This document shows positions 1 to 19,865 of a stretch of DNA of 19,865 bases, piece by piece. The position numbers were made by a program, and so were the translations under genes. A model generated the notes under the pieces. It was not told the DNA's origin, did no database searches, and saw only the letters and a program-made list of their open reading frames with translations. The stretch is from Deltaproteobacteria bacterium. GTDB taxonomy: Bacteria > Desulfobacterota > Desulfobacteria > Desulfobacterales > Magnetomoraceae. How positions within the stretch are numbered: position 1 is the stretch's first letter; every line of letters starts with the position of its first letter. Where the stretch lies: NCBI GenBank assembly GCA_002753725.1, contig PEAL01000065.1, positions 1 to 19,865 on the forward strand, written 5' to 3'.

Positions 1-5
1 TGTGC

Positions 6-87
6 CGCCCTTTCAGGGCTAAAACACCTCTATGCCATTACCCAGGGCGTTGCCCTGGGCTGGTATTTAACGCCCTTTCAGGGCTAA
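6..87. repeat. REP-like cluster of short GC-rich hairpins
   Basis: Exact 17-bp direct repeat cgccctttcagggctaa at 6-22 and 71-87. Each copy contains a gccct/ttc/agggc hairpin (7-19 and 72-84). Between them lies a palindrome cccagggc-gtt-gccctggg (41-59, 8-bp stem) built on the same GCCCT/AGGGC core. The cluster is non-coding and touches the window edge, so it may be truncated. Confidence 0.45.
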
Positions 88-88
88 G

Positions 89-116
89 AAAAAAGTGCAA
101 CTTTTTTGTGTTGCAC
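89..116 (-). terminator. Hairpin plus T-run that reads as an intrinsic terminator only on the minus strand
   Basis: Stem gtgcaac (95-101) pairs with gttgcac (110-116) around an 8-nt loop. The plus strand has A6 at 89-94, which is T6 downstream of the stem on the minus strand. No minus-strand gene lies immediately upstream of it in this window, so its role is unclear. Confidence 0.3.
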
Positions 117-364
117 CCCTCTCATTATAGTCAATTACCAATCAATAAAAATGGCCTAACTAAATAGTCTAAACCTTAAAAACTTGCAATTTGGTTTATG
201 GATTCAGTGGATTCAGTTCCAGAATAACATGTTTACAGCGTGACAGTCTGCTTGTAAAATGGTATGTAAGTTTCAAAGAGATAACAAACATTCTCCCTTT
301 GAAAGAAGAGGGATCATACAACGGTCATTCGTATTATCTGACAGAAAAAAAATGCAAACATCAT

Positions 365-967
365 ATGTATCCTGAAAATGAAAAACTTAATCTGAAAATT
401 GATCCTTCAACGGTTTATAGAATATTCCTCATCATATTCTTTTTCAGCGAGGTATTCATATTTTTCTATTTCTATTCATCACCGAATTTTTTCACAATTT
501 CATGGAAATCCTATCTATTGACTGCGCTTCTTTTGCCCATTATTTCAATATTTATTATGGGTATCATTATAGAAAGTTTTAATGCTTTTTTTTACAAAAA
601 TGAAGATAACAGTGAAACAGATCAACGTTTAGTTGATGAAGGCATCCCCCTTGTATTTGATACGCCCTTTTCGTCAATACATCAGTTATGGTTTCGCCTC
701 CCCTTTCTTTTAAGACTGTTTTTACTGATCATTAGCATCATCATTTTTTATTATATCAGCGCATCTGTTGATATAATGATTTATACGTTGTTTGGATTTC
801 TTTTTTTTGCCATTGTAATAGCCTTTATTTATGCTATATTCAGCATGATTTTAAATTATAAGGTAAAAATAGCAAAACTGGATGTGTATTTTTTGACAAA
901 ACAAACGTTAATTGATCAGGACATATCTAAAAGCATCAAACAGATTGCTCCTGACCCAATAAGTTAA
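365..967 (+). CDS. Hypothetical 4-TM membrane protein (paralogue 1 of a tandem pair)
   Basis: The ORF-track frame 191..967 opens on TTG. The first in-frame ATG is codon 59 (nt 365). The resulting 200-aa product aligns end to end with the 197-aa neighbour: SEVFIF/SEIFIL, GIIIESFNAFFYKNEDNSE vs GFITEAFNIIFLKNDDSKS, ILNYKVKI vs FLSYKLKL. It has four long hydrophobic segments. I do not recognise the family. Confidence 0.75.
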   Translation: MYPENEKLNLKIDPSTVYRIFLIIFFFSEVFIFFYFYSSPNFFTISWKSYLLTALLLPIISIFIMGIIIESFNAFFYKNEDNSETDQRLVDEGIPLVFDTPFSSIHQLWFRLPFLLRLFLLIISIIIFYYISASVDIMIYTLFGFLFFAIVIAFIYAIFSMILNYKVKIAKLDVYFLTKQTLIDQDISKSIKQIAPDPIS

Positions 968-972
968 TTGAA

Positions 973-1566
973 ATGAAAAACAATAATATGAAAGGTATTG
1001 TCAGATTTTTTAGGATGGGCGATATTGAGTCTCTCTTTTATTTTTATCTTTGCTTTGTGGGGCTGTCTGAAATTTTTATACTATGTTTCTTTAGAAAGTT
1101 ATCACATGTAACGCATTCGCCTTTTGATTTGAAAACCTGCTTTTTTGCATTGTTAATTGTTCCGCTACTTGAAACAATGGTCTTAGGCTTTATTACAGAA
1201 GCATTTAATATTATATTTTTAAAAAATGATGATTCAAAAAGTAACAAAACCTTCTGGTTTATCGACAGAAAGACCAAGGTTCCATTTATTTTTTCTCTTC
1301 TGTTGGTGATATTTGGTCTTTATAGCGTAATAAATATCGACAGGATATATTTATATTTTAATCAGCCTGAGATGCCTTTTTCAAAATTCATTTCTATTTT
1401 TTTGATTACCTTATTCGTGGGGATTTTTATTCTTTTTGTTTTGCAAGTGTTTTTATCCTATAAGCTCAAGCTAAAAATAATGACGCTTCAGTTATCGTTT
1501 GACCAGAAAAATTATTTATCTAAGCAATCAGAGCAATTGATTTCGTTGGACAACGATGATTCTTAG
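973..1566 (+). CDS. Hypothetical 4-TM membrane protein (paralogue 2 of a tandem pair)
   Basis: The ATG lies 5 nt after the stop of the upstream paralogue. It shares that paralogue's four-hydrophobic-segment layout and motifs (see 365..967). The stop is TAG at 1564-1566. Confidence 0.8.
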   Translation: MKNNNMKGIVRFFRMGDIESLFYFYLCFVGLSEIFILCFFRKLSHVTHSPFDLKTCFFALLIVPLLETMVLGFITEAFNIIFLKNDDSKSNKTFWFIDRKTKVPFIFSLLLVIFGLYSVINIDRIYLYFNQPEMPFSKFISIFLITLFVGIFILFVLQVFLSYKLKLKIMTLQLSFDQKNYLSKQSEQLISLDNDDS

Positions 1567-1604
1567 GAATGCTCGAAAAATAAGTTCTCCATTTTAGATT
1601 GGAG

Positions 1605-1626
1605 TCCCAAAGCTTTAGCTTTGGGA
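1605..1626. terminator. Hairpin between convergent genes (possible bidirectional terminator)
   Basis: tcccaaagc (1605-1613), loop ttta, gctttggga (1618-1626): a 9-bp perfect stem. It sits between the stop of the + gene (1566) and the stop of the minus small ORF (1634). There is no strong T-run on either side. Confidence 0.35.
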
Positions 1627-1633
1627 GTTATTC

Positions 1634-1786
1634 TCAGGTTCTTTTATCGGATGCCAGAACAAGCAAGAGACCAATAATCGGTGTTAACAAAATGGATCCA
1701 AAAAAATATCCCCAAAAACCAAATTTTCGATTGGCTCCGAAAAGTCCAATGAACAAACAAATCATAAAATAGATTGCATAATGCAT
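1634..1786 (-). CDS. Small (50 aa) two-TM membrane protein, below the ORF-track length cutoff
   Basis: My own translation of the minus strand gives MHYAIYFMICLFIGLFGANRKFGFWGYFFGSILLTPIIGLLLVLASDKRT*. That is ATG at 1786-1784 and TGA at 1636-1634. The AAGGA of the heptamer repeat lies ~9 nt upstream of the ATG. The gene starts 19 nt downstream of the giant gene's stop on the same strand. The R-K-x-G-F-W-G...P-I-I-G-L pattern resembles a widespread small-membrane-protein motif that I recognise only by pattern. Confidence 0.6.
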   Translation of the reverse strand: MHYAIYFMICLFIGLFGANRKFGFWGYFFGSILLTPIIGLLLVLASDKRT

Positions 1787-1791
1787 ATGTG

Positions 1792-1816
1792 TTATTCCTT
1801 ATTCCTTATTCCTTAT
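1792..1816. repeat. Heptamer tandem repeat (ttattcc)x3.5, which is (ggaataa)n on the minus strand
   Basis: ttattcc occurs at 1792-1798, 1799-1805 and 1806-1812, followed by a partial ttat. On the minus strand this gives TAA in all three frames within 17 nt; the first (1808-1806) is the giant gene's stop. It also gives three AAGGA Shine-Dalgarno-like motifs ahead of the small ORF. Confidence 0.8.
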
Positions 1817-4800
1817 AAAAAATGATGGCTTCGGCACGCCGATTTTTTAGTTTTCCTTCTGGCGTTACATTTTCTGTAATGGGGCGTGTCTCGCCATAAC
1901 CTTTAGATGTCAGTCGCTGGGATGATATGTTAAAGGTTTTAATCAGATATGTTCGGATATAATCCGCGCGTTGCTGTGAAAGCTCTACATTTTTATCTTC
2001 ATCGCCGGAATTATCTGTATGTGCTTCAATCGTCGCATAAACATCAGGATACTGATTTAATAATTTTCCCAGAGCATTGATACGAGCATGGCTGATGGGT
2101 TTAATGGCTGATGCATAAAAATGAACATTTAAATCATAATGAAGCGATGTGTCTGATGTTGTCAGTTGTGCAAAGGCTGATTGAACAGGGGTTACATTAC
2201 CTGCCCGATCTCGTGCCTGGAGATGAATAAACCATCGGCCATCTTTTTGCGAGAGTGTCGTTTGGGTGATGGATTGAAAGTCACCCGATGGTATGGATGT
2301 CGGTTTTTGATCAATAACATATCGATAGTGAATGATTGGATCATTATCTTTCGCATGCCATGTCCATTGTTTTATTTTTTGAGGAATAATGTCATTAATC
2401 ATTGTATCAAAAACAGGAGGTGTATTATCCAATAATGCAGATACTGTATATACTTCACTGATATTCCCGGCCCTGTCCGTTGCCTGTACATGAATGTATC
2501 TTTTGCCATCACCCTCTGATATTTCAGCGGTATGATGGTCTTTAAAAGGCCCTGATGGCACTGAGATTTCCGATGAGTTGATGACCCATCGAAATGTGAC
2601 CTGTTGATCCATATCTGTAGCATTCCACGACCAGGTTTTCCTTTGTAAGGGTACAGGATCATCCTGAAGTCCATTAATCATCGGTTTTTGATTATCAATT
2701 ATTGCGGATACTGTTTTTACAGCACTGATATTTCCAGCGCGATCCTGTGCTTGTACATGAATATACCATCGCCCATTAACATCAGATAAGTGAGCCTGAA
2801 ATACAGGGCTAAAAACAGTTGATGGTGACGTTTCAGGTTTCTGATCAATATGATATCGGTACAAGATATTAGAATCAGCATCCCTGGCGGTCCATGACCA
2901 TTGAATCTGCTTTTGGGGAATCAAATGGTCTGCCAGACCTTCTATTTCCGGAGGAATCCTATCCAATATTGCGTAAACTGTTTTCGTGGCACTGACATTC
3001 CCAGCCCGGTCTTTGCCCTGGATATGAAAATACCAGACACCATTCGCATTGGAGAGGCCTGTTTCATTTGTGTGCGTAAAAGAACCTGTTGGCTCAGCAT
3101 CTGAGCGTTGATCAAGAAGCCATCGATAAGCAATCTGTTCATCATCATCGTTGGCGCGCCATTGCCATTGTTTGGATTGAACAGGTGTATCGTCATTTGA
3201 AAGGTGAGTGATTACGGGTGGTTTGTTATCTAACACACAATGGACAGTCAATACATTACTGATATTAAACGCCCTGTCTTGTGCCTGAACATGAAGATAA
3301 AACAAACCATTTTCATTTTCAAGCCGTGCTTGGGTTATTTGTGAGAATTGATTTTTCGGTACAGTGTAAGCATTTTGGTCAATGATATATCGATATTGAA
3401 TAAAGAGATCGTTATCTTTAGCGCTCCATTGCCATTGTTTGGATGTTGAAGGGGTGGTATCACTGGCAAGTTGTATTAGAATCGGTGGCTCATTATCCAA
3501 AATTGCTGAAACAGTTTTGACAGAACTTAGATTTCCTGCATAATCTTTCGCCTGAACATGTAAATACCATGTGCCATCTTTATCCGCGATGCGTGCCTTT
3601 GTGATATTTTTGAATAGGCCTGTTGGTATGGACTCAAAATTTTGATCAATAACATATCGATATCGAACATCAGTATGGGCATCATGGCTGTTCCAGTGCC
3701 ATTCTTTTTGTTGATGAGGAACTTTATCATCTTCCAGTCCAAAAATCTTTGGCGATTGATTATCCAATATGGCCACCGCTGTGGTAACCGGACTGATATT
3801 CCCTGCCTGATCTTTTGCCTGAATATGAATATACCATTTTCCATTGGATTGTTTCAACGTGGCTTGAGAGATATTCGTGTATTCTCCAGTTGGCACAGAA
3901 TCAGATGTCTGATCAATGGTATATCGATACAAGCATGACACTTCATTGGCAGCATCCCACGACCAGACCTTTTTTTGAACGGGAGTAAGATAATCAGTAA
4001 TGCCTGTGATTATGGGAGATGAACGATCGATGATTGCAGACACAGTCACGATATCACTCAAATTTCCAGCACGATCCCGTGCCTGTACATGGAGGTACCA
4101 CGTCCCTTCACCATTGGACAATTCACATGAATGATGATCGGTAAATGAGGTTGTTGGAATACCATTTGCCAATTGATCGACCTGATAGCGATATTGAGTA
4201 TATGAGTCATTATCCTCAACCTGCCATTGCCAATGGATGGTTTGTGCTGGTATTAAAACGTTATTCAAGCCGGTTATGACCGGAAGGGTAGTGTCTATCA
4301 CGATAGAAGCAGTGACAACATCACTGATATTATTCGCTGAGTCTCTGGCCTGTACATGAATAAACCAGAGCCCCTCCGTGTGGGACAGGCTCGCCTGGTT
4401 GATGGAATTAAACGAACCGGTTGGTTGTGATCGTTGTTTTTGATCAATGGAATATCGATAGTAAATGTTTGCATCAGTATCTTTGCCATACCATCTCCAA
4501 GTATGTGATTTCATAGGCTGATGAATATCTGAAAGCCCTGAAAGACTTGGGGCTGTACGATCAATAATGGCTGAAACGGTTTTGATGGGACTCAAATTAC
4601 CGGCGGTATCTTTAGCCTGTATGGATAAATAAAACACGCCTTCACCATCAGAAAAACTAACGGTATTGGTATAAGCAAACGTACCCGATGGTTTAATTTC
4701 AGGATGTTGTGTAATCACATAACGATACATCACATGAGGATCATCATCTCTTGCACGCCATGACCATTTTTTTTGCTGTGTTGGAATGGGATCAACGTTG

Positions 4801-7800
4801 ATATCCACTATTTCAGGGGCAATAGTATCCAGTCTGGCAGAGACAGTGACCACATTACTTACATTATCCGCCCTGTCCCTGGCCTGAACATGTAAATAGA
4901 ATATGCCATGATTATTGGAAATCTCTGCATATGTTATATCTGAAAAAGGACCAGAAGGTGTATATTGCTCAAAAGGGTTGATCGCATATCGATACATCAG
5001 TTCTGTATCCTGATCCTTTCCATGCCATATCCATTTTTTTTGGCTGACAGGGTTTATATCACTGGATAAGCCTTCAATGGTTGGAGGAATCGTATCAAAA
5101 TTTGCCCATACTGTTTGGGATGTGCTGATATTGCCAGCCCGGTCTTTTGACTGAACGTGAAGGAACCATCGGCCATTAATATTCTTTCCTGTAAAACAGG
5201 TCGTGGTATCAAAATCAGTTGAAAATTGTGCCTCGGAATGTTGAGTGAACGAATAACGCGATTTTACGCCGCTATCCTGATCAATTAATTGCCAGGCCCA
5301 TTGTTTGGACTGAACAGGATATGCAACAGAGGATAGCCCTTTTATTACAGGAGGAGTATTATCAAGAATACTTGACACTGTAACGATTTCACTGGTATTC
5401 CCAGCGCGATCCAGTGCCTGAACATGAATAAACCATGTCCCTTCAGCATTAGATAGATGAGCAGAGGTCACATGGGTAAAGGATGTTGTGGGGGATGCAT
5501 CGGCACGTTGATCGATAATATAGCGATGCAATACGTCTGGATCATTATCCAGGGTTGCCCATGTCCATGATTGATTCCTGACTGGATACAGATTATCTGT
5601 AAGTCCGATAATTTCAGGCGGGGTGTTGTCAATGATTGCAGAAACTGTGATGTGTTCACTAAGATTTCCTGCCTGATCTTTTGCCATAACATGCAAATAC
5701 CAGATGCCATCACCTTCTTCAATCGTGGCCTTGGCTTCTGGTTTGAATTGTCCAGATGGCGGTGCATCTTTATTTTGATCGATAGAAAATTGATAACTGA
5801 CGGTTTCATCCAAAGGTTCAGAATACCATGTCCATTTTTTCTGGTGTTTAGGTATAGAATCGTTTGAAAGCCCTTTAATGATTGGTGCTGTGTTATCCAA
5901 AATGGCTGAAACGCGAATTATTTCACTCAAATTGCCAGCACGGTCTTTTGCTTGAAGAAAAAGATAGCACATCTGATTTTCACCAGAGATTTCAACAGAT
6001 GTTTCATGCGTGTAAGAGCCGAACGGTTGTTTCTCAAGCGTTTTACTGATAGCATACCGATAGTCAAGGTATGGATCAGCATCATGGCCTTTCCATTGCC
6101 ATTTTTTTCTTTGTGTGGGAACGGGGTCATCATCTAACCCACTAATAACCGGGGCTGTGTTGTCCAGCAATTCAGAAACAGTGGCAACATTACTTTCATT
6201 TCCTGCGCGATCAATGGCCTGAACATGCAAATACCATCGGCCATCACCACTGGATATCGATGCCGTGTTCGTATATTGATAATTACCATCAGGTAAGGCG
6301 TTTTCATTTTGGGTGATTAAATACCGGTATACAATTTGGTGATCAGCGTCTTTTGCCTGCCAGTTCCATTTTATTTTTTTTACAGGATGCATTACAGGAG
6401 ATAATCCCGTGACTACCGGCTTTGTTGTATCGATGAGAGCTTTCACTGTAACCACAGAACTTAAATTGCCAGCAGTATCTTGTGCCTGTACATGGAGATA
6501 CCAAAGACCATCCGTTTCATAAATGGGTGTTGAATGAATCGTTGAAAAAATTCCCAATGGTTTGGAATCATAGAATTGATCAATTAAAATTCGAAAGCGA
6601 ACAGTGGGGTCAGCATCTTCTGCATGCCAAGAAAAAGATTTACTTCTTACCGGCGTTACTTCCCTGTCATCAGAAAGCCCCTTAATAACAGGCGGTAATT
6701 GATCCAACAGACAATATACATGATAAACCTTACTGAGATTGCCTGCCCAGTCTTTTGCCTGAACATGAAGATACCACCGCCCATCGACATCTTTAATTGT
6801 TGCGGTAGTTGTTTTTTTAAATTCTGTTTCAATGAGGGACTGTTCTTTCTGGTCAATGGTATACCGAAATGTCGCATTTTCATTTGAATGGGTTTTCCAG
6901 GCCCATATTTTCTGTTTTTTAGGAACGGAATCATTTTCAATACCCACAATTCTGGGAGGCACATTATCCAGAACCACAGAGACCGTGACAACATTGCTGA
7001 GATTTCCGGCGCGATCTGTTGCCTGAACATGGAGATAGCATAAGCCTTCAATATCTTTGGCAATCGCAGAATGTGTTGAATTAAACGGTCCTTCAGGTTT
7101 TGAATCAGGATGATGATCGATCAAATACCTGAAAAGAATAGTGGTATCATCATCCTTTGCTGACCATGTCCATCGTTTAACTGTTGTGGACGTTAATGAA
7201 TCAGACAGGCCGATAATTATTGGCGCTGTGGTATCAAGAATTGTCTGGACAGTGACAGTATTGCTTTCATTGCCTGCTGTATCGCATGCCTGAAGATGTA
7301 GATACCAGATACCATCATCATAATAATTTTTATCCAGTTGAATCATGCGGGTGAATGTATATGCACCTTTTGGATGAGAATCGGCAAACTGATCGACAAG
7401 ATATCGAAACCGAACATTGGGGTCAGCATCGTTTGCTGATAGCATCCATTTTTGTATGGACACTGGCGTAATCGAATGAGCAATATCATTAATGAGTGGT
7501 GGTATGGTGTCAATTGTAATGGATAACAACTCAGAAATACTGATATTTTCATCACTCTGGGTTTGATAATGTGCAGATAATTCATGTGTCCCTTCAGTCA
7601 AATCAATGTTAAACTGAAAAATATCTGCTGTGATGACTGTCGTTGCCCCTGATAAAGCATTTCCATCAACAAGAAGAACCACTGTCTGGTCGATATCTCC
7701 GAATCCTTGAATGTGTAAATTTTTAGATTGGCGGGTGATCCTATCGGTATTGAAAAAACCTGTATCATGTTCAGGTTCCAAGGATAGATTATATGGTTTT

Positions 7801-8693
7801 GGGTAGTGTGAATAAATGCCTTCTCCCCAGAAAATGTCAGCATGTTCTGTTTTATTCACCGCATTTTGTTTATTTCGAATATTGGTATACGCAATTGAAA
7901 TGGCATTGGAATCAGCATATTCAGACAAATAAATTTCATAGGGCATTTGTTCATTCCACAACGTTGCATGCGTCATAGTAAGAGAAGAATGATAAGCAAA
8001 AATGGCAGAGGAAACAGGGGCATCATTAACGGGGTGATTTTGGGTTAAAACCGTGCGAAATATATTTATCGTTGATTTTTGGGCGTAAATGGCTATTCCG
8101 GAAGTGGCTTTATTGTTCATCAATGTGACATTCGATAAGATCATATCTGAACCCTGACAATATATCCCTGCACCTGAACTGTTTGCTGTATTATGGACAA
8201 TGGCTGTTTGAGTGAGAGTCATGTTAGCGTACACGCAATATATACCACCGCCTTGTTCTGCGGTATTTTCTTTGATAATGACATTCACGAATTGAGGTGA
8301 TGCACCTCTGCAATAGACCCCTCCGCCGAGGTAAAAGGATTTTATGTCAGCTTTTCCATTGATGAGCGAAACATTACTGATGTGCGTTTTTTGATCCACA
8401 ATACCACCCAATGATTCATCAAAAAGCAACACACTTGAACGTTGGCAGCCATCAATGATTGTCTTGTTCTTGTCTTCACCAGACAGCTGAATGCCATTGA
8501 CTTTTGGCCATATAATATTTTCACGATAATTCCCATTTTTAATCAAAATGGTATCGTTGGATGTTGCAGAATTCAATGCTTGCTGGATGGTTTTAAAATC
8601 CGCTGGTACATGTAACATACGTGCATATGTGATTGAACATGCAAATAATAAAAAAAGAATACAAAATAAATATGGTTTAATGCTTGTTCTCAT
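1806..8693 (-). CDS. Giant (2295 aa) envelope or surface protein with four parts: lipoprotein-type signal, Pmp-like parallel beta-helix, 20 Ig-like tandem repeats, C-terminal OmpA-like peptidoglycan-binding domain
   Basis: - **Start:** chosen at M38 of the ORF-track frame (ATG 8693-8691), 11 nt after the upstream gene's stop. The resulting N-terminus is MRTSIKPYLFCILFLLFAC, with lipobox L-F-A-C.
- **aa ~62-335:** GGGVYC/GGGIYC/GAGIYC alternating with (I/V/L)xxNxA, the GGA(I/L/V)+FxxN pattern of polymorphic-outer-membrane-protein / PbH1 beta-helix repeats.
- **aa ~360-436:** an Ig-like module.
- **Repeat array:** 20 repeats (see the repeat feature).
- **C-terminus (nt ~1809-2126):** IEAHTDNSGDEDKNVELSQQRADYIRTYL...GYGETRPI...NRRAEAIIF, which matches the OmpA_C-like signature (TD..G....N..LS..RA..V..YL / G.G...P / NRR.E). 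Confidence 0.93.
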   Translation of the reverse strand: MRTSIKPYLFCILFLLFACSITYARMLHVPADFKTIQQALNSATSNDTILIKNGNYRENIIWPKVNGIQLSGEDKNKTIIDGCQRSSVLLFDESLGGIVDQKTHISNVSLINGKADIKSFYLGGGVYCRGASPQFVNVIIKENTAEQGGGIYCVYANMTLTQTAIVHNTANSSGAGIYCQGSDMILSNVTLMNNKATSGIAIYAQKSTINIFRTVLTQNHPVNDAPVSSAIFAYHSSLTMTHATLWNEQMPYEIYLSEYADSNAISIAYTNIRNKQNAVNKTEHADIFWGEGIYSHYPKPYNLSLEPEHDTGFFNTDRITRQSKNLHIQGFGDIDQTVVLLVDGNALSGATTVITADIFQFNIDLTEGTHELSAHYQTQSDENISISELLSITIDTIPPLINDIAHSITPVSIQKWMLSANDADPNVRFRYLVDQFADSHPKGAYTFTRMIQLDKNYYDDGIWYLHLQACDTAGNESNTVTVQTILDTTAPIIIGLSDSLTSTTVKRWTWSAKDDDTTILFRYLIDHHPDSKPEGPFNSTHSAIAKDIEGLCYLHVQATDRAGNLSNVVTVSVVLDNVPPRIVGIENDSVPKKQKIWAWKTHSNENATFRYTIDQKEQSLIETEFKKTTTATIKDVDGRWYLHVQAKDWAGNLSKVYHVYCLLDQLPPVIKGLSDDREVTPVRSKSFSWHAEDADPTVRFRILIDQFYDSKPLGIFSTIHSTPIYETDGLWYLHVQAQDTAGNLSSVVTVKALIDTTKPVVTGLSPVMHPVKKIKWNWQAKDADHQIVYRYLITQNENALPDGNYQYTNTASISSGDGRWYLHVQAIDRAGNESNVATVSELLDNTAPVISGLDDDPVPTQRKKWQWKGHDADPYLDYRYAISKTLEKQPFGSYTHETSVEISGENQMCYLFLQAKDRAGNLSEIIRVSAILDNTAPIIKGLSNDSIPKHQKKWTWYSEPLDETVSYQFSIDQNKDAPPSGQFKPEAKATIEEGDGIWYLHVMAKDQAGNLSEHITVSAIIDNTPPEIIGLTDNLYPVRNQSWTWATLDNDPDVLHRYIIDQRADASPTTSFTHVTSAHLSNAEGTWFIHVQALDRAGNTSEIVTVSSILDNTPPVIKGLSSVAYPVQSKQWAWQLIDQDSGVKSRYSFTQHSEAQFSTDFDTTTCFTGKNINGRWFLHVQSKDRAGNISTSQTVWANFDTIPPTIEGLSSDINPVSQKKWIWHGKDQDTELMYRYAINPFEQYTPSGPFSDITYAEISNNHGIFYLHVQARDRADNVSNVVTVSARLDTIAPEIVDINVDPIPTQQKKWSWRARDDDPHVMYRYVITQHPEIKPSGTFAYTNTVSFSDGEGVFYLSIQAKDTAGNLSPIKTVSAIIDRTAPSLSGLSDIHQPMKSHTWRWYGKDTDANIYYRYSIDQKQRSQPTGSFNSINQASLSHTEGLWFIHVQARDSANNISDVVTASIVIDTTLPVITGLNNVLIPAQTIHWQWQVEDNDSYTQYRYQVDQLANGIPTTSFTDHHSCELSNGEGTWYLHVQARDRAGNLSDIVTVSAIIDRSSPIITGITDYLTPVQKKVWSWDAANEVSCLYRYTIDQTSDSVPTGEYTNISQATLKQSNGKWYIHIQAKDQAGNISPVTTAVAILDNQSPKIFGLEDDKVPHQQKEWHWNSHDAHTDVRYRYVIDQNFESIPTGLFKNITKARIADKDGTWYLHVQAKDYAGNLSSVKTVSAILDNEPPILIQLASDTTPSTSKQWQWSAKDNDLFIQYRYIIDQNAYTVPKNQFSQITQARLENENGLFYLHVQAQDRAFNISNVLTVHCVLDNKPPVITHLSNDDTPVQSKQWQWRANDDDEQIAYRWLLDQRSDAEPTGSFTHTNETGLSNANGVWYFHIQGKDRAGNVSATKTVYAILDRIPPEIEGLADHLIPQKQIQWSWTARDADSNILYRYHIDQKPETSPSTVFSPVFQAHLSDVNGRWYIHVQAQDRAGNISAVKTVSAIIDNQKPMINGLQDDPVPLQRKTWSWNATDMDQQVTFRWVINSSEISVPSGPFKDHHTAEISEGDGKRYIHVQATDRAGNISEVYTVSALLDNTPPVFDTMINDIIPQKIKQWTWHAKDNDPIIHYRYVIDQKPTSIPSGDFQSITQTTLSQKDGRWFIHLQARDRAGNVTPVQSAFAQLTTSDTSLHYDLNVHFYASAIKPISHARINALGKLLNQYPDVYATIEAHTDNSGDEDKNVELSQQRADYIRTYLIKTFNISSQRLTSKGYGETRPITENVTPEGKLKNRRAEAIIFYKE
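2163..7496 (-). repeat. 20 tandem, diverged ~89-aa (~267-bp) coding repeats inside the giant gene
   Basis: Each unit carries W-x-W...D-x-D...(Y/F)-R-Y...D-Q...P-x-G...G-x-W-(Y/F)-(L/I)-H-(V/I)-Q-A-x-D-x-A-G-N-x-S...(L/I)-D-N-x-P-P-x-I-x-G-L. I counted 20 occurrences of the HVQA.D.AGN core (e.g. WYLHVQAKDWAGNLS, WFIHVQARDSANNIS). The D.AGN...V.V.D..PP.I ending resembles HYR/bacterial Ig-like beta-sandwich repeats, but I cannot assign the exact family by eye. The copies are diverged at the DNA level, so this is not a recent amplification. Confidence 0.9.
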
Positions 8694-8704
8694 GTTCTGT
8701 CCAT

Positions 8705-10858
8705 TTAATTGACGACAATCGAATAAAAATAATAAAAATAACCTGCTATCATAAAAAGAGATAAAAAAAGTCCTGTACATTTTACTCTTGGTATTGCCTG
8801 ACAAAAGCCTTTTCGATTCAAGCCGGCAATAATAAGTGTCAACACAAATGAAAGGCCTGTCATAAGGTAAAGAAGAATAAACCAGTGATCAAATGGGATA
8901 AGATAATCAACAGATATTTCAGACAGGAAGTAATATAAGAACGATACCACTCCCAGGCATGACAGATGGGCAAACATCGCAATCAGTGTATGGGAAGGAA
9001 TGATGAATAAAAGGCAGGATAAAAGACCCATAATAATGCATCCAGGAACAAAACATCGCAACCACTGATGAAAAGAATCTCGATGAATAAGGATTTGAAT
9101 TCTATAATCCGGGTTATGTTCTTGATTAAATTGCGAATAATCAACCTTAGGTTGCGTTGTCATGCCATAAGCATAGCAGCGATTCAGTTTCCAGTTGGAA
9201 AGGTTAAATCGATCATTGTCATTGAGACTGATTTCTTTGTTAATATATCTCATTTCATTACTTTTTAATGTATTATGATAAAAATGAATACCTAACTTTT
9301 GTTTATCAAAAGGGTATGTATGGTACAAAAAATTTATCTTAAAGGATCCCTTAATGCTGTATTTTTTATACAAGACACCATCAAGGGTTCCACTTTCAAC
9401 AGGATCGTCTAAAACAACAGGTGTTGTTGCATTTAAAAAGCAAATATCTGCGGGGTCGATTACCGGGGTGTCATACAAGAATGTCAGAAAAAAATGAGCC
9501 GTAAAGAACGATTCTTTTATATCCAGTTCAACGATTTCAGTTTTTACCTGAACAATCGATACGTGTTGAATATCTGATTCATAAGGATTTGTATGGTTTA
9601 ATTTAGATTTCATGTCCATCAGAAACTGTTGGTGAAAAGGAACAAGTACCCCTTTTTGATAGTGACCCAGACCTGTATTTTTTATTGCATTTCCATTATC
9701 ATCAAAAAAGATATCACCGCAGATTCCTTTAAAAGCATAATCAGGTTTCTTTATATCGGTAAGAAAATTTTTTATTTGACGTCTGTACTGGTAAGATCGT
9801 GCAGTGGGGTCAATTTCCATTTTTCTAAGAATATCTGCCATCAGAAGTGTGGCATCATAATAATTTGTTGCAATAGACGATGGAACGTTACGATATTTTT
9901 CATAATAGGCCTTAAAAAAGTCTACAGATTGAGAATTAAACAAATAATTCGCAAAGATATCATTTGCAGTTGTGAAAACACCATCTGAATAATAACCAGG
10001 AATTGATTTTTCCAGGGCAATTGTTCGTAATTCGTTTTGAAACGATTCATATGAAAATACATGACCATTGGTTATAAAAAAGTGAGGATCAAAAGCGTTT
10101 AATTTTTCAATAATCTGAACAGCCAGGCGATCAGATGTTGCAATAAAAACAGAGCTTTTTGCTTTAGATGTTTTAAACATTCTAACGATGGTTTGCAGTT
10201 GTGGATAAATATTTTTTTCTTCATCAATATCAATTGTATTTTCAATTTTAATGCCGTTATTTTTGAAAAAATTCATATATGTATTTTTGATATCACGACT
10301 ATAAATATCTTTAGATGCAATAATGGTTACAGGTGACCATTTACAATACTGCTTTGAAAACATAGCCAGAAATGTTGCCTGATGGAGAGAGGATGGTATG
10401 GATCGAAAATACCATTCATTGTTTAATGTAACATTCGTTGCTGGTGCTGAGGCGGTAATCGCGGGGATACCTTCTTTTAAATAAACCTGCCCGGCAGAAA
10501 AACTGGCAGCGCTGCTATAATGCCCAATAACAAAAAGCAGATGGTCATTTCTTGAGAATGAATTGGCAACTTTCATGGCAAGATTGGTTTTATTCATGTC
10601 ATCTTTATAGATATATTTCAATTTTTTACCATCAATACCGCCATTTGCATTGATTTTTTCTATACATAAATCAATACCCCGAAGCATTTCTTTGCCATAT
10701 TCTTCATCCGCCCCACTGAATGGGCCTGCAACACCAAACAGGCACACATCTTGATCACTGTGATAGATATCAAATACACTCAATAGTAGTAGTATACCGA
10801 TAAACAGTATCACAATTAAAATAATCAATAGGCCTTTATTTAAAATGAATTGTTTCAT
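8705..10858 (-). CDS. Type-I periplasmic binding protein (LivK/ANF-receptor-like) fused to a pentameric ligand-gated ion channel (Cys-loop superfamily) module: paralogue A, 717 aa
   Basis: - **N-terminus:** signal anchor LLIILIVILFIGILLLLSVF.
- **aa ~38-410, PBP-I motifs:** FGVAGPFSGADEEYGKEMLRGIDLCIEKINANGGIDGKKL, FVIGHYSSAAS, IPAITASAPATNVT, EWYFRSIP.
- **aa ~432-592, pLGIC extracellular-domain pattern:** IVQVKTEIVELDIKESFFTAHFFLTFLYD, CFLNA, and the signature loop YPFDKQKL (nt 9293-9316).
- **Transmembrane part:** IHRDSFHQWLRCFVPGCII (pre-M1 Arg plus M1 Pro) and four TM helices with a very short M3-M4 loop, including an IPFDHWF M3 start. Confidence 0.85.
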   Translation of the reverse strand: MKQFILNKGLLIILIVILFIGILLLLSVFDIYHSDQDVCLFGVAGPFSGADEEYGKEMLRGIDLCIEKINANGGIDGKKLKYIYKDDMNKTNLAMKVANSFSRNDHLLFVIGHYSSAASFSAGQVYLKEGIPAITASAPATNVTLNNEWYFRSIPSSLHQATFLAMFSKQYCKWSPVTIIASKDIYSRDIKNTYMNFFKNNGIKIENTIDIDEEKNIYPQLQTIVRMFKTSKAKSSVFIATSDRLAVQIIEKLNAFDPHFFITNGHVFSYESFQNELRTIALEKSIPGYYSDGVFTTANDIFANYLFNSQSVDFFKAYYEKYRNVPSSIATNYYDATLLMADILRKMEIDPTARSYQYRRQIKNFLTDIKKPDYAFKGICGDIFFDDNGNAIKNTGLGHYQKGVLVPFHQQFLMDMKSKLNHTNPYESDIQHVSIVQVKTEIVELDIKESFFTAHFFLTFLYDTPVIDPADICFLNATTPVVLDDPVESGTLDGVLYKKYSIKGSFKINFLYHTYPFDKQKLGIHFYHNTLKSNEMRYINKEISLNDNDRFNLSNWKLNRCYAYGMTTQPKVDYSQFNQEHNPDYRIQILIHRDSFHQWLRCFVPGCIIMGLLSCLLFIIPSHTLIAMFAHLSCLGVVSFLYYFLSEISVDYLIPFDHWFILLYLMTGLSFVLTLIIAGLNRKGFCQAIPRVKCTGLFLSLFMIAGYFYYFYSIVVN

Positions 10859-10889
10859 AAGTTGCTATAAATTATATAAATTATTATTC

Positions 10890-13037
10890 TTAAAGCGGAA
10901 AACAACAGTTGACCACATAAAAAGATATCATCATTATCGTAATCAAACATGCTGCCTTTCCCAAAAATTGAACGAACGCCATTGATTGCTTATAATGATG
11001 GATCGATAAGCCTATCAGTCCCATTTGAAACATGATTGTCAACCCAATAAAACCATACAAACACATAAACAGCATTTCAGAGAATGTCAGAAATGGTATG
11101 TGTAATTTGAAATATAAATGGCATACAGTAGTGATCATCAGGAATATGATATTGATCACCAATGAAATTTTTATTCGATGCACAGGACAAAAATAACTGA
11201 TCGATGTCAGTAGAAAAAGAATAAGACAGGCAATAAAAATAAGCTTTTCCTGCTGATTCAGGCGCCTTTGAATATGAATATCAACAGCGAATTCAGATGC
11301 GTTATTCTTAATATCTCCTGACAATGGGCTTTTTATTAAATAAGGCATCGCGTCCACAGATAGCCATGTTTCAGAATTCAATTTAAAACTTATTTTATTT
11401 AGCTGATCAATAGCAAATATAAACGTGTTTGTGTTTACGCTTGTATCCCGAAAACTTATGGTCAGTTTTTGGCTGTCTATGGGATATCGTTTAAGGTCAA
11501 AGTGATGATAAAATACACTATCCACGGTGTATAACAGATGTGTGGTACCTTGTTTATTCATAGTTTTTTTAGGATTTTTCAATACAAGCGGAGAAACAGC
11601 GTTGGTAAATTGAATCCATTCAGGTTGAAAATGCTTTTGAAAACTAAACCAGAGATTAAACCGGGCATGAAATGTACCATCTATCGTATTGATTTGATTT
11701 AATTGAATATCATCTATCCTTACATACACTAATTGTTTTTTGATAAAATAATCATCATTGTTTGCCATAACGTCATTATCTAATGCTTTTTGAATCAAAT
11801 CATTGGAAATATCATTGAGTGAAACAGCGATGTATTGATGAAAGGCGGGAATATAATGGCCCTTGTATAATTGAGTGACAATCATTGACTTTTTCGTTTC
11901 GCCAACACCATTAAAAAATATTTTTCCGGTTAAGCCCTCCACACAGTGATTCCTATCATAGAATGTTTCAAGTGCATTTTTGAATTTTTTTCTGATGTCC
12001 CGGATAGCCCCCTGTATCTCAATTTTTCTTAATGCTTCAATGCTAACATGTGCCAGATCATAAGATGTCGTACTGATTAATGAAGGCGGTACTCCATAAA
12101 AGGTATAATAATTCTTTTCAAAAATTCTATTGATTTGTTTTGAAAAATACTGAGAAAACAACGATACAGAGTAGATACCATTTGAATAAAAACCGGGTGA
12201 GGATTGTTCTTTGGGATACGCTTTGAATCCATCGATAAAAATTTGAGATGCCAAGGAATCTGCGCCCATAATGATTTGATTCAGTTGCTTCTTTTTCAAA
12301 CCAACCACCAATTTTACAGACGTATCAGCGTGGGTTGCCAAAAAAAACATATCAGGTTTTAACGCATGCGTATCAATGGCCTGTACAATAGTATCAACCT
12401 GATCATCCATACTCGTTGAACTCGAATCCAATGGATATTGTTCAACAATCTCAATTCCTTTTTCCAGTGCTTGTTCTGTAAATACTGCTGCTAAATTTTT
12501 ACCATATGCCCCTGTATCATAAACAATCGTTGCGGTTTTAAGATTCAATGCTGATTGTGCGTAAGCAGCAAGAAAATCACTTTGACAGGAATTTGGTGGG
12601 ACAATTCTGAACAACCATTCATTCATAATCGGCAAGTCATCAGATGTTGCTGAACCGGTTATTGATGGAATCATGTTGTTTTCATAAATAGAGGCAGCCG
12701 CAGTGCAGCAGGAACTGAAATAATGTCCCAGAACAAAAAGAATGTCCTTGTTTCGAACAATTTGTTTTGCTGCACCGACAGCGCCTTCTTCGGTGCCTTT
12801 ATCGTCAAAAACAAGCAGCTTGATCTGGCTGCCATGAAGTCCTCCTGAGGCGTTTATTTGATCAATATAGAATTGTACCCCTTTAACCATTTCATTTCCA
12901 TAAAAAGACTGGGAACCACTGAATGTACTCGCAACCGCAATATAAAGCGTTTTCTTGCCATAATACAAATGAATCGTATAAAATATGGAAATCAACATGC
13001 TTATCAGTAAAATTATAATAATATATTTTTTCATCAT
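10890..13037 (-). CDS. Type-I periplasmic binding protein fused to a pLGIC (Cys-loop superfamily) module: paralogue B, 715 aa
   Basis: - **Start:** chosen at M20 of the ORF-track frame (ATG 13037-13035), 2 nt after the upstream TAA (13042-13040). This gives MMKKYIIIILLISMLISIFY.
- **PBP-I motifs:** YIAVASTFSGSQSFYGNEMVKGVQFYIDQINASGGLHGSQIKL, FVLGHYFSSCC, IPSITGSATSDDL, EWLFRIVP.
- **pLGIC part:** LVYVRIDDIQLNQINTIDGTFHARFNLWFSF, QFTNA, HHFDLKRYPIDSQKLTISF (YPIDSQKL at nt 11463-11486), IHIQRR, then four TM helices.
- It is collinear with paralogue A throughout. Confidence 0.85.
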   Translation of the reverse strand: MMKKYIIIILLISMLISIFYTIHLYYGKKTLYIAVASTFSGSQSFYGNEMVKGVQFYIDQINASGGLHGSQIKLLVFDDKGTEEGAVGAAKQIVRNKDILFVLGHYFSSCCTAAASIYENNMIPSITGSATSDDLPIMNEWLFRIVPPNSCQSDFLAAYAQSALNLKTATIVYDTGAYGKNLAAVFTEQALEKGIEIVEQYPLDSSSTSMDDQVDTIVQAIDTHALKPDMFFLATHADTSVKLVVGLKKKQLNQIIMGADSLASQIFIDGFKAYPKEQSSPGFYSNGIYSVSLFSQYFSKQINRIFEKNYYTFYGVPPSLISTTSYDLAHVSIEALRKIEIQGAIRDIRKKFKNALETFYDRNHCVEGLTGKIFFNGVGETKKSMIVTQLYKGHYIPAFHQYIAVSLNDISNDLIQKALDNDVMANNDDYFIKKQLVYVRIDDIQLNQINTIDGTFHARFNLWFSFQKHFQPEWIQFTNAVSPLVLKNPKKTMNKQGTTHLLYTVDSVFYHHFDLKRYPIDSQKLTISFRDTSVNTNTFIFAIDQLNKISFKLNSETWLSVDAMPYLIKSPLSGDIKNNASEFAVDIHIQRRLNQQEKLIFIACLILFLLTSISYFCPVHRIKISLVINIIFLMITTVCHLYFKLHIPFLTFSEMLFMCLYGFIGLTIMFQMGLIGLSIHHYKQSMAFVQFLGKAACLITIMMISFYVVNCCFPL

Positions 13038-13039
13038 AT

Positions 13040-15721
13040 TTAATTCAGTTGCCAATCTTTGATATTCTGTCCACCAAGAGCCATATGAGACCAATTTTTA
13101 ATGCGTGGTTTTATAAGGTAATGGTCGGTTTCATAGAAAATGGGGATTACAAGCGTCTCTCTTTGGGTCAGAATCTCATCGATCATTAAATAATAGTCTT
13201 TTCTTAAATGTAAATTTTTTTCTTTTATGGCTTTATTCAACACATCAGATAATTCTGTATTGATATAACTGTTCTGGCGGCTAAGCTTGTTATATGAATC
13301 AAACAAAAAACTATTGGCATCAGGAAAAGTCGCATACCAGTCAGAAATGAAAATATGAGCCTGTCTGGGATTGTATGAACCAGGTTCTGTAAGACCGATG
13401 ACAGTGGATTGAAGATTCAATCTTTTTTTAAGTAGTAATGAAATCGCTTTGGCAATTTGTTTATGGGAATCATGGATTCCTGAATCAATTAGAATTGCAG
13501 GGCATCCTTTTCCGCCAGGATAGCCCGCTTCGGCTAACATTTTCATGGCATGAGTGGGATGGTAAACAGGCCGTTTCTCCTGACTTGACAGCAATAATAA
13601 ATCAGGGGGTATAAACATTTTCATTGCCTTTTGTTGCCCATGAATGACGAACCTGGTAATAAATGAGCGATCAATAACAGACGCAATGGCTTTTCGTAAC
13701 AAAACATTATCCACAGGGGATTGATTCACATTGAAAAAAAGGCCGGTTGTAGAAAAATTGGTACGTTCTTGATAGTCATGTCGGGTTTCAGGTTGCTTTT
13801 TGACCGAATCAAGAAAACGCGATGGGATGTTTATAAAAGCCCCCCCAAGAATATCCAGTTGATTGTTTTGATACATATGCAAAGCAAGCAGGCTGTTCAT
13901 GATAACGTTATAACGCACTTCCTGAATGGCAACAGTTGAAGCATCATAATAGCGGTCATTTTTTCGTAAAATAATCAAAGAGCCTTTTTCATGACAAGCC
14001 AGTTGAAAGGGACCATTACTGACAATATGTTCAGGGGCTGTCCATTCAGCAGCCCATTTTTGAATCGTTGCCGAAGGCAGAGGGCTGAAAACAGGCAGTC
14101 CGGTGATTGAAGGAAAAAATGCAGCAGGATAGGACAGGATAAAATCAATGGTATAATCATCAATAACGTTGACCCCCAGTTTTGATGCATCTTTGATGAA
14201 TCCTAGATGAATGTCCTGGGCATTTTTGAGTATGAATAAGTGTTTTACATCCGGGCATTGGGTTTCAGGGGTCAAATTTCTAACTATTGCAAATCTCAGA
14301 TCGTGAGCTGTCACCGGCTGTCCGTTTGTCCAGAACACATTTTTTCGCAATTTAAACCGGTAACGATCTAAGGTTTCATTCGGTTCCCAACTCGTGGCAA
14401 AGTCCGGGGAAGACTGATAGGTGTCAGGATGGTATTGAGTCAGGCGTATAAACAATTGCTTTGATAATTCAGTTGTTATTTTATCATGGGCAAGCCCCGG
14501 GTCTAATCGTGAAACATCATTGTTACAAAACCTGTTTATATTGAAAGAATCGACCAGGTCAAAAAAATCATCCTGCTTTTTTTCTTTTCGATTAATAATG
14601 ACAAATTTTCCATCTTCATATTTTTTAAAAAATAAAGCGGATGGCCCGATATTTCCTTGTCGTGTCAGATGATATTGACTTAAAACACCATCCCAATGTT
14701 CCATGAATCTAAGAGTTGTATTTAAAACCATTGGTAAACATGAATTACTTTTTTCCATTGACGTTTTAAGCAAATGAATCAGATCATAACCCCGGGCAGC
14801 AAATGTTTCAGGCTCAACGCCAAAGGCTTGCGTAAAACTGGAAACAAAATCTTGTGTTAATTTTCTGGGAAGTGTGTTGTCAAAGTTGCTTGGGATGATG
14901 GTTCCTTCAGCTTTTTTTCCAGTATTACTCCAAAAATAGCGTGTGTCAATTTCATCGGTGGCCATAATTGGGGTATTGATATTCAACTCTCTCATCTGAT
15001 TTACCACCAATGCTGCGATGTTATCTCTGCATAATAATAAAACAATGTCAAAGGATTCATTTTTTAAATCACTTAAGATATCTCTGAAATTTGTTTCAGA
15101 TCGAGAAAAGGATTGTTGAGATACAATCGCAAGGCCTTTTTGTGTGGCCTCTTCATAAAAAATATCAGCAAGAATCTTACTGGTTTTCTGGCGGTCATTA
15201 AGGATAATAATGCGCTGATAGTGGTTTTGAGAGAAACATTCAGCAATTCTTCTAACATATACTTGATCTGGCATATAATTATTAAAAATATAGGCCCCGC
15301 CATAGCGTAATAAATCCGCCCCTGTAGAAAAAAATAATATGCCAGCTTCTTTGTATACGATTGATGCAGAAATAGCATTTTGAGGACTAAAATGTCCGAT
15401 AACAGCAAAAACATTTTTATTTTTAGCTAATTTTTCTGCAATGCGAATGGATGTTTTTTCATCATCATAATCATAAAACAAAAGCGGTCTGATCCTTTTC
15501 CCCATAACGCCGCCATCGCTGTTTATTTCATCCATAGCCAGTTTAACGCCATGAGCAAACTGTGTGGTAGCAGGGAATGCGTCCACAATTCCAATGAAAA
15601 GATCATCGGTTGATCGGGTCAAATGCTTCATGCGCTCTTCATTGGAAATAACCTTGTTACATGAAAAAAATGTAAGAAGGAGTACAATAAAAGCAAAATG
15701 TAAAACGATGATTGGTTTCAT
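13040..15721 (-). CDS. Probable lipoprotein fusing two solute-binding domains: N-terminal LivK-type PBP-I plus C-terminal family-5 (OppA/DppA/NikA-type) SBP, 893 aa
   Basis: - **Signal:** MKPIIVLHFAFIVLLLTFFSC (Cys21, an imperfect lipobox F-F-S-C).
- **aa ~40-378, PBP-I:** FIGIVDAFPATTQFAHGVKLAMDEINSDGGVMGKRIRPL, FAVIGHFSPQNA.
- **aa ~390-893, family-5 SBP pattern:** LDPGLAHDKITTELSKQLFIRL, SWEPNETLDRYRFKLRKNVFWTNGQPVTAHDLRFAI, VSNGPFQL, LRKNDRYYD.
- It ends 2 nt before the next gene's ATG. Confidence 0.88.
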   Translation of the reverse strand: MKPIIVLHFAFIVLLLTFFSCNKVISNEERMKHLTRSTDDLFIGIVDAFPATTQFAHGVKLAMDEINSDGGVMGKRIRPLLFYDYDDEKTSIRIAEKLAKNKNVFAVIGHFSPQNAISASIVYKEAGILFFSTGADLLRYGGAYIFNNYMPDQVYVRRIAECFSQNHYQRIIILNDRQKTSKILADIFYEEATQKGLAIVSQQSFSRSETNFRDILSDLKNESFDIVLLLCRDNIAALVVNQMRELNINTPIMATDEIDTRYFWSNTGKKAEGTIIPSNFDNTLPRKLTQDFVSSFTQAFGVEPETFAARGYDLIHLLKTSMEKSNSCLPMVLNTTLRFMEHWDGVLSQYHLTRQGNIGPSALFFKKYEDGKFVIINRKEKKQDDFFDLVDSFNINRFCNNDVSRLDPGLAHDKITTELSKQLFIRLTQYHPDTYQSSPDFATSWEPNETLDRYRFKLRKNVFWTNGQPVTAHDLRFAIVRNLTPETQCPDVKHLFILKNAQDIHLGFIKDASKLGVNVIDDYTIDFILSYPAAFFPSITGLPVFSPLPSATIQKWAAEWTAPEHIVSNGPFQLACHEKGSLIILRKNDRYYDASTVAIQEVRYNVIMNSLLALHMYQNNQLDILGGAFINIPSRFLDSVKKQPETRHDYQERTNFSTTGLFFNVNQSPVDNVLLRKAIASVIDRSFITRFVIHGQQKAMKMFIPPDLLLLSSQEKRPVYHPTHAMKMLAEAGYPGGKGCPAILIDSGIHDSHKQIAKAISLLLKKRLNLQSTVIGLTEPGSYNPRQAHIFISDWYATFPDANSFLFDSYNKLSRQNSYINTELSDVLNKAIKEKNLHLRKDYYLMIDEILTQRETLVIPIFYETDHYLIKPRIKNWSHMALGGQNIKDWQLN

Positions 15722-15746
15722 GAAATAATTCTATTGGCTGTGATGA

Positions 15747-16616
15747 TTAATTTTTATCACCATTTGTTTCTGTATTCAGAATTAAAGGCAATCCATTCTT
15801 GCCACTGCCAATAATAATAATTTTTGAATTTTGTGATTCTGCAAGTTTTTCAGTGGCTTTAATCCCTTGCCAATTGAGATATTGTTCTTTATTGAAAAGG
15901 GATGATGCAATGGTGTTCAAATGATCTCGGATACCTTCTGCTTCAATTCTTTTTCGGGTTGCTTCTTTTTTTTCTCGCTCAATAACATAAGTATGGGCTT
16001 CCGCCAGATGTTTTTGTTTGATTTTATTACGAATGGATTCGGCCACTTCTTCAGGAAGTATGATCCCCCGAACAAGAACATCATCAATATTGATATAGCG
16101 TTGAGCGACCTGTTCTATGGCTTTATTGATAGCCTCCACAATTAATTTTCTTCCCGTGGTGTAAACTTCTTCAGCATTCAATGTACCAATAATTTCACGA
16201 ATAACAGCTTCTATTTCAGGAATAATCACCTTATCCGCATACTCCATTCCCACTTGCTGATGTAATACACCAAGAAGTTTATATTCAGGCGCATAGCGAA
16301 TAGAGAGTTTAATATGAACTTGCAAACCATTTTTAGTGAGGACATCCATTTCCGGTTTAATTTCCTGGATACGAACATTATAGACGTACATTTTATCCCA
16401 GGGAAGAATTAAGTGAAGACCTTCTGAATAAACAGAAAGGATATCTGTTCCACCAAAAAAACGACTCCAAAACACCGCTGCTTCACCTGGATAAATATTG
16501 TATACAATCATATTAAACAGGAAAGCAAAGGTCAATAAAGCAATCAAAATGGTCAGAATGAGAGAAAAGGTATAATTTTTTAATTTGATAAAAAAGTTCT
16601 TGAACCTGTTTTTCAT
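15747..16616 (-). CDS. SPFH/Band-7 (prohibitin/HflC-like) membrane protein, 289 aa
   Basis: The start is chosen at M28 of the ORF-track frame (which opens on TTG), giving MKNRFKNFFIKLKNYTFSLILTILIALLTFAFLF, an N-terminal membrane anchor. SPFH core: PGEAAVFWSRFFGG...GLHLILPWDKMYVYNVRIQE...TKNGLQVHIKLSIRY. A charged coiled-coil follows: KQKHLAEAHTYVIEREKKEATRKRIEAEGI. It is the first gene of the minus-strand operon. Confidence 0.88.
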   Translation of the reverse strand: MKNRFKNFFIKLKNYTFSLILTILIALLTFAFLFNMIVYNIYPGEAAVFWSRFFGGTDILSVYSEGLHLILPWDKMYVYNVRIQEIKPEMDVLTKNGLQVHIKLSIRYAPEYKLLGVLHQQVGMEYADKVIIPEIEAVIREIIGTLNAEEVYTTGRKLIVEAINKAIEQVAQRYINIDDVLVRGIILPEEVAESIRNKIKQKHLAEAHTYVIEREKKEATRKRIEAEGIRDHLNTIASSLFNKEQYLNWQGIKATEKLAESQNSKIIIIGSGKNGLPLILNTETNGDKN

Positions 16617-16818
16617 GATAAATTTCTTTTCATGGATGATAATTAAACAGTAAAATGGGGTGGAAATCAATGATTGTATTGTTATTATGAACAGCAAATG
16701 ATAATAACTAAAAAAAAATGAAATGTCTATGAAAAAAAATGAAAGAAAGGGCAGCCATCACAAAGCATATGGCAACAAATCTATAAATCATTACATAAAT
16801 ATATAAAGATGTAGACCA
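16617..16818. promoter_or_regulatory. Divergent intergenic/promoter region between the minus-strand operon and the plus-strand FAD-protein gene
   Basis: A 202-bp AT-rich gap between divergently oriented start codons. Candidate sigma70-like promoter on the minus strand: -35 TTGATT (16670-16665), 17-nt spacer, -10 TTTAAT (16647-16642). A direct repeat aaaaaaaatgaaa occurs at 16711-16723 and 16732-16744, a 21-bp period. Motif-level guess only. Confidence 0.35.
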
Positions 16819-18198
16819 ATGAAAAATTCATACGATGTCATTATTGTAGGCGGCGGTCCTGCAGGACTGTTTTCTGCCTGGTATTTTAGTGAATATTCTG
16901 ATTTGCGGGTCTTGTTGATTGAACGTGGAAAAGCACCATTCAAGCGAAAATGTCCGGTGAGTGATAAACATCCCTGTGTTAAATGTAAACCCTGCAATAT
17001 TTTGTGCGGGATCGGTGGCGCCGGGCTGTTTTCAGATGGAAAACTTAATTATATTCATAAACTGGGGAAAACTGACCTGACACAATTTTTACCGGTTCAT
17101 CAGGCAATGGCACTGATCGATGAAACAGAAACCATTTTTAATCGATTTGGTATGGATGGCCCCATTTATCCCACCAATATGGATGAGGCCAAACGCATTC
17201 GAAAAGAGGCCAAAAAAAATGGCATTGATCTTTTGATTATCAAGCAAAAACACCTGGGTAGTGATTTGTTACCGCAATATATTTCAGGTATGGCAGATGC
17301 GGTTCAGGCAAAGGGAGTTCATTTTCATACAGAAGAAGCGGTTGAAGATATTATCGTTGAAAAAAATCATATTCAGGGTGTCGTTACCACCAAAGATACT
17401 TACCATGCACCCAATGTGATTCTTGCTCCTGGGCGTGTGGGTGCGGATTGGGTCACCCGTGTGGCACGAAAACATGGAATTGGACAAACCCATCGAGGTA
17501 TTGAAACCGGCATTCGGGTGGAAGTTCATAACGATATCATGCAGGATTTATGTGATATTATTTATGACCCAACTTTTTTTATTCAAACCCAAAAATATGA
17601 TGATCAAACACGAACCTTCTGTACCAACAAGGGAGGTTTTGTGACGCTTGAAAATTATAAGCATTTTGTATGTGTCAACGGCCATGCGTATCAAAATAAA
17701 AAGTCCAATAACACCAATTTTGCGTTTCTTTCAAAGGTCATTCTTACAGAACCGGTCACAGATAATCAGGCATATGGTGAAGCCATTGGCAATTTGGCCA
17801 CGCTGATTGGCGGAGGAAAACCGATTCTTCAACGGTTTGGCGATCTCAAAAGAGGGCGGCGAAGTACCTGGCAACGCATCAAAAAAGGATATATCGAACC
17901 GACCATGACCAATGTGGTCTGTGGTGATATTGCCATGGCACTTCCAGAACGTATTTTAACCAACCTCATTGAAGGGCTTGATAAATTAAACACGGTTATC
18001 CCCGGTGTTTCCAACGATGAAACCCTTTTGTATGCGCCTGAAATCAAATTTTTTGCCACCCAAATTGAAACCACAAGTCATCTGGAAACAAAAATCAAAG
18101 GCATGTATGTTGCTGGCGATGGTCCCGGTGTTGCAGGAAATATTGTTTCTGCCGCAGCCACAGGGATTATCCCTGCAAAAGCGATTCTTTCAATATAA
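16819..18198 (+). CDS. NAD(P)/FAD-dependent oxidoreductase, COG2509-like (uncharacterised FAD-dependent dehydrogenase family)
   Basis: N-terminal dinucleotide fold YDVIIVGGGPAGLFSA...LLIERG. A Cys cluster CPVSDKHPCVKCKPCNILCG is followed by IGGAGLFSDGKL. The C-terminus has MYVAGDGPGVAGNIVSAAATG. The product is 459 aa and the frame is clean. Confidence 0.85.
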   Translation: MKNSYDVIIVGGGPAGLFSAWYFSEYSDLRVLLIERGKAPFKRKCPVSDKHPCVKCKPCNILCGIGGAGLFSDGKLNYIHKLGKTDLTQFLPVHQAMALIDETETIFNRFGMDGPIYPTNMDEAKRIRKEAKKNGIDLLIIKQKHLGSDLLPQYISGMADAVQAKGVHFHTEEAVEDIIVEKNHIQGVVTTKDTYHAPNVILAPGRVGADWVTRVARKHGIGQTHRGIETGIRVEVHNDIMQDLCDIIYDPTFFIQTQKYDDQTRTFCTNKGGFVTLENYKHFVCVNGHAYQNKKSNNTNFAFLSKVILTEPVTDNQAYGEAIGNLATLIGGGKPILQRFGDLKRGRRSTWQRIKKGYIEPTMTNVVCGDIAMALPERILTNLIEGLDKLNTVIPGVSNDETLLYAPEIKFFATQIETTSHLETKIKGMYVAGDGPGVAGNIVSAAATGIIPAKAILSI

Positions 18199-18213
18199 AC
18201 AGGTTTTGTAACA

Positions 18214-19716
18214 ATGATTCTTCACATCTCAAAAGTATTTATTTTTTTTATTTATTGCATGGTTGGTTACCTACTGTTGATTGTTCCTGGCCTTTGCCAG
18301 GAAGAGCCGGGAGAAACAGCTTTTGATTTGGGGGTGTTTGCTTTTGAAGACAAGGATTTTGATTCCGCCGAAAGACATTTGTTAAAGGCACTGTCCTTAG
18401 CCCCTGATCAGCCCTTTTACTGCCTTTTTCTGGGCAAGGTTTACCTGGCCATCAATCAGCTTGATAAGGCTGAAAAATTTTTGACAAAAGCCTTTCAGCT
18501 AAATCCAATTATGAACGGCCTGAATTATGACCTGGCATACCTGACATTTAAGCAATCACGCTTTAGCGATGCGGCAGATCGTTTTTCAAAAATTGTCGAA
18601 AACGATCCCCTTACCCAAAATGTACTGGCTTGTTACTATGCCGGCATATCATTTTTTGAATGTAATCAATATGAAAAGGCCATTCAATATCTTATGCGTG
18701 CTGCCGAACGTAGCCCCACAATTAAACCCAACAGTATGTTTTACTGTGGTATCTGCTATTATAAACAACATCAAACCCAAAAGGCCGTTCAACATTTTGA
18801 ATATGTGTTGATGCATGCCCCCGCCGATGAATTAAAAGACCATGCAAAAAAATGGCTTATTGCCCTTCGGGCTCAAAAATCTCAGGAACAGCCCTTTGAT
18901 TGTTTAGTCAAACTCTCGGTTCAGGCAGATGATAATGTCATGATCGTTTCCCCTGACTGGATTACCGGAGACGAATCTGATGGTGTTATGCAATTTTATC
19001 TTGCGGGAAAATATTTTTTTACCCCAAAGGATCGCCATCGTTTGGGGGTCGGATTTCGGCATTATCAAACCGTTCATCAGGATCTTTCAGAATTTGACCT
19101 GATGGGAAATATCATTGATATTGCTTATTCATTCCAAATGCCTTTGATTACGCTGGGCCTGAAATACTCACCATCCGCTTACAGGCTCGATGGCAGACAA
19201 TATATAACACGACACCAGTGGAAAGGTCATGTATTGTGGAACGTTTCGGATAACCTGATGAATCGTTTTGCTTATTCCTGTTATATCCAAAATCATGATG
19301 AAAACAGTGAGCGGGATGGGCACACGCATGACATTTCAATGGATATGTATTATAGGCTTAAAAAACATAAAATGAAACTATTGGCAGGTTTTTCAGCAGA
19401 GGAAAACCATCGAAATGAAATGCGATATCAATATGAGGACTTAAAATTCACTCTGGGCCTGACCAAAAAACTTTTGTATACATTGACATTTCATAGTAAG
19501 CTGGGTATTTCTCACAGACGCCACGAGCAATGGGATGAATTGGGCTTTAAGCGAAAGGATAACAAATTTGAGTTTTCATGTACTATTTTAAAGCCGGTCT
19601 GGCAAAAAGGTATGGAAATAGGGTTTGATTACAGTTATACAAAAAATAATTCAATTTTAGACGCATACGATTATCGACGAAATATTTTTGGTATATCGTT
19701 TTTATATCATTATTAA
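18214..19716 (+). CDS. Outer-membrane protein: signal peptide, TPR domain and C-terminal beta-barrel. The architecture is Slam/DUF560 (type XI secretion)-like
   Basis: - **Signal:** MILHISKVFIFFIYCMVGYLLLIVPGLCQ.
- **aa ~35-218, TPR-type helical repeats:** AERHLLKALSLAPDQPFYCLFLGKVYLAINQLDKAEKFLTKAFQLNP, AADRFSKIVENDP, YEKAIQYLMRAAERSP, QKAVQHFEYVLMHAP.
- **aa ~229-500, barrel:** alternating-hydrophobic strand pattern starting LVKLSVQADDNV and ending in aromatic-rich YRRNIFGISFLYHY, an OMP-type C-terminal signature.
- The ~500-aa size and the TPR+barrel order match Slam proteins, but I cannot verify DUF560 membership by eye. Confidence 0.8.
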   Translation: MILHISKVFIFFIYCMVGYLLLIVPGLCQEEPGETAFDLGVFAFEDKDFDSAERHLLKALSLAPDQPFYCLFLGKVYLAINQLDKAEKFLTKAFQLNPIMNGLNYDLAYLTFKQSRFSDAADRFSKIVENDPLTQNVLACYYAGISFFECNQYEKAIQYLMRAAERSPTIKPNSMFYCGICYYKQHQTQKAVQHFEYVLMHAPADELKDHAKKWLIALRAQKSQEQPFDCLVKLSVQADDNVMIVSPDWITGDESDGVMQFYLAGKYFFTPKDRHRLGVGFRHYQTVHQDLSEFDLMGNIIDIAYSFQMPLITLGLKYSPSAYRLDGRQYITRHQWKGHVLWNVSDNLMNRFAYSCYIQNHDENSERDGHTHDISMDMYYRLKKHKMKLLAGFSAEENHRNEMRYQYEDLKFTLGLTKKLLYTLTFHSKLGISHRRHEQWDELGFKRKDNKFEFSCTILKPVWQKGMEIGFDYSYTKNNSILDAYDYRRNIFGISFLYHY

Positions 19717-19769
19717 AACATTCATTCTTTGGATAAATACTATGATTTCTTAAAAGGAGGAATAATAGA

Positions 19770-19865
19770 ATGAGAAAAATGATTTATTTTTCAATGATGA
19801 TTCTTTTTTTGGCATCTTTATGGATTATCCCATCATCCAGTAACGCTGTAAAAGGTGATTTTAAC
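19770..19865 (+). CDS. 5' end of a secreted or periplasmic protein (signal peptide only; truncated by the window edge)
   Basis: A strong SD AAAGGAGG (19753-19760) lies ~9 nt before the ATG at 19770. The visible product is MRKMIYFSMMILFLASLWIIPSSSNA/VKGDFN, with n-, h- and c-regions, an SPase-I-type S-N-A site and no lipobox Cys. The frame is open to the window end. Confidence 0.7.
   Translation, partial: MRKMIYFSMMILFLASLWIIPSSSNAVKGDFN

Follow-up and report, generated by a model that had tools for sequence, protein, structure and literature searches.

A six-gene cluster on one strand

The window, by which we mean the whole 19,865-nt stretch of DNA analyzed here (apparently an entire contig), raises the question of what solute-binding proteins, channel-like proteins and a prohibitin-like protein are doing side by side in one gene cluster. 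The cluster comes from a multicellular magnetotactic bacterium. Gene calls and ATG starts placed six co-directional genes on the minus strand, separated by gaps of 25, 2, 31, 11 and 19 nt, and all six products have a hydrophobic segment at the N terminus or else TM helices. Pfam assigned four solute-binding domains to the cluster (three Peripla_BP_6 and one SBP_bac_5), and detected no ABC, TRAP/TTT, histidine-kinase or MCP domain anywhere in the window. In all these respects, namely strand and spacing, a signal, anchor or TM segment in every product, and four binding domains unaccompanied by transporter, kinase or MCP components, the initial annotation of this DNA proved correct.

It had also bounded the unit by a divergent region and a convergent hairpin and had seen no internal terminators, which agrees with our scans. 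A 202-nt divergent intergenic region (16617–16818), the presumed promoter region, separates the cluster from a plus-strand FAD-oxidoreductase gene. This region contains a sigma-70-like match (16729–16701, minus strand, TAGACA-17-TATTAT, 10/12), which is no evidence of function, since promoter-like matches across the window (70 found, 76.7 expected from shuffles) did not exceed expectation. At the convergent 3′ ends, a fold and palindrome scan revealed terminator-like hairpins (1587–1626), the first a palindromic 9-bp stem at 1605–1626 and the second at 1587–1604, followed by a U-run on the minus strand; the RNA fold of 1570–1640 on that strand had an energy of −21.1 kcal/mol (z = −3.98 versus shuffles). 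A terminator scan of the minus strand returned a few weak matches (5–7 bp stems), all within coding sequence and none in the five intergenic gaps, which at 2–31 nt leave no room for a terminator. As far as sequence signals can tell, the six genes very probably form a single transcription unit.

Two proteins fuse a binding clamshell to a pLGIC core

Channel subunit 1 (10890–13037, minus strand; 715 aa) and its paralogue, subunit 2 (8705–10858, minus strand; 717 aa), share one architecture, consisting of a signal/anchor segment, a LivJ-like PBP-I domain, a pLGIC beta-sandwich extracellular domain (ECD) and four TM helices. The binding heads matched Peripla_BP_6 at E 9.8e-38 and 1.2e-32, respectively, and the clamshells matched HAAT/LivJ proteins at E 1e-20 to 1e-16. 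Residues equivalent to LivJ S79, A100–T102 and Y150, which we take to be ligand-contact residues, are invariant or nearly so in the channel family.

The pLGIC models of Pfam matched neither channel protein of the window. The pLGIC identity proposed in the initial annotation is nevertheless confirmed by profile and fold evidence: phmmer with subunit 1 found sTeLIC (1.5e-5) and GLIC (~1e-4) in alignments spanning the ECD and the TM domain, the channel family profile matched pLGICs in the PDB at E 1e-17 to 1e-13, and the AF2 model of subunit 1 (pLDDT 80) exhibited a beta-sandwich and four helices for which the best 50 Foldseek matches were all pLGICs (E ~1e-15). Subunit 2 reached ELIC at E ~0.1 in a single-sequence search; it belongs to the channel family profile, and its pLGIC half aligns with that of subunit 1 at 22% identity (E 3e-14 over 274 aa). 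Both the pre-M1 Arg and a Pro-loop motif, YP[FI]DxQ, are kept in the family. Profile searches and the modeled fold thus show both paralogues to combine a LivJ-type clamshell with a complete pLGIC core (beta-sandwich, Pro-loop, pre-M1 Arg and four TM helices). Their M2 is unusually hydrophobic, and no canonical selectivity motif was assignable in it, the helix register being ambiguous by one or two residues; the channel proteins may be non-conducting receptors. Channels at the first and second positions formed separate clades across loci in a neighbor-joining tree (no support values).

A prohibitin-like protein, a dual lipoprotein and a 50-aa membrane protein

The gene adjoining the divergent region (15747–16616, minus strand) encodes a prohibitin-like SPFH/Band 7 protein of 289 aa, anchored by a TM segment at its N terminus (Pfam Band_7, 88.6 bits; cutoff 23.6). 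Among solved structures, prohibitin-2 and prohibitin-1 come closest (E 1e-19 to 1e-16, residues 22–261), and the mitochondrial prohibitins are homologous to it over the full length. Assignment as an HflK/HflC equivalog was rejected at 38 bits against an NCBIfam cutoff of 159. Among 54 homologues, the K/R count was 5.0 in the N-terminal tail and 0.7 in the 15 residues past the TM segment; the protein is predicted from sequence to lie N-in/C-out, with a periplasmic SPFH domain equivalent to the intermembrane-space side of the mitochondrial prohibitins.

The adjacent dual solute-binding lipoprotein (13040–15721, minus strand; 893 aa) joins, according to Pfam, a LivJ-like PBP-I half (Peripla_BP_6, residues 53–367, E 5.8e-30) to an OppA-like cluster-C half (SBP_bac_5, residues 438–810, E 2.4e-62), and its matches to the NCBIfam OppA and Leu/Ile/Val SBP models lay far under the equivalog cutoffs. 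The signal peptide ends in FSC, with Cys21 invariant among 16 homologues, and the family is diverse (30 clusters at 60% identity).

At the other end of the cluster lies the gene for a conserved membrane protein of 50 aa (1634–1786, minus strand), whose family has no name; it matched nothing in Pfam or NCBIfam and bears the motif G-x-N-[RK]-K-x-G-F-W-G-Y-[FL]-F-x-S-x-L-L-x-P-x-I-G. Homologues occur in at least 13 genome-set cassette loci and in ~20 metagenome loci, either ahead of the SPFH gene or behind the last channel, and the family comprises 2013 protein clusters. When this protein served as the anchor for sampling loci, Band_7 and Peripla_BP_6 genes adjoined it in 5/5. Its presence in the operon had been noted from the start, yet it had merely been listed, and it turns out to be among the most conserved parts.

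The cassette is conserved across diverged loci

Four channel-anchored loci (L001–L004; 43–66% identity) contained the five large genes in unchanged order between differing flanks, and SPFH, dual SBP and channel genes occurred together in 17 genome or contig loci. Among dual-SBP-anchored metagenome loci, many of them from one metagenome, an SPFH gene was present in all 42 with enough upstream sequence (directly upstream of the dual SBP in 40), and a fused channel lay directly downstream in 37 of the 40 with enough downstream sequence. Gene order and adjacency were kept among loci of 30–50% identity with unrelated flanks, and the SPFH, dual-SBP and channel distances were correlated (Mantel r 0.54–0.86, p ≤ 0.001), which partly reflects shared phylogeny. 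The synteny check proposed with the initial annotation was therefore passed, and its view of these genes as a conserved unit is borne out by adjacency across dozens of diverged loci and by their correlated divergences. Judged from these comparisons, the conserved core is the SPFH protein, a binding protein, one or more channels and the 50-aa protein.

Loci anchored on the 50-aa protein revealed that a module of SPFH protein, PBP and small protein also occurs without any channel. Since this broader module exists, the channel may be an output joined to an older one, and the main partner of the SPFH protein may be the binding protein or an ABC exporter rather than the channel.

A giant repeat protein is a clade-specific accessory

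The largest gene (1806–8693, minus strand) encodes a secreted protein of 2295 aa with, in order, a signal peptide, a beta-helix-like N-terminal domain, Big_13 (Pfam E 8e-45), 20 OmpL47-type repeats of ~89 aa (NCBIfam OmpL47-type barrel domain, E 2e-58) and a C-terminal OmpA-like peptidoglycan-binding domain (Pfam E 6e-17). Nineteen repeats were matched at ~89-aa spacing, and the twentieth is deduced from one gap of double length among them; no tandem repeat was found in the gene at the DNA level. The protein is probably not a lipoprotein, since the N-terminal Cys is unconserved. The repeats match the barrel domain of the Leptospira OmpL47-type multi-barrel surface proteins, and the last ~100 residues match OmpA, YiaD and Pal models of peptidoglycan-binding proteins; the giant protein differs from both groups in its 20 repeats, its beta-helix-like head, the lack of a porin barrel and its place in a channel operon. 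Homologues adjoin channel 2 on its downstream side only in L001, L002, L004, L076 and L078, and in L116 the homologue is placed after the SPFH gene. The giant protein was originally taken as part of the system; we found it outside the core, restricted to the clade of the window and one other architecture (~8 loci). Its relatives differ in repeat number (~1840–2560 aa).

Proposed function and alternatives

On balance, we interpret the region, with moderate confidence, as a single conserved cassette that is very probably transcribed as one unit and encodes an ion-channel assembly in the inner membrane that senses ligands on the periplasmic side. In line with the initial annotation, the binding domains would "feed" the channels, and the SPFH protein would organize the complex. 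An amino-acid-like ligand would close the N-terminal clamshells atop the channel ECD, a peptide perhaps also acting via the lipoprotein, which would capture or present ligand in trans; clamshell closure would gate ion flux, in a layout reminiscent of DeCLIC with its N-terminal domain and of the LIVBP-like layers in glutamate receptors. The two paralogues could form one heteropentamer, or two channels differing in specificity. On the periplasmic face, a prohibitin-like ring or cage would corral or tune the channel, as HflK/C does for FtsH and stomatin-type proteins for eukaryotic channels, with the 50-aa protein as a putative auxiliary membrane subunit. The giant peptidoglycan-associated protein has joined the operon in the Candidatus Magnetomorum clade, where it perhaps tethers the assembly to the cell surface. 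The cassette is the first consistent genomic context for a possible role of such bacterial channels.

The genes around related cassettes suggest a different use of the same parts, which we regard as rather unlikely: in autocrine or paracrine signaling, the cell would release a self-made peptide or polyketide into the periplasm, where the binding domains would detect it, the core being the SPFH protein, PBP, 50-aa protein, DUF697 and a cyclic-peptide-type ABC exporter, with the pLGICs as an electrical output in some lineages. Relatives often carry exporter-type ABC half-transporters (TMD-NBD) of the TIGR01194 cyclic-peptide/YojI type, frequently in tandem (~25 of the 78 metagenome and 6 of the 17 genome loci; one matched TIGR01194 at 338.6 bits, cutoff 286), 18 loci have PKS, NRPS, thioesterase or PPTase genes no more than 10 kb away, and the OppA-like half of the lipoprotein is of a peptide-binding type. 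However, ABC exporter, DUF697 and biosynthetic genes are all absent from the window, most cassettes lack biosynthetic neighbors, and exporter–sensor adjacency fits export or self-protection without signaling equally well.

It is less probable that the cassette is a transport or scavenging accessory, with SBPs passing amino acids and peptides on to ABC transporters encoded elsewhere, or to the neighboring YojI/BacA-like ones acting as importers, and the pLGIC-like part mainly a membrane anchor. Characterized members of all four binding-domain families do serve ABC importers, the channel gene is annotated by NCBI as "ABC transporter substrate-binding protein", and certain exporter-fold ABC proteins import (Rv1819c/BacA, IrtAB). 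A census of 136 flanking ORFs from 54 loci nevertheless revealed no importer permease among the families matched by at least two ORFs, and the window contains none, which supports the earlier view of the binding proteins as orphans as regards SBP-dependent importers. Moreover, the gating motifs and four helices of the pLGIC core are kept over deep divergence, and we know of no SBP dependence in the YojI/SyrD family.

About equally improbable is a role in envelope maintenance. The prohibitin-like cage, sometimes joined by YcjF-like DUF697, would then be a device for membrane quality control or for microdomains and would have the channels and lipoprotein as clients or cargo; co-transcription of the giant protein, an unrelated adhesin, would be fortuitous. 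HflK/C corrals FtsH, and solved SPFH assemblies (HflK/C, prohibitins) surround proteases and client proteins; DUF697 recurs nearby (13 of the 136 flanking ORFs), and the giant gene is clade-specific and has a GC content of 0.41, versus 0.33 in the channel genes. Yet no FtsH-like or NfeD protease was found in the window or in 14 neighboring loci with Pfam gene tables, and such families are absent from the 25 most frequent Pfam families of the census. In one MAG with paralogous cassettes, each has its own, co-diverging SPFH gene, which favors a dedicated partner over a general device. That the neighbors are independently expressed and form no functional unit, as sigma-70-like matches inside the cluster might suggest, is very improbable indeed given the short gaps, the order and adjacency conserved despite unrelated flanks, and promoter-like matches no more frequent than in shuffles.

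Relation to known systems

Pairs of SPFH proteins and ion channels have eukaryotic precedents in MEC-2 with DEG/ENaC and stomatin with ASIC. Literature searches on pLGICs with SPFH or prohibitin proteins, and on operons of SPFH and periplasmic binding proteins, turned up neither an SPFH–pLGIC pair nor the gene combination of this cassette. PBP-I::pLGIC ("ART-LGIC") fusions, by contrast, were predicted in silico by Tasneem, Iyer, Jakobsson and Aravind in 2004 (Genome Biol 6:R4; PMC549065), together with operons of bacterial pLGICs and stand-alone binding proteins, for which a chemoreceptor role was proposed. The architecture is the same, with PBP-I N-terminal to a complete ligand-binding domain and 4-TM core; the examples given there are single alphaproteobacterial genes whose operon partners are PBP-II or Cache proteins, without an SPFH partner, dual PBP-I + SBP_bac_5 lipoprotein, paired channels, 50-aa protein or DUF697/ABC-exporter neighbors. 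The searched literature yielded no experimental characterization of this class. The initial annotation knew of no described system with this gene combination, and the multi-gene cassette indeed appears undescribed; the channel type, predicted in 2004, is not new, nor are operons of pLGICs with SBPs.

GLIC, ELIC, sTeLIC and DeCLIC are homologous in the channel core, and sequence identity to solved channels is ~12–16%. DeCLIC, from Desulfofustis, and the window channels both come from sulfate-reducer lineages and have a large extra periplasmic domain before the ECD; in DeCLIC this domain is a pair of jelly-roll-type, Ca-binding lobes, whereas the window channels carry a clamshell binding protein. 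The clamshell family is shared with glutamate receptors (iGluR amino-terminal domain and mGluR Venus flytrap; ANF_receptor E 1e-21 to 1e-24), which similarly stack a binding-protein layer over a membrane signaling core, but that core is a tetrameric iGluR pore or a 7-TM domain rather than a pentameric Pro-loop channel. The resemblance lies in analogous design and not in family membership; the window clamshells gave weak direct matches to mGluR4/5/8.

Organization of the cassette

The six minus-strand genes of the cassette encode an SPFH protein (15747–16616), a dual solute-binding lipoprotein (dual SBP; 13040–15721), two paralogous channel proteins (channel 1, 10890–13037; channel 2, 8705–10858), a giant protein (1806–8693) and a 50-aa protein (1634–1786). 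The coordinates and gaps use the ATG starts picked in the initial annotation, and recomputation returned the head-to-tail arrangement on one strand described there, with gaps of exactly 25, 2, 31, 11 and 19 nt. The 202-nt upstream region was confirmed and is common to the cassette and a divergent FAD-oxidoreductase gene; the 3′ hairpin was likewise confirmed as a palindromic 9-bp stem, followed by a second hairpin with a U-run (folding energy of the pair, −21.1 kcal/mol; z = −3.98). The gaps contain no terminator-like hairpin, all weak minus-strand terminator-like matches being located within coding sequence, and each of the six products has an N-terminal hydrophobic segment or TM helices, as had been claimed. 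Promoter-like matches in the window were no commoner than in shuffles, and were therefore given no weight as evidence.

Two adjoining plus-strand genes (191–967 and 973–1566) converge on the cassette terminator. The two encoded polytopic membrane proteins share a motif, ...E[SA]FN..F.KN[ED]D, and are weakly paralogous (28% identity over 75 aa, E = 2e-6); no family could be assigned beyond a sub-threshold TrbL match, and the genes are not kept in related loci.

Channel proteins combine a clamshell with a pLGIC core

Both channel proteins start with a PBP-I clamshell (Peripla_BP_6 and ANF_receptor over residues ~40–410), followed in the same polypeptide by a pLGIC core. This is the architecture of the PBP-I::pLGIC fusions predicted by Tasneem et al. 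2004 (PMC549065), who also noted pLGIC operons with stand-alone binding proteins and proposed a chemoreceptor role. The window's proteins are those of a Candidatus Magnetomorum sp. MAG. The NCBI name of the window's channel 1 is only 'ABC transporter substrate-binding protein', and the JGI name of one homologue is only branched-chain amino-acid transport substrate-binding protein.

Neither C-terminal half (~300 residues) matched Neur_chan_LBD or Neur_chan_memb, and Pfam gave no pLGIC match for them even at E ≤ 10; a profile search against the PDB and a fold search were therefore used instead. A single-sequence search matched channel 1 to sTeLIC (1.5e-5) and GLIC (~1e-4), and a family profile of 12 sequences of channel C-terminal halves, run against solved structures, matched pLGICs over both extracellular and membrane domains at 1e-17 to 1e-13, the best matches being an ELIC-GABAA chimera (1.9e-17), GLIC (~1e-14), and sTeLIC and GluCl (~1e-13). 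The AF2 model of channel 1 residues 409–715 (pLDDT 80) consists of a beta-sandwich followed by four helices (187–208, 211–235, 244–271 and 275–304 of the model), which together with hydropathy gives the pLGIC order of M1–M4 with a short M3–M4 loop; in Foldseek, the top 50 PDB matches of this model were all pLGICs (E ~1e-15, probability 1.00). The Pfam miss reflects model sensitivity, not a structural difference, and a distant homologue (P0013) has a precomputed PF02932 match.

The gating-interface pair of pLGICs, a Pro-loop [FY]-P-x-D between beta6 and beta7 and a basic residue before M1, is present as well. The loop has the form YP[FI]DxQ in the family (YPIDSQ in channel 1, YPFDKQ in channel 2; Pro invariant in 15 sequences), and the pre-M1 Arg is kept; its counterpart in a GLIC-GABAA chimera is the Arg of the GLIC extracellular domain. 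The two channel proteins are diverged paralogues (22% identity in the channel half, E = 3e-14). By hydropathy, channel 1 has four C-terminal TM segments, and three stand out clearly in channel 2. An alignment to GABA-A alpha1 was used to seek M2 prime numbering and ion selectivity, but its register was ambiguous by 1–2 residues, and hence we make no selectivity claim.

Across Desulfobacterota loci, first- and second-position channels formed separate clades in a neighbour-joining tree computed with no support values. The pattern fits a putative old duplication with the order kept, and hints that the paired channels might form heteromers or have split specificity.

One PBP-I::pLGIC homologue (P0012; L006:10001–12547) has a C-terminal cNMP-binding domain (PF00027) in place of M4, which implies that cyclic nucleotides act on a pLGIC-like protein from the cytoplasm.

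Binding domains and the importer question

When the clamshells were aligned to LivJ, the equivalents of S79, A100–T102 and Y150, which we take to be the residues holding the ligand's alpha-amino-acid moiety, fell in invariant or near-invariant family columns. The dual SBP is a fusion of a LivJ-like Peripla_BP_6 domain and an OppA-like SBP_bac_5 domain; its signal peptide ends in LLTFFSC, a lipobox whose Cys21 is invariant in 16 homologues, and lipidation is predicted. Pooling the window's dual SBP with those of every locus fetched by that stage gave 71 sequences, which formed 56 clusters at 80% identity and 30 at 60% and are not near-duplicates.

The domain scan of the window revealed no ABC component, permease or ATPase, and so nothing with which these proteins would make up an SBP-dependent ABC importer. 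When the 136 ORFs flanking the SPFH–dual SBP–channel triad in 54 loci were surveyed with Pfam, DUF697 (13 ORFs) and ABC_tran proteins (10 ORFs) were the most frequent, and no importer permease family was present among the families matched at least twice. The binding domains are therefore orphan with respect to importers, as initially proposed; the stronger statement that they have no ABC partner at all holds only for this window. Relatives often carry ABC genes of ~540 aa, frequently as a tandem pair, encoding TMD-NBD half-transporters of the cyclic-peptide-export/YojI family (TIGR01194; 338.6 bits for one of them, against a cutoff of 286). By their sequence matches these, the only kind of ABC gene seen in relatives, are predicted to be exporter-type proteins, not SBP-dependent importers. 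Their assignment as ABC-F or sugar-type twin ATPases was rejected on the basis of the N-terminal membrane domain (~340 aa) and the cyclic-peptide export/YojI match.

A prohibitin-like SPFH protein

The SPFH protein belongs to the SPFH/prohibitin group, with a Band_7 score of 88.6 bits (cutoff 23.6) and a TM segment at residues ~10–35. Its nearest solved relatives are the mitochondrial prohibitins 1 and 2 (PHB1, PHB2), matched over almost the full length at E 1e-16 to 1e-19, whereas the scores for the HflK/HflC equivalogs were below cutoff (TIGR01933, 38.3 vs 159.4 bits; TIGR01932, 29.7 vs 134.4 bits). According to the domain scan, this is the single SPFH gene of the window and is accompanied by neither FtsH nor NfeD. 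In 54 homologues, K/R numbered 5.0 in the N-terminal tail vs 0.7 after the TM segment, a bias that predicts a periplasmic SPFH domain. A 294-aa protein upstream of an Anaerolineae channel pair (L007) was considered as a divergent SPFH protein and dropped, since it showed no Pfam match and no similarity.

Conservation of the cassette

Gene order, which the initial annotation had named as its own check, is kept across relatives with unrelated flanks. In four relatives with channel identities of 43–66%, the order SPFH, dual SBP, channel, channel, giant protein was retained between unrelated flanking genes, and at ~28–34% channel identity Band_7, dual SBP and channel genes were still together. A scan of one genome per species yielded ~48 loci with a fused channel. 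In context contigs of channel relatives and the genome-scan loci, tblastn mapping placed the triad in 17 loci, one of them in the complete genome of Desulfonema magnum 4be13 (NZ_CP061800.1, ~2.933–2.955 Mb).

The reciprocal test, anchored on the dual lipoprotein, covered 52 true dual-SBP metagenome loci, many of them from one metagenome. An SPFH gene was present in every one of the 42 loci whose upstream sequence spanned 1.2 kb or more, directly upstream of the dual SBP in 40 and after the channel in two, and the fused channel was directly downstream of the dual SBP in 37 of the 40 loci with at least 2.6 kb downstream. In contexts anchored on the 50-aa protein, Band_7 and Peripla_BP_6 genes adjoined in all five sampled. 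Comparison of 34 triads showed co-divergence of SPFH, dual SBP and channel (Mantel r 0.54–0.86, p ≤ 0.001), to which shared phylogeny contributes. For a second cassette in the same MAG, all three genes grouped with a different set of relatives; thus each paralogous cassette keeps its own SPFH gene. The cassette is very probably a conserved functional module with genuine pLGIC homologues.

In one lineage, a 133-aa HepT-like gene (L002:6026–6427; L003:12171–12572), of the toxin-type nucleotidyltransferase-partner kind, lies between both channel genes; no adjoining antitoxin gene was called in these two loci.

Giant protein and 50-aa protein

In the giant protein, a signal peptide precedes a beta-helix-like head and a Big_13 domain, which are followed by 20 repeats of ~89 aa and an OmpA domain at the C-terminus. 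The repeats match the NCBIfam OmpL47-type barrel domain and are visible at the protein level only, as Tandem Repeats Finder detected no DNA-level repeats in the gene. The OmpA domain (PF00691, E = 6.2e-17, residues 2232–2322 of the long ORF) is predicted to bind peptidoglycan, and models of YiaD, Pal and Omp38 also matched the C-terminus (E 1e-12 to 1e-24). The protein is limited to ~8 loci (1840–2560 aa) and is a clade-specific accessory; in the window's clade its gene lies between the last channel gene and the 50-aa gene and looks like an insertion. A rearranged cassette (L116) has the giant gene after the SPFH gene. The GC content of the giant gene (1806–8693) is ~0.41–0.42, compared with ~0.33 for both channel genes (8705–13037), a difference that may be due to amino-acid composition (TM-rich vs repeat domains) or to separate origin and is consistent with clade-specific insertion.

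A plus-strand gene at 18214–19716 encodes a 500-aa protein with N-terminal TPR repeats and a C-terminal match to the barrel of Slam, the surface-lipoprotein-assembly-modifier (PF04575, 33.3 bits against a cutoff of 22); it is not conserved beside the cassette in relatives. The possibility that the giant protein is a lipoprotein (LLFAC) exported by this Slam-like protein was rejected because the Cys varies among homologues, whose signal peptides end in Ala-X-Ala-type signal peptidase I sites; with no conserved lipobox, the link was dropped.

Other lineages have other large proteins at the giant gene's position, such as an MscS-like channel of 1300 aa in D. magnum (L055:12460–16365) and in L024, L051 and L086. 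In this protein a long periplasmic coiled-coil region is combined with an MscS-type mechanosensitive channel domain at the C-terminus; its gene directly follows a PBP::pLGIC gene, and a second PBP::pLGIC gene comes next in L055 and L051.

Homologues of the 50-aa protein (E 1e-12 to 1e-23) are encoded directly before the SPFH gene or after the last channel gene. The family comprises 2013 clusters and has no assignment, Pfam at E ≤ 10 giving only sub-threshold DUF1269 noise. Four of the five contexts anchored on it contained SPFH, a plain or extended PBP-I protein, the small protein, and DUF697 and/or the exporter; no pLGIC gene was called in these four, the tblastn check covering L155 and L156 only. 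The SPFH-PBP module may be the older part, to which the fused channel was added as an output.

Proposed mechanism and significance

We lean towards the overall picture of a clamshell-gated pLGIC channel with a lipoprotein co-receptor and a prohibitin-like scaffold, and consider it rather probable. An amino-acid-like ligand would close the clamshells stacked on the channel extracellular domain and thereby gate ion flux; the dual lipoprotein would act as co-receptor or ligand shuttle, its OppA-like half suggesting a peptide; and the prohibitin-like SPFH protein would corral or tune the channel, a role resembling that of HflK/C or stomatin-type proteins. We infer gating, co-receptor function and corralling from domain identities, predicted topologies, kept gating and binding-site residues, adjacency and co-divergence.

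GLIC, ELIC and DeCLIC are major structural models, and to our knowledge the physiological role of prokaryotic pLGICs is still unknown. DeCLIC is the only characterised pLGIC with an N-terminal domain, which is unrelated to the clamshell of the window's channels. The cassette supplies a reproducible genomic context for prokaryotic pLGICs, in which dedicated binding proteins are joined by a prohibitin-like scaffold, a small membrane protein as auxiliary and often a peptide-type exporter. It also suggests that bacteria have natural heteromeric pLGICs and a partnership between SPFH protein and channel. Candidatus Magnetomorum is uncultured, but the presence of the cassette in the cultured D. magnum 4be13, with a complete genome, makes laboratory work feasible. 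Literature searches returned no report linking pLGICs with SPFH or prohibitin, or SPFH with PBP operons. The initial annotation knew of no system with this gene combination; the PBP-I::pLGIC channel class was already known in silico (PMC549065), but there appears to be no earlier description of the multi-gene cassette, the link to SPFH, the pairing of channels or the 50-aa family.

A farther-reaching reading, which we regard as improbable, is that the cassette is the bacterial counterpart of a chemical synapse component in multicellular or filamentous bacteria. A self-made amino-acid or peptide-like signal would be released into a shared periplasm or intercellular space, in relatives by the adjoining cyclic-peptide-type ABC exporter; the dual lipoprotein would capture it, and heteromeric clamshell-pLGIC channels in a prohibitin ring would detect it. 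Cell-cell chemical signals would thus become fast electrical responses coordinating the collective, for example in the synchronised motility of multicellular magnetotactic bacteria, and the recurrent giant adhesin-like proteins and a cadherin-fused channel of the same MAG would tie the channels to cell-cell contact sites. A search of the literature on multicellular magnetotactic bacteria and ligand-gated channels returned nothing relevant.

Variants and neighbours of the cassette

The second cassette (L154:4464–8627; GCA_015232875.1, JADFYV010000036.1) consists of SPFH, dual SBP, channel, 50-aa protein and DUF697. Its locus-tag prefix, HQK75, recurs in the NCBI record for a small protein with the same sequence as the window's. 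The 1387-aa channel continues after PBP-I::pLGIC with two cadherin domains, Big_9 and a sugar-type Peripla_BP_4, and is thus a pLGIC with periplasmic extensions at both ends. Another fusion, a 518-aa protein (L156:9755–11311), joins two recurrent cassette neighbours: the N-terminal ~350 residues resemble the membrane domain of a cyclic-peptide-type ABC exporter (28% identity, E = 5e-41) and the C-terminus is DUF697.

In seven loci of Thiotrichales and other Gammaproteobacteria (L023, L025, L032, L033, L041, L049, L035) and one of Lentisphaerales (L042), a single PBP::pLGIC gene is directly preceded by an SBP_bac_5-only gene (~555–730 aa, no PBP-I fusion). Of these loci, only L035 also has an SPFH gene close by; there it follows the channel, as does a separate PBP. 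The arrangement represents a reduced or rearranged form of the cassette.

Of the 158 fetched loci, 18 have PKS, NRPS, thioesterase or PPTase genes no more than 10 kb away from the cassette or from the SPFH-PBP module that lacks a channel. These genes include a tandem acyltransferase-enoylreductase, a PPTase with a large PKS, thioesterases and an NRPS-like reductase protein (examples at L028:12293–15607, L157:6220–13106 and L006:18091–22413).

Genomes with PBP-I::pLGIC genes (L010–L057) were strikingly often those of filamentous or multicellular organisms, in a comparison uncontrolled for sampling or phylogeny. Examples of such carriers are Desulfonema magnum, Desulfococcaceae HSG8/HSG9, Candidatus Marithrix, Thioploca, Candidatus Halobeggiatoa and Trichodesmium, and further examples are Spirulina, Dapis, Xenococcus, Chloroflexia/Anaerolineae/Ardenticatenaceae, Candidatus Moduliflexus and Candidatus Magnetomorum.

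Follow-up and report, generated by a model that had tools for sequence, protein, structure and literature searches.

The window, by which we mean the whole stretch of 19,865 nucleotides that was analysed, carries a gene for a giant protein within an operon for ion-channel and other envelope proteins. The giant protein is identical to the NCBI entry 'OmpA family protein [Candidatus Magnetomorum sp.]', and the source organism is a multicellular magnetotactic bacterium. The genes and features are given below; residue numbers refer to the giant protein.

1634..1786, minus strand: conserved membrane protein of 50 aa, encoded at the end of the operon, 19 nt past the giant gene
1806..8693, minus strand: the whole giant gene, encoding a beta-helix/Ig-like repeat/OmpA_C protein of 2,295 aa
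8622..8693, minus strand: Sec signal peptide, residues 1-24 (sequence; homologous site kept in 14 of 14 family members)
8637..8648, minus strand: lipobox-like L-F-A-C, residues 16-19 (fits a PROSITE-type pattern; not conserved)
7794..8621, minus strand: right-handed parallel beta-helix head, residues 25 to ~300 (Pfam, AF2, Foldseek)
7506..7790, minus strand: Big_13 Ig-like module, residues 302-396 (Pfam, AF2)
2151..7490, minus strand: 20 tandem FN3/Ig-like repeats of 89 aa, residues 402-2181 (sequence, AF2, Foldseek, NCBIfam)
1821..2111, minus strand: OmpA_C-like peptidoglycan-binding domain, residues 2195-2291 of 2,295 (Pfam, NCBIfam, PDB matches)
8705..10858, minus strand: channel B, a TM helix, a LivJ-like PBP (Peripla_BP_6) and a pLGIC (ECD and 4 TM)
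10890..13037, minus strand: channel A, a paralogous PBP-pLGIC
13040..15721, minus strand: fusion lipoprotein, LivJ-like PBP and OppA-like SBP_bac_5, with a conserved lipobox Cys
15747..16616, minus strand: SPFH/Band_7 protein with an N-terminal TM helix
18214-19716: Slam-like gene (TPR and SlipAM barrel), 10 kb from the giant gene

The giant protein starts at the ATG at 8693; a longer TTG start at 8804 overlaps the upstream gene and is used by none of the homologues. The channel B stop codon lies 11 nt upstream of this ATG (gap 8694-8704), as an earlier note on this DNA had stated. Past the gene for the 50-aa protein, a terminator scan found terminator-like hairpins at 1587-1626. Channel A probably starts at the ATG at 13037, the listed TTG at 13094 being too far upstream, and the SPFH protein probably begins MKNRFKNFF, a strongly basic N-terminus that is followed by the TM helix; the closest NCBIfam models for the latter protein are HflK and HflC, both below their cut-offs.

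The identification of the upstream genes as channels, also made in the earlier note, depends on how the search is done. A nine-sequence profile of the C-terminal halves matches GLIC, ELIC, DeCLIC and a GABA-A chimera with E values of 4e-12 to 1e-10 (typically ~1e-11), over some 200 positions collinear with the solved pLGICs. A single channel sequence reaches E 0.05 at best against the PDB, and Pfam gives no match to the C-terminal halves even at E 10. The channel half is missed in the NCBI names of the window channel P0194 ('ABC transporter substrate-binding protein') and of its copies P0196 and P0201 in the HK-1 assembly.

Domains of the giant protein

The N-terminus of the giant protein is MRTSIKPYLFCILFLLFACSITYARMLHVP. 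The earlier note read L-F-A-C as a lipobox, and the motif does match the PROSITE PS51257-type regex, so that lipidation may occur in the window species; however, Phe at -2 is atypical of the strict consensus [LVI][ASTVI][GAS]C, and the motif is not a property of the family. The Cys is found in one of 14 family N-termini, that of the window protein, and is absent or out of context in the other 13, including P0002, which is 69% identical to the window protein and reads FFLCFAFSTTDA up to the processing site, followed by R. In all 14, an n-region and an h-region are followed by a small-x-small SPase I site, which lies 1-4 residues ahead of the conserved V-P of the beta-helix N-cap. In the window protein a good SPase I site lies five residues past the Cys; cleavage after T-Y-A would probably leave Arg25 as the new N-terminus. 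By contrast, the lipobox Cys of the neighbouring PBP/SBP5 fusion protein is kept in all four loci checked. Thus, processing of the giant protein by SPase I is probable, and on comparison of the N-termini L-F-A-C is probably a chance match.

The head that follows is built of GGxIY/NxA coils capped by VPxDFKTIQxAL. Its description as a Pmp-type beta-helix was sound: the Chlam_PMP repeat (PF02415) scores 22.7 bits against a cut-off of 20.6 in two stretches of the head, and the AF2 model is a right-handed beta-helix with a pLDDT of 85. Foldseek matches the model with tailspikes, GH28, pectin methylesterase, the RbmB lyase and rhombotarget A. Weaker Pfam matches at the N-cap are to Pectinesterase and DUF1565; the former covers residues 31-85, the N-cap only, and no catalytic motif of pectinesterase or of other enzymes was recognised. 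The single Ig-like module that had been placed ahead of the repeats is the Big_13 domain.

The repeats number exactly 20, as had been counted before, at a spacing of 88-91 and mostly 89 aa. Their consensus is W-x-W...D-x-D...Y-R-Y-x-I-D-Q...G-x-W-Y-L-H-V-Q-A-x-D-R-A-G-N-x-S...L-D-N-T-P-P. To call this pattern invariant, as the earlier note did, is right for D, A and N of D-x-A-G-N, the only residues present in 20/20 repeats, and overstated for the remainder: G, Q, S, the D of L-D-N and the second P occur in 19/20, H in 18/20 and W in 14/20. Pairwise identity between repeats is about 40% (range 22-58%) and TRF detects no tandem repeat in the DNA of the giant gene; the repeats are therefore old, and both a recent expansion and an assembly artefact can be ruled out. 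Overlapping di-repeats aligned with MAFFT gave rows slid by one repeat (283-284 columns) and were set aside, and the alignment that was kept (193 columns) combines non-overlapping di-repeats with divergent repeats from homologues. The expectation of an Ig-like fold is borne out by AlphaFold and Foldseek. The AF2 di-repeat model is all-beta, with 16 strands forming beta-sandwiches across two repeats (pLDDT 96.1, pTM 0.82), and has 153 PDB matches at E <= 1e-3, the best being tandem FN3 modules, the BIg domains of SiiE (TMq 0.60) and GhpA. In NCBIfam the OmpL47-type domain model NF047446 sums to 194.7 bits against a cut-off of 40, although single repeats each fall below the cut-off, and the OmpL47 equivalog NF047441 gives 114.5 bits against 250. 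Repeats of this type are also present in numerous giant proteins that have a lipoprotein or dockerin-like end, and in OmpL47 of Leptospira, which is surface-exposed as judged by proteinase K, immunofluorescence and biotinylation (PMC2698987).

The C-terminal domain follows the last repeat after a linker of only some 5-13 residues and is, to judge from its sequence, a true OmpA_C domain, as the earlier note had concluded. PF00691 scores 62.2 bits against a cut-off of 27.2 over residues 2195-2285, the C-domain of OprF (5u1h) matches at E 6e-21, and the PDB matches also include A. baumannii OmpA, YiaD, MotY and Pal. The motif HTDNSG...SQQRA aligns with HTDNTG...SLARA of A. baumannii OmpA (3td3), and the Asp and Arg are thereby kept. 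These two residues, D in HTDNxG and R in xxRA, are reported by Park et al. (2012) to contact the DAP of the stem peptide. The Pal model TIGR02802 gives 46.2 bits against 125.35, and no tol genes were found in the window. Searches of the whole protein with Pfam and NCBIfam gave no autotransporter beta-barrel family, RTX/C-terminal secretion signal, LysM with barrel or T9SS C-terminal domain.

Conserved linkage to a channel module

The family is very small and is known from only five sources: the Magnetomorum assemblies (the MAG of the window and HK-1) and three metagenome samples. A scan of 185,579 species representatives with one N-domain pattern returned no true orthologue, not even from Ca. 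Magnetomorum, and only 50-aa N-cap matches in Bacteroidota and others; as it used a single peptide pattern, the scan is informative on rarity and on little else. Repeat number in the family is 6, 9, 15, 20, 23 or at least 27.

The giant gene lies within the channel module in 11 distinct loci (13 retrieved), together with genes for the HflK/C-like SPFH protein, the LivJ-like/OppA-like fusion lipoprotein, one or two PBP-fused pLGICs and the 50-aa membrane protein. Two gene orders are seen. Type A runs Band_7, PBP/SBP5, channel A, channel B, giant, small gene (the window, L001 and L099, which are two copies in Ca. Magnetomorum HK-1, L002, L003/L034, L035, L036 and L037); type B runs small gene, PBP/SBP5, channel, Band_7, giant (L032/L040, L038, L039 and L041). 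The 50-aa protein of the window is 72-90% identical to that of other type-A loci and 49% identical to that of type B. Channel and giant genes are separated by just 2-11 nt or overlap by 4-19 nt, and the linkage persists despite the changed gene order, down to 35% protein identity. No outer-membrane barrel or secretion gene is conserved near the giant gene in any locus retrieved.

Simpler relatives also exist. In locus L097, from a distant relative, Band_7, PBP/SBP5, a pair of channels and the small gene (64% identity to the 50-aa protein) are present without a giant gene, and L094 and L095 have SBP5 and the PBP-channel alone, which implies that the giant protein is an add-on to a pre-existing channel module. 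Conversely, the paralogues P0009 (L031) and P0060 (L033/L042) adjoin no channel genes, so that a protein of the giant type can be encoded apart from the module. The combination of an SPFH protein, a binding-protein lipoprotein, PBP-fused pLGICs, a wall-anchored rod and a small membrane protein is a new genetic module, which occurs in two arrangements and has relatives that are simpler to varying degrees. Such linkage is a sign of shared function or shared regulation, not of physical contact. Our literature searches found nothing relevant on multicellular magnetotactic bacteria and ligand-gated channels, and nothing that connects pLGICs with SPFH proteins, OppA-like lipoproteins or giant proteins anchored to peptidoglycan.

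Proposed location and role in the envelope

We infer, at a probability of about 0.45, that the giant protein is a periplasmic, peptidoglycan-tethered rod that serves the channel module. It would be exported by Sec and then probably cleaved by signal peptidase I, to give a long thin rod in which a carbohydrate-type beta-helix head at the N-terminus is followed by Big_13 and the 20 FN3/Ig-like modules. The C-terminal OmpA-like domain would bind, non-covalently, the diaminopimelate-containing stem peptides on the periplasmic side of the peptidoglycan, and the protein would be retained in the periplasm as a wall-bound rod, stretched out more or less parallel to the envelope. Periplasmic retention is most likely because no outer-membrane translocator, other sorting signal or conserved outer-membrane partner is found. 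Amongst the evidence for this is also that the partners face the periplasm (the PBP domains of the channels, the conserved lipobox of the fusion protein and the TM helix of the SPFH protein). The giant protein would then be a lineage-specific accessory of a conserved envelope module composed of one or two pLGICs with periplasmic LivJ-like sensors, the fusion lipoprotein, an HflK/C-like SPFH scaffold and the small membrane protein. Its likely role, by analogy with the OmpA-like domains of MotB/PomB, MotY and TssL, would be to fix, position or mechanically couple the channel module to the cell wall.

The earlier note saw a paradox in the presence of both a lipobox and an OmpA_C domain, which it regarded as conflicting anchors unless SPase I, in place of lipidation, processed the protein. 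This does not hold, because the pairing is the ordinary layout of Pal, YiaD, YfiB and PorE, with both anchors facing the periplasm, and because the lipobox is present in one of 14 members only; moreover, SPase I processing is itself probable, the site being present in all 14. Setting the paradox aside avoids a false lead. The same note was correct that about 21 sandwich modules, fully extended, would span several periplasm widths. Of the options that it gave, crossing of the outer membrane or bridging of cells is not required, since a rod as thin as this could run parallel to the membranes within the periplasm, and repeat number in the family varies from 6 to 27 or more. That variation also rules out a periplasmic ruler of fixed length.

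A different view is that the protein is a cell-surface or cell-cell adhesion fibre, with OmpA_C on the peptidoglycan, the stalk passing through the outer membrane by an unknown route and the beta-helix head facing the polysaccharide of the matrix or an adjacent cell of the multicellular consortium. A beta-helix head on a long Ig-like stalk is the classic layout of surface adhesins, which counts against the periplasmic rod; the FN3/BIg fold is like that of SiiE and GhpA, the head resembles tailspikes that bind or cleave polysaccharide and the matrix lyase RbmB, and the repeat type is shared with surface-exposed OmpL47. The four-fold range in repeat number resembles that of surface fibres more than that of a fixed-length spacer. 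That the family was found only in Magnetomorum assemblies and three metagenome samples also fits, as does the fact that the means by which the cells of multicellular magnetotactic bacteria hold together has yet to be settled (PMC11239054). We nevertheless regard such a fibre as unlikely, because neither a beta-barrel nor a conserved lipobox is present and signals for T5SS, T1SS or T9SS are lacking, because just the short linker described above lies between the last repeat and OmpA_C, and because no outer-membrane or secretion gene is conserved in the loci. To our knowledge, there is also no precedent for folded tandem sandwiches threaded through the outer membrane without a dedicated pore.

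The linkage in 11 distinct loci, in two orders and with small gaps or stop/start overlaps, speaks against another view, in which the giant protein has a structural or enzymatic function at the wall and is not directly connected with the channels; for example, it could be a scaffold in the periplasm, or a polysaccharide lyase or hydrolase fixed to peptidoglycan whose gene merely shares a promoter with the channel genes. We consider this a little less likely than the fibre. The orphan paralogues and the channel modules that lack a giant gene would suit that view, and the beta-helix fold is common to GH28, GH87, PME and PL enzymes, but no catalytic motif accompanies it and the Pectinesterase match is confined to the N-cap. 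Slightly less probable again is the reading of the earlier note, a doubly anchored, Pal-like outer-membrane lipoprotein, lipidated at Cys19 and bound to peptidoglycan by its C-terminus, in which the rod would need to be arched or flat between outer membrane and wall. Here L-F-A-C, with its basic n-region and 12-residue h-region, fits PS51257, and Cys19 has Ser at +2, which in E. coli terms permits Lol sorting to the outer membrane; against this stand the other 13 N-termini, P0002 amongst them, and the SPase I site just beyond the Cys. The Slam-like gene 10 kb away could be counted in its favour, but is near the giant gene in no other locus. Even if true, this arrangement would be normal Pal topology, with no paradox. 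Export of the giant protein by Slam as a surface lipoprotein was considered separately and dropped, because the family does not share the lipobox and the other loci have no Slam-like gene in the neighbourhood.

An extension of the periplasmic, wall-tethered rod is more speculative, and we would give it long odds: the rod may be a tether of ligand-gated channels, such that envelope deformation or cell-cell contact in the obligately multicellular consortium leads to ion flux. One end could be held on the peptidoglycan and the other on the channel/lipoprotein/SPFH assembly or on an envelope polysaccharide. If true, this would be a bacterial counterpart of the touch complexes formed by stomatin, channel and extracellular matrix, or of channels tethered by tip links, and could help to coordinate the cells of a magnetotactic consortium. 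Multicellular magnetotactic bacteria are the only bacteria known without a unicellular stage, and how their cells adhere and are coordinated has yet to be explained (PMC11239054). More generally, the set of partner genes bears on the physiological roles of prokaryotic pLGICs and gives rise to specific hypotheses, namely that the lipoprotein delivers ligand, that the SPFH protein forms a cage and that the wall provides an anchor, which are testable with recombinant proteins although the hosts are uncultured.

Comparison with known systems

In having an N-terminal export signal and a C-terminal OmpA_C domain, the giant protein is similar to Pal, YiaD, YfiB, LptF, the PA1041 family and PorE of the T9SS, all of which are NCBIfam families that match its C-terminal domain. 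In those proteins the signal is a lipobox, and the lipid anchor in the inner leaflet of the outer membrane and the OmpA_C domain place both ends in the periplasm. The giant protein differs in that its signal and anchor are ~2,150 residues apart, with the beta-helix and 21 sandwich modules in between, and also in its non-conserved lipobox, in scores far below the equivalog cut-offs and in having no tol genes nearby.

The rod of tandem BIg/FN3-like sandwiches with a terminal functional domain recalls SiiE, LapA/MpIBP, GhpA of Aureispira and OmpL47. These are, however, T1SS substrates or surface proteins that lack OmpA_C, whereas the giant protein has a Sec signal and a periplasmic wall anchor. 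The inverse autotransporters (intimin/invasin) are also comparable, in that intimin binds peptidoglycan through a periplasmic domain and carries a distal head on an Ig-like rod, as are the chlamydial Pmp proteins, whose GGA(I/L/V)/FxxN beta-helix is represented here by the Chlam_PMP repeat. Intimin and the Pmp autotransporters need an integral outer-membrane beta-barrel, which the giant protein lacks, and its domain order relative to the anchor is the reverse of that in intimin.

The neighbouring channels are like DeCLIC-type pLGICs in carrying an added periplasmic N-terminal domain, although here it is a LivJ-type PBP. Prokaryotic pLGICs with extra N-terminal domains were described by Tasneem et al. 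2005, as cited in a passage of PMC12664993. Finally, MotB/PomB, MotY and TssL provide the parallel for an OmpA_C domain encoded with an inner-membrane ion-channel complex, which it could hold to the wall. Here it is a separate, soluble giant protein, and no TM subunit, that carries the anchor, the channel belongs to the pLGICs and not to the stators of the MotA/ExbB type, and coupling between the two is suggested by gene linkage only.

Layout and fold of the giant protein

The giant gene is a single ORF of 2,295 codons with an ATG start at 1806..8693 on the minus strand, exactly where the earlier note had placed it, and it is separated from the gene upstream by the 11-nt gap also described there. 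An alternative TTG start at 8804, listed mechanically, overlaps the upstream gene and is used by none of the homologues. The protein begins with MRTSIKPYLFCILFLLFACSITYARMLHVP and is composed of the following parts.

Parts of the giant protein (1806..8693, minus strand)
Residues 16–19: lipobox-like L-F-A-C, fitting the PROSITE-type pattern
Residues 25 to ~300: beta-helix head, with GGxIY / NxA coils
Residues 302–396: Big_13 module
Residues 402–2181: 20 repeats, spacing 88–91 aa
Residues 2195–2285: OmpA_C (Pfam, 62 bits vs 27.2); NCBIfam models reach 2291 of 2,295

The 20 consecutive repeats of ~89 aa stand as originally described. Their motif, once called invariant, is better termed strongly conserved: only D, A and N of D-x-A-G-N occur in 20/20 repeats, and W in 14/20. 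The repeats are old: they are ~40% identical to one another and give no tandem-repeat signal at the DNA level, which rules out an assembly artefact as their source. The G+C content is 39–42% in the giant gene (window 2001–8000) vs ~33% in the channel genes and flanks, a difference that may stem from the amino-acid make-up of the repeats or from a history of their own.

A di-repeat model (repeats 15–16, built on 26 non-overlapping di-repeats aligned in register) has eight strands per repeat (pLDDT 96.1, pTM 0.82), and a Foldseek search of the PDB with it gives 153 matches at E <= 1e-3. Tandem FN3 modules (C. thermocellum CbhA, integrin beta4, contactins) head the list, together with the rod-shaped adhesin SiiE (TMq up to 0.60), GhpA and titin. 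The original description of the repeats as Ig-like was therefore correct, and ‘FN3/BIg-like’ is the more precise label. NCBIfam scores the array as an OmpL47-type domain, with a summed 194.7 bits and no single repeat significant alone.

The head contains a Chlam_PMP repeat match (Pfam, 22.7 bits vs a cut-off of 20.6), and its N-cap is pectinesterase/DUF1565-like. A model of the N-terminal 379 residues (pLDDT 85) consists of a right-handed beta-helix and then a sandwich; among solved structures it lies closest to phage tailspikes, GH28 and GH87 glycosidases, pectin methylesterase, rhombotarget A and the Vibrio matrix lyase RbmB, all in modest matches (E 3e-4 and weaker). These matches put the head in the carbohydrate-binding/processing beta-helix class, which does not imply catalysis. 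In solved adhesins each sandwich accounts for ~3.3–4 nm, as in SiiE, which is ~175 nm long for 53 domains. From this adhesin spacing, the rod of 21 sandwiches would measure roughly 70–90 nm in the window protein and ~25–30 nm in members with six repeats.

The C-terminal 110 residues can be aligned over their full length with the C-domain of OprF (5u1h; E 6e-21), and the same stretch also aligns with A. baumannii OmpA (3td3), YiaD, MotY and Pal. HTDNSG...SQQRA of the giant protein lies opposite HTDNTG...SLARA of 3td3, with retention of the Asp and Arg that reportedly contact diaminopimelate in the stem peptide. The Pfam score, the 5u1h alignment and the two kept residues uphold the OmpA assignment, and the C-terminus is predicted to be an intact peptidoglycan-binding domain. 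The spacer from the last repeat is only ~5–13 residues and leaves no room for a membrane barrel.

Signal peptide and anchors

It had been suggested that the N-terminal lipobox and the C-terminal OmpA_C domain are conflicting anchors. Of 14 family N-termini, just one, that of the window protein, fits the lipobox pattern; the N-terminus of a relative that is 69% identical to it (P0002) reads FFLCFAFSTTDA/R, and most other members are without any Cys. Small residues at -3 and -1 are found in all 14 N-termini (TYA/R, TDA/R, LYA/K, SVA/R, LSA/R, TNA/E, ALA/R, SYA/A etc.), 1–4 residues ahead of the invariant V-P at the start of the beta-helix N-cap. As a control, the PBP/SBP5 fusion lipoprotein of the same cluster retains a lipobox Cys followed by Asn in 4/4 loci examined (FFSC/N, YTAC/N, ITAC/N, LFSC/N); genuine lipoboxes are therefore conserved within this gene cluster. 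The giant-protein family has a Sec signal with a conserved SPase I-type site and is probably processed by SPase I; on this comparison, the L-F-A-C of the window protein has most likely arisen by chance in an h-region rich in Cys and Phe.

Even with a lipidated Cys19 the anchors are compatible, a lipid anchor and OmpA_C both being on the periplasmic side. An outer-membrane lipid anchor with a C-terminal OmpA_C is the textbook arrangement of Pal, and the YiaD, YfiB, LptF, PA1041 and PorE families have the same Pal-like layout; each of them matches the C-terminal domain of the giant protein in NCBIfam. With such a layout being ordinary, the lipobox confined to one N-terminus and the small-x-small site present in all, the paradox dissolves. 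The sole true oddity is the length between the two anchors.

The family and its channel module

The giant protein shares 100% identity with an NCBI entry from Candidatus Magnetomorum sp., publicly annotated only as ‘OmpA family protein’, and two Ca. Magnetomorum sp. HK-1 proteins are among its closest relatives. Ca. Magnetomorum are multicellular magnetotactic bacteria of the Desulfobacterota. A word-free HMMER search of 1.84 billion representatives, with the last two repeats and the OmpA domain as query and the matches re-scored with HMMs made from the window, found the repeat type to be widespread: it is present in giant proteins that have lipoprotein N-termini, dockerin-like C-termini or ends of other kinds. 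Its combination with the beta-helix and OmpA_C is confined to 13 proteins. Nine further loci, all from one JGI sample, came from a metagenome scan, and an N-domain peptide pattern found no orthologue in 185,579 species-representative genomes. The repeat number is 6, 9, 15, 20 or 23 in complete members and at least 27 in a protein cut off by the end of its contig. The neighbouring genes of the window are as follows.

Genes adjoining the giant gene
1634–1786, minus: small membrane protein of 50 aa, MHYAIYFMICLFIGLFGANRKFGFWGYFFGSILLTPIIGLLLVLASDKRT, 19 nt downstream of the giant gene
8705–10858, minus: channel B, LivJ-like PBP + pLGIC, ~715 aa
10890–13037, minus: channel A, LivJ-like PBP + pLGIC, ~715 aa, paralogue of channel B
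13040–15721, minus: PBP/SBP5 lipoprotein, 893 aa, LivJ-like PBP + OppA-like SBP_bac_5
15747–16616, minus: SPFH/Band_7 protein, upstream of PBP/SBP5, closest to HflK/HflC

Each of the two channel proteins has a TM helix at its N-terminus, then a LivJ-like domain (Peripla_BP_6 / ANF_receptor), and four TM helices in its C-terminal half. A profile built from nine halves of this last type matches GLIC, ELIC, DeCLIC and a GABA-A chimera (E 4e-12 to 1e-10), with ~200 positions collinear with solved pLGICs; this bears out the earlier reading of the genes as channels, and they encode PBP-fused pentameric ligand-gated ion channels. The family is rare (16 matches in 5.8 billion proteins), and the NCBI names of the window copy and its HK-1 relatives, ABC-transporter substrate-binding proteins, miss the channel half. 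Prokaryotic pLGICs with extra N-terminal domains are known, the function of these domains being unclear (PMC12664993). Since no ABC permease or ATPase genes adjoin the PBP/SBP5 gene, its product probably feeds ligands to the channels and not to a transporter. The 50-aa protein, for which no family match was found, is 72–90% identical at other loci with the window's gene order, 49% at those with the second order and 64% at a locus without the giant gene; terminator-like hairpins follow its gene. Two adjacent, apparently paralogous multi-TM proteins (window 191–967 and 973–1566, plus) converge on the operon end, with no Pfam or NCBIfam family and only a sub-threshold TrbL match. At window 18214–19716 (plus) is a TPR + SlipAM gene for a Slam-like beta-barrel (surface-lipoprotein assembly modifier; Pfam 33.3 bits vs a cut-off of 22). 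To our knowledge such a protein is unexpected in a Desulfobacterota genome, and the gene is not beside the operon in other loci.

The six-gene module is found in two gene orders. Type A runs Band_7, PBP/SBP5, channel A, channel B, giant (15 to at least 27 repeats), small gene (the window, the separate HK-1 contigs L001 and L099, L002, L003/L034, L035, L036 and L037), and type B runs small gene, PBP/SBP5, one channel, Band_7, giant (6–9 repeats; L032/L040, L038, L039 and L041). Channel and giant genes are 2–11 nt apart or overlap by 4–19 nt. The coupling to channel genes, earlier noted as unexplained, is real and conserved in both orders. The linkage is tight and resistant to rearrangement, the partner products all have large periplasmic parts, and the coupling is the most interesting aspect of the gene. 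The HK-1 genome has two operon copies (L001, JPDT01000241; L099, JPDT01001924), whose giants have 15 and at least 27 repeats, so a single consortium or cell may hold several paralogous modules.

Two giant paralogues lie away from the module, P0009 (L031) and P0060 (L033/L042). P0009 is encoded directly downstream of a 1,243-aa DUF748 protein (L031 1332–5063), which is putatively AsmA-like, and at L095 the minimal SBP5 + PBP-channel pair has a YhdP-family gene (2052–6215) ~2 kb upstream of it, encoded on the other strand; envelope-spanning lipid-transport-type proteins recur near these genes.

Among more distant channel relatives there is a graded series. At L094 and L095 an SBP_bac_5 gene and then a PBP-channel are all that is present, and L097 (Logan SRR28370465, 2801–11852) has Band_7, PBP/SBP5, two channels (the second longer, 849 aa) and the small gene, with the giant absent. 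The giant protein is therefore lineage-specific and was added to a ligand-gated channel module that already existed, and L097 is a natural comparison case for its contribution.

Possible role and known systems

Our preferred reading, to which we give a probability of about 0.45, is of a periplasmic, wall-held giant protein serving the channel module. The protein would remain in the periplasm, its C-terminus holding it to the wall, and would act as the module's anchor, spacer or mechanical link. Its adhesin-like anatomy and variable repeat number would also suit a surface or cell–cell fibre traversing the outer membrane, and Leptospira OmpL47, of the same domain type as the repeats, is experimentally surface-exposed (PMC2698987); however, there is no translocator and no conserved outer-membrane partner, and we consider such a fibre unlikely. 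A wall-associated scaffold or enzyme with no tie to the channels seems to us rather improbable, and there is a slimmer chance still of a doubly anchored, Pal-like lipoprotein, which would depend on a lipobox seen in one member. For a wall-held protein serving the channels, the nearest functional analogy is provided by MotB/PomB, MotY and TssL, in which OmpA-like domains fix membrane machines to peptidoglycan.

Within the collection of papers searched, none ties multicellular magnetotactic bacteria to ligand-gated channels, or pLGICs to SPFH operons; in a paper on these organisms, OmpA/F porins come up only in general terms (PMC11239054). Pal, Pmp autotransporters, inverse autotransporters and T1SS adhesins were each rejected as models, the tested defining feature being missing in every case. 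The C-terminal domain is a clear OmpA_C family member; the repeats are of the Ig/FN3-like class, related to the OmpL47-type domain, and the head is a Pmp/pectin-lyase-type beta-helix. Such an architecture alone is unremarkable among these giant-protein-rich bacteria. The part worth following is the conserved module round the gene, in which channel, SPFH protein, lipoprotein and wall-anchored rod together offer a concrete handle on bacterial pLGIC physiology.

Follow-up and report, generated by a model that had tools for sequence, protein, structure and literature searches.

A 19,865-nucleotide stretch of DNA from a multicellular magnetotactic bacterium of the Desulfobacterales (Ca. Magnetomorum), analysed here as the window, encodes two adjacent proteins, B and A, that each join a periplasmic-binding-protein clamshell (PBP-I) to a pentameric ligand-gated ion channel (pLGIC) module. 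Sequence comparison and structure prediction leave us nearly certain of this domain identity, and we consider it likely that A and B are clamshell-regulated channels. The proposal taken whole, with clamshell regulation, a heteromeric pair and a shared operon, seems to us slightly better than an even prospect.

The Gene Pair

Both open reading frames lie on the minus strand where the first-pass annotation had placed them and contain every peptide that it quoted. Its central claim, that two diverged tandem genes each encode PBP-I plus a Cys-less ('Pro-loop') pLGIC module, is borne out by Pfam, by PDB sequence and profile matches and by AlphaFold2 (Table 1). GenBank names both products "ABC transporter substrate-binding protein". 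The start of B is that of GenBank, with a TTG at 13094 likewise open, and a gap of 31 nt separates B from A. The two proteins are 25–27% identical, and an identity of 25% marks the pair, at sequence level, as old. In both, an N-terminal membrane helix is followed by a LivJ-type PBP-I, a pLGIC beta-sandwich and four transmembrane (TM) helices, and in each subunit a short helix connects the LivJ-like PBP-I Venus-flytrap with the top of the beta-sandwich. As modelled, the hydrophobic N-terminal helix of B would serve as a signal peptide or else stay uncleaved as a membrane anchor.

Table 1. Coordinates of the A/B pair, its predicted domains and the neighbouring cluster genes in the window
Feature	Coordinates	Strand	Description	Basis
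Giant secreted protein	1806..8693	minus	~2295 aa; Ig-like repeats (Big_13 etc.), C-terminal OmpA peptidoglycan-binding	Pfam
Gene A	8705..10858	minus	717 aa, GenBank MBF0451356.1; predicted diverged paralogous PBP-I::pLGIC subunit	
A aa 595-716	8711..9076	minus	M1-M4 bundle	AlphaFold2 + family alignment
A aa 433-592	9083..9562	minus	pLGIC extracellular beta-sandwich	Family HMM E 6.8e-95
A aa 38-407	9638..10747	minus	PBP-I clamshell, altered ligand site	Peripla_BP_6 E 1.2e-32
Gene B	10890..13037	minus	715 aa, GenBank MBF0451355.1; predicted PBP-I::pLGIC subunit	ORF + domain matches
B aa 595-712	10902..11255	minus	M1-M4 transmembrane bundle	AlphaFold2; family profile aligned to GLIC, ELIC-GABAA chimera, GluCl
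B aa 407-591	11265..11819	minus	pLGIC extracellular domain	Matches to sTeLIC, GLIC, ELIC, DeCLIC; AlphaFold2 strands
B aa 30-405	11823..12950	minus	LivJ/LivK-type PBP-I clamshell	
B aa 2-26	12960..13034	minus	Hydrophobic N-terminal helix	AlphaFold2 + sequence
Predicted lipoprotein MKPIIVLHFAFIVLLLTFFSC...	13040..15721	minus	893 aa; PBP-I + SBP_bac_5	Pfam
SPFH/Band_7 (stomatin-like) protein	15747..16697	minus	First cluster gene	Band_7 6.5e-25

The Channel Module

Pfam Neur_chan_LBD and Neur_chan_memb do not match A or B themselves; some relatives of the same family exceed the gathering score for these models. Searched alone against PDB sequences, B finds sTeLIC (5e-6) and GLIC (2e-5), and A gives a marginal match to ELIC (0.046), the C-terminal halves of A and B matching each other at 2e-14. 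A joint A+B profile reaches DeCLIC at 2.6e-6, and a profile of 11 family sequences does so at 1.3e-14. The latter retrieves 299 distinct PDB sequences at E<=0.01 (best E 1.2e-19), with alignments that span the Cys-loop region through M4, and among the matches listed for it, 60/60 are pLGICs or pLGIC chimeras. Across the B, A+B and family-profile searches, pLGIC alignments run collinearly from beta1-beta2 to M4.

The motif assignments of the first-pass annotation stand. The Pro-loop YPFDKQKL of A (aa 515-522) occupies nt 9293-9316 exactly and YPIDSQKL of B (aa 518-525) nt 11463-11486, and no cysteines occur around either motif. B has its pre-M1 Arg at R591, and A has it within 'LIHRD'. The extracellular domain of B comprises a top helix (407-419), the beta-sandwich, the Pro-loop motif and R591; that of A is shorter by comparison, with the top helix and a portion of beta1 missing.

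For B, AlphaFold2 predicts (pLDDT 87.3, pTM 0.81) a TM helix at 2-26, the PBP at 30-405, a helix at 407-419, the beta-sandwich at 423-591 and TM helices at 595-616, 619-643 (M2), 652-679 and 683-712, with a 3-residue turn in agreement with the minimal M3-M4 loop read from the sequence. Confidence is lower for A (pLDDT 74.5, residues 536-585 poorly modelled), whose model has the same order of elements, such that in both predictions a beta-sandwich precedes four helices, as anticipated. In both PDB fold searches, PBP-I structures make up the matches listed, which include none to the channel half.

Conservation of the gating elements was counted over 163 family members: the Pro-loop proline is present in 161, the aspartate that follows it in 146 and the pre-M1 arginine in 142 (K in 13), which speaks for a channel that still works and against a relic. 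M2 of A carries S633-C634-L635-G636 ("SCLG"), invariant in all five distinct A-type orthologues, and E647. Polar M2 residues are kept by type (N629, T/N636 and H640 in B-types; S633 and E647 in A-types), a pattern consistent with selection on the pore lining. For B, the pore register depends on the alignment, by a shift of two residues: anchored on the family, it places V2', I6', M9', V13' and L16' along a lining that is almost wholly hydrophobic, and the pairwise GLIC alignment gives S2', N6', F9' and T13'. Conducting channels seldom have pores that are hydrophobic throughout.

The Clamshell Domains

Pfam identifies the N-terminal halves as proposed, with Peripla_BP_6 (E 1.2e-32 for A, 9.2e-38 for B) and ANF_receptor (1.6e-23 for A, 5.6e-21 for B) both matching; the NCBIfam LivJ subfamily model gives 84-92 bits, with a cut-off of 477. 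B-types retain equivalents of the LivJ contacts Y18, S79, A101, T102 and Y150 (contact list from PMC6983066), mapped through a presumed LivJ sequence and with a presumed role of E226. Where residue 280 of the Anabaena amino-acid SBP 4nqr/4obb aligns, B-types have likewise kept an acidic residue. In A, P139 replaces the T102 equivalent and H266 the acidic residue. These T->P and D->H/N substitutions occur in all five distinct A-type orthologues, and two LivJ amino-acid contacts are gone from every A-type copy. By this residue comparison, B is the copy with the amino-acid-binding residues retained, and its ligand is probably an amino acid or close analogue.

Conservation of the Pair and Its Gene Cluster

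The A/B pair is retained in 5/5 distinct related loci found, always in the order B then A, down to 39–43% identity, and tandem pairs of independent origin occur elsewhere (L006, L007). These conservation data strengthen the earlier suggestion of a heteropentamer or two ligand specificities.

The pair lies within a five-gene cluster ordered Band_7, PBP-I+SBP_bac_5 lipoprotein, B, A and giant OmpA-anchored Ig-repeat protein. The Band_7 gene, separated by 25 nt from the lipoprotein gene downstream of it, is conserved in position in L001, L002/L003, L005, L006 and L028, and in these same loci the lipoprotein gene (SBP_bac_5 2.4e-62, Peripla_BP_6 5.8e-30) stands beside related channel genes; 2 nt separate its stop from the ATG of B. 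The giant protein probably starts at an ATG at 8693, 11 nt past the A stop, with a signal-peptide-like N-terminus, and a syntenic homologue follows the A-type gene in L001, L002, L027, L028 and L029. Intergenic gaps within the cluster measure 2-31 nt and contain no terminator-like sites, and we infer that the pair is expressed within a conserved operon. Soluble double ABC ATPases adjoin the relatives in L005 and L006.

Comparison with Known Systems

The PBP-I::pLGIC architecture is not new, having been in the literature for 20 years. Tasneem, Iyer, Jakobsson and Aravind (2005; PMC549065) predicted such N-terminal fusions ('ART-LGIC') from genomes, with examples in Magnetospirillum magnetotacticum and Bradyrhizobium japonicum, drew the parallel to NMDA receptors and mGluR, and proposed that binding proteins, whether fused or encoded in the same operon, sense small ligands or concentrate them beforehand; this is the comparative genomics that the first-pass annotation had mentioned. 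The architecture occurs in 136 of the best 150 cluster representatives and is very common in metagenomes. A and B share with the ART-LGICs the order of PBP-I clamshell, pLGIC ligand-binding domain and 4-TM channel. Set against the published description, they are very divergent Desulfobacterales members missed by the Pfam channel models and form a conserved, anciently diverged pair; their Band_7, PBP-I+SBP_bac_5 lipoprotein and giant OmpA partners are undescribed in PMC549065, where the neighbours are stand-alone PBP-II or Cache proteins.

A search of the accessible literature turned up no characterised PBP-fused pLGIC, and the DeCLIC papers of 2022 and 2025 give DeCLIC as the only characterised pLGIC bearing an N-terminal domain (NTD), in agreement with the earlier statement to this effect. 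DeCLIC (PDB 6v4a), from a Desulfofustis-related source and, like A and B, from a sulfate-reducing deltaproteobacterial lineage, is likewise a Cys-less pLGIC whose extra N-terminal domain, in the periplasm, makes up about half the protein mass, and its channel half is homologous to theirs. Its NTD, which modulates gating, has two lobes for which a relationship to calcium-binding regulatory domains is described, whereas A and B carry a PBP clamshell; DeCLIC is a homopentamer with Ca2+ as known effector. GLIC, ELIC and sTeLIC have in common with A and B the beta1-beta2 region, Pro-loop Y-P-F-D, pre-M1 Arg, M1-M4 and minimal M3-M4 loop, but they have no N-terminal domain, and their gating by protons, amines or pH takes place at sites inside the beta-sandwich. 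In B this sandwich is ~25 residues shorter than in GLIC and is without the loop-C 'S-T-L-G-x-P' motif of the wider fused family.

In eukaryotic iGluRs, plant GLRs and class-C GPCRs (mGluR, GABA-B, T1R), the pore or TM part is unrelated, being a tetrameric P-loop channel or a 7-TM module instead of a pentameric 4-TM Cys-loop-type channel, and the agonist clamshell of iGluRs is of PBP-II type, their PBP-I domain being modulatory. GABA-B R2 and T1R3 are heteromer partners with non-binding flytraps and offer a functional analogy for the A/B asymmetry.

Alternative Readings

We put co-assembly of A and B as a heteromer at even chances, the evidence being gene adjacency and asymmetric divergence. 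Two separate homopentamers with different ligand specificities, that is, two receptors from one operon, are possible but rather unlikely. Systematic differences between A-type and B-type clamshell sites would be equally expected from two specificities, bacterial pLGICs were expected to be homopentameric (PMC549065), and all bacterial pLGICs of solved structure among the search matches (GLIC, ELIC, sTeLIC and DeCLIC) were deposited as five copies of one sequence. A-types, however, lose generic alpha-amino/alpha-carboxylate contacts and not merely the side-chain pocket, their extracellular domain is trimmed, and B-A adjacency is strict at 39–43% identity, with tandem pairs recurring independently; none of these points is decisive.

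Improbable, in our judgement, is a non-conducting pLGIC-derived module, acting as a pentamerising membrane scaffold or transducer that shows five periplasmic clamshells and signals conformationally to partners such as Band_7, or passes ligand onward. It would account for the hydrophobic M2 of B in the family-anchored register, for divergence great enough that the Pfam channel models miss A and B, and for conserved partners (a Band_7 membrane scaffold and binding proteins) that are not obviously ion-related, and it could accommodate the double ABC ATPases. Yet the Pro-loop P and D and the pre-M1 R, through which the extracellular domain is coupled to the pore, are conserved family-wide, polar M2 residues are conserved within each type, and we know of no pLGIC that acts as a non-channel. 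Least credible, to the point of being negligible, is the database annotation as membrane-anchored substrate-binding proteins of an ABC importer: the GenBank names and truly LivJ-like N-terminal halves speak for it, but the C-terminal ~300 residues, homologous to pLGIC extracellular and transmembrane domains, contradict it, Pfam finds no ABC permease or ATPase genes in the window, and the LivJ subfamily scores fall far short of the cut-off.

Proposed Function

For a clamshell-regulated channel, we expect that five subunits would form a cytoplasmic-membrane pore crowned by five periplasmic clamshells. A small ligand would close the clamshell, and the linker and the conserved coupling elements, namely the Pro-loop (Y-P-F/I-D) and the pre-M1 Arg, would relay this closure to the pore lined by M2, opening or modulating it, such that a periplasmic chemical signal would become an ion flux and a change in membrane potential. 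Because the PBP-I domains of iGluRs are modulatory and not agonist-binding, the clamshell may tune the channel rather than gate it. If the two form a heteromer, ligand binding would fall to B, and A, its clamshell site diverged, would be a structural or pore-specialised partner. The Band_7 protein would serve as an SPFH scaffold in the operon, the double-clamshell lipoprotein may capture or present ligand, and the giant protein would be an OmpA-anchored surface protein. What this locus adds to the family is an old A/B pair kept across loci, with type-specific changes in the clamshell site and M2, in a conserved gene cluster.

Organization and annotation of the locus

The window, an entire GenBank contig of 19,865 bp, comes from a MAG of Candidatus Magnetomorum sp., one of the multicellular magnetotactic prokaryotes within Desulfobacterales, and carries genes A and B within a cluster of five closely spaced genes (see the table), separated by 25, 2, 31, and 11 nt in the order from the Band_7 gene to the giant gene. 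As listed, the ORF of the giant gene opens with a TTG at 8804 and shares 100 nt with gene A; the start is likely the ATG at 8693, after which a signal-peptide-like sequence follows. Promoter-motif counts did not exceed those of shuffled sequences, and a promoter and terminator scan of the intergenic gaps was uninformative. One of the two divergent genes upstream encodes a TPR protein with a C-terminal SlipAM/Slam-like beta-barrel (surface lipoprotein assembly modifier), and the related loci showed no link of the TPR/SlipAM and FAD-oxidoreductase genes to the channel genes.

Genes of the contig and structural elements of the model of protein B
Feature	Position	Strand	Remarks
Two genes: FAD-dependent oxidoreductase or TPR + SlipAM/Slam-like barrel	18214-19716, 16819-18198	plus	upstream of cluster, divergent
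Band_7/SPFH gene	15747-16697	minus	first of five genes
PBP-I + SBP_bac_5 fusion, predicted lipoprotein, 893 aa	13040-15721	minus	second of five
Gene B, PBP-I::pLGIC	10890-13037	minus	GenBank MBF0451355.1
Gene A, PBP-I::pLGIC	8705-10858	minus	GenBank MBF0451356.1
Giant secreted protein: many Ig-like repeats (Big_13, Big_3_2, Big_6), beta-helix-like N-terminus, C-terminal OmpA	1806-8693	minus	last of five
Elements of B (AlphaFold2), aa	TM helix 2-26; clamshell 30-405; helix 407-419; beta-sandwich 423-591; M1-M4 595-712

GenBank labels A and B alike as "ABC transporter substrate-binding protein", an annotation explained by the silence of the Pfam Neur_chan models on their C-terminal halves. The first-pass annotation had instead described a tandem pair of PBP–pLGIC fusions. 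Its peptides and coordinates for A and B all agree with the translations, including YPFDKQKL at nt 9293-9316 and YPIDSQKL at nt 11463-11486, neither of which has a cysteine beside it.

Identity of the channel halves

The fusion itself is upheld by PDB and profile matches, all pLGICs among those listed, and by a model with a sandwich and four helices. Pfam on the C-terminal halves of A and B alone gave no Neur_chan match at E<=10. This is a failure of sensitivity and not counter-evidence, because the searches against PDB sequences with B alone and with profiles are clear: the resemblance to GLIC, ELIC, and DeCLIC that had been anticipated is found there, and is missed by Pfam. B alone matches sTeLIC (5.3e-6) and GLIC (2.3e-5), A alone is marginal (ELIC, 0.046), and the two C-terminal halves match each other at E 2e-14. 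A profile of A and B finds DeCLIC at 2.6e-6, as well as GLIC, sTeLIC, ELIC, and a nicotinic receptor subunit, while an 11-member family profile reaches 1.2e-19 for its best match and 299 distinct PDB sequences at E<=0.01, with pLGICs making up 60 of 60 among the matches listed. The family-profile alignments span the Cys-loop region to M4, and the beta1-beta2 match is collinear but weak. Relatives in the same family exceed the Pfam threshold for both Neur_chan_memb and Neur_chan_LBD.

A fold-library search with the full-length B model returned, among the matches listed, PBP structures and no match to the channel half; a word-index protein search with the channel half alone found no relatives, though the full-length proteins were in the collection, and a full-length alignment query in the same kind of search recovered 14 full-length relatives. 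We treat the empty channel-half searches as a limitation of word-index methods.

The Cys-less Pro-loop motif, YPFD at aa 515-518 of A and YPID at aa 518-521 of B, aligns with Y119-P120-F121-D122 of GLIC. Over 163 family members, the gating elements are conserved: the Pro-loop proline in 161/163, the following aspartate in 146/163, and the pre-M1 arginine in 142/163. The AlphaFold2 monomer model of B (pLDDT 87.3, pTM 0.81) has a three-residue M3-M4 turn and, together with R591 of B (which aligns with an arginine in A), agrees with the pre-M1 arginine, four TM helices, and minimal M3-M4 loop described at first pass. The model of A, whose input alignment lacked A's own orthologues, is weaker (pLDDT 74.5); its layout is that of B, except that the linker is shorter and the region 536-585 is poorly defined. 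We regard it as established, at the level of sequence and predicted structure, which domains A and B contain, in what order, and with what topology.

The clamshell halves

The N-terminal PBP domain of both proteins had also been called correctly: Peripla_BP_6 scores 114 bits in A (E 1.2e-32) and 131 bits in B (E 9.2e-38), well above the gathering cut-off of 31.7 bits. Foldseek places the B model at a TM score of 0.89 to LivJ (4gnr), with a two-lobe Venus-flytrap fold. A role of A and B as ABC-transporter substrate-binding proteins is nonetheless contradicted by the C-terminal four-TM channel module, and is further opposed by the lack of any ABC permease or ATPase gene within the window and by scores far under the cut-off of the NCBIfam LivJ model.

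LivJ contacts its ligand through Y18, L77, C78, S79, A100, A101, T102, Y150, Y202, and F276 (PMC6983066), with S79 and T102 making polar contacts to the main chain of the amino acid. In a mapping made by alignment only, all B-types (orthologues of gene B) keep the Y, S, A, T (T131 in B), and Y of these contacts. An acidic residue, D260 in B, is likewise kept in all B-types; in the Anabaena amino-acid SBP the aligned position is residue 280, and in LivJ it is E226. All five distinct A-types (orthologues of gene A) have proline at the LivJ T102 position (P139 in A) and His or Asn at the acid position (H266 in A). Divergence within the pair thus looks asymmetric, with a B clamshell that appears competent and an A clamshell that appears degenerate.

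An ancient pair with conserved neighbors

A and B share 25-27% identity, and the order B-type then A-type recurs in every related locus recovered, at 66% identity in L001 and L027 and at 39-45% in L002/L003/L030, L028, and L029. This distribution indicates that the pair is ancient and retained. Protein A alone found no matches as a metagenome query, and an alignment of A-types found four further loci. Two distant loci, L007 (46% identity) and L006 (35% identity), have tandem pairs of independent origin. In one lineage, a HepT-like (toxin–antitoxin nuclease) gene lies between the B-type and A-type genes (L002 6026-6427, L003 12171-12572) of an otherwise intact cluster.

The succession of Band_7, PBP-I+SBP_bac_5 lipoprotein, and channel genes is the same in L001, L002/L003, and L028, and L005 (Ca. 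Magnetomorum HK-1) and L006 have a rearranged form of this set around paralogues that are more distant. In L001, L002, L027, L028, and L029, the A-type gene is followed by a gene for a giant OmpA-anchored protein with Ig repeats. The double binding lipoprotein, which joins PBP-I to a peptide/nickel-type SBP_bac_5 domain, is unusual and stands beside channel genes in L001, L002/L003, L005, L006, and L028, at least five loci in all. From synteny alone, we speculate that the Band_7 scaffold and this 893-aa lipoprotein with its two clamshells may serve to deliver ligand and to organize the complex. Elsewhere, two other partners recur: genes for soluble tandem ABC ATPases (two ABC_tran domains, no permease) adjoin PBP-pLGIC genes in two distant loci (L005 7825-11065, L006 10578-13913), and DUF697 genes lie close by in L001 and L006, with an N-terminal DUF697 fusion in one family member, P0081; both gene types are absent from the window.

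Family size, variants, and hosts

The A+B channel profile, run exhaustively with HMMER against 1.84 billion cluster representatives, matched 1,443 of them at E<=1e-3, and 441 of these reach E<=1e-10. The best 150 of the 1,443 representatives comprise 110 with PBP-I+pLGIC, 17 with an added SBP_bac_1-like domain, 9 with another C-terminal extension, and 14 with pLGIC only; the PBP-I::pLGIC architecture is therefore found in 136/150 and, judging from these matches, is a large, old family.

Many relatives, 17 of the best 150 among them, are three-module proteins in which PBP-I and pLGIC are followed by about 440 aa of SBP_bac_1/SBP_bac_8 (PBP-II-type) after M4 (P0088, P0098, and P0122; ORFs of 1125-1234 aa in L008, L009, L011, L017, and L020). 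The C-terminal SBP domain would be periplasmic, and these proteins therefore combine both iGluR clamshell classes on a Cys-loop-type pore; Tasneem et al. 2005 (PMC549065) mention PBP-II genes only as operonic. Two other relatives, P0010 (L006 7001-9547) and P0044, have a cyclic-nucleotide-binding domain at their C-terminus (PF00027, 2.7e-18 in P0044). In P0010 this domain begins directly after M3 and M4 is missing, which would place it in the cytoplasm, and P0010 may be a cyclic-nucleotide-modulated pLGIC variant.

Hosts of close relatives, in a genome sample defined by two peptide patterns (L008-L023), include Ca. Parabeggiatoa, Ca. Halobeggiatoa, Ca. Marithrix, Trichodesmium, Dapis, and several Anaerolineae/Chloroflexia. 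Many of the host lineages are filamentous or multicellular, the multicellular magnetotactic Magnetomorum included, which is a lead and not a statistic; we claim no enrichment in multicellular bacteria.

Relation to known receptors

Bacterial pLGICs with an N-terminal PBP-I, Cache/MCP-N fusions, and operonic PBP-II genes were described by Tasneem, Iyer, Jakobsson, and Aravind in 2005 (PMC549065); the first-pass annotation had rightly stated that comparative genomics knew of PBP-fused members. These authors drew the parallel to NMDA receptors and mGluRs, and suggested that small ligands are sensed or concentrated by the binding domains (PMC549065). A and B agree with their fusions: a single chain holds PBP-I and, directly C-terminal of it, the pLGIC ligand-binding domain and the 4-TM channel. 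Our literature search found no study of any PBP-fused pLGIC, in line with the earlier statement that none has been characterized, and the DeCLIC papers of 2022 and 2025 give DeCLIC as the sole characterized pLGIC with an NTD.

The proposed likeness to iGluRs holds for a clamshell mounted on a channel and fails for the class of clamshell. The homologues of PBP-I are the amino-terminal domain of iGluRs and the flytrap of mGluRs, whereas the iGluR gating clamshell is PBP-II, and the analogy therefore needs qualification; on the same analogy, a modulatory rather than agonist role of the PBP-I clamshell is possible. A and B are not ionotropic glutamate receptors, as the channel half matches pLGICs only, among the matches listed, and Pfam finds no PBP-II domain in either protein. 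iGluRs carry a tetrameric P-loop pore inside a PBP-II-type agonist domain, and the resemblance is one of functional analogy only.

Pore chemistry and proposed mechanism

For M2 of B, the pairwise alignment with GLIC and the family-anchored alignment differ by two residues. The former gives a polar/hydrophobic lining (S2', N6', F9', T13'), the latter an all-hydrophobic one (V2', I6', M9', V13', L16'). In protein numbering, the residues at 2', 6', 9', and 13' of B are S625, N629, F632, and T636 in the first register and V627, I631, M634, and V638 in the second. A hint of anion selectivity in the pairwise register (R at -2', K at 0') was dropped on account of this shift, and we therefore make no selectivity claim for B. 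We keep, as a minority alternative, a reading in which the pLGIC-derived module is a non-conducting scaffold. The A-types share an invariant S-C-L-G in M2 with a glutamate eleven residues on (S633, G636, and E647 in A; S6', G9', and E20' in the family register), and a glycine at the canonical 9' gate would be unusual. The B-types have N629, T/N636, and H640 in common.

For a conducting channel, we propose that five subunits would form a pore crowned by periplasmic clamshells, and that ligand-induced closure of a clamshell would be passed through the 407-419 helix to the Pro-loop and pre-M1 elements and on to M2. B would bind an amino-acid-like ligand, and A would be a non-canonical partner, most simply within a heteromer. 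In the flytrap pairs of GABA-B and T1R, ligand is bound by one partner only, an arrangement that the logic of A and B would resemble. We consider it improbable, though worth stating, that the five-gene cluster is a dedicated chemo-electrical module: an obligate heteromeric, amino-acid-sensing pLGIC with one binding and one non-binding, pore-specialized subunit (cf. GABA-B/T1R), which multicellular or filamentous bacteria would use to link membrane potential to a periplasmic or intercellular chemical cue and so coordinate their cells. Hosts include the multicellular magnetotactic Magnetomoraceae, with relatives in Beggiatoaceae, Trichodesmium, and filamentous Chloroflexota.

Significance

The tandem fusion is real, and its first-pass interpretation holds. 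Since this widespread architecture had been predicted as early as 2005, A and B are very divergent, mis-annotated additions to a known kind; the features worth following up are their five-gene cluster and the asymmetry conserved between A-types and B-types. The divergent channel half escapes Pfam, which is why hundreds of these proteins are labeled only as ABC-transporter binding proteins; Pfam-reliant surveys therefore under-count bacterial pLGICs, and pipelines built on Pfam or word-index search will label such fusions as plain substrate-binding proteins. Because the small-molecule ligand of its clamshell can be predicted and the closing motion is well understood, a PBP-capped pLGIC would be a tractable system for studying how a Venus flytrap couples allosterically to a Cys-loop-type pore. 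A and B bear on the physiological roles of bacterial pLGICs and on their control by extra N-terminal domains, to which this locus adds a natural A/B pair, conserved partner genes, and a multicellular magnetotactic host in which fast chemo-electrical signaling would be interesting.

Follow-up and report, generated by a model that had tools for sequence, protein, structure and literature searches.

A LivJ-type motif in two putative channel-fused Venus-flytrap proteins and a separate dual binding lipoprotein of a deltaproteobacterial locus

Three neighbouring genes on the contig PEAL01000065.1 of a deltaproteobacterium each encode a PBP-I (Venus-flytrap) module, and the same G-H-aromatic motif is found in all three. 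This raises the question of whether the modules arose from one another within the locus and recognise related ligands, or whether the motif only reflects the family to which they belong. The window (the whole stretch of DNA that was analysed) is 19,865 nucleotides long, and the three proteins are here called A, B and C (Table 1). The predicted operon runs from an SPFH (Band_7) gene through the lipoprotein C, a dual binding protein, and the two PBP-I–pLGIC genes B and A (pLGIC, pentameric ligand-gated ion channel) to a giant Ig-repeat/OmpA protein. The gaps between C and B and between B and A do not exceed 31 nt, the SPFH gene is likely to begin at M28, near 16616, and the gene of the giant protein likely starts 11 nt past the stop codon of A. 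The open reading frame of B begins at 13094 and comprises 734 aa, or 715 aa when counted from M20. A promoter and terminator scan detected no terminators between the five genes and no enrichment of promoter-like sites over shuffles, so that it lends the operon call only weak support. A plus-strand open reading frame at 9629..9988 was rejected as a gene; it is antisense and lies inside the well-supported coding region of gene A.

Table 1. Genes and modules of the locus, in window positions
Feature	Position	Strand	Description	Pfam
SPFH/Band_7 gene	15747..16697	-	first gene of the operon	PF01145, 88.6 bits
Gene C	13040..15721	-	893 aa, predicted lipoprotein; N-terminal PBP-I (LivK-type) and C-terminal OppA-like modules	
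PBP-I module of C	14582..15610	-	aa ~38-380; with INSDGGVMG and AVIGHFSP	
OppA-like module of C	13091..14557	-	SBP_bac_5, cluster C; aa ~389-877	
Gene B	10890..13037	-	PBP-I–pLGIC fusion subunit, 715 aa from M20	
PBP-I module of B	11868..12947	-	with INASGGLHG and FVLGHYFS	
pLGIC module of B	10902..11771	-	extracellular beta-sandwich, YPIDSQ Pro-loop, then M1-M4	
Gene A	8705..10858	-	second, divergent PBP-I–pLGIC fusion subunit, 717 aa	
PBP-I module of A	9629..10744	-	with INANGGIDG and FVIGHYSS	
pLGIC module of A	8708..9586	-	YPFDKQ Pro-loop and four TM helices	
Giant surface protein gene	1806..8693	-	last gene of the operon; ~2,295 aa, ~20 Ig-like repeats, C-terminal OmpA domain	Big_13, 152 bits; OmpA, 62 bits

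The earlier note on this DNA quoted the core motif as FVIGHYSSAAS in A, FVLGHYFSSCC in B and AVIGHFSPQNA in C, and these strings are exact, all three proteins being encoded on the minus strand. The triplet itself lies at 10517..10525 in A (G112-H113-Y114), at 12720..12728 in B (GHY) and at 15389..15397 in C (GHF). A second shared motif, IN-x-x-GG, is likewise present at 10628..10654 in A, 12831..12857 in B and 15500..15526 in C. The modules are indeed LivK-type PBP-I domains that are homologous to each other and share an operon, and all of them match Peripla_BP_6 and ANF_receptor with scores well over the gathering thresholds (for PF13458, Peripla_BP_6, 114 bits in A, 131 in B and 105 in C at a cut-off of 31.7). 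NCBIfam models of the LivJ/K type score 70-92 bits against them, far under the cut-off of 477. The shared motif as a chance match was rejected, as it corresponds to homology at the level of the family.

The same comparison removes the supposed atypical character of the G-H-(Y/F) core. LivJ is a periplasmic binding protein specific for Leu, Ile and Val, and LivK is specific for Leu. Both E. coli proteins (PDB 1z15, 1usg) belong to the Pfam family of the A, B and C modules and have their fold, at an identity of only about 20-23%, and share with them the signatures V-I-G-H-x-x-S and I-N-A-x-G-G-I-x-G. In E. coli K-12 these read YVIGHLCSSS and INAKGGIKG, and the G and H are invariant in a five-way alignment. 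G-H preceded by a hydrophobic pair occurs in 214 of 226 PBP-I domains; it is present in 85 of 92 free binding proteins, 56 of 56 channel-fused and 28 of 28 dual binding proteins, and in 135 of the best 150 representatives matching C, while 61 of the 92 free binding proteins carry IN..GG[ILVM].G. Solved structures include G-H in 4mlc (VIGHRNS) and in Agrobacterium Atu2422 (VVGHFNS), G-P in 4gnr and G-L in 4n0q, which makes G-P one of several variants and not the rule. By sequence comparison the quoted motifs are standard strand-loop signatures of the LivJ/LivK-type PBP-I fold, and they recur in A, B and C because all three belong to this family and not through an innovation of the locus. The only informative residue of the motif is the aromatic Y/F that follows the invariant G-H. 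An aromatic right after the His (GH[YFW]) is less common, being found in 20 of 92 free binding proteins, 53 of 56 channel-fused and 9 of 28 dual binding proteins.

Mapping by homology to LivJ and Atu2422 places the motif in the lining of the ligand cleft, where it matches Phe77 of Atu2422 and Leu77, Cys78 and Ser79 of LivJ, which touch the ligand (PMC6983066). The residue after the His in A, B and C takes the pocket-lining position of LivJ Leu77 and Atu2422 Phe77; it is Leu in LivJ and LivK as opposed to Tyr or Phe in the three modules. Atu2422 (PDB 3ip5-3ipc) is a free ABC-transport binding protein that is distant from the modules (~58-67 bits), and its G-H-F-N-S, with Phe77 after the His, is like the GHF of C and comparable to the GHY of A and B. 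It binds GABA and amino acids with short side chains (PMC3656012). PDB entry 3ipc, titled as the F77A mutant in complex with leucine, has GHA in place of the wild-type GHF; binding of leucine by this mutant implies that an aromatic at position 77 limits the size of the pocket. Residue 77 helps to set ligand specificity, and in Atu2422 it governs specificity. The second selectivity residue of Atu2422, which we take to be Tyr275, is not obviously conserved in the modules.

At the remaining pocket positions A, B and C differ sharply, so that the related ligands suggested in the earlier note are not indicated. The equivalents of LivJ S79, T102, Y150, Y202 and E226 are S, P, Y, S and H in A, S, T, Y, H and D in B, and P, a gap, T, R and D in C. 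B keeps the LivJ contacts S79, A/S100, A101, T102, Y150 and E/D226 and replaces Y202 by His, whereas A and C are without several anchoring residues. The full set of B (Y18, Y77, S79, S100, A101, T102, Y150, H202 and D226) is kept in 8 of 8 B-type orthologues. The pocket of A is degenerate at 102 (P), 202 (S) and 226 (H), all of which vary among 8 A-type orthologues, and that of C is non-canonical, with P79, a deletion of positions 102-103 and no Y150. Among the dual binding proteins residue 77 is R in 11 members and F in 8, so that the family of C is not marked by an aromatic at this site. B, whose flytrap is intact, is predicted to take a small amino-acid-like ligand, in a pocket that would be narrowed by Y77 and in which S79, T102, Y150 and D226 would serve as anchors.

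The earlier note explained the three modules by duplication within this locus, after which they would share an unusual motif and bind the same or related ligands, with the free copy competing for the signal or relaying it. Such an origin would agree with the presence of G-H-aromatic and IN-x-x-GG in all three, with the pocket-lining residue after the His, and with one tightly packed operon of conserved gene order. It is nevertheless very improbable, as the G-H is family-wide, C is without the S79, T102 and Y150 that B conserves, and the phylogeny has already largely refuted it. Compared by domain only, the PBP-I module of C scores 37 bits against A and 65 against B, and is thus as far from them as from E. 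coli LivJ/K (56–57 bits), while free binding proteins score up to 222 bits and at least 150 cluster representatives reach 135 bits or more against it. In a distance-based NJ tree (100 bootstraps, at 20-30% identity), made from a sample that leans toward relatives of B and C, C falls among the free binding proteins in 99–100% of bootstraps. In all 100 NJ bootstraps any clade that unites B with C also takes in 10 or more free binding proteins, which rejects a grouping of B and C without them. The PBP-I modules of A and B are placed in one clade, but no more than 3 of the 100 bootstraps pair them to the exclusion of all others, and monophyly of the channel-fused clade is supported at only 77%. 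On this tree the modules of A and B and that of C belong to two separate clades, C grouping with the free binding proteins. Descent of C as a recent copy of the A or B flytrap is ruled out by the bit scores together with the tree. The paralogy of A and B is what remains of the proposed duplication, while the origin of all three modules at this locus is lost, C lying outside and A and B so rarely being exclusive sisters. Of the outcomes that the earlier note named as fatal to its claim, separate clades and a motif common across the family have both largely come about, although the motif does lie in the cleft. The motif is a finding of little weight: it rediscovers the LivJ/LivK signature, and the evolutionary inference drawn from it fails for one of the three modules. 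The better lead is the locus.

Two of the modules had been described as channel-fused, and this is borne out by profile, Pro-loop and fold, which identify the last ~300 aa of A and B as a putative pLGIC. Pfam searches restricted to the last ~310 aa of either protein gave no Neur_chan match and nothing useful even at E=10, the relationship to pLGICs being revealed by a family profile instead, and among family members Neur_chan_memb is matched by 5 of 17 and Neur_chan_LBD by 3 of 17. The family profile (A3) matches GLIC, ELIC and GABA-A chimeras with E values of about 1e-22 to 1e-17. The AF2 model of B (pLDDT 88.5) consists of a PBP-I domain (residues 30-405), a beta-sandwich (423-591) and four TM helices (595-712). 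Its flytrap, the one compared with Foldseek, resembles 4gnr, 3td9 and 4q6b (E ~1e-24, TM (target) 0.88-0.90). The best 50 Foldseek matches of the full-length B model are all PBP-I, and the pLGIC fold was recognised with a separate C-terminal model, whose best 50 PDB matches are all pLGICs aligned over ~305-320 columns (E ~1e-14). The Pro-loop [FY]-P-x-D, located in the beta6-beta7 loop, is kept in 26 of 27 aligned relatives, the exception being P0301 with YTFNRQ. A and B are 26% identical from end to end (E 1e-65), B has orthologues of 40-66% identity, and A has orthologues of its own (39-66%) on the same contigs as those of B and C. A and B are subunits of a PBP-I–pLGIC fusion family and represent ancient paralogues over their full length. 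In some relatives the PBP-I–pLGIC unit is also fused to MscS, cNMP-binding, cadherin or further binding-protein domains.

The M2 helices bear on whether A and B are channels. When aligned to GABA-A alpha1, in a register that is uncertain by ~1 residue, the B-type M2 is hydrophobic throughout, with V/I, I/V, M/I/L, V/Y/F and L at the nominal 2', 6', 9', 13' and 16' positions and no polar rings, and the A-type M2 contains a conserved S-C-L-G-(L/V)-N segment that puts G at nominal 9'. A possible explanation is that A and B are not channels and that the pLGIC-like module is a non-conducting, pentamerising scaffold or transducer for the flytrap sensor. Neither protein reaches the Pfam Neur_chan threshold, and the domains added in relatives, MscS and cNMP-binding among them, would allow the pLGIC-like part to act as a sensor or scaffold and not as a pore. 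However, the Pro-loop, the beta-sandwich and the four TM helices are all retained with high model confidence, and M2 is of the ordinary kind in P0018, P0021 and P0026 of the same family, which carry R/K at 0' and match Neur_chan_memb. A non-conducting role of both proteins is considered unlikely, the uncertain register also speaking against it.

The fusion architecture itself is not new: a computational analysis of sequences in 2004 predicted PBP-I–pLGIC fusions in Magnetospirillum magnetotacticum and Bradyrhizobium japonicum, and it also described separate binding proteins that share an operon with pLGIC genes (Tasneem et al. 2004; PMC549065). The domain order of these fusions (PBP-I, pLGIC extracellular domain, four TM helices) is identical to that of A and B. 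The expectation there was of a single pLGIC gene in each genome, forming homopentamers, whereas here two divergent paralogues lie side by side. The operon partner there is a PBP-II protein, here a dual binding protein of PBP-I and family 5, and the SPFH gene and the giant OmpA-domain protein are further differences of the present operon. DeCLIC from Desulfofustis, also of the former Deltaproteobacteria, is a pLGIC whose gating is modulated by a large N-terminal domain in the periplasm. A 2022 paper names it as the sole pLGIC with an extra N-terminal domain to have a solved structure, and a 2025 paper still names it as the sole one to have been partially characterised (PMC9897478, PMC12664993). 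This domain is made up of two calcium-binding lobes rich in beta structure, in contrast to the PBP-I flytrap of A and B. The amino-terminal domains of NMDA and AMPA receptors and the flytraps of mGluR and GABA-B provide the same arrangement as in A and B, a PBP-I flytrap N-terminal to a membrane signalling module (PMC549065), and mGluR4 is among the weak PDB matches of A. The animal receptors are tetrameric iGluRs or GPCRs, however, and their membrane part is not homologous to that of A and B.

C differs from A and B in its second half, which matches SBP_bac_5 (PF00496) with 211.6 bits at aa 438-810 and the solved OppA proteins OppA3 (9pv8, 3e-61) and Borrelia OppAIV (4gl8, 2.5e-56); the N-terminal half matches 4mlc (1.6e-39). 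The lipobox Cys at about residue 21 is kept in orthologues, and the PBP-I plus family-5 architecture recurs in ~29 clusters, with Ca. Magnetomorum and Ca. Electrothrix among them. Locus L001 has the order Band_7, dual binding protein, B-type, A-type and giant OmpA protein. Paired PBP-I–pLGIC genes beside an SBP_bac_5-containing protein are found at four other loci, such pairs occurring at L002, L005 (Desulfonema magnum) and L007 besides L001. A Band_7 gene lies immediately upstream of the dual binding protein at L001, L002/L003 and L006 of Electrothrix. In Ca. Electrothrix these two genes, for Band_7 and the dual binding protein, are not accompanied by a pLGIC gene, so that C may have a channel-independent role.

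An ordinary function in transport is therefore worth weighing, with C as the binding protein of an ABC importer whose permease and ATPase are encoded elsewhere and with no mechanistic meaning in its adjacency to the channels. Orphan binding proteins are common in general. Each half of C has matches among transport binding proteins (OppA, LivJ-like), and the Electrothrix protein without a pLGIC gene would fit this role. The SBP_bac_5-containing protein nonetheless adjoins a PBP-I–pLGIC pair in five loci of distinct lineages, and the genes C, B and A are closely spaced. Unlike LivJ and LivK, the three proteins include no free binding protein beside a LivHMGF transporter: a cognate LivHMGF-like permease and ATPase were sought, and no ABC transporter domain or gene was detected in any open reading frame of the window. 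ABC genes are also absent from L001, while L002 has an ABC_tran gene at its edge. A purely importer-bound C is accordingly held to be improbable, and the conserved gene order supports a functional link between the dual binding protein and the channels.

Taken as a whole, the locus is probably best explained by a canonical LivJ-type motif carried by two paralogous channel-fused sensors, A and B, and by a separate dual lipoprotein, C, acting together in the following way. Closure of the B flytrap upon its ligand would be passed on to the extracellular domain of the channel and thereby gate or modulate ion flux. A, with its relaxed pocket and different M2, would be a second type of subunit that probably co-assembles with B. 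C, with no ABC transporter nearby, would serve as a co-receptor in the periplasm, most likely by means of its peptide-binding half, and not as a rival for the same ligand. The SPFH protein may scaffold the complex.

To our knowledge no pLGIC bearing a Venus flytrap has been characterised structurally or functionally. The B flytrap is a concrete target for ligand screening, with a conserved pair of divergent subunits, a clearly predicted type of ligand for B and C as candidate co-receptor, and the A and B pair offers a test case for heteromeric prokaryotic pLGICs. A further proposal, conceivable if doubtful, is that the locus encodes an undescribed bacterial chemo-electrical receptor, a heteromeric pLGIC in which B is competent for ligand and A has a degenerate pocket and a different M2, with C as soluble co-receptor and the SPFH protein as organiser. 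If so, the receptor module could carry signals from one cell to another or between a cell and its surroundings. Multicellular or filamentous bacteria appear to be over-represented among those that have the module (Ca. Magnetomorum, Desulfonema magnum, Ca. Halobeggiatoa and Ca. Marithrix).

The region 9629..15604 (-) of the window covers the N-terminal halves of three adjacent genes, A, B and C, of which A and B encode a PBP-I module fused to a pentameric ligand-gated ion channel (pLGIC) and C encodes a dual binding protein. All three N-termini match the Pfam families Peripla_BP_6 and ANF_receptor far over threshold, and C additionally carries an OppA-like SBP_bac_5 domain (Pfam, residues 438-810). 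The window is nearly identical to contigs of Candidatus Magnetomorum (P0047, 99% identity; P0296, 100%). The B ORF opens with a TTG codon 55 nt within gene C (13037..13094, -), and the NCBI model of B (P0001, 702 aa) begins at M33, which would cut short the N-terminal hydrophobic helix; the true start is likely M20 or M21 (MMKKYIIII...), right behind the C stop codon, which fits the orthologues better. A plus-strand ORF that shares its start coordinate with the span singled out in the earlier note is antisense within A and most likely not a gene.

Coordinates of genes and ORFs in the window and in related loci (L-numbers)
Feature	Position	Strand	Length	Remark
Gene A	8705..10858	-	717 aa	
Gene B (ORF)	10890..13094	-		likely start M20 (13037)
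Gene C	13040..15721	-	893 aa	
Band_7 gene	15747..16697	-		directly upstream of C
Giant protein	1806..8693	-	~2,295 aa	11 nt downstream of A; same position in L001
SlipAM-like protein	18214..19716	+		
Rejected ORF	9629..9988	+	119 aa	antisense within A
HepT-like gene	L001:6026-6427			between B-type and A-type genes
Band_7 gene	L001:265-1149			
Band_7 gene	L002:8204-9208			
Band_7 gene	L006:6910-7980			
PBP-I–pLGIC gene	L002:15962-18523		853 aa	PBP-I–pLGIC with cNMP-binding domain

The peptide strings quoted in the earlier note are all found in A, B and C where stated, but their significance was misjudged; as formulated the observation is of low interest, that of the locus being moderate. The G-H-(Y/F) motif, described as atypical, is the ordinary LivJ/LivK signature: E. 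coli LivJ and LivK themselves contain YVIGHLCSSS and INAKGGIKG, and when E. coli K-12 livJ and livK are aligned with the modules of A, B and C, the G and H of the first motif do not vary in any of the five sequences, nor do I-N and G-G in the second. Solved structures carry G-H (4mlc, VIGHRNS; Atu2422, VVGHFNS), G-P (4gnr) or G-L (4n0q), so that G-P, taken to be the usual form, is one variant among several and G-H is that of the archetypes LivJ and LivK. In a sample of 226 PBP-I domains, comprising relatives of A, B and C and the best 150 50%-cluster representatives for the C module, two hydrophobic residues precede G-H in 214, and IN..GG[ILVM].G is present in 61 of the 92 free binding proteins. 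The restricted feature of the motif is the aromatic residue after the histidine alone, as GH[YFW] occurs in 53/56 channel-fused modules, 20/92 free binding proteins and 9/28 dual binding proteins; for the 150 representatives closest to C, post-histidine counts include R 26, L 16, Y 14, A 11, S 11, N 7 and F 7.

Of the three modules proposed to be paralogues born within the locus, only A and B are paralogues, and their duplication is old (26% identity end-to-end, E 1e-65); C lies outside this ancient pair as an unrelated, separate member of the family. PBP-I domain pairs scored by phmmer give 169 bits for A–B, 37 for A–C and 65 for B–C; B scores 64 bits with LivJ, and C scores 56–57 with LivJ and LivK and 222 with its best free binding protein. 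An exhaustive search with the C module recovers 219 representative clusters at E ≤ 1e-30, of which the best 150 each score at least 135 bits; most of these are either free proteins about 390 aa long or further dual binding proteins. In a neighbour-joining tree of the 226 domains (344 columns, 100 bootstraps), the A-type (100/100), the B-type (98/100) and all channel-fused modules together (77/100) are monophyletic, A-type and B-type being exclusive sisters in 3/100 replicates. Clades that contain B and C also hold at least 10 free binding proteins in 100/100 replicates, and C groups with the free binding protein P0158, to the exclusion of any fused module, in 99/100. A, B and C each have separate orthologues (39-69% identity) on one shared set of contigs, which places the A/B duplication before the split of these genomes.

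Homology to LivJ and Atu2422 indicates that the motif lines the ligand pocket. In mature LivJ it corresponds to G75-H76-L77-C78-S79, and a docking study (PMC6983066) lists hydrophobic contacts at Leu77, Cys78, Ala100, Ala101, Ala103, Tyr150, Tyr202, Phe276 and Tyr18 and polar ones at Ser79 and Thr102. Atu2422, which normally binds GABA and amino acids with short side chains (PMC3656012), has Phe77 directly after His76 (position counted from the alignment), and PDB entry 3ipc, titled 'F77A mutant ... in complex with leucine', reads GHA against wild-type GHF. Taken together, these contacts and the Phe77/F77A pair make it plausible that the Y/F after the histidine acts as a pocket-size gate, which is what survives of the earlier intuition. 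The case for a related or common ligand is weak, as the pocket residues differ and the three pockets are not alike. The B-type pocket (Y18, G-H-Y77, S79, S100-A101-T102, Y150, H202 and D226 in LivJ numbering) is the same in 8/8 orthologues, its residues recurring in 37-41 of 41 members of the wider channel-fused family, and suggests a functional amino-acid-type site that Tyr77 makes narrower. The A-type pocket looks relaxed, keeping G-H-Y and S79 (C in a single orthologue, P0302) and varying among orthologues at positions 102 (P/S/T), 202 (S/K/H) and 226 (H/N/D). That of the C-type, with G-H-F77-(D/S)-P79, G100-A101, a two-residue deletion at 102-103 and no conserved residue at 150, 202 and 226, appears re-purposed; members of the dual-binding-protein family at large have R at position 77 (11 members) more often than F (8 members).

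The C-terminal ~300 residues of A and B alone give no Pfam match. However, a profile of 17 such regions matches GLIC, ELIC and GLIC/ELIC–GABA-A chimeras from the Pro-loop to M4 (E 9e-22 to 1e-17), and Pfam detects Neur_chan_memb in 5/17 and Neur_chan_LBD in 3/17 of its members. As modelled by AF2 (pLDDT 88.5), B consists of the PBP-I domain (30-405), a beta-sandwich (423-591) and four long helices (595-712), and the top 50 PDB matches of a separate C-terminal model (pLDDT 82.9) are all pLGICs. The Pro-loop [FY]-P-x-D-x-Q is kept in every aligned relative except one; M2 is unusual in both types and differs between them, the alignment register here being uncertain. Genome analysis predicted the PBP-I–pLGIC architecture in 2004 (PMC549065), and it forms a class known computationally since then and experimentally uncharacterised. 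The sole pLGIC described as having an extra N-terminal domain and a structure is DeCLIC (PMC12664993, PMC9897478), the N-terminal domain of which is unrelated to those of A and B.

C is predicted to be a lipoprotein, its lipobox Cys being conserved; its OppA-like half matches PDB OppA3 at 3e-61, and its PBP-I plus OppA-like architecture defines a conserved family. The genes are ordered Band_7 (SPFH), C, B, A and the giant protein, which combines Big_13 repeats with an OmpA domain, and the gaps between them are about 25, 2, 31 and 11 nt; a scan of these gaps found no terminator-like hairpins, and the window contains no ABC transporter genes. The giant protein (Big_13, 152 bits) has a signal peptide, a beta-helix-like N-terminus, ~20 Ig-like repeats of ~95 aa each and the OmpA domain at its C-terminus, and may act at the cell surface or in adhesion in a multicellular magnetotactic bacterium. 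Elsewhere in the window lies a protein with N-terminal TPR repeats, a C-terminal beta-barrel-like region and a match (4.9e-8) to SlipAM, the surface lipoprotein assembly modifier, which is possibly relevant to C as a lipoprotein gene.

The recurring unit consists of two PBP-I–pLGIC paralogues and a family-5 binding protein, to which Band_7 is often attached. Locus L001 has the order of the window, and a HepT-like gene (toxin–antitoxin nucleotidyltransferase-binding) breaks this otherwise conserved order. L005 of Desulfonema magnum encodes a dual binding protein, a PBP-I–pLGIC (747 aa), an MscS-like protein (1,301 aa) and a PBP-I–pLGIC (703 aa); L007 a PBP-I–pLGIC, a plain SBP_bac_5 protein, a PBP-I–pLGIC and an OPT transporter; and L002 Band_7, DUF697, a dual binding protein and two PBP-I–pLGICs, one with a cNMP-binding domain. 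In L006 of Ca. Electrothrix, Band_7 and the dual binding protein are followed by DUF697 genes with no pLGIC gene nearby. Wherever an examined locus contains a dual binding protein and reaches far enough upstream, Band_7 immediately precedes that protein's gene. Nearly all named hosts of the PBP-I–pLGIC and dual-binding-protein families are multicellular or filamentous (Ca. Magnetomorum, Desulfonema magnum, Ca. Halobeggiatoa, Ca. Marithrix and Ca. Electrothrix), a pattern that may reflect how the word-indexed search sampled sequences.

The locus thus adds a flytrap-fused pLGIC case with a conserved partner set, a published description of which was not found in the literature looked at. What the domains are, how the clades are structured, which residues form the pockets and how the genes are ordered can be stated with high confidence; the mechanism proposed here is, as a whole, tentative and somewhat short of an even chance. 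Ligand binding would close the flytrap of B and thereby gate or modulate the attached pLGIC, with A as a second kind of subunit, probably assembling together with B. Homopentamers were assumed by Tasneem et al. on the ground that most genomes have one gene (PMC549065), whereas here two PBP-I–pLGIC genes are conserved together. The role of C would be that of a co-receptor and not that of a binding protein for transport. Stomatin-family proteins regulate animal channels, and by analogy the SPFH protein may scaffold the complex.

Some relatives add further domains to the PBP-I–pLGIC unit: P0010 has a cadherin domain and P0020 an additional SBP_bac_1/8 domain, and both P0034 and the 853-aa gene of L002 have a cNMP-binding domain at the C-terminus, which would require one more membrane crossing. 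In four chains of ~1,000-1,150 aa (P0038, P0043, P0307 and P0308), PBP-I is joined to a pLGIC-like module (scoring 130-162 bits against the family profile) and an MscS domain (PF00924), and three of the four also have a cNMP-binding domain; their membrane topology is compatible, but it is puzzling that one chain should unite a pentameric with a heptameric channel class.

Follow-up and report, generated by a model that had tools for sequence, protein, structure and literature searches.

Why should one bacterial lipoprotein carry two different solute-binding folds, and what does it serve when no importer is encoded beside it? This question is raised by a gene at positions 13040-15721 (minus strand) of a 19,865-nt stretch of Ca. 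Magnetomorum DNA, deposited as Deltaproteobacteria bacterium (GCA_002753725.1 PEAL01000065.1:1-19865) and referred to here as the window. The open reading frame runs from ATG to TAA (stop codon at 13040-13042, minus strand) over 893 aa, and its translation contains the peptide strings DEINSDGGVMGKRIRPL, AVIGHFSPQNA, KEKKQDD, LDPGLAHD, and SWEPNETLDRYRFKLRKNVFWTNGQPVTAHDL. Together with the Pfam matches given below, these data bear out a sequence-only reading in which a single uninterrupted frame held both solute-binding folds. The hydrophobic N-terminus was assigned from the translation as a signal peptide (15659..15721, minus strand) that ends at a lipobox-like Cys21 (LLLTFFS-C). Its own box, F-F-S-C, is non-canonical; of 25 full-length homologues, at least 90% keep Cys21, and the majority have a canonical L/I/V-S/T/A-A/G-C box. 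The product is accordingly described here as a predicted lipoprotein that would be lipidated at this cysteine.

The N-terminal half is a type I periplasmic binding protein (PBP-I) domain of the LivJ-type fold, which spans approximately aa 38-377 (14591..15610, minus strand) according to Pfam and PDB matches. Peripla_BP_6 (PF13458) was found at aa 53-367 (E 5.8e-30, 105.5 bits vs a cut-off of 31.7), and ANF_receptor also scored above its threshold (64.7 bits vs 25.4). A match to the PBP-I protein 4mlc covers query residues 38-375 against residues 8-353 of the 356-residue chain (E 1.6e-39), showing that this half is full length, and LivJ (1z15) was matched at E 1.8e-13 in a PDB sequence search. 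The score against NCBIfam PRK15404 was 69.6 vs 477, and the half is therefore not an equivalog.

The C-terminal half, at approximately aa 393-893 (13043..14545, minus strand), is an OppA/MppA-type family-5 solute-binding (SBP5) domain by Pfam, PDB, and Foldseek comparison. SBP_bac_5 (PF00496) lies at aa 438-810 and covers profile positions 3-361 of 368 (E 2.4e-62, 211.6 bits vs 32.4), so that the domain boundaries of both halves checked out above cut-off. OppA (1b05) matches query residues 389-877 with residues 9-498 of its 517-residue chain, again a full-length match; a second alignment to it, at E 7e-43, takes in chain residues 10-498. Matches to OppA3 and OppAIV span E 1e-57 to 1e-62, with OppA3 9pv8 at E 1e-61. 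The AlphaFold2 model has a mean pLDDT of 89.3 that is mostly >90 across aa 393-893, and Foldseek aligned the C-terminal half with both MppA 4toz (open) and DppE 8azb at a TM-score of 0.89 and an rmsd of 2.8 A. As modelled, this half is a complete three-lobed OppA fold whose cleft is predicted to adopt a normal open OppA/MppA-like conformation. The description of the two folds as evolutionarily unrelated was too strong. Type I and type II periplasmic binding proteins belong to different structural classes that are usually held to be distantly related.

Only residues 380-385 of the model have a pLDDT <50, which places the inter-domain linker at approximately nt 14546-14590 (minus strand; aa about 378-392, ...NRKEKKQDDFFDLV...), in agreement with the earlier estimate of nt 14550-14600. 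The arrangement of the two domains relative to each other is not confident in this model (pTM 0.61). The linker is collinear and free of frame breaks in every one of the 25 aligned homologues, where it stays short and varies in sequence.

The linker is also where a fused-gene artefact had been feared, in which an assembly or sequencing error would have merged two ordinary neighbouring SBP genes. Nothing speaks for such an error beyond how rare the architecture is. A survey of 1.84 billion representatives gave ~29 clusters with it at 50% identity, and in every one of those clusters the order is PBP-I followed by SBP5. Moreover, at least 27 full-length homologues align collinearly at 33-69% identity. 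They come from ENA, JGI, Logan, and NCBI assemblies and fall into identity tiers of 69%, 50-55%, and 33-40%, with the same length and a collinear linker in each tier. The carriers are Ca. Magnetomorum (the window), Desulfonema magnum, D. limicola, Ca. Electrothrix, and Moduliflexus-like genomes; most of these genomes are MAGs, and taxon names are given as deposited. The finished D. magnum chromosome carries the fusion as a 918-aa open reading frame. This conservation in many independent assemblies refutes the artefact, to which we assign a vanishingly small probability.

Having established the fusion as a genuine gene, we asked which partners it keeps. Among 20 non-redundant loci, an SPFH gene lies upstream of the fusion, as the next or next-but-one gene, in all 20, and about 15 continue immediately after the fusion with one or two genes in which a PBP-I domain is joined to a pentameric ligand-gated ion channel (pLGIC), here called PBP-pLGIC genes. 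The same SPFH–fusion–PBP-pLGIC order is present in the complete D. magnum genome. A functional link to the neighbouring channel, as put forward by the sequence-only reading, thus gains from conserved synteny, but the most constant partner is the upstream SPFH gene, which that reading did not mention. Furthermore, the link to the channel is not universal, because the Electrothrix clade keeps the SPFH gene and the fusion, with the channels replaced by DUF697, EcsC, and DnaJ genes.

In the window, the SPFH gene encodes a prohibitin-like SPFH/Band_7 membrane protein (15747..16616, minus strand; Pfam and PDB matches) and ends 25 nt before the fusion gene. Translation probably begins at the ATG at 16616; the open reading frame as listed starts at TTG 16697. 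Band_7 (PF01145) was matched at E 6.5e-25 (88.6 bits vs 23.6), and the best PDB matches were prohibitin-2, over residues 24-263, and prohibitin-1 (E 1.5e-19). The protein has a single N-terminal transmembrane segment, and a K/R cluster precedes this segment in 21 orthologues. The predicted topology is N-in with the SPFH domain facing the periplasm, in which case this domain and the lipoprotein would occupy the same compartment.

On its other side, the fusion gene is joined to the next gene by the junction TAA-AT-ATG, so that the proposed gap of 2 nt is correct provided that the ATG at 13037 is the start. From this ATG, a 715-aa PBP-I–pLGIC fusion (copy 1; 10890..13037, minus strand) is encoded, followed by a second of 717 aa (copy 2; 8705..10858, minus strand). 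Peripla_BP_6 was matched in both (E 9.8e-38 in copy 1 and 1.2e-32 in copy 2). The C-terminal 336 aa of copy 1 match sTeLIC and GLIC at E 6e-6. Copy 1 has an RYPIDSQKL Pro-loop motif and copy 2 a TYPFDKQKL motif, together with four hydrophobic C-terminal segments; copy 2, a member of the channel-region profile A3, has a degenerate amino-acid-binding signature. The identification of the downstream neighbour as a PBP-channel fusion was upheld by a profile of the C-terminal region, which matches GLIC, ELIC, and ELIC-GABAA chimeras with E values between 1e-15 and 6e-19. More specifically, profile A3 gave 5.7e-19 for an ELIC-GABAA chimera, ~1e-15 for GLIC (chain residues 75-314), and 5.6e-15 for ELIC. 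Detection of the channel domain needed this profile search against the PDB, having failed at normal Pfam thresholds: Neur_chan_LBD and Neur_chan_memb gave no match at E <=0.01 on the two full-length channel proteins, and Neur_chan_LBD matched only 4 of 16 channel relatives (best E 8.9e-5). Judged by these profiles, the neighbouring channels are divergent members of the pLGIC family.

The same-strand run ends with a gene for a giant Ig-like-repeat protein of about 2,300 aa with a C-terminal OmpA domain (1806..8804, minus strand; Big_13 E 8e-45, OmpA E 6e-17). This gene belongs to the cluster only in the Magnetomorum clade, where a homologue occupies the same position in locus L003. A scan for promoters and terminators found promoter-like sites to be no commoner than in shuffled sequences and nothing interpretable inside the cluster.

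A gene for a TPR + SlipAM (Slam-like) barrel protein (18214-19716) also lies 2.5 kb from the fusion gene, and it could be imagined that this barrel flips the lipoprotein to the cell surface to scavenge nutrients. The Slam-like gene is, however, on the opposite strand and behind an oxidoreductase gene, no other locus has a Slam-like homologue near the fusion, and the conserved partners of the fusion are inner-membrane proteins. As the pairing is not conserved elsewhere, we dropped this link and consider surface display very improbable.

The more obvious alternative is that the fusion is an orphan receptor with two substrates, its N-terminal half delivering amino acids and its C-terminal half peptides to distant Liv- and Opp-type permeases. 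Both halves are indeed complete SBP folds of transporter-associated families, the database annotation of the fusion is ABC transporter substrate-binding protein, and OppA Arg413, Trp416, and Asp419 are kept in most relatives. Orphan SBP genes that serve distant transporters are common, which also counts against the role of accessory subunit that we favour below. The absence of a cognate permease nearby, already proposed from the sequence, was confirmed in that Pfam found no ABC permease or ATPase gene within the 19.9-kb window. In addition, no permease or importer ATPase gene was found in the annotated 10-kb flanks of six related loci and the D. magnum locus; what is conserved instead is synteny with SPFH, pLGIC, and DUF697 genes.

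The binding pockets argue in the same direction. Using LivJ numbering, with the reference sequence verified against 1z15, we found that the equivalent of Ser79 is Pro in the N-terminal half of the window's protein and that its Ala100-Thr102 loop has a 3-residue deletion, which removes LivJ positions 102-103. Ser79 and the Thr102 loop are lost in the Magnetomorum clade. At LivJ positions 150, 202, and 226 (Tyr, Tyr, and Glu in LivJ) the half has Thr, Arg, and Asp, although this mapping is less certain because it relies on alignments at about 20% identity. Thus, the half resembles LivJ/LivK-type cluster-B proteins in spanning the whole PBP-I fold and in keeping the GH motif and the GA loop, and differs from them in its Pro at Ser79, its shortened loop, and the lack of Tyr150 and Tyr202 equivalents. 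It also differs in context, since no livHMGF genes are nearby and its nearest relatives are lipoproteins encoded beside SPFH genes.

As for the C-terminal half, Asp419 of OppA clamps the N-terminus of a bound peptide and Arg413 the C-terminus of a tripeptide. In the window's protein these residues are replaced by Thr798 and Ile792, respectively, and their equivalents are absent from the whole Magnetomorum clade, whereas Desulfonema and most other family members retain them. This half is therefore like cluster-C SBPs of the OppA/MppA type in its complete three-lobed fold (211 bits, TM-score 0.89 to open MppA) and unlike them in lacking both peptide-clamping residues, in sitting behind a fused PBP-I domain, and in having no oppBCDF genes nearby. 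Given these changes in both pockets (Ser79 to Pro, the loop deletion, and the replacements of Arg413 and Asp419), the dual amino-acid and oligopeptide specificity proposed earlier fails for the window's orthologue.

What each half does when it occurs alone is also informative. Stand-alone homologues of the N-terminal half (30-35% identity, E 1e-55 to 1e-61) are found in DUF697-Band_7-PBP-I triads without a channel. Stand-alone lipoproteins related to the C-terminal half (E 1e-75 to 1e-124) are encoded 3-89 nt upstream of PBP-pLGIC genes; such pairs occur without SPFH in Thiomargarita and Ca. Parabeggiatoa (Beggiatoaceae). Each half alone thus adjoins SPFH or pLGIC genes and not transporter genes, and with this the orphan receptor appears quite improbable to us. 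From these separate partners it follows that the fusion joins an SPFH-partner module to a channel-partner module, and the natural split and fused forms predict which partner contacts which half. Triple fusions of the order SBP5–PBP-I–pLGIC were not seen among the best 150 representatives, in which long matches were homotypic SBP5 or PBP-I repeats. We also rejected the N-terminal half as a recent duplicate of the neighbouring channel's PBP domain, because channel PBP domains match it only at E 1e-9 to 1e-18, and stand-alone PBP-I proteins linked to SPFH reach E 1e-55 to 1e-61.

The gene neighbours suggest that, in large or multicellular sulfur-cycle bacteria, the fusion is an accessory part of a system of membrane scaffold and ligand-gated ion channel and not a component of nutrient uptake. 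What the analysis shows is the architecture with its conservation, its synteny, and its residue states, from which lipidation, the physical contacts, and any influence on gating are inferred. Drawing functional links from gene order and domain content, we propose, at roughly even chances, that it is the accessory subunit of a module made up of an SPFH scaffold, the tandem-SBP lipoprotein, and PBP-pLGICs, and not an ABC receptor. The fusion would be exported and lipid-anchored at Cys21, its PBP-I half would contact the periplasm-facing SPFH assembly, and its SBP5 half would contact the neighbouring PBP-pLGIC channels on their periplasmic side. The latter contact may tether the channels to an SPFH microdomain, act on their gating, or do both. 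The primary amino-acid sensor is likely to be the channel's own PBP-I domain, because copy 1 retains the amino-acid-binding residues. Channel PBP-I domains keep equivalents of Ser79, Thr102, Tyr150, and Asp226, a set that the N-terminal half of the fusion does not keep. Since the SBP5 half has the OppA peptide-terminus residues in most lineages, these probably use a peptide co-ligand; the Magnetomorum lineage has lost the canonical contacts of both pockets, and its protein may bind a different ligand or act independently of ligand.

Ligand-independent action could in principle hold for the whole family, with both SBP folds serving purely as protein-protein modules that bridge the SPFH protein to membrane partners. 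Consistent with such a pseudo-receptor, pocket residues are not conserved family-wide, with the strongest degeneration in the window's clade, structural Gly, Pro, Trp, and Phe make up most of the invariant alignment columns, and the Electrothrix clade retains the fusion without channels. Yet stand-alone relatives and many family members have near-complete OppA-type or LivJ-type signatures, which speaks for ligand binding at least ancestrally, and the cleft predicted for the C-terminal half is a normal open one. We therefore regard a pure tether as unlikely.

The locus defines a conserved candidate set of auxiliary components for PBP-pLGICs, namely an SPFH scaffold, a tandem-SBP lipoprotein, and DUF697 proteins, and it is carried by D. 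magnum, which is in culture and whose genome is finished. We know of no established physiological role for prokaryotic pLGICs and of no known function for their extra N-terminal domains. According to a 2025 paper, no pLGIC other than DeCLIC has had its N-terminal domain characterised, even in part (PMC12664993). Literature searches on the fusion architecture, on SPFH with SBP or DUF697, and on Magnetomorum with ligand-gated channels returned no description, and a paper on "big bacteria" reports another gene with a similar phyletic pattern and does not mention the present cluster (PMC10580974). A bolder and rather doubtful extension of our proposal is that the lipoprotein bridges an undescribed periplasmic signalling machine in which a prohibitin-like SPFH ring corrals heteromeric PBP-I–pLGICs, an iGluR-like arrangement of type I and type II binding domains in separate parts. 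Were this true, horizontal transfer may have carried it between sulfur-cycle bacteria that are giant, filamentous, or multicellular (Desulfonema, Magnetomorum, Electrothrix, Thiomargarita, Parabeggiatoa, and Moduliflexus), and peptide or amino-acid cues could be coupled to ion fluxes for filament or consortium behaviour.

Several known systems share features with this locus. SPFH scaffolds such as stomatin-NfeD, HflK/C-FtsH, and prohibitin cages likewise have an SPFH gene tightly paired with a partner gene, and the predicted periplasmic orientation of the window's SPFH protein is like that of HflK/C and of prohibitins, which face the intermembrane space. Stomatin and MEC-2, moreover, regulate animal channels. 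The partner here differs in being a PBP-I lipoprotein and not an NfeD protease or AAA protease. We found no published account of this pairing, and if it is functional, a PBP-I lipoprotein joins the known operon partners of SPFH proteins.

Operons that combine bacterial pLGICs with stand-alone binding proteins have been described, and functional cooperation was predicted for them (Tasneem, Iyer, Jakobsson and Aravind 2005, PMC549065). The present locus shares with them the downstream PBP-I–pLGIC fusions and a separately encoded operonic binding protein. It differs in that this binding protein is a heterotypic PBP-I + SBP5 lipoprotein accompanied by a prohibitin-like SPFH gene and often DUF697, with channels that are often tandem paralogues, none of which is described there. 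SBPs are also known to activate membrane receptors, among them chemoreceptors and sensor kinases, in a review that mentions neither "ion channel" nor an SBP-SBP fusion (PMC8050422). The likeness lies in a periplasmic SBP that serves a membrane receptor besides or instead of a transporter; the difference lies in the receptor, for which the present model has an ion channel, and ion channels would then join the receptor classes served by SBPs.

The extracellular region of iGluRs offers a further parallel, as it has the same order of a LIVBP-like type I (ATD) and then a type II (LBD) domain in connection with a ligand-gated channel (general knowledge and PMC549065). In iGluRs, however, both domains lie in the polypeptide of a tetrameric channel, with an LBD of LAOBP/GlnH type, whereas the tandem described here is a separate lipoprotein with an OppA-like type II domain and the channel is pentameric. 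Collectively, we view the system as a variation on the known theme of SBP co-receptors and PBP-pLGICs, with a mechanism that we infer.

The frame at 13040-15721 on the minus strand runs from ATG to TAA and encodes 893 aa, and every motif quoted in the sequence-only reading was found in its translation. Pfam places a Peripla_BP_6 domain at residues 53-367 (E = 5.8e-30), overlapped by ANF_receptor and Peripla_BP_5 matches, and an SBP_bac_5 (SBP5) domain at residues 438-810 (E = 2.4e-62), both far over the curated cut-offs. NCBIfam shows OppA-like and LivJ-like similarity, yet far under any equivalog cut-off. According to PDB sequence matches, both halves are full length: the N-half covers residues 8-353 of 356 in the PBP-I protein 4mlc, and the C-half covers residues 9-498 of 517 in Salmonella OppA 1b05, with further matches to OppA3 9pv8 (E = 3e-61) and Borrelia OppAIV 4gl8 (E = 2.5e-56). 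The claim of two complete solute-binding protein (SBP) domains in one frame thus stands; calling their folds unrelated was an overstatement.

An AlphaFold2 model of the fusion protein, made from an alignment of 47 sequences, had a mean pLDDT of 89.3 that fell below 50 only at residues 380-385, i.e., the linker. Its pTM of 0.61 indicates two confident domains whose mutual orientation carries no confidence. The best Foldseek matches of the C-half were unliganded, open MppA and DppE (TM-score 0.89), and no solved chain among the Foldseek matches spanned both halves. The protein starts with a hydrophobic signal sequence that ends in Cys21, a residue kept in at least 90% of 25 aligned homologues, and is putatively lipidated there.

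Besides a deposited Ca. Magnetomorum MAG protein (99% identity), which assigns the window to a multicellular magnetotactic member of the Desulfobacterota, we found at least 27 full-length homologues (33-69% identity) with both Pfam domains, and the 25 that were aligned are collinear across the linker. A scan using one genome per species located the same ORF in the finished chromosome of Desulfonema magnum (918 aa), in D. limicola, Desulfococcaceae HSG8, Desulfatirhabdium- and Desulfosudis-labelled MAGs, Ca. Electrothrix (E. gigas among them), and Ca. Moduliflexus. Given collinear homologues in so many genomes, the concern that an error at the linker hides a stop and restart does not apply, and we grant an assembly artefact practically no chance. 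Among 1.84 billion representatives at 50% identity, scanned exhaustively with HMMER, ~29 clusters had this architecture, PBP-I preceding SBP5 in every one, and the family is therefore genuine, albeit rare. Homotypic multi-SBP polyproteins also occur elsewhere (P0113, P0128, P0130, P0136, and P0248 in the representative scan), with four SBP5 domains in 2,843 and 2,704 aa, two in ~1,200 aa, or three PBP-I domains in one 1,188-aa protein.

In the window, the minus strand carries, in order, a prohibitin-like Band_7 (SPFH) gene, the fusion gene, two PBP-I paralogues, and an Ig-repeat/OmpA gene. The SPFH gene (15747-16616) lies 25 nt from the fusion gene, which is separated from the first paralogue by only 2 nt (TAA-AT-ATG), as previously noted. 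We classified the ORFs of every retrieved locus with phmmer seeds; a full-length fusion is present in 20 non-redundant loci. The SPFH gene is upstream in all 20, either as the next gene or as the next but one with DUF697 between; one or two genes fusing PBP-I to a pentameric ligand-gated ion channel (pLGIC) directly follow in ~15, and DUF697 genes flank the fusion in most. The Electrothrix clade has two or three DUF697 genes plus EcsC-DUF697 and DnaJ-TPR genes in place of the channels. The accessory role beside a channel proposed earlier is plausible, but that proposal missed the key SPFH partner. As it had also stated, no ABC permease is nearby: neither the window nor the annotated flanks of related loci contain permease or importer ATPase genes. 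An orphan dual SBP could still serve distant ABC importers, which we consider quite unlikely beside an SPFH gene in every locus.

The same-strand run closes with the gene at 1806-8804, whose 2,332-aa product combines Ig-like repeats (Big_13, Big_3_2, and Big_6) with an OmpA peptidoglycan-binding domain at its C-terminus. A homologue occupies the matching place, after the second channel gene, in locus L003; the product may be a Magnetomorum-clade-specific adhesin or envelope-spanning component. On the plus strand, 2.5 kb from the lipoprotein gene, 18214-19716 encodes a 500-aa protein with N-terminal TPR and a C-terminal Slam-like (SlipAM, surface lipoprotein assembly modifier) barrel. This proximity might suggest a Slam-exported surface lipoprotein, but in no other locus does the Slam-like gene have a homologue close to the fusion, making such export very improbable. 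In three other loci, NRPS or PKS clusters directly adjoin the DUF697–SPFH–SBP cluster: L005 (1-7532) and L007 (1-7671) carry NRPS, methyltransferase, and sulfotransferase genes, and L090 (6220-16223) carries phosphopantetheinyl transferase and PKS genes. This adjacency may be coincidence or a hint of a secondary-metabolite or modified-peptide ligand.

The two paralogues, copy 1 (10890-13037) and copy 2 (8705-10858), each measure ~715 aa: Peripla_BP_6 forms the N-terminal domain, and the C-terminal 320-340 aa hold four hydrophobic segments and a YP(F/I)DxQKL Pro-loop motif. Pfam's own models do not detect the channel domain in either copy. The C-terminal region alone matches sTeLIC and GLIC at E of ~6e-6, and a profile built from 16 sequences matches an ELIC-GABAA chimera (5.7e-19), GLIC (~1e-15, residues 75-314), and ELIC (5.6e-15). 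By these profile matches, both copies are classed as divergent PBP-I–pLGIC fusions, an architecture first spotted computationally by Tasneem et al. (PMC549065). Two neighbouring PBP-pLGIC genes on the Moduliflexus-like contig L001 (13003-15909 and 15962-18523) encode an 853-aa protein with a C-terminal cyclic-nucleotide-binding domain and a 968-aa protein with a ~250-aa C-terminal extension lacking a Pfam match; they would be pLGICs bearing intracellular regulatory domains.

Each half of the fusion also exists alone. Stand-alone PBP-I lipoproteins (30-35% identity to the N-half, E = 1e-55 to 1e-61) have the same helix motif after the cysteine and are encoded in DUF697–Band_7–PBP-I triads (L088-L094, e.g., L092 1299-4275) with neither an SBP5 gene nor a downstream channel. 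Here SPFH seems to have an operon partner of an undescribed kind, much as stomatin has NfeD. Stand-alone SBP5 lipoproteins of Thiomargarita and Ca. Parabeggiatoa are close relatives of the C-half (E = 1e-75 to 1e-124), and their genes lie 3-89 nt upstream of PBP-pLGIC genes with no SPFH gene nearby. By Rosetta-stone logic, the fusion unites an SPFH-partner module with a channel-partner module. Local duplication of the adjacent channel PBP domain is ruled out as the source of the N-half, since the two match only at E = 1e-9 to 1e-18. In locus L022, a 960-aa protein (961-3843) with a pLGIC-associated SBP5 at residues 61-557 and a ~400-aa unassigned C-terminal extension precedes a PBP-pLGIC gene; a second contig of that MAG (L013) encodes a full PBP-I + SBP5 fusion.

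In each of the 21 SPFH orthologues, a single N-terminal hydrophobic segment is preceded by 2-7 Lys/Arg and followed by 0-2, a bias that predicts an N-in orientation with a periplasmic SPFH domain. Among solved structures, prohibitins 1 and 2 come closest (E = 1.5e-19). Prohibitins face the intermembrane space, which is topologically equivalent to the periplasm.

We compared binding residues with E. coli LivJ (sequence identical to 1z15) and, from a HMMER alignment, Salmonella OppA 1b05. In the Magnetomorum clade, the N-half has Pro at LivJ Ser79, has lost the Thr102 loop through a 3-residue deletion, and lacks equivalents of Tyr150 and Tyr202; other fusions retain Ser79 and Thr102 without the tyrosines, and several stand-alone SPFH-linked PBP-I proteins retain the Ser, Thr, Tyr, Asp set. 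OppA Arg413, Trp416, Asp419, His371, and Trp397 are kept in Desulfonema-type fusions and Beggiatoaceae stand-alone proteins. Of Arg413 and Asp419, the Electrothrix clade keeps only Asp419 and the Magnetomorum clade neither, with Ile792 and Thr798 in the window. From these residue states, the family probably started as a peptide binder joined to an amino-acid-type binder. The window orthologue has lost the canonical contacts of both pockets; the dual amino-acid and oligopeptide specificity proposed for it is thus unsupported. A purely structural tether acting independently of ligand would fit this loss, and the contacts kept in Desulfonema-type fusions speak for binding, at least ancestrally; we regard such a tether as unlikely. 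Channel PBP domains retain Ser79, Ser/Ala100, Thr102, Tyr150, and Asp226. Copy 1 has the full LivJ-type set and copy 2 does not (Pro102, Ser202, His226). Tandem paralogues are frequent (the window, L003, L009, L010, L019, L021, and L023), which hints at heteropentamers that mix subunits with and without a sensing role, whereas bacterial pLGICs are assumed to be homopentamers.

Collectively, the evidence best supports, at about even odds, a periplasmic lipoprotein that serves an SPFH–pLGIC membrane module as an accessory, rather than a receptor for ABC import. From the observed architecture, conservation, synteny, and residue states, we infer physical contacts and any influence on gating: the periplasmic SPFH assembly would be contacted by the N-half and the periplasmic region of the channel by the C-half, and the fusion would thereby tether the channel or modulate its gating; primary sensing of amino acids would fall to the PBP-I domain of the channel itself. 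Clear, testable predictions follow, and a cultured carrier exists (D. magnum).

Literature searches found no description of a PBP-I + SBP5 fusion, an SPFH–PBP-I pairing, or the whole cluster. The phyletic pattern (Desulfonema, Magnetomorum, Electrothrix, and Moduliflexus, with the split form in Thiomargarita and Parabeggiatoa) resembles that of the 'big bacteria protein' Bbp, for which horizontal transfer between co-occurring giant bacteria was invoked (PMC10580974), although this is only a pattern, as some carriers are MAGs of uncertain morphology. According to a 2025 paper (PMC12664993), no pLGIC N-terminal domain other than the DeCLIC jelly-roll has yet been characterised. A type I then type II tandem beside a ligand-gated channel is analogous to, but not homologous in detail with, the iGluR ATD-LBD. 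It is established that SBPs activate chemoreceptors, kinases, and cyclases (PMC8050422, a review in which 'ion channel' occurs nowhere and SBP-SBP fusion is unmentioned), and cooperation was predicted in 2005 for PBP-I–pLGIC fusions and for pLGIC operons with stand-alone type II binding proteins (PMC549065). As an SBP co-receptor in a PBP-pLGIC operon, the fusion is a variant of this known theme.
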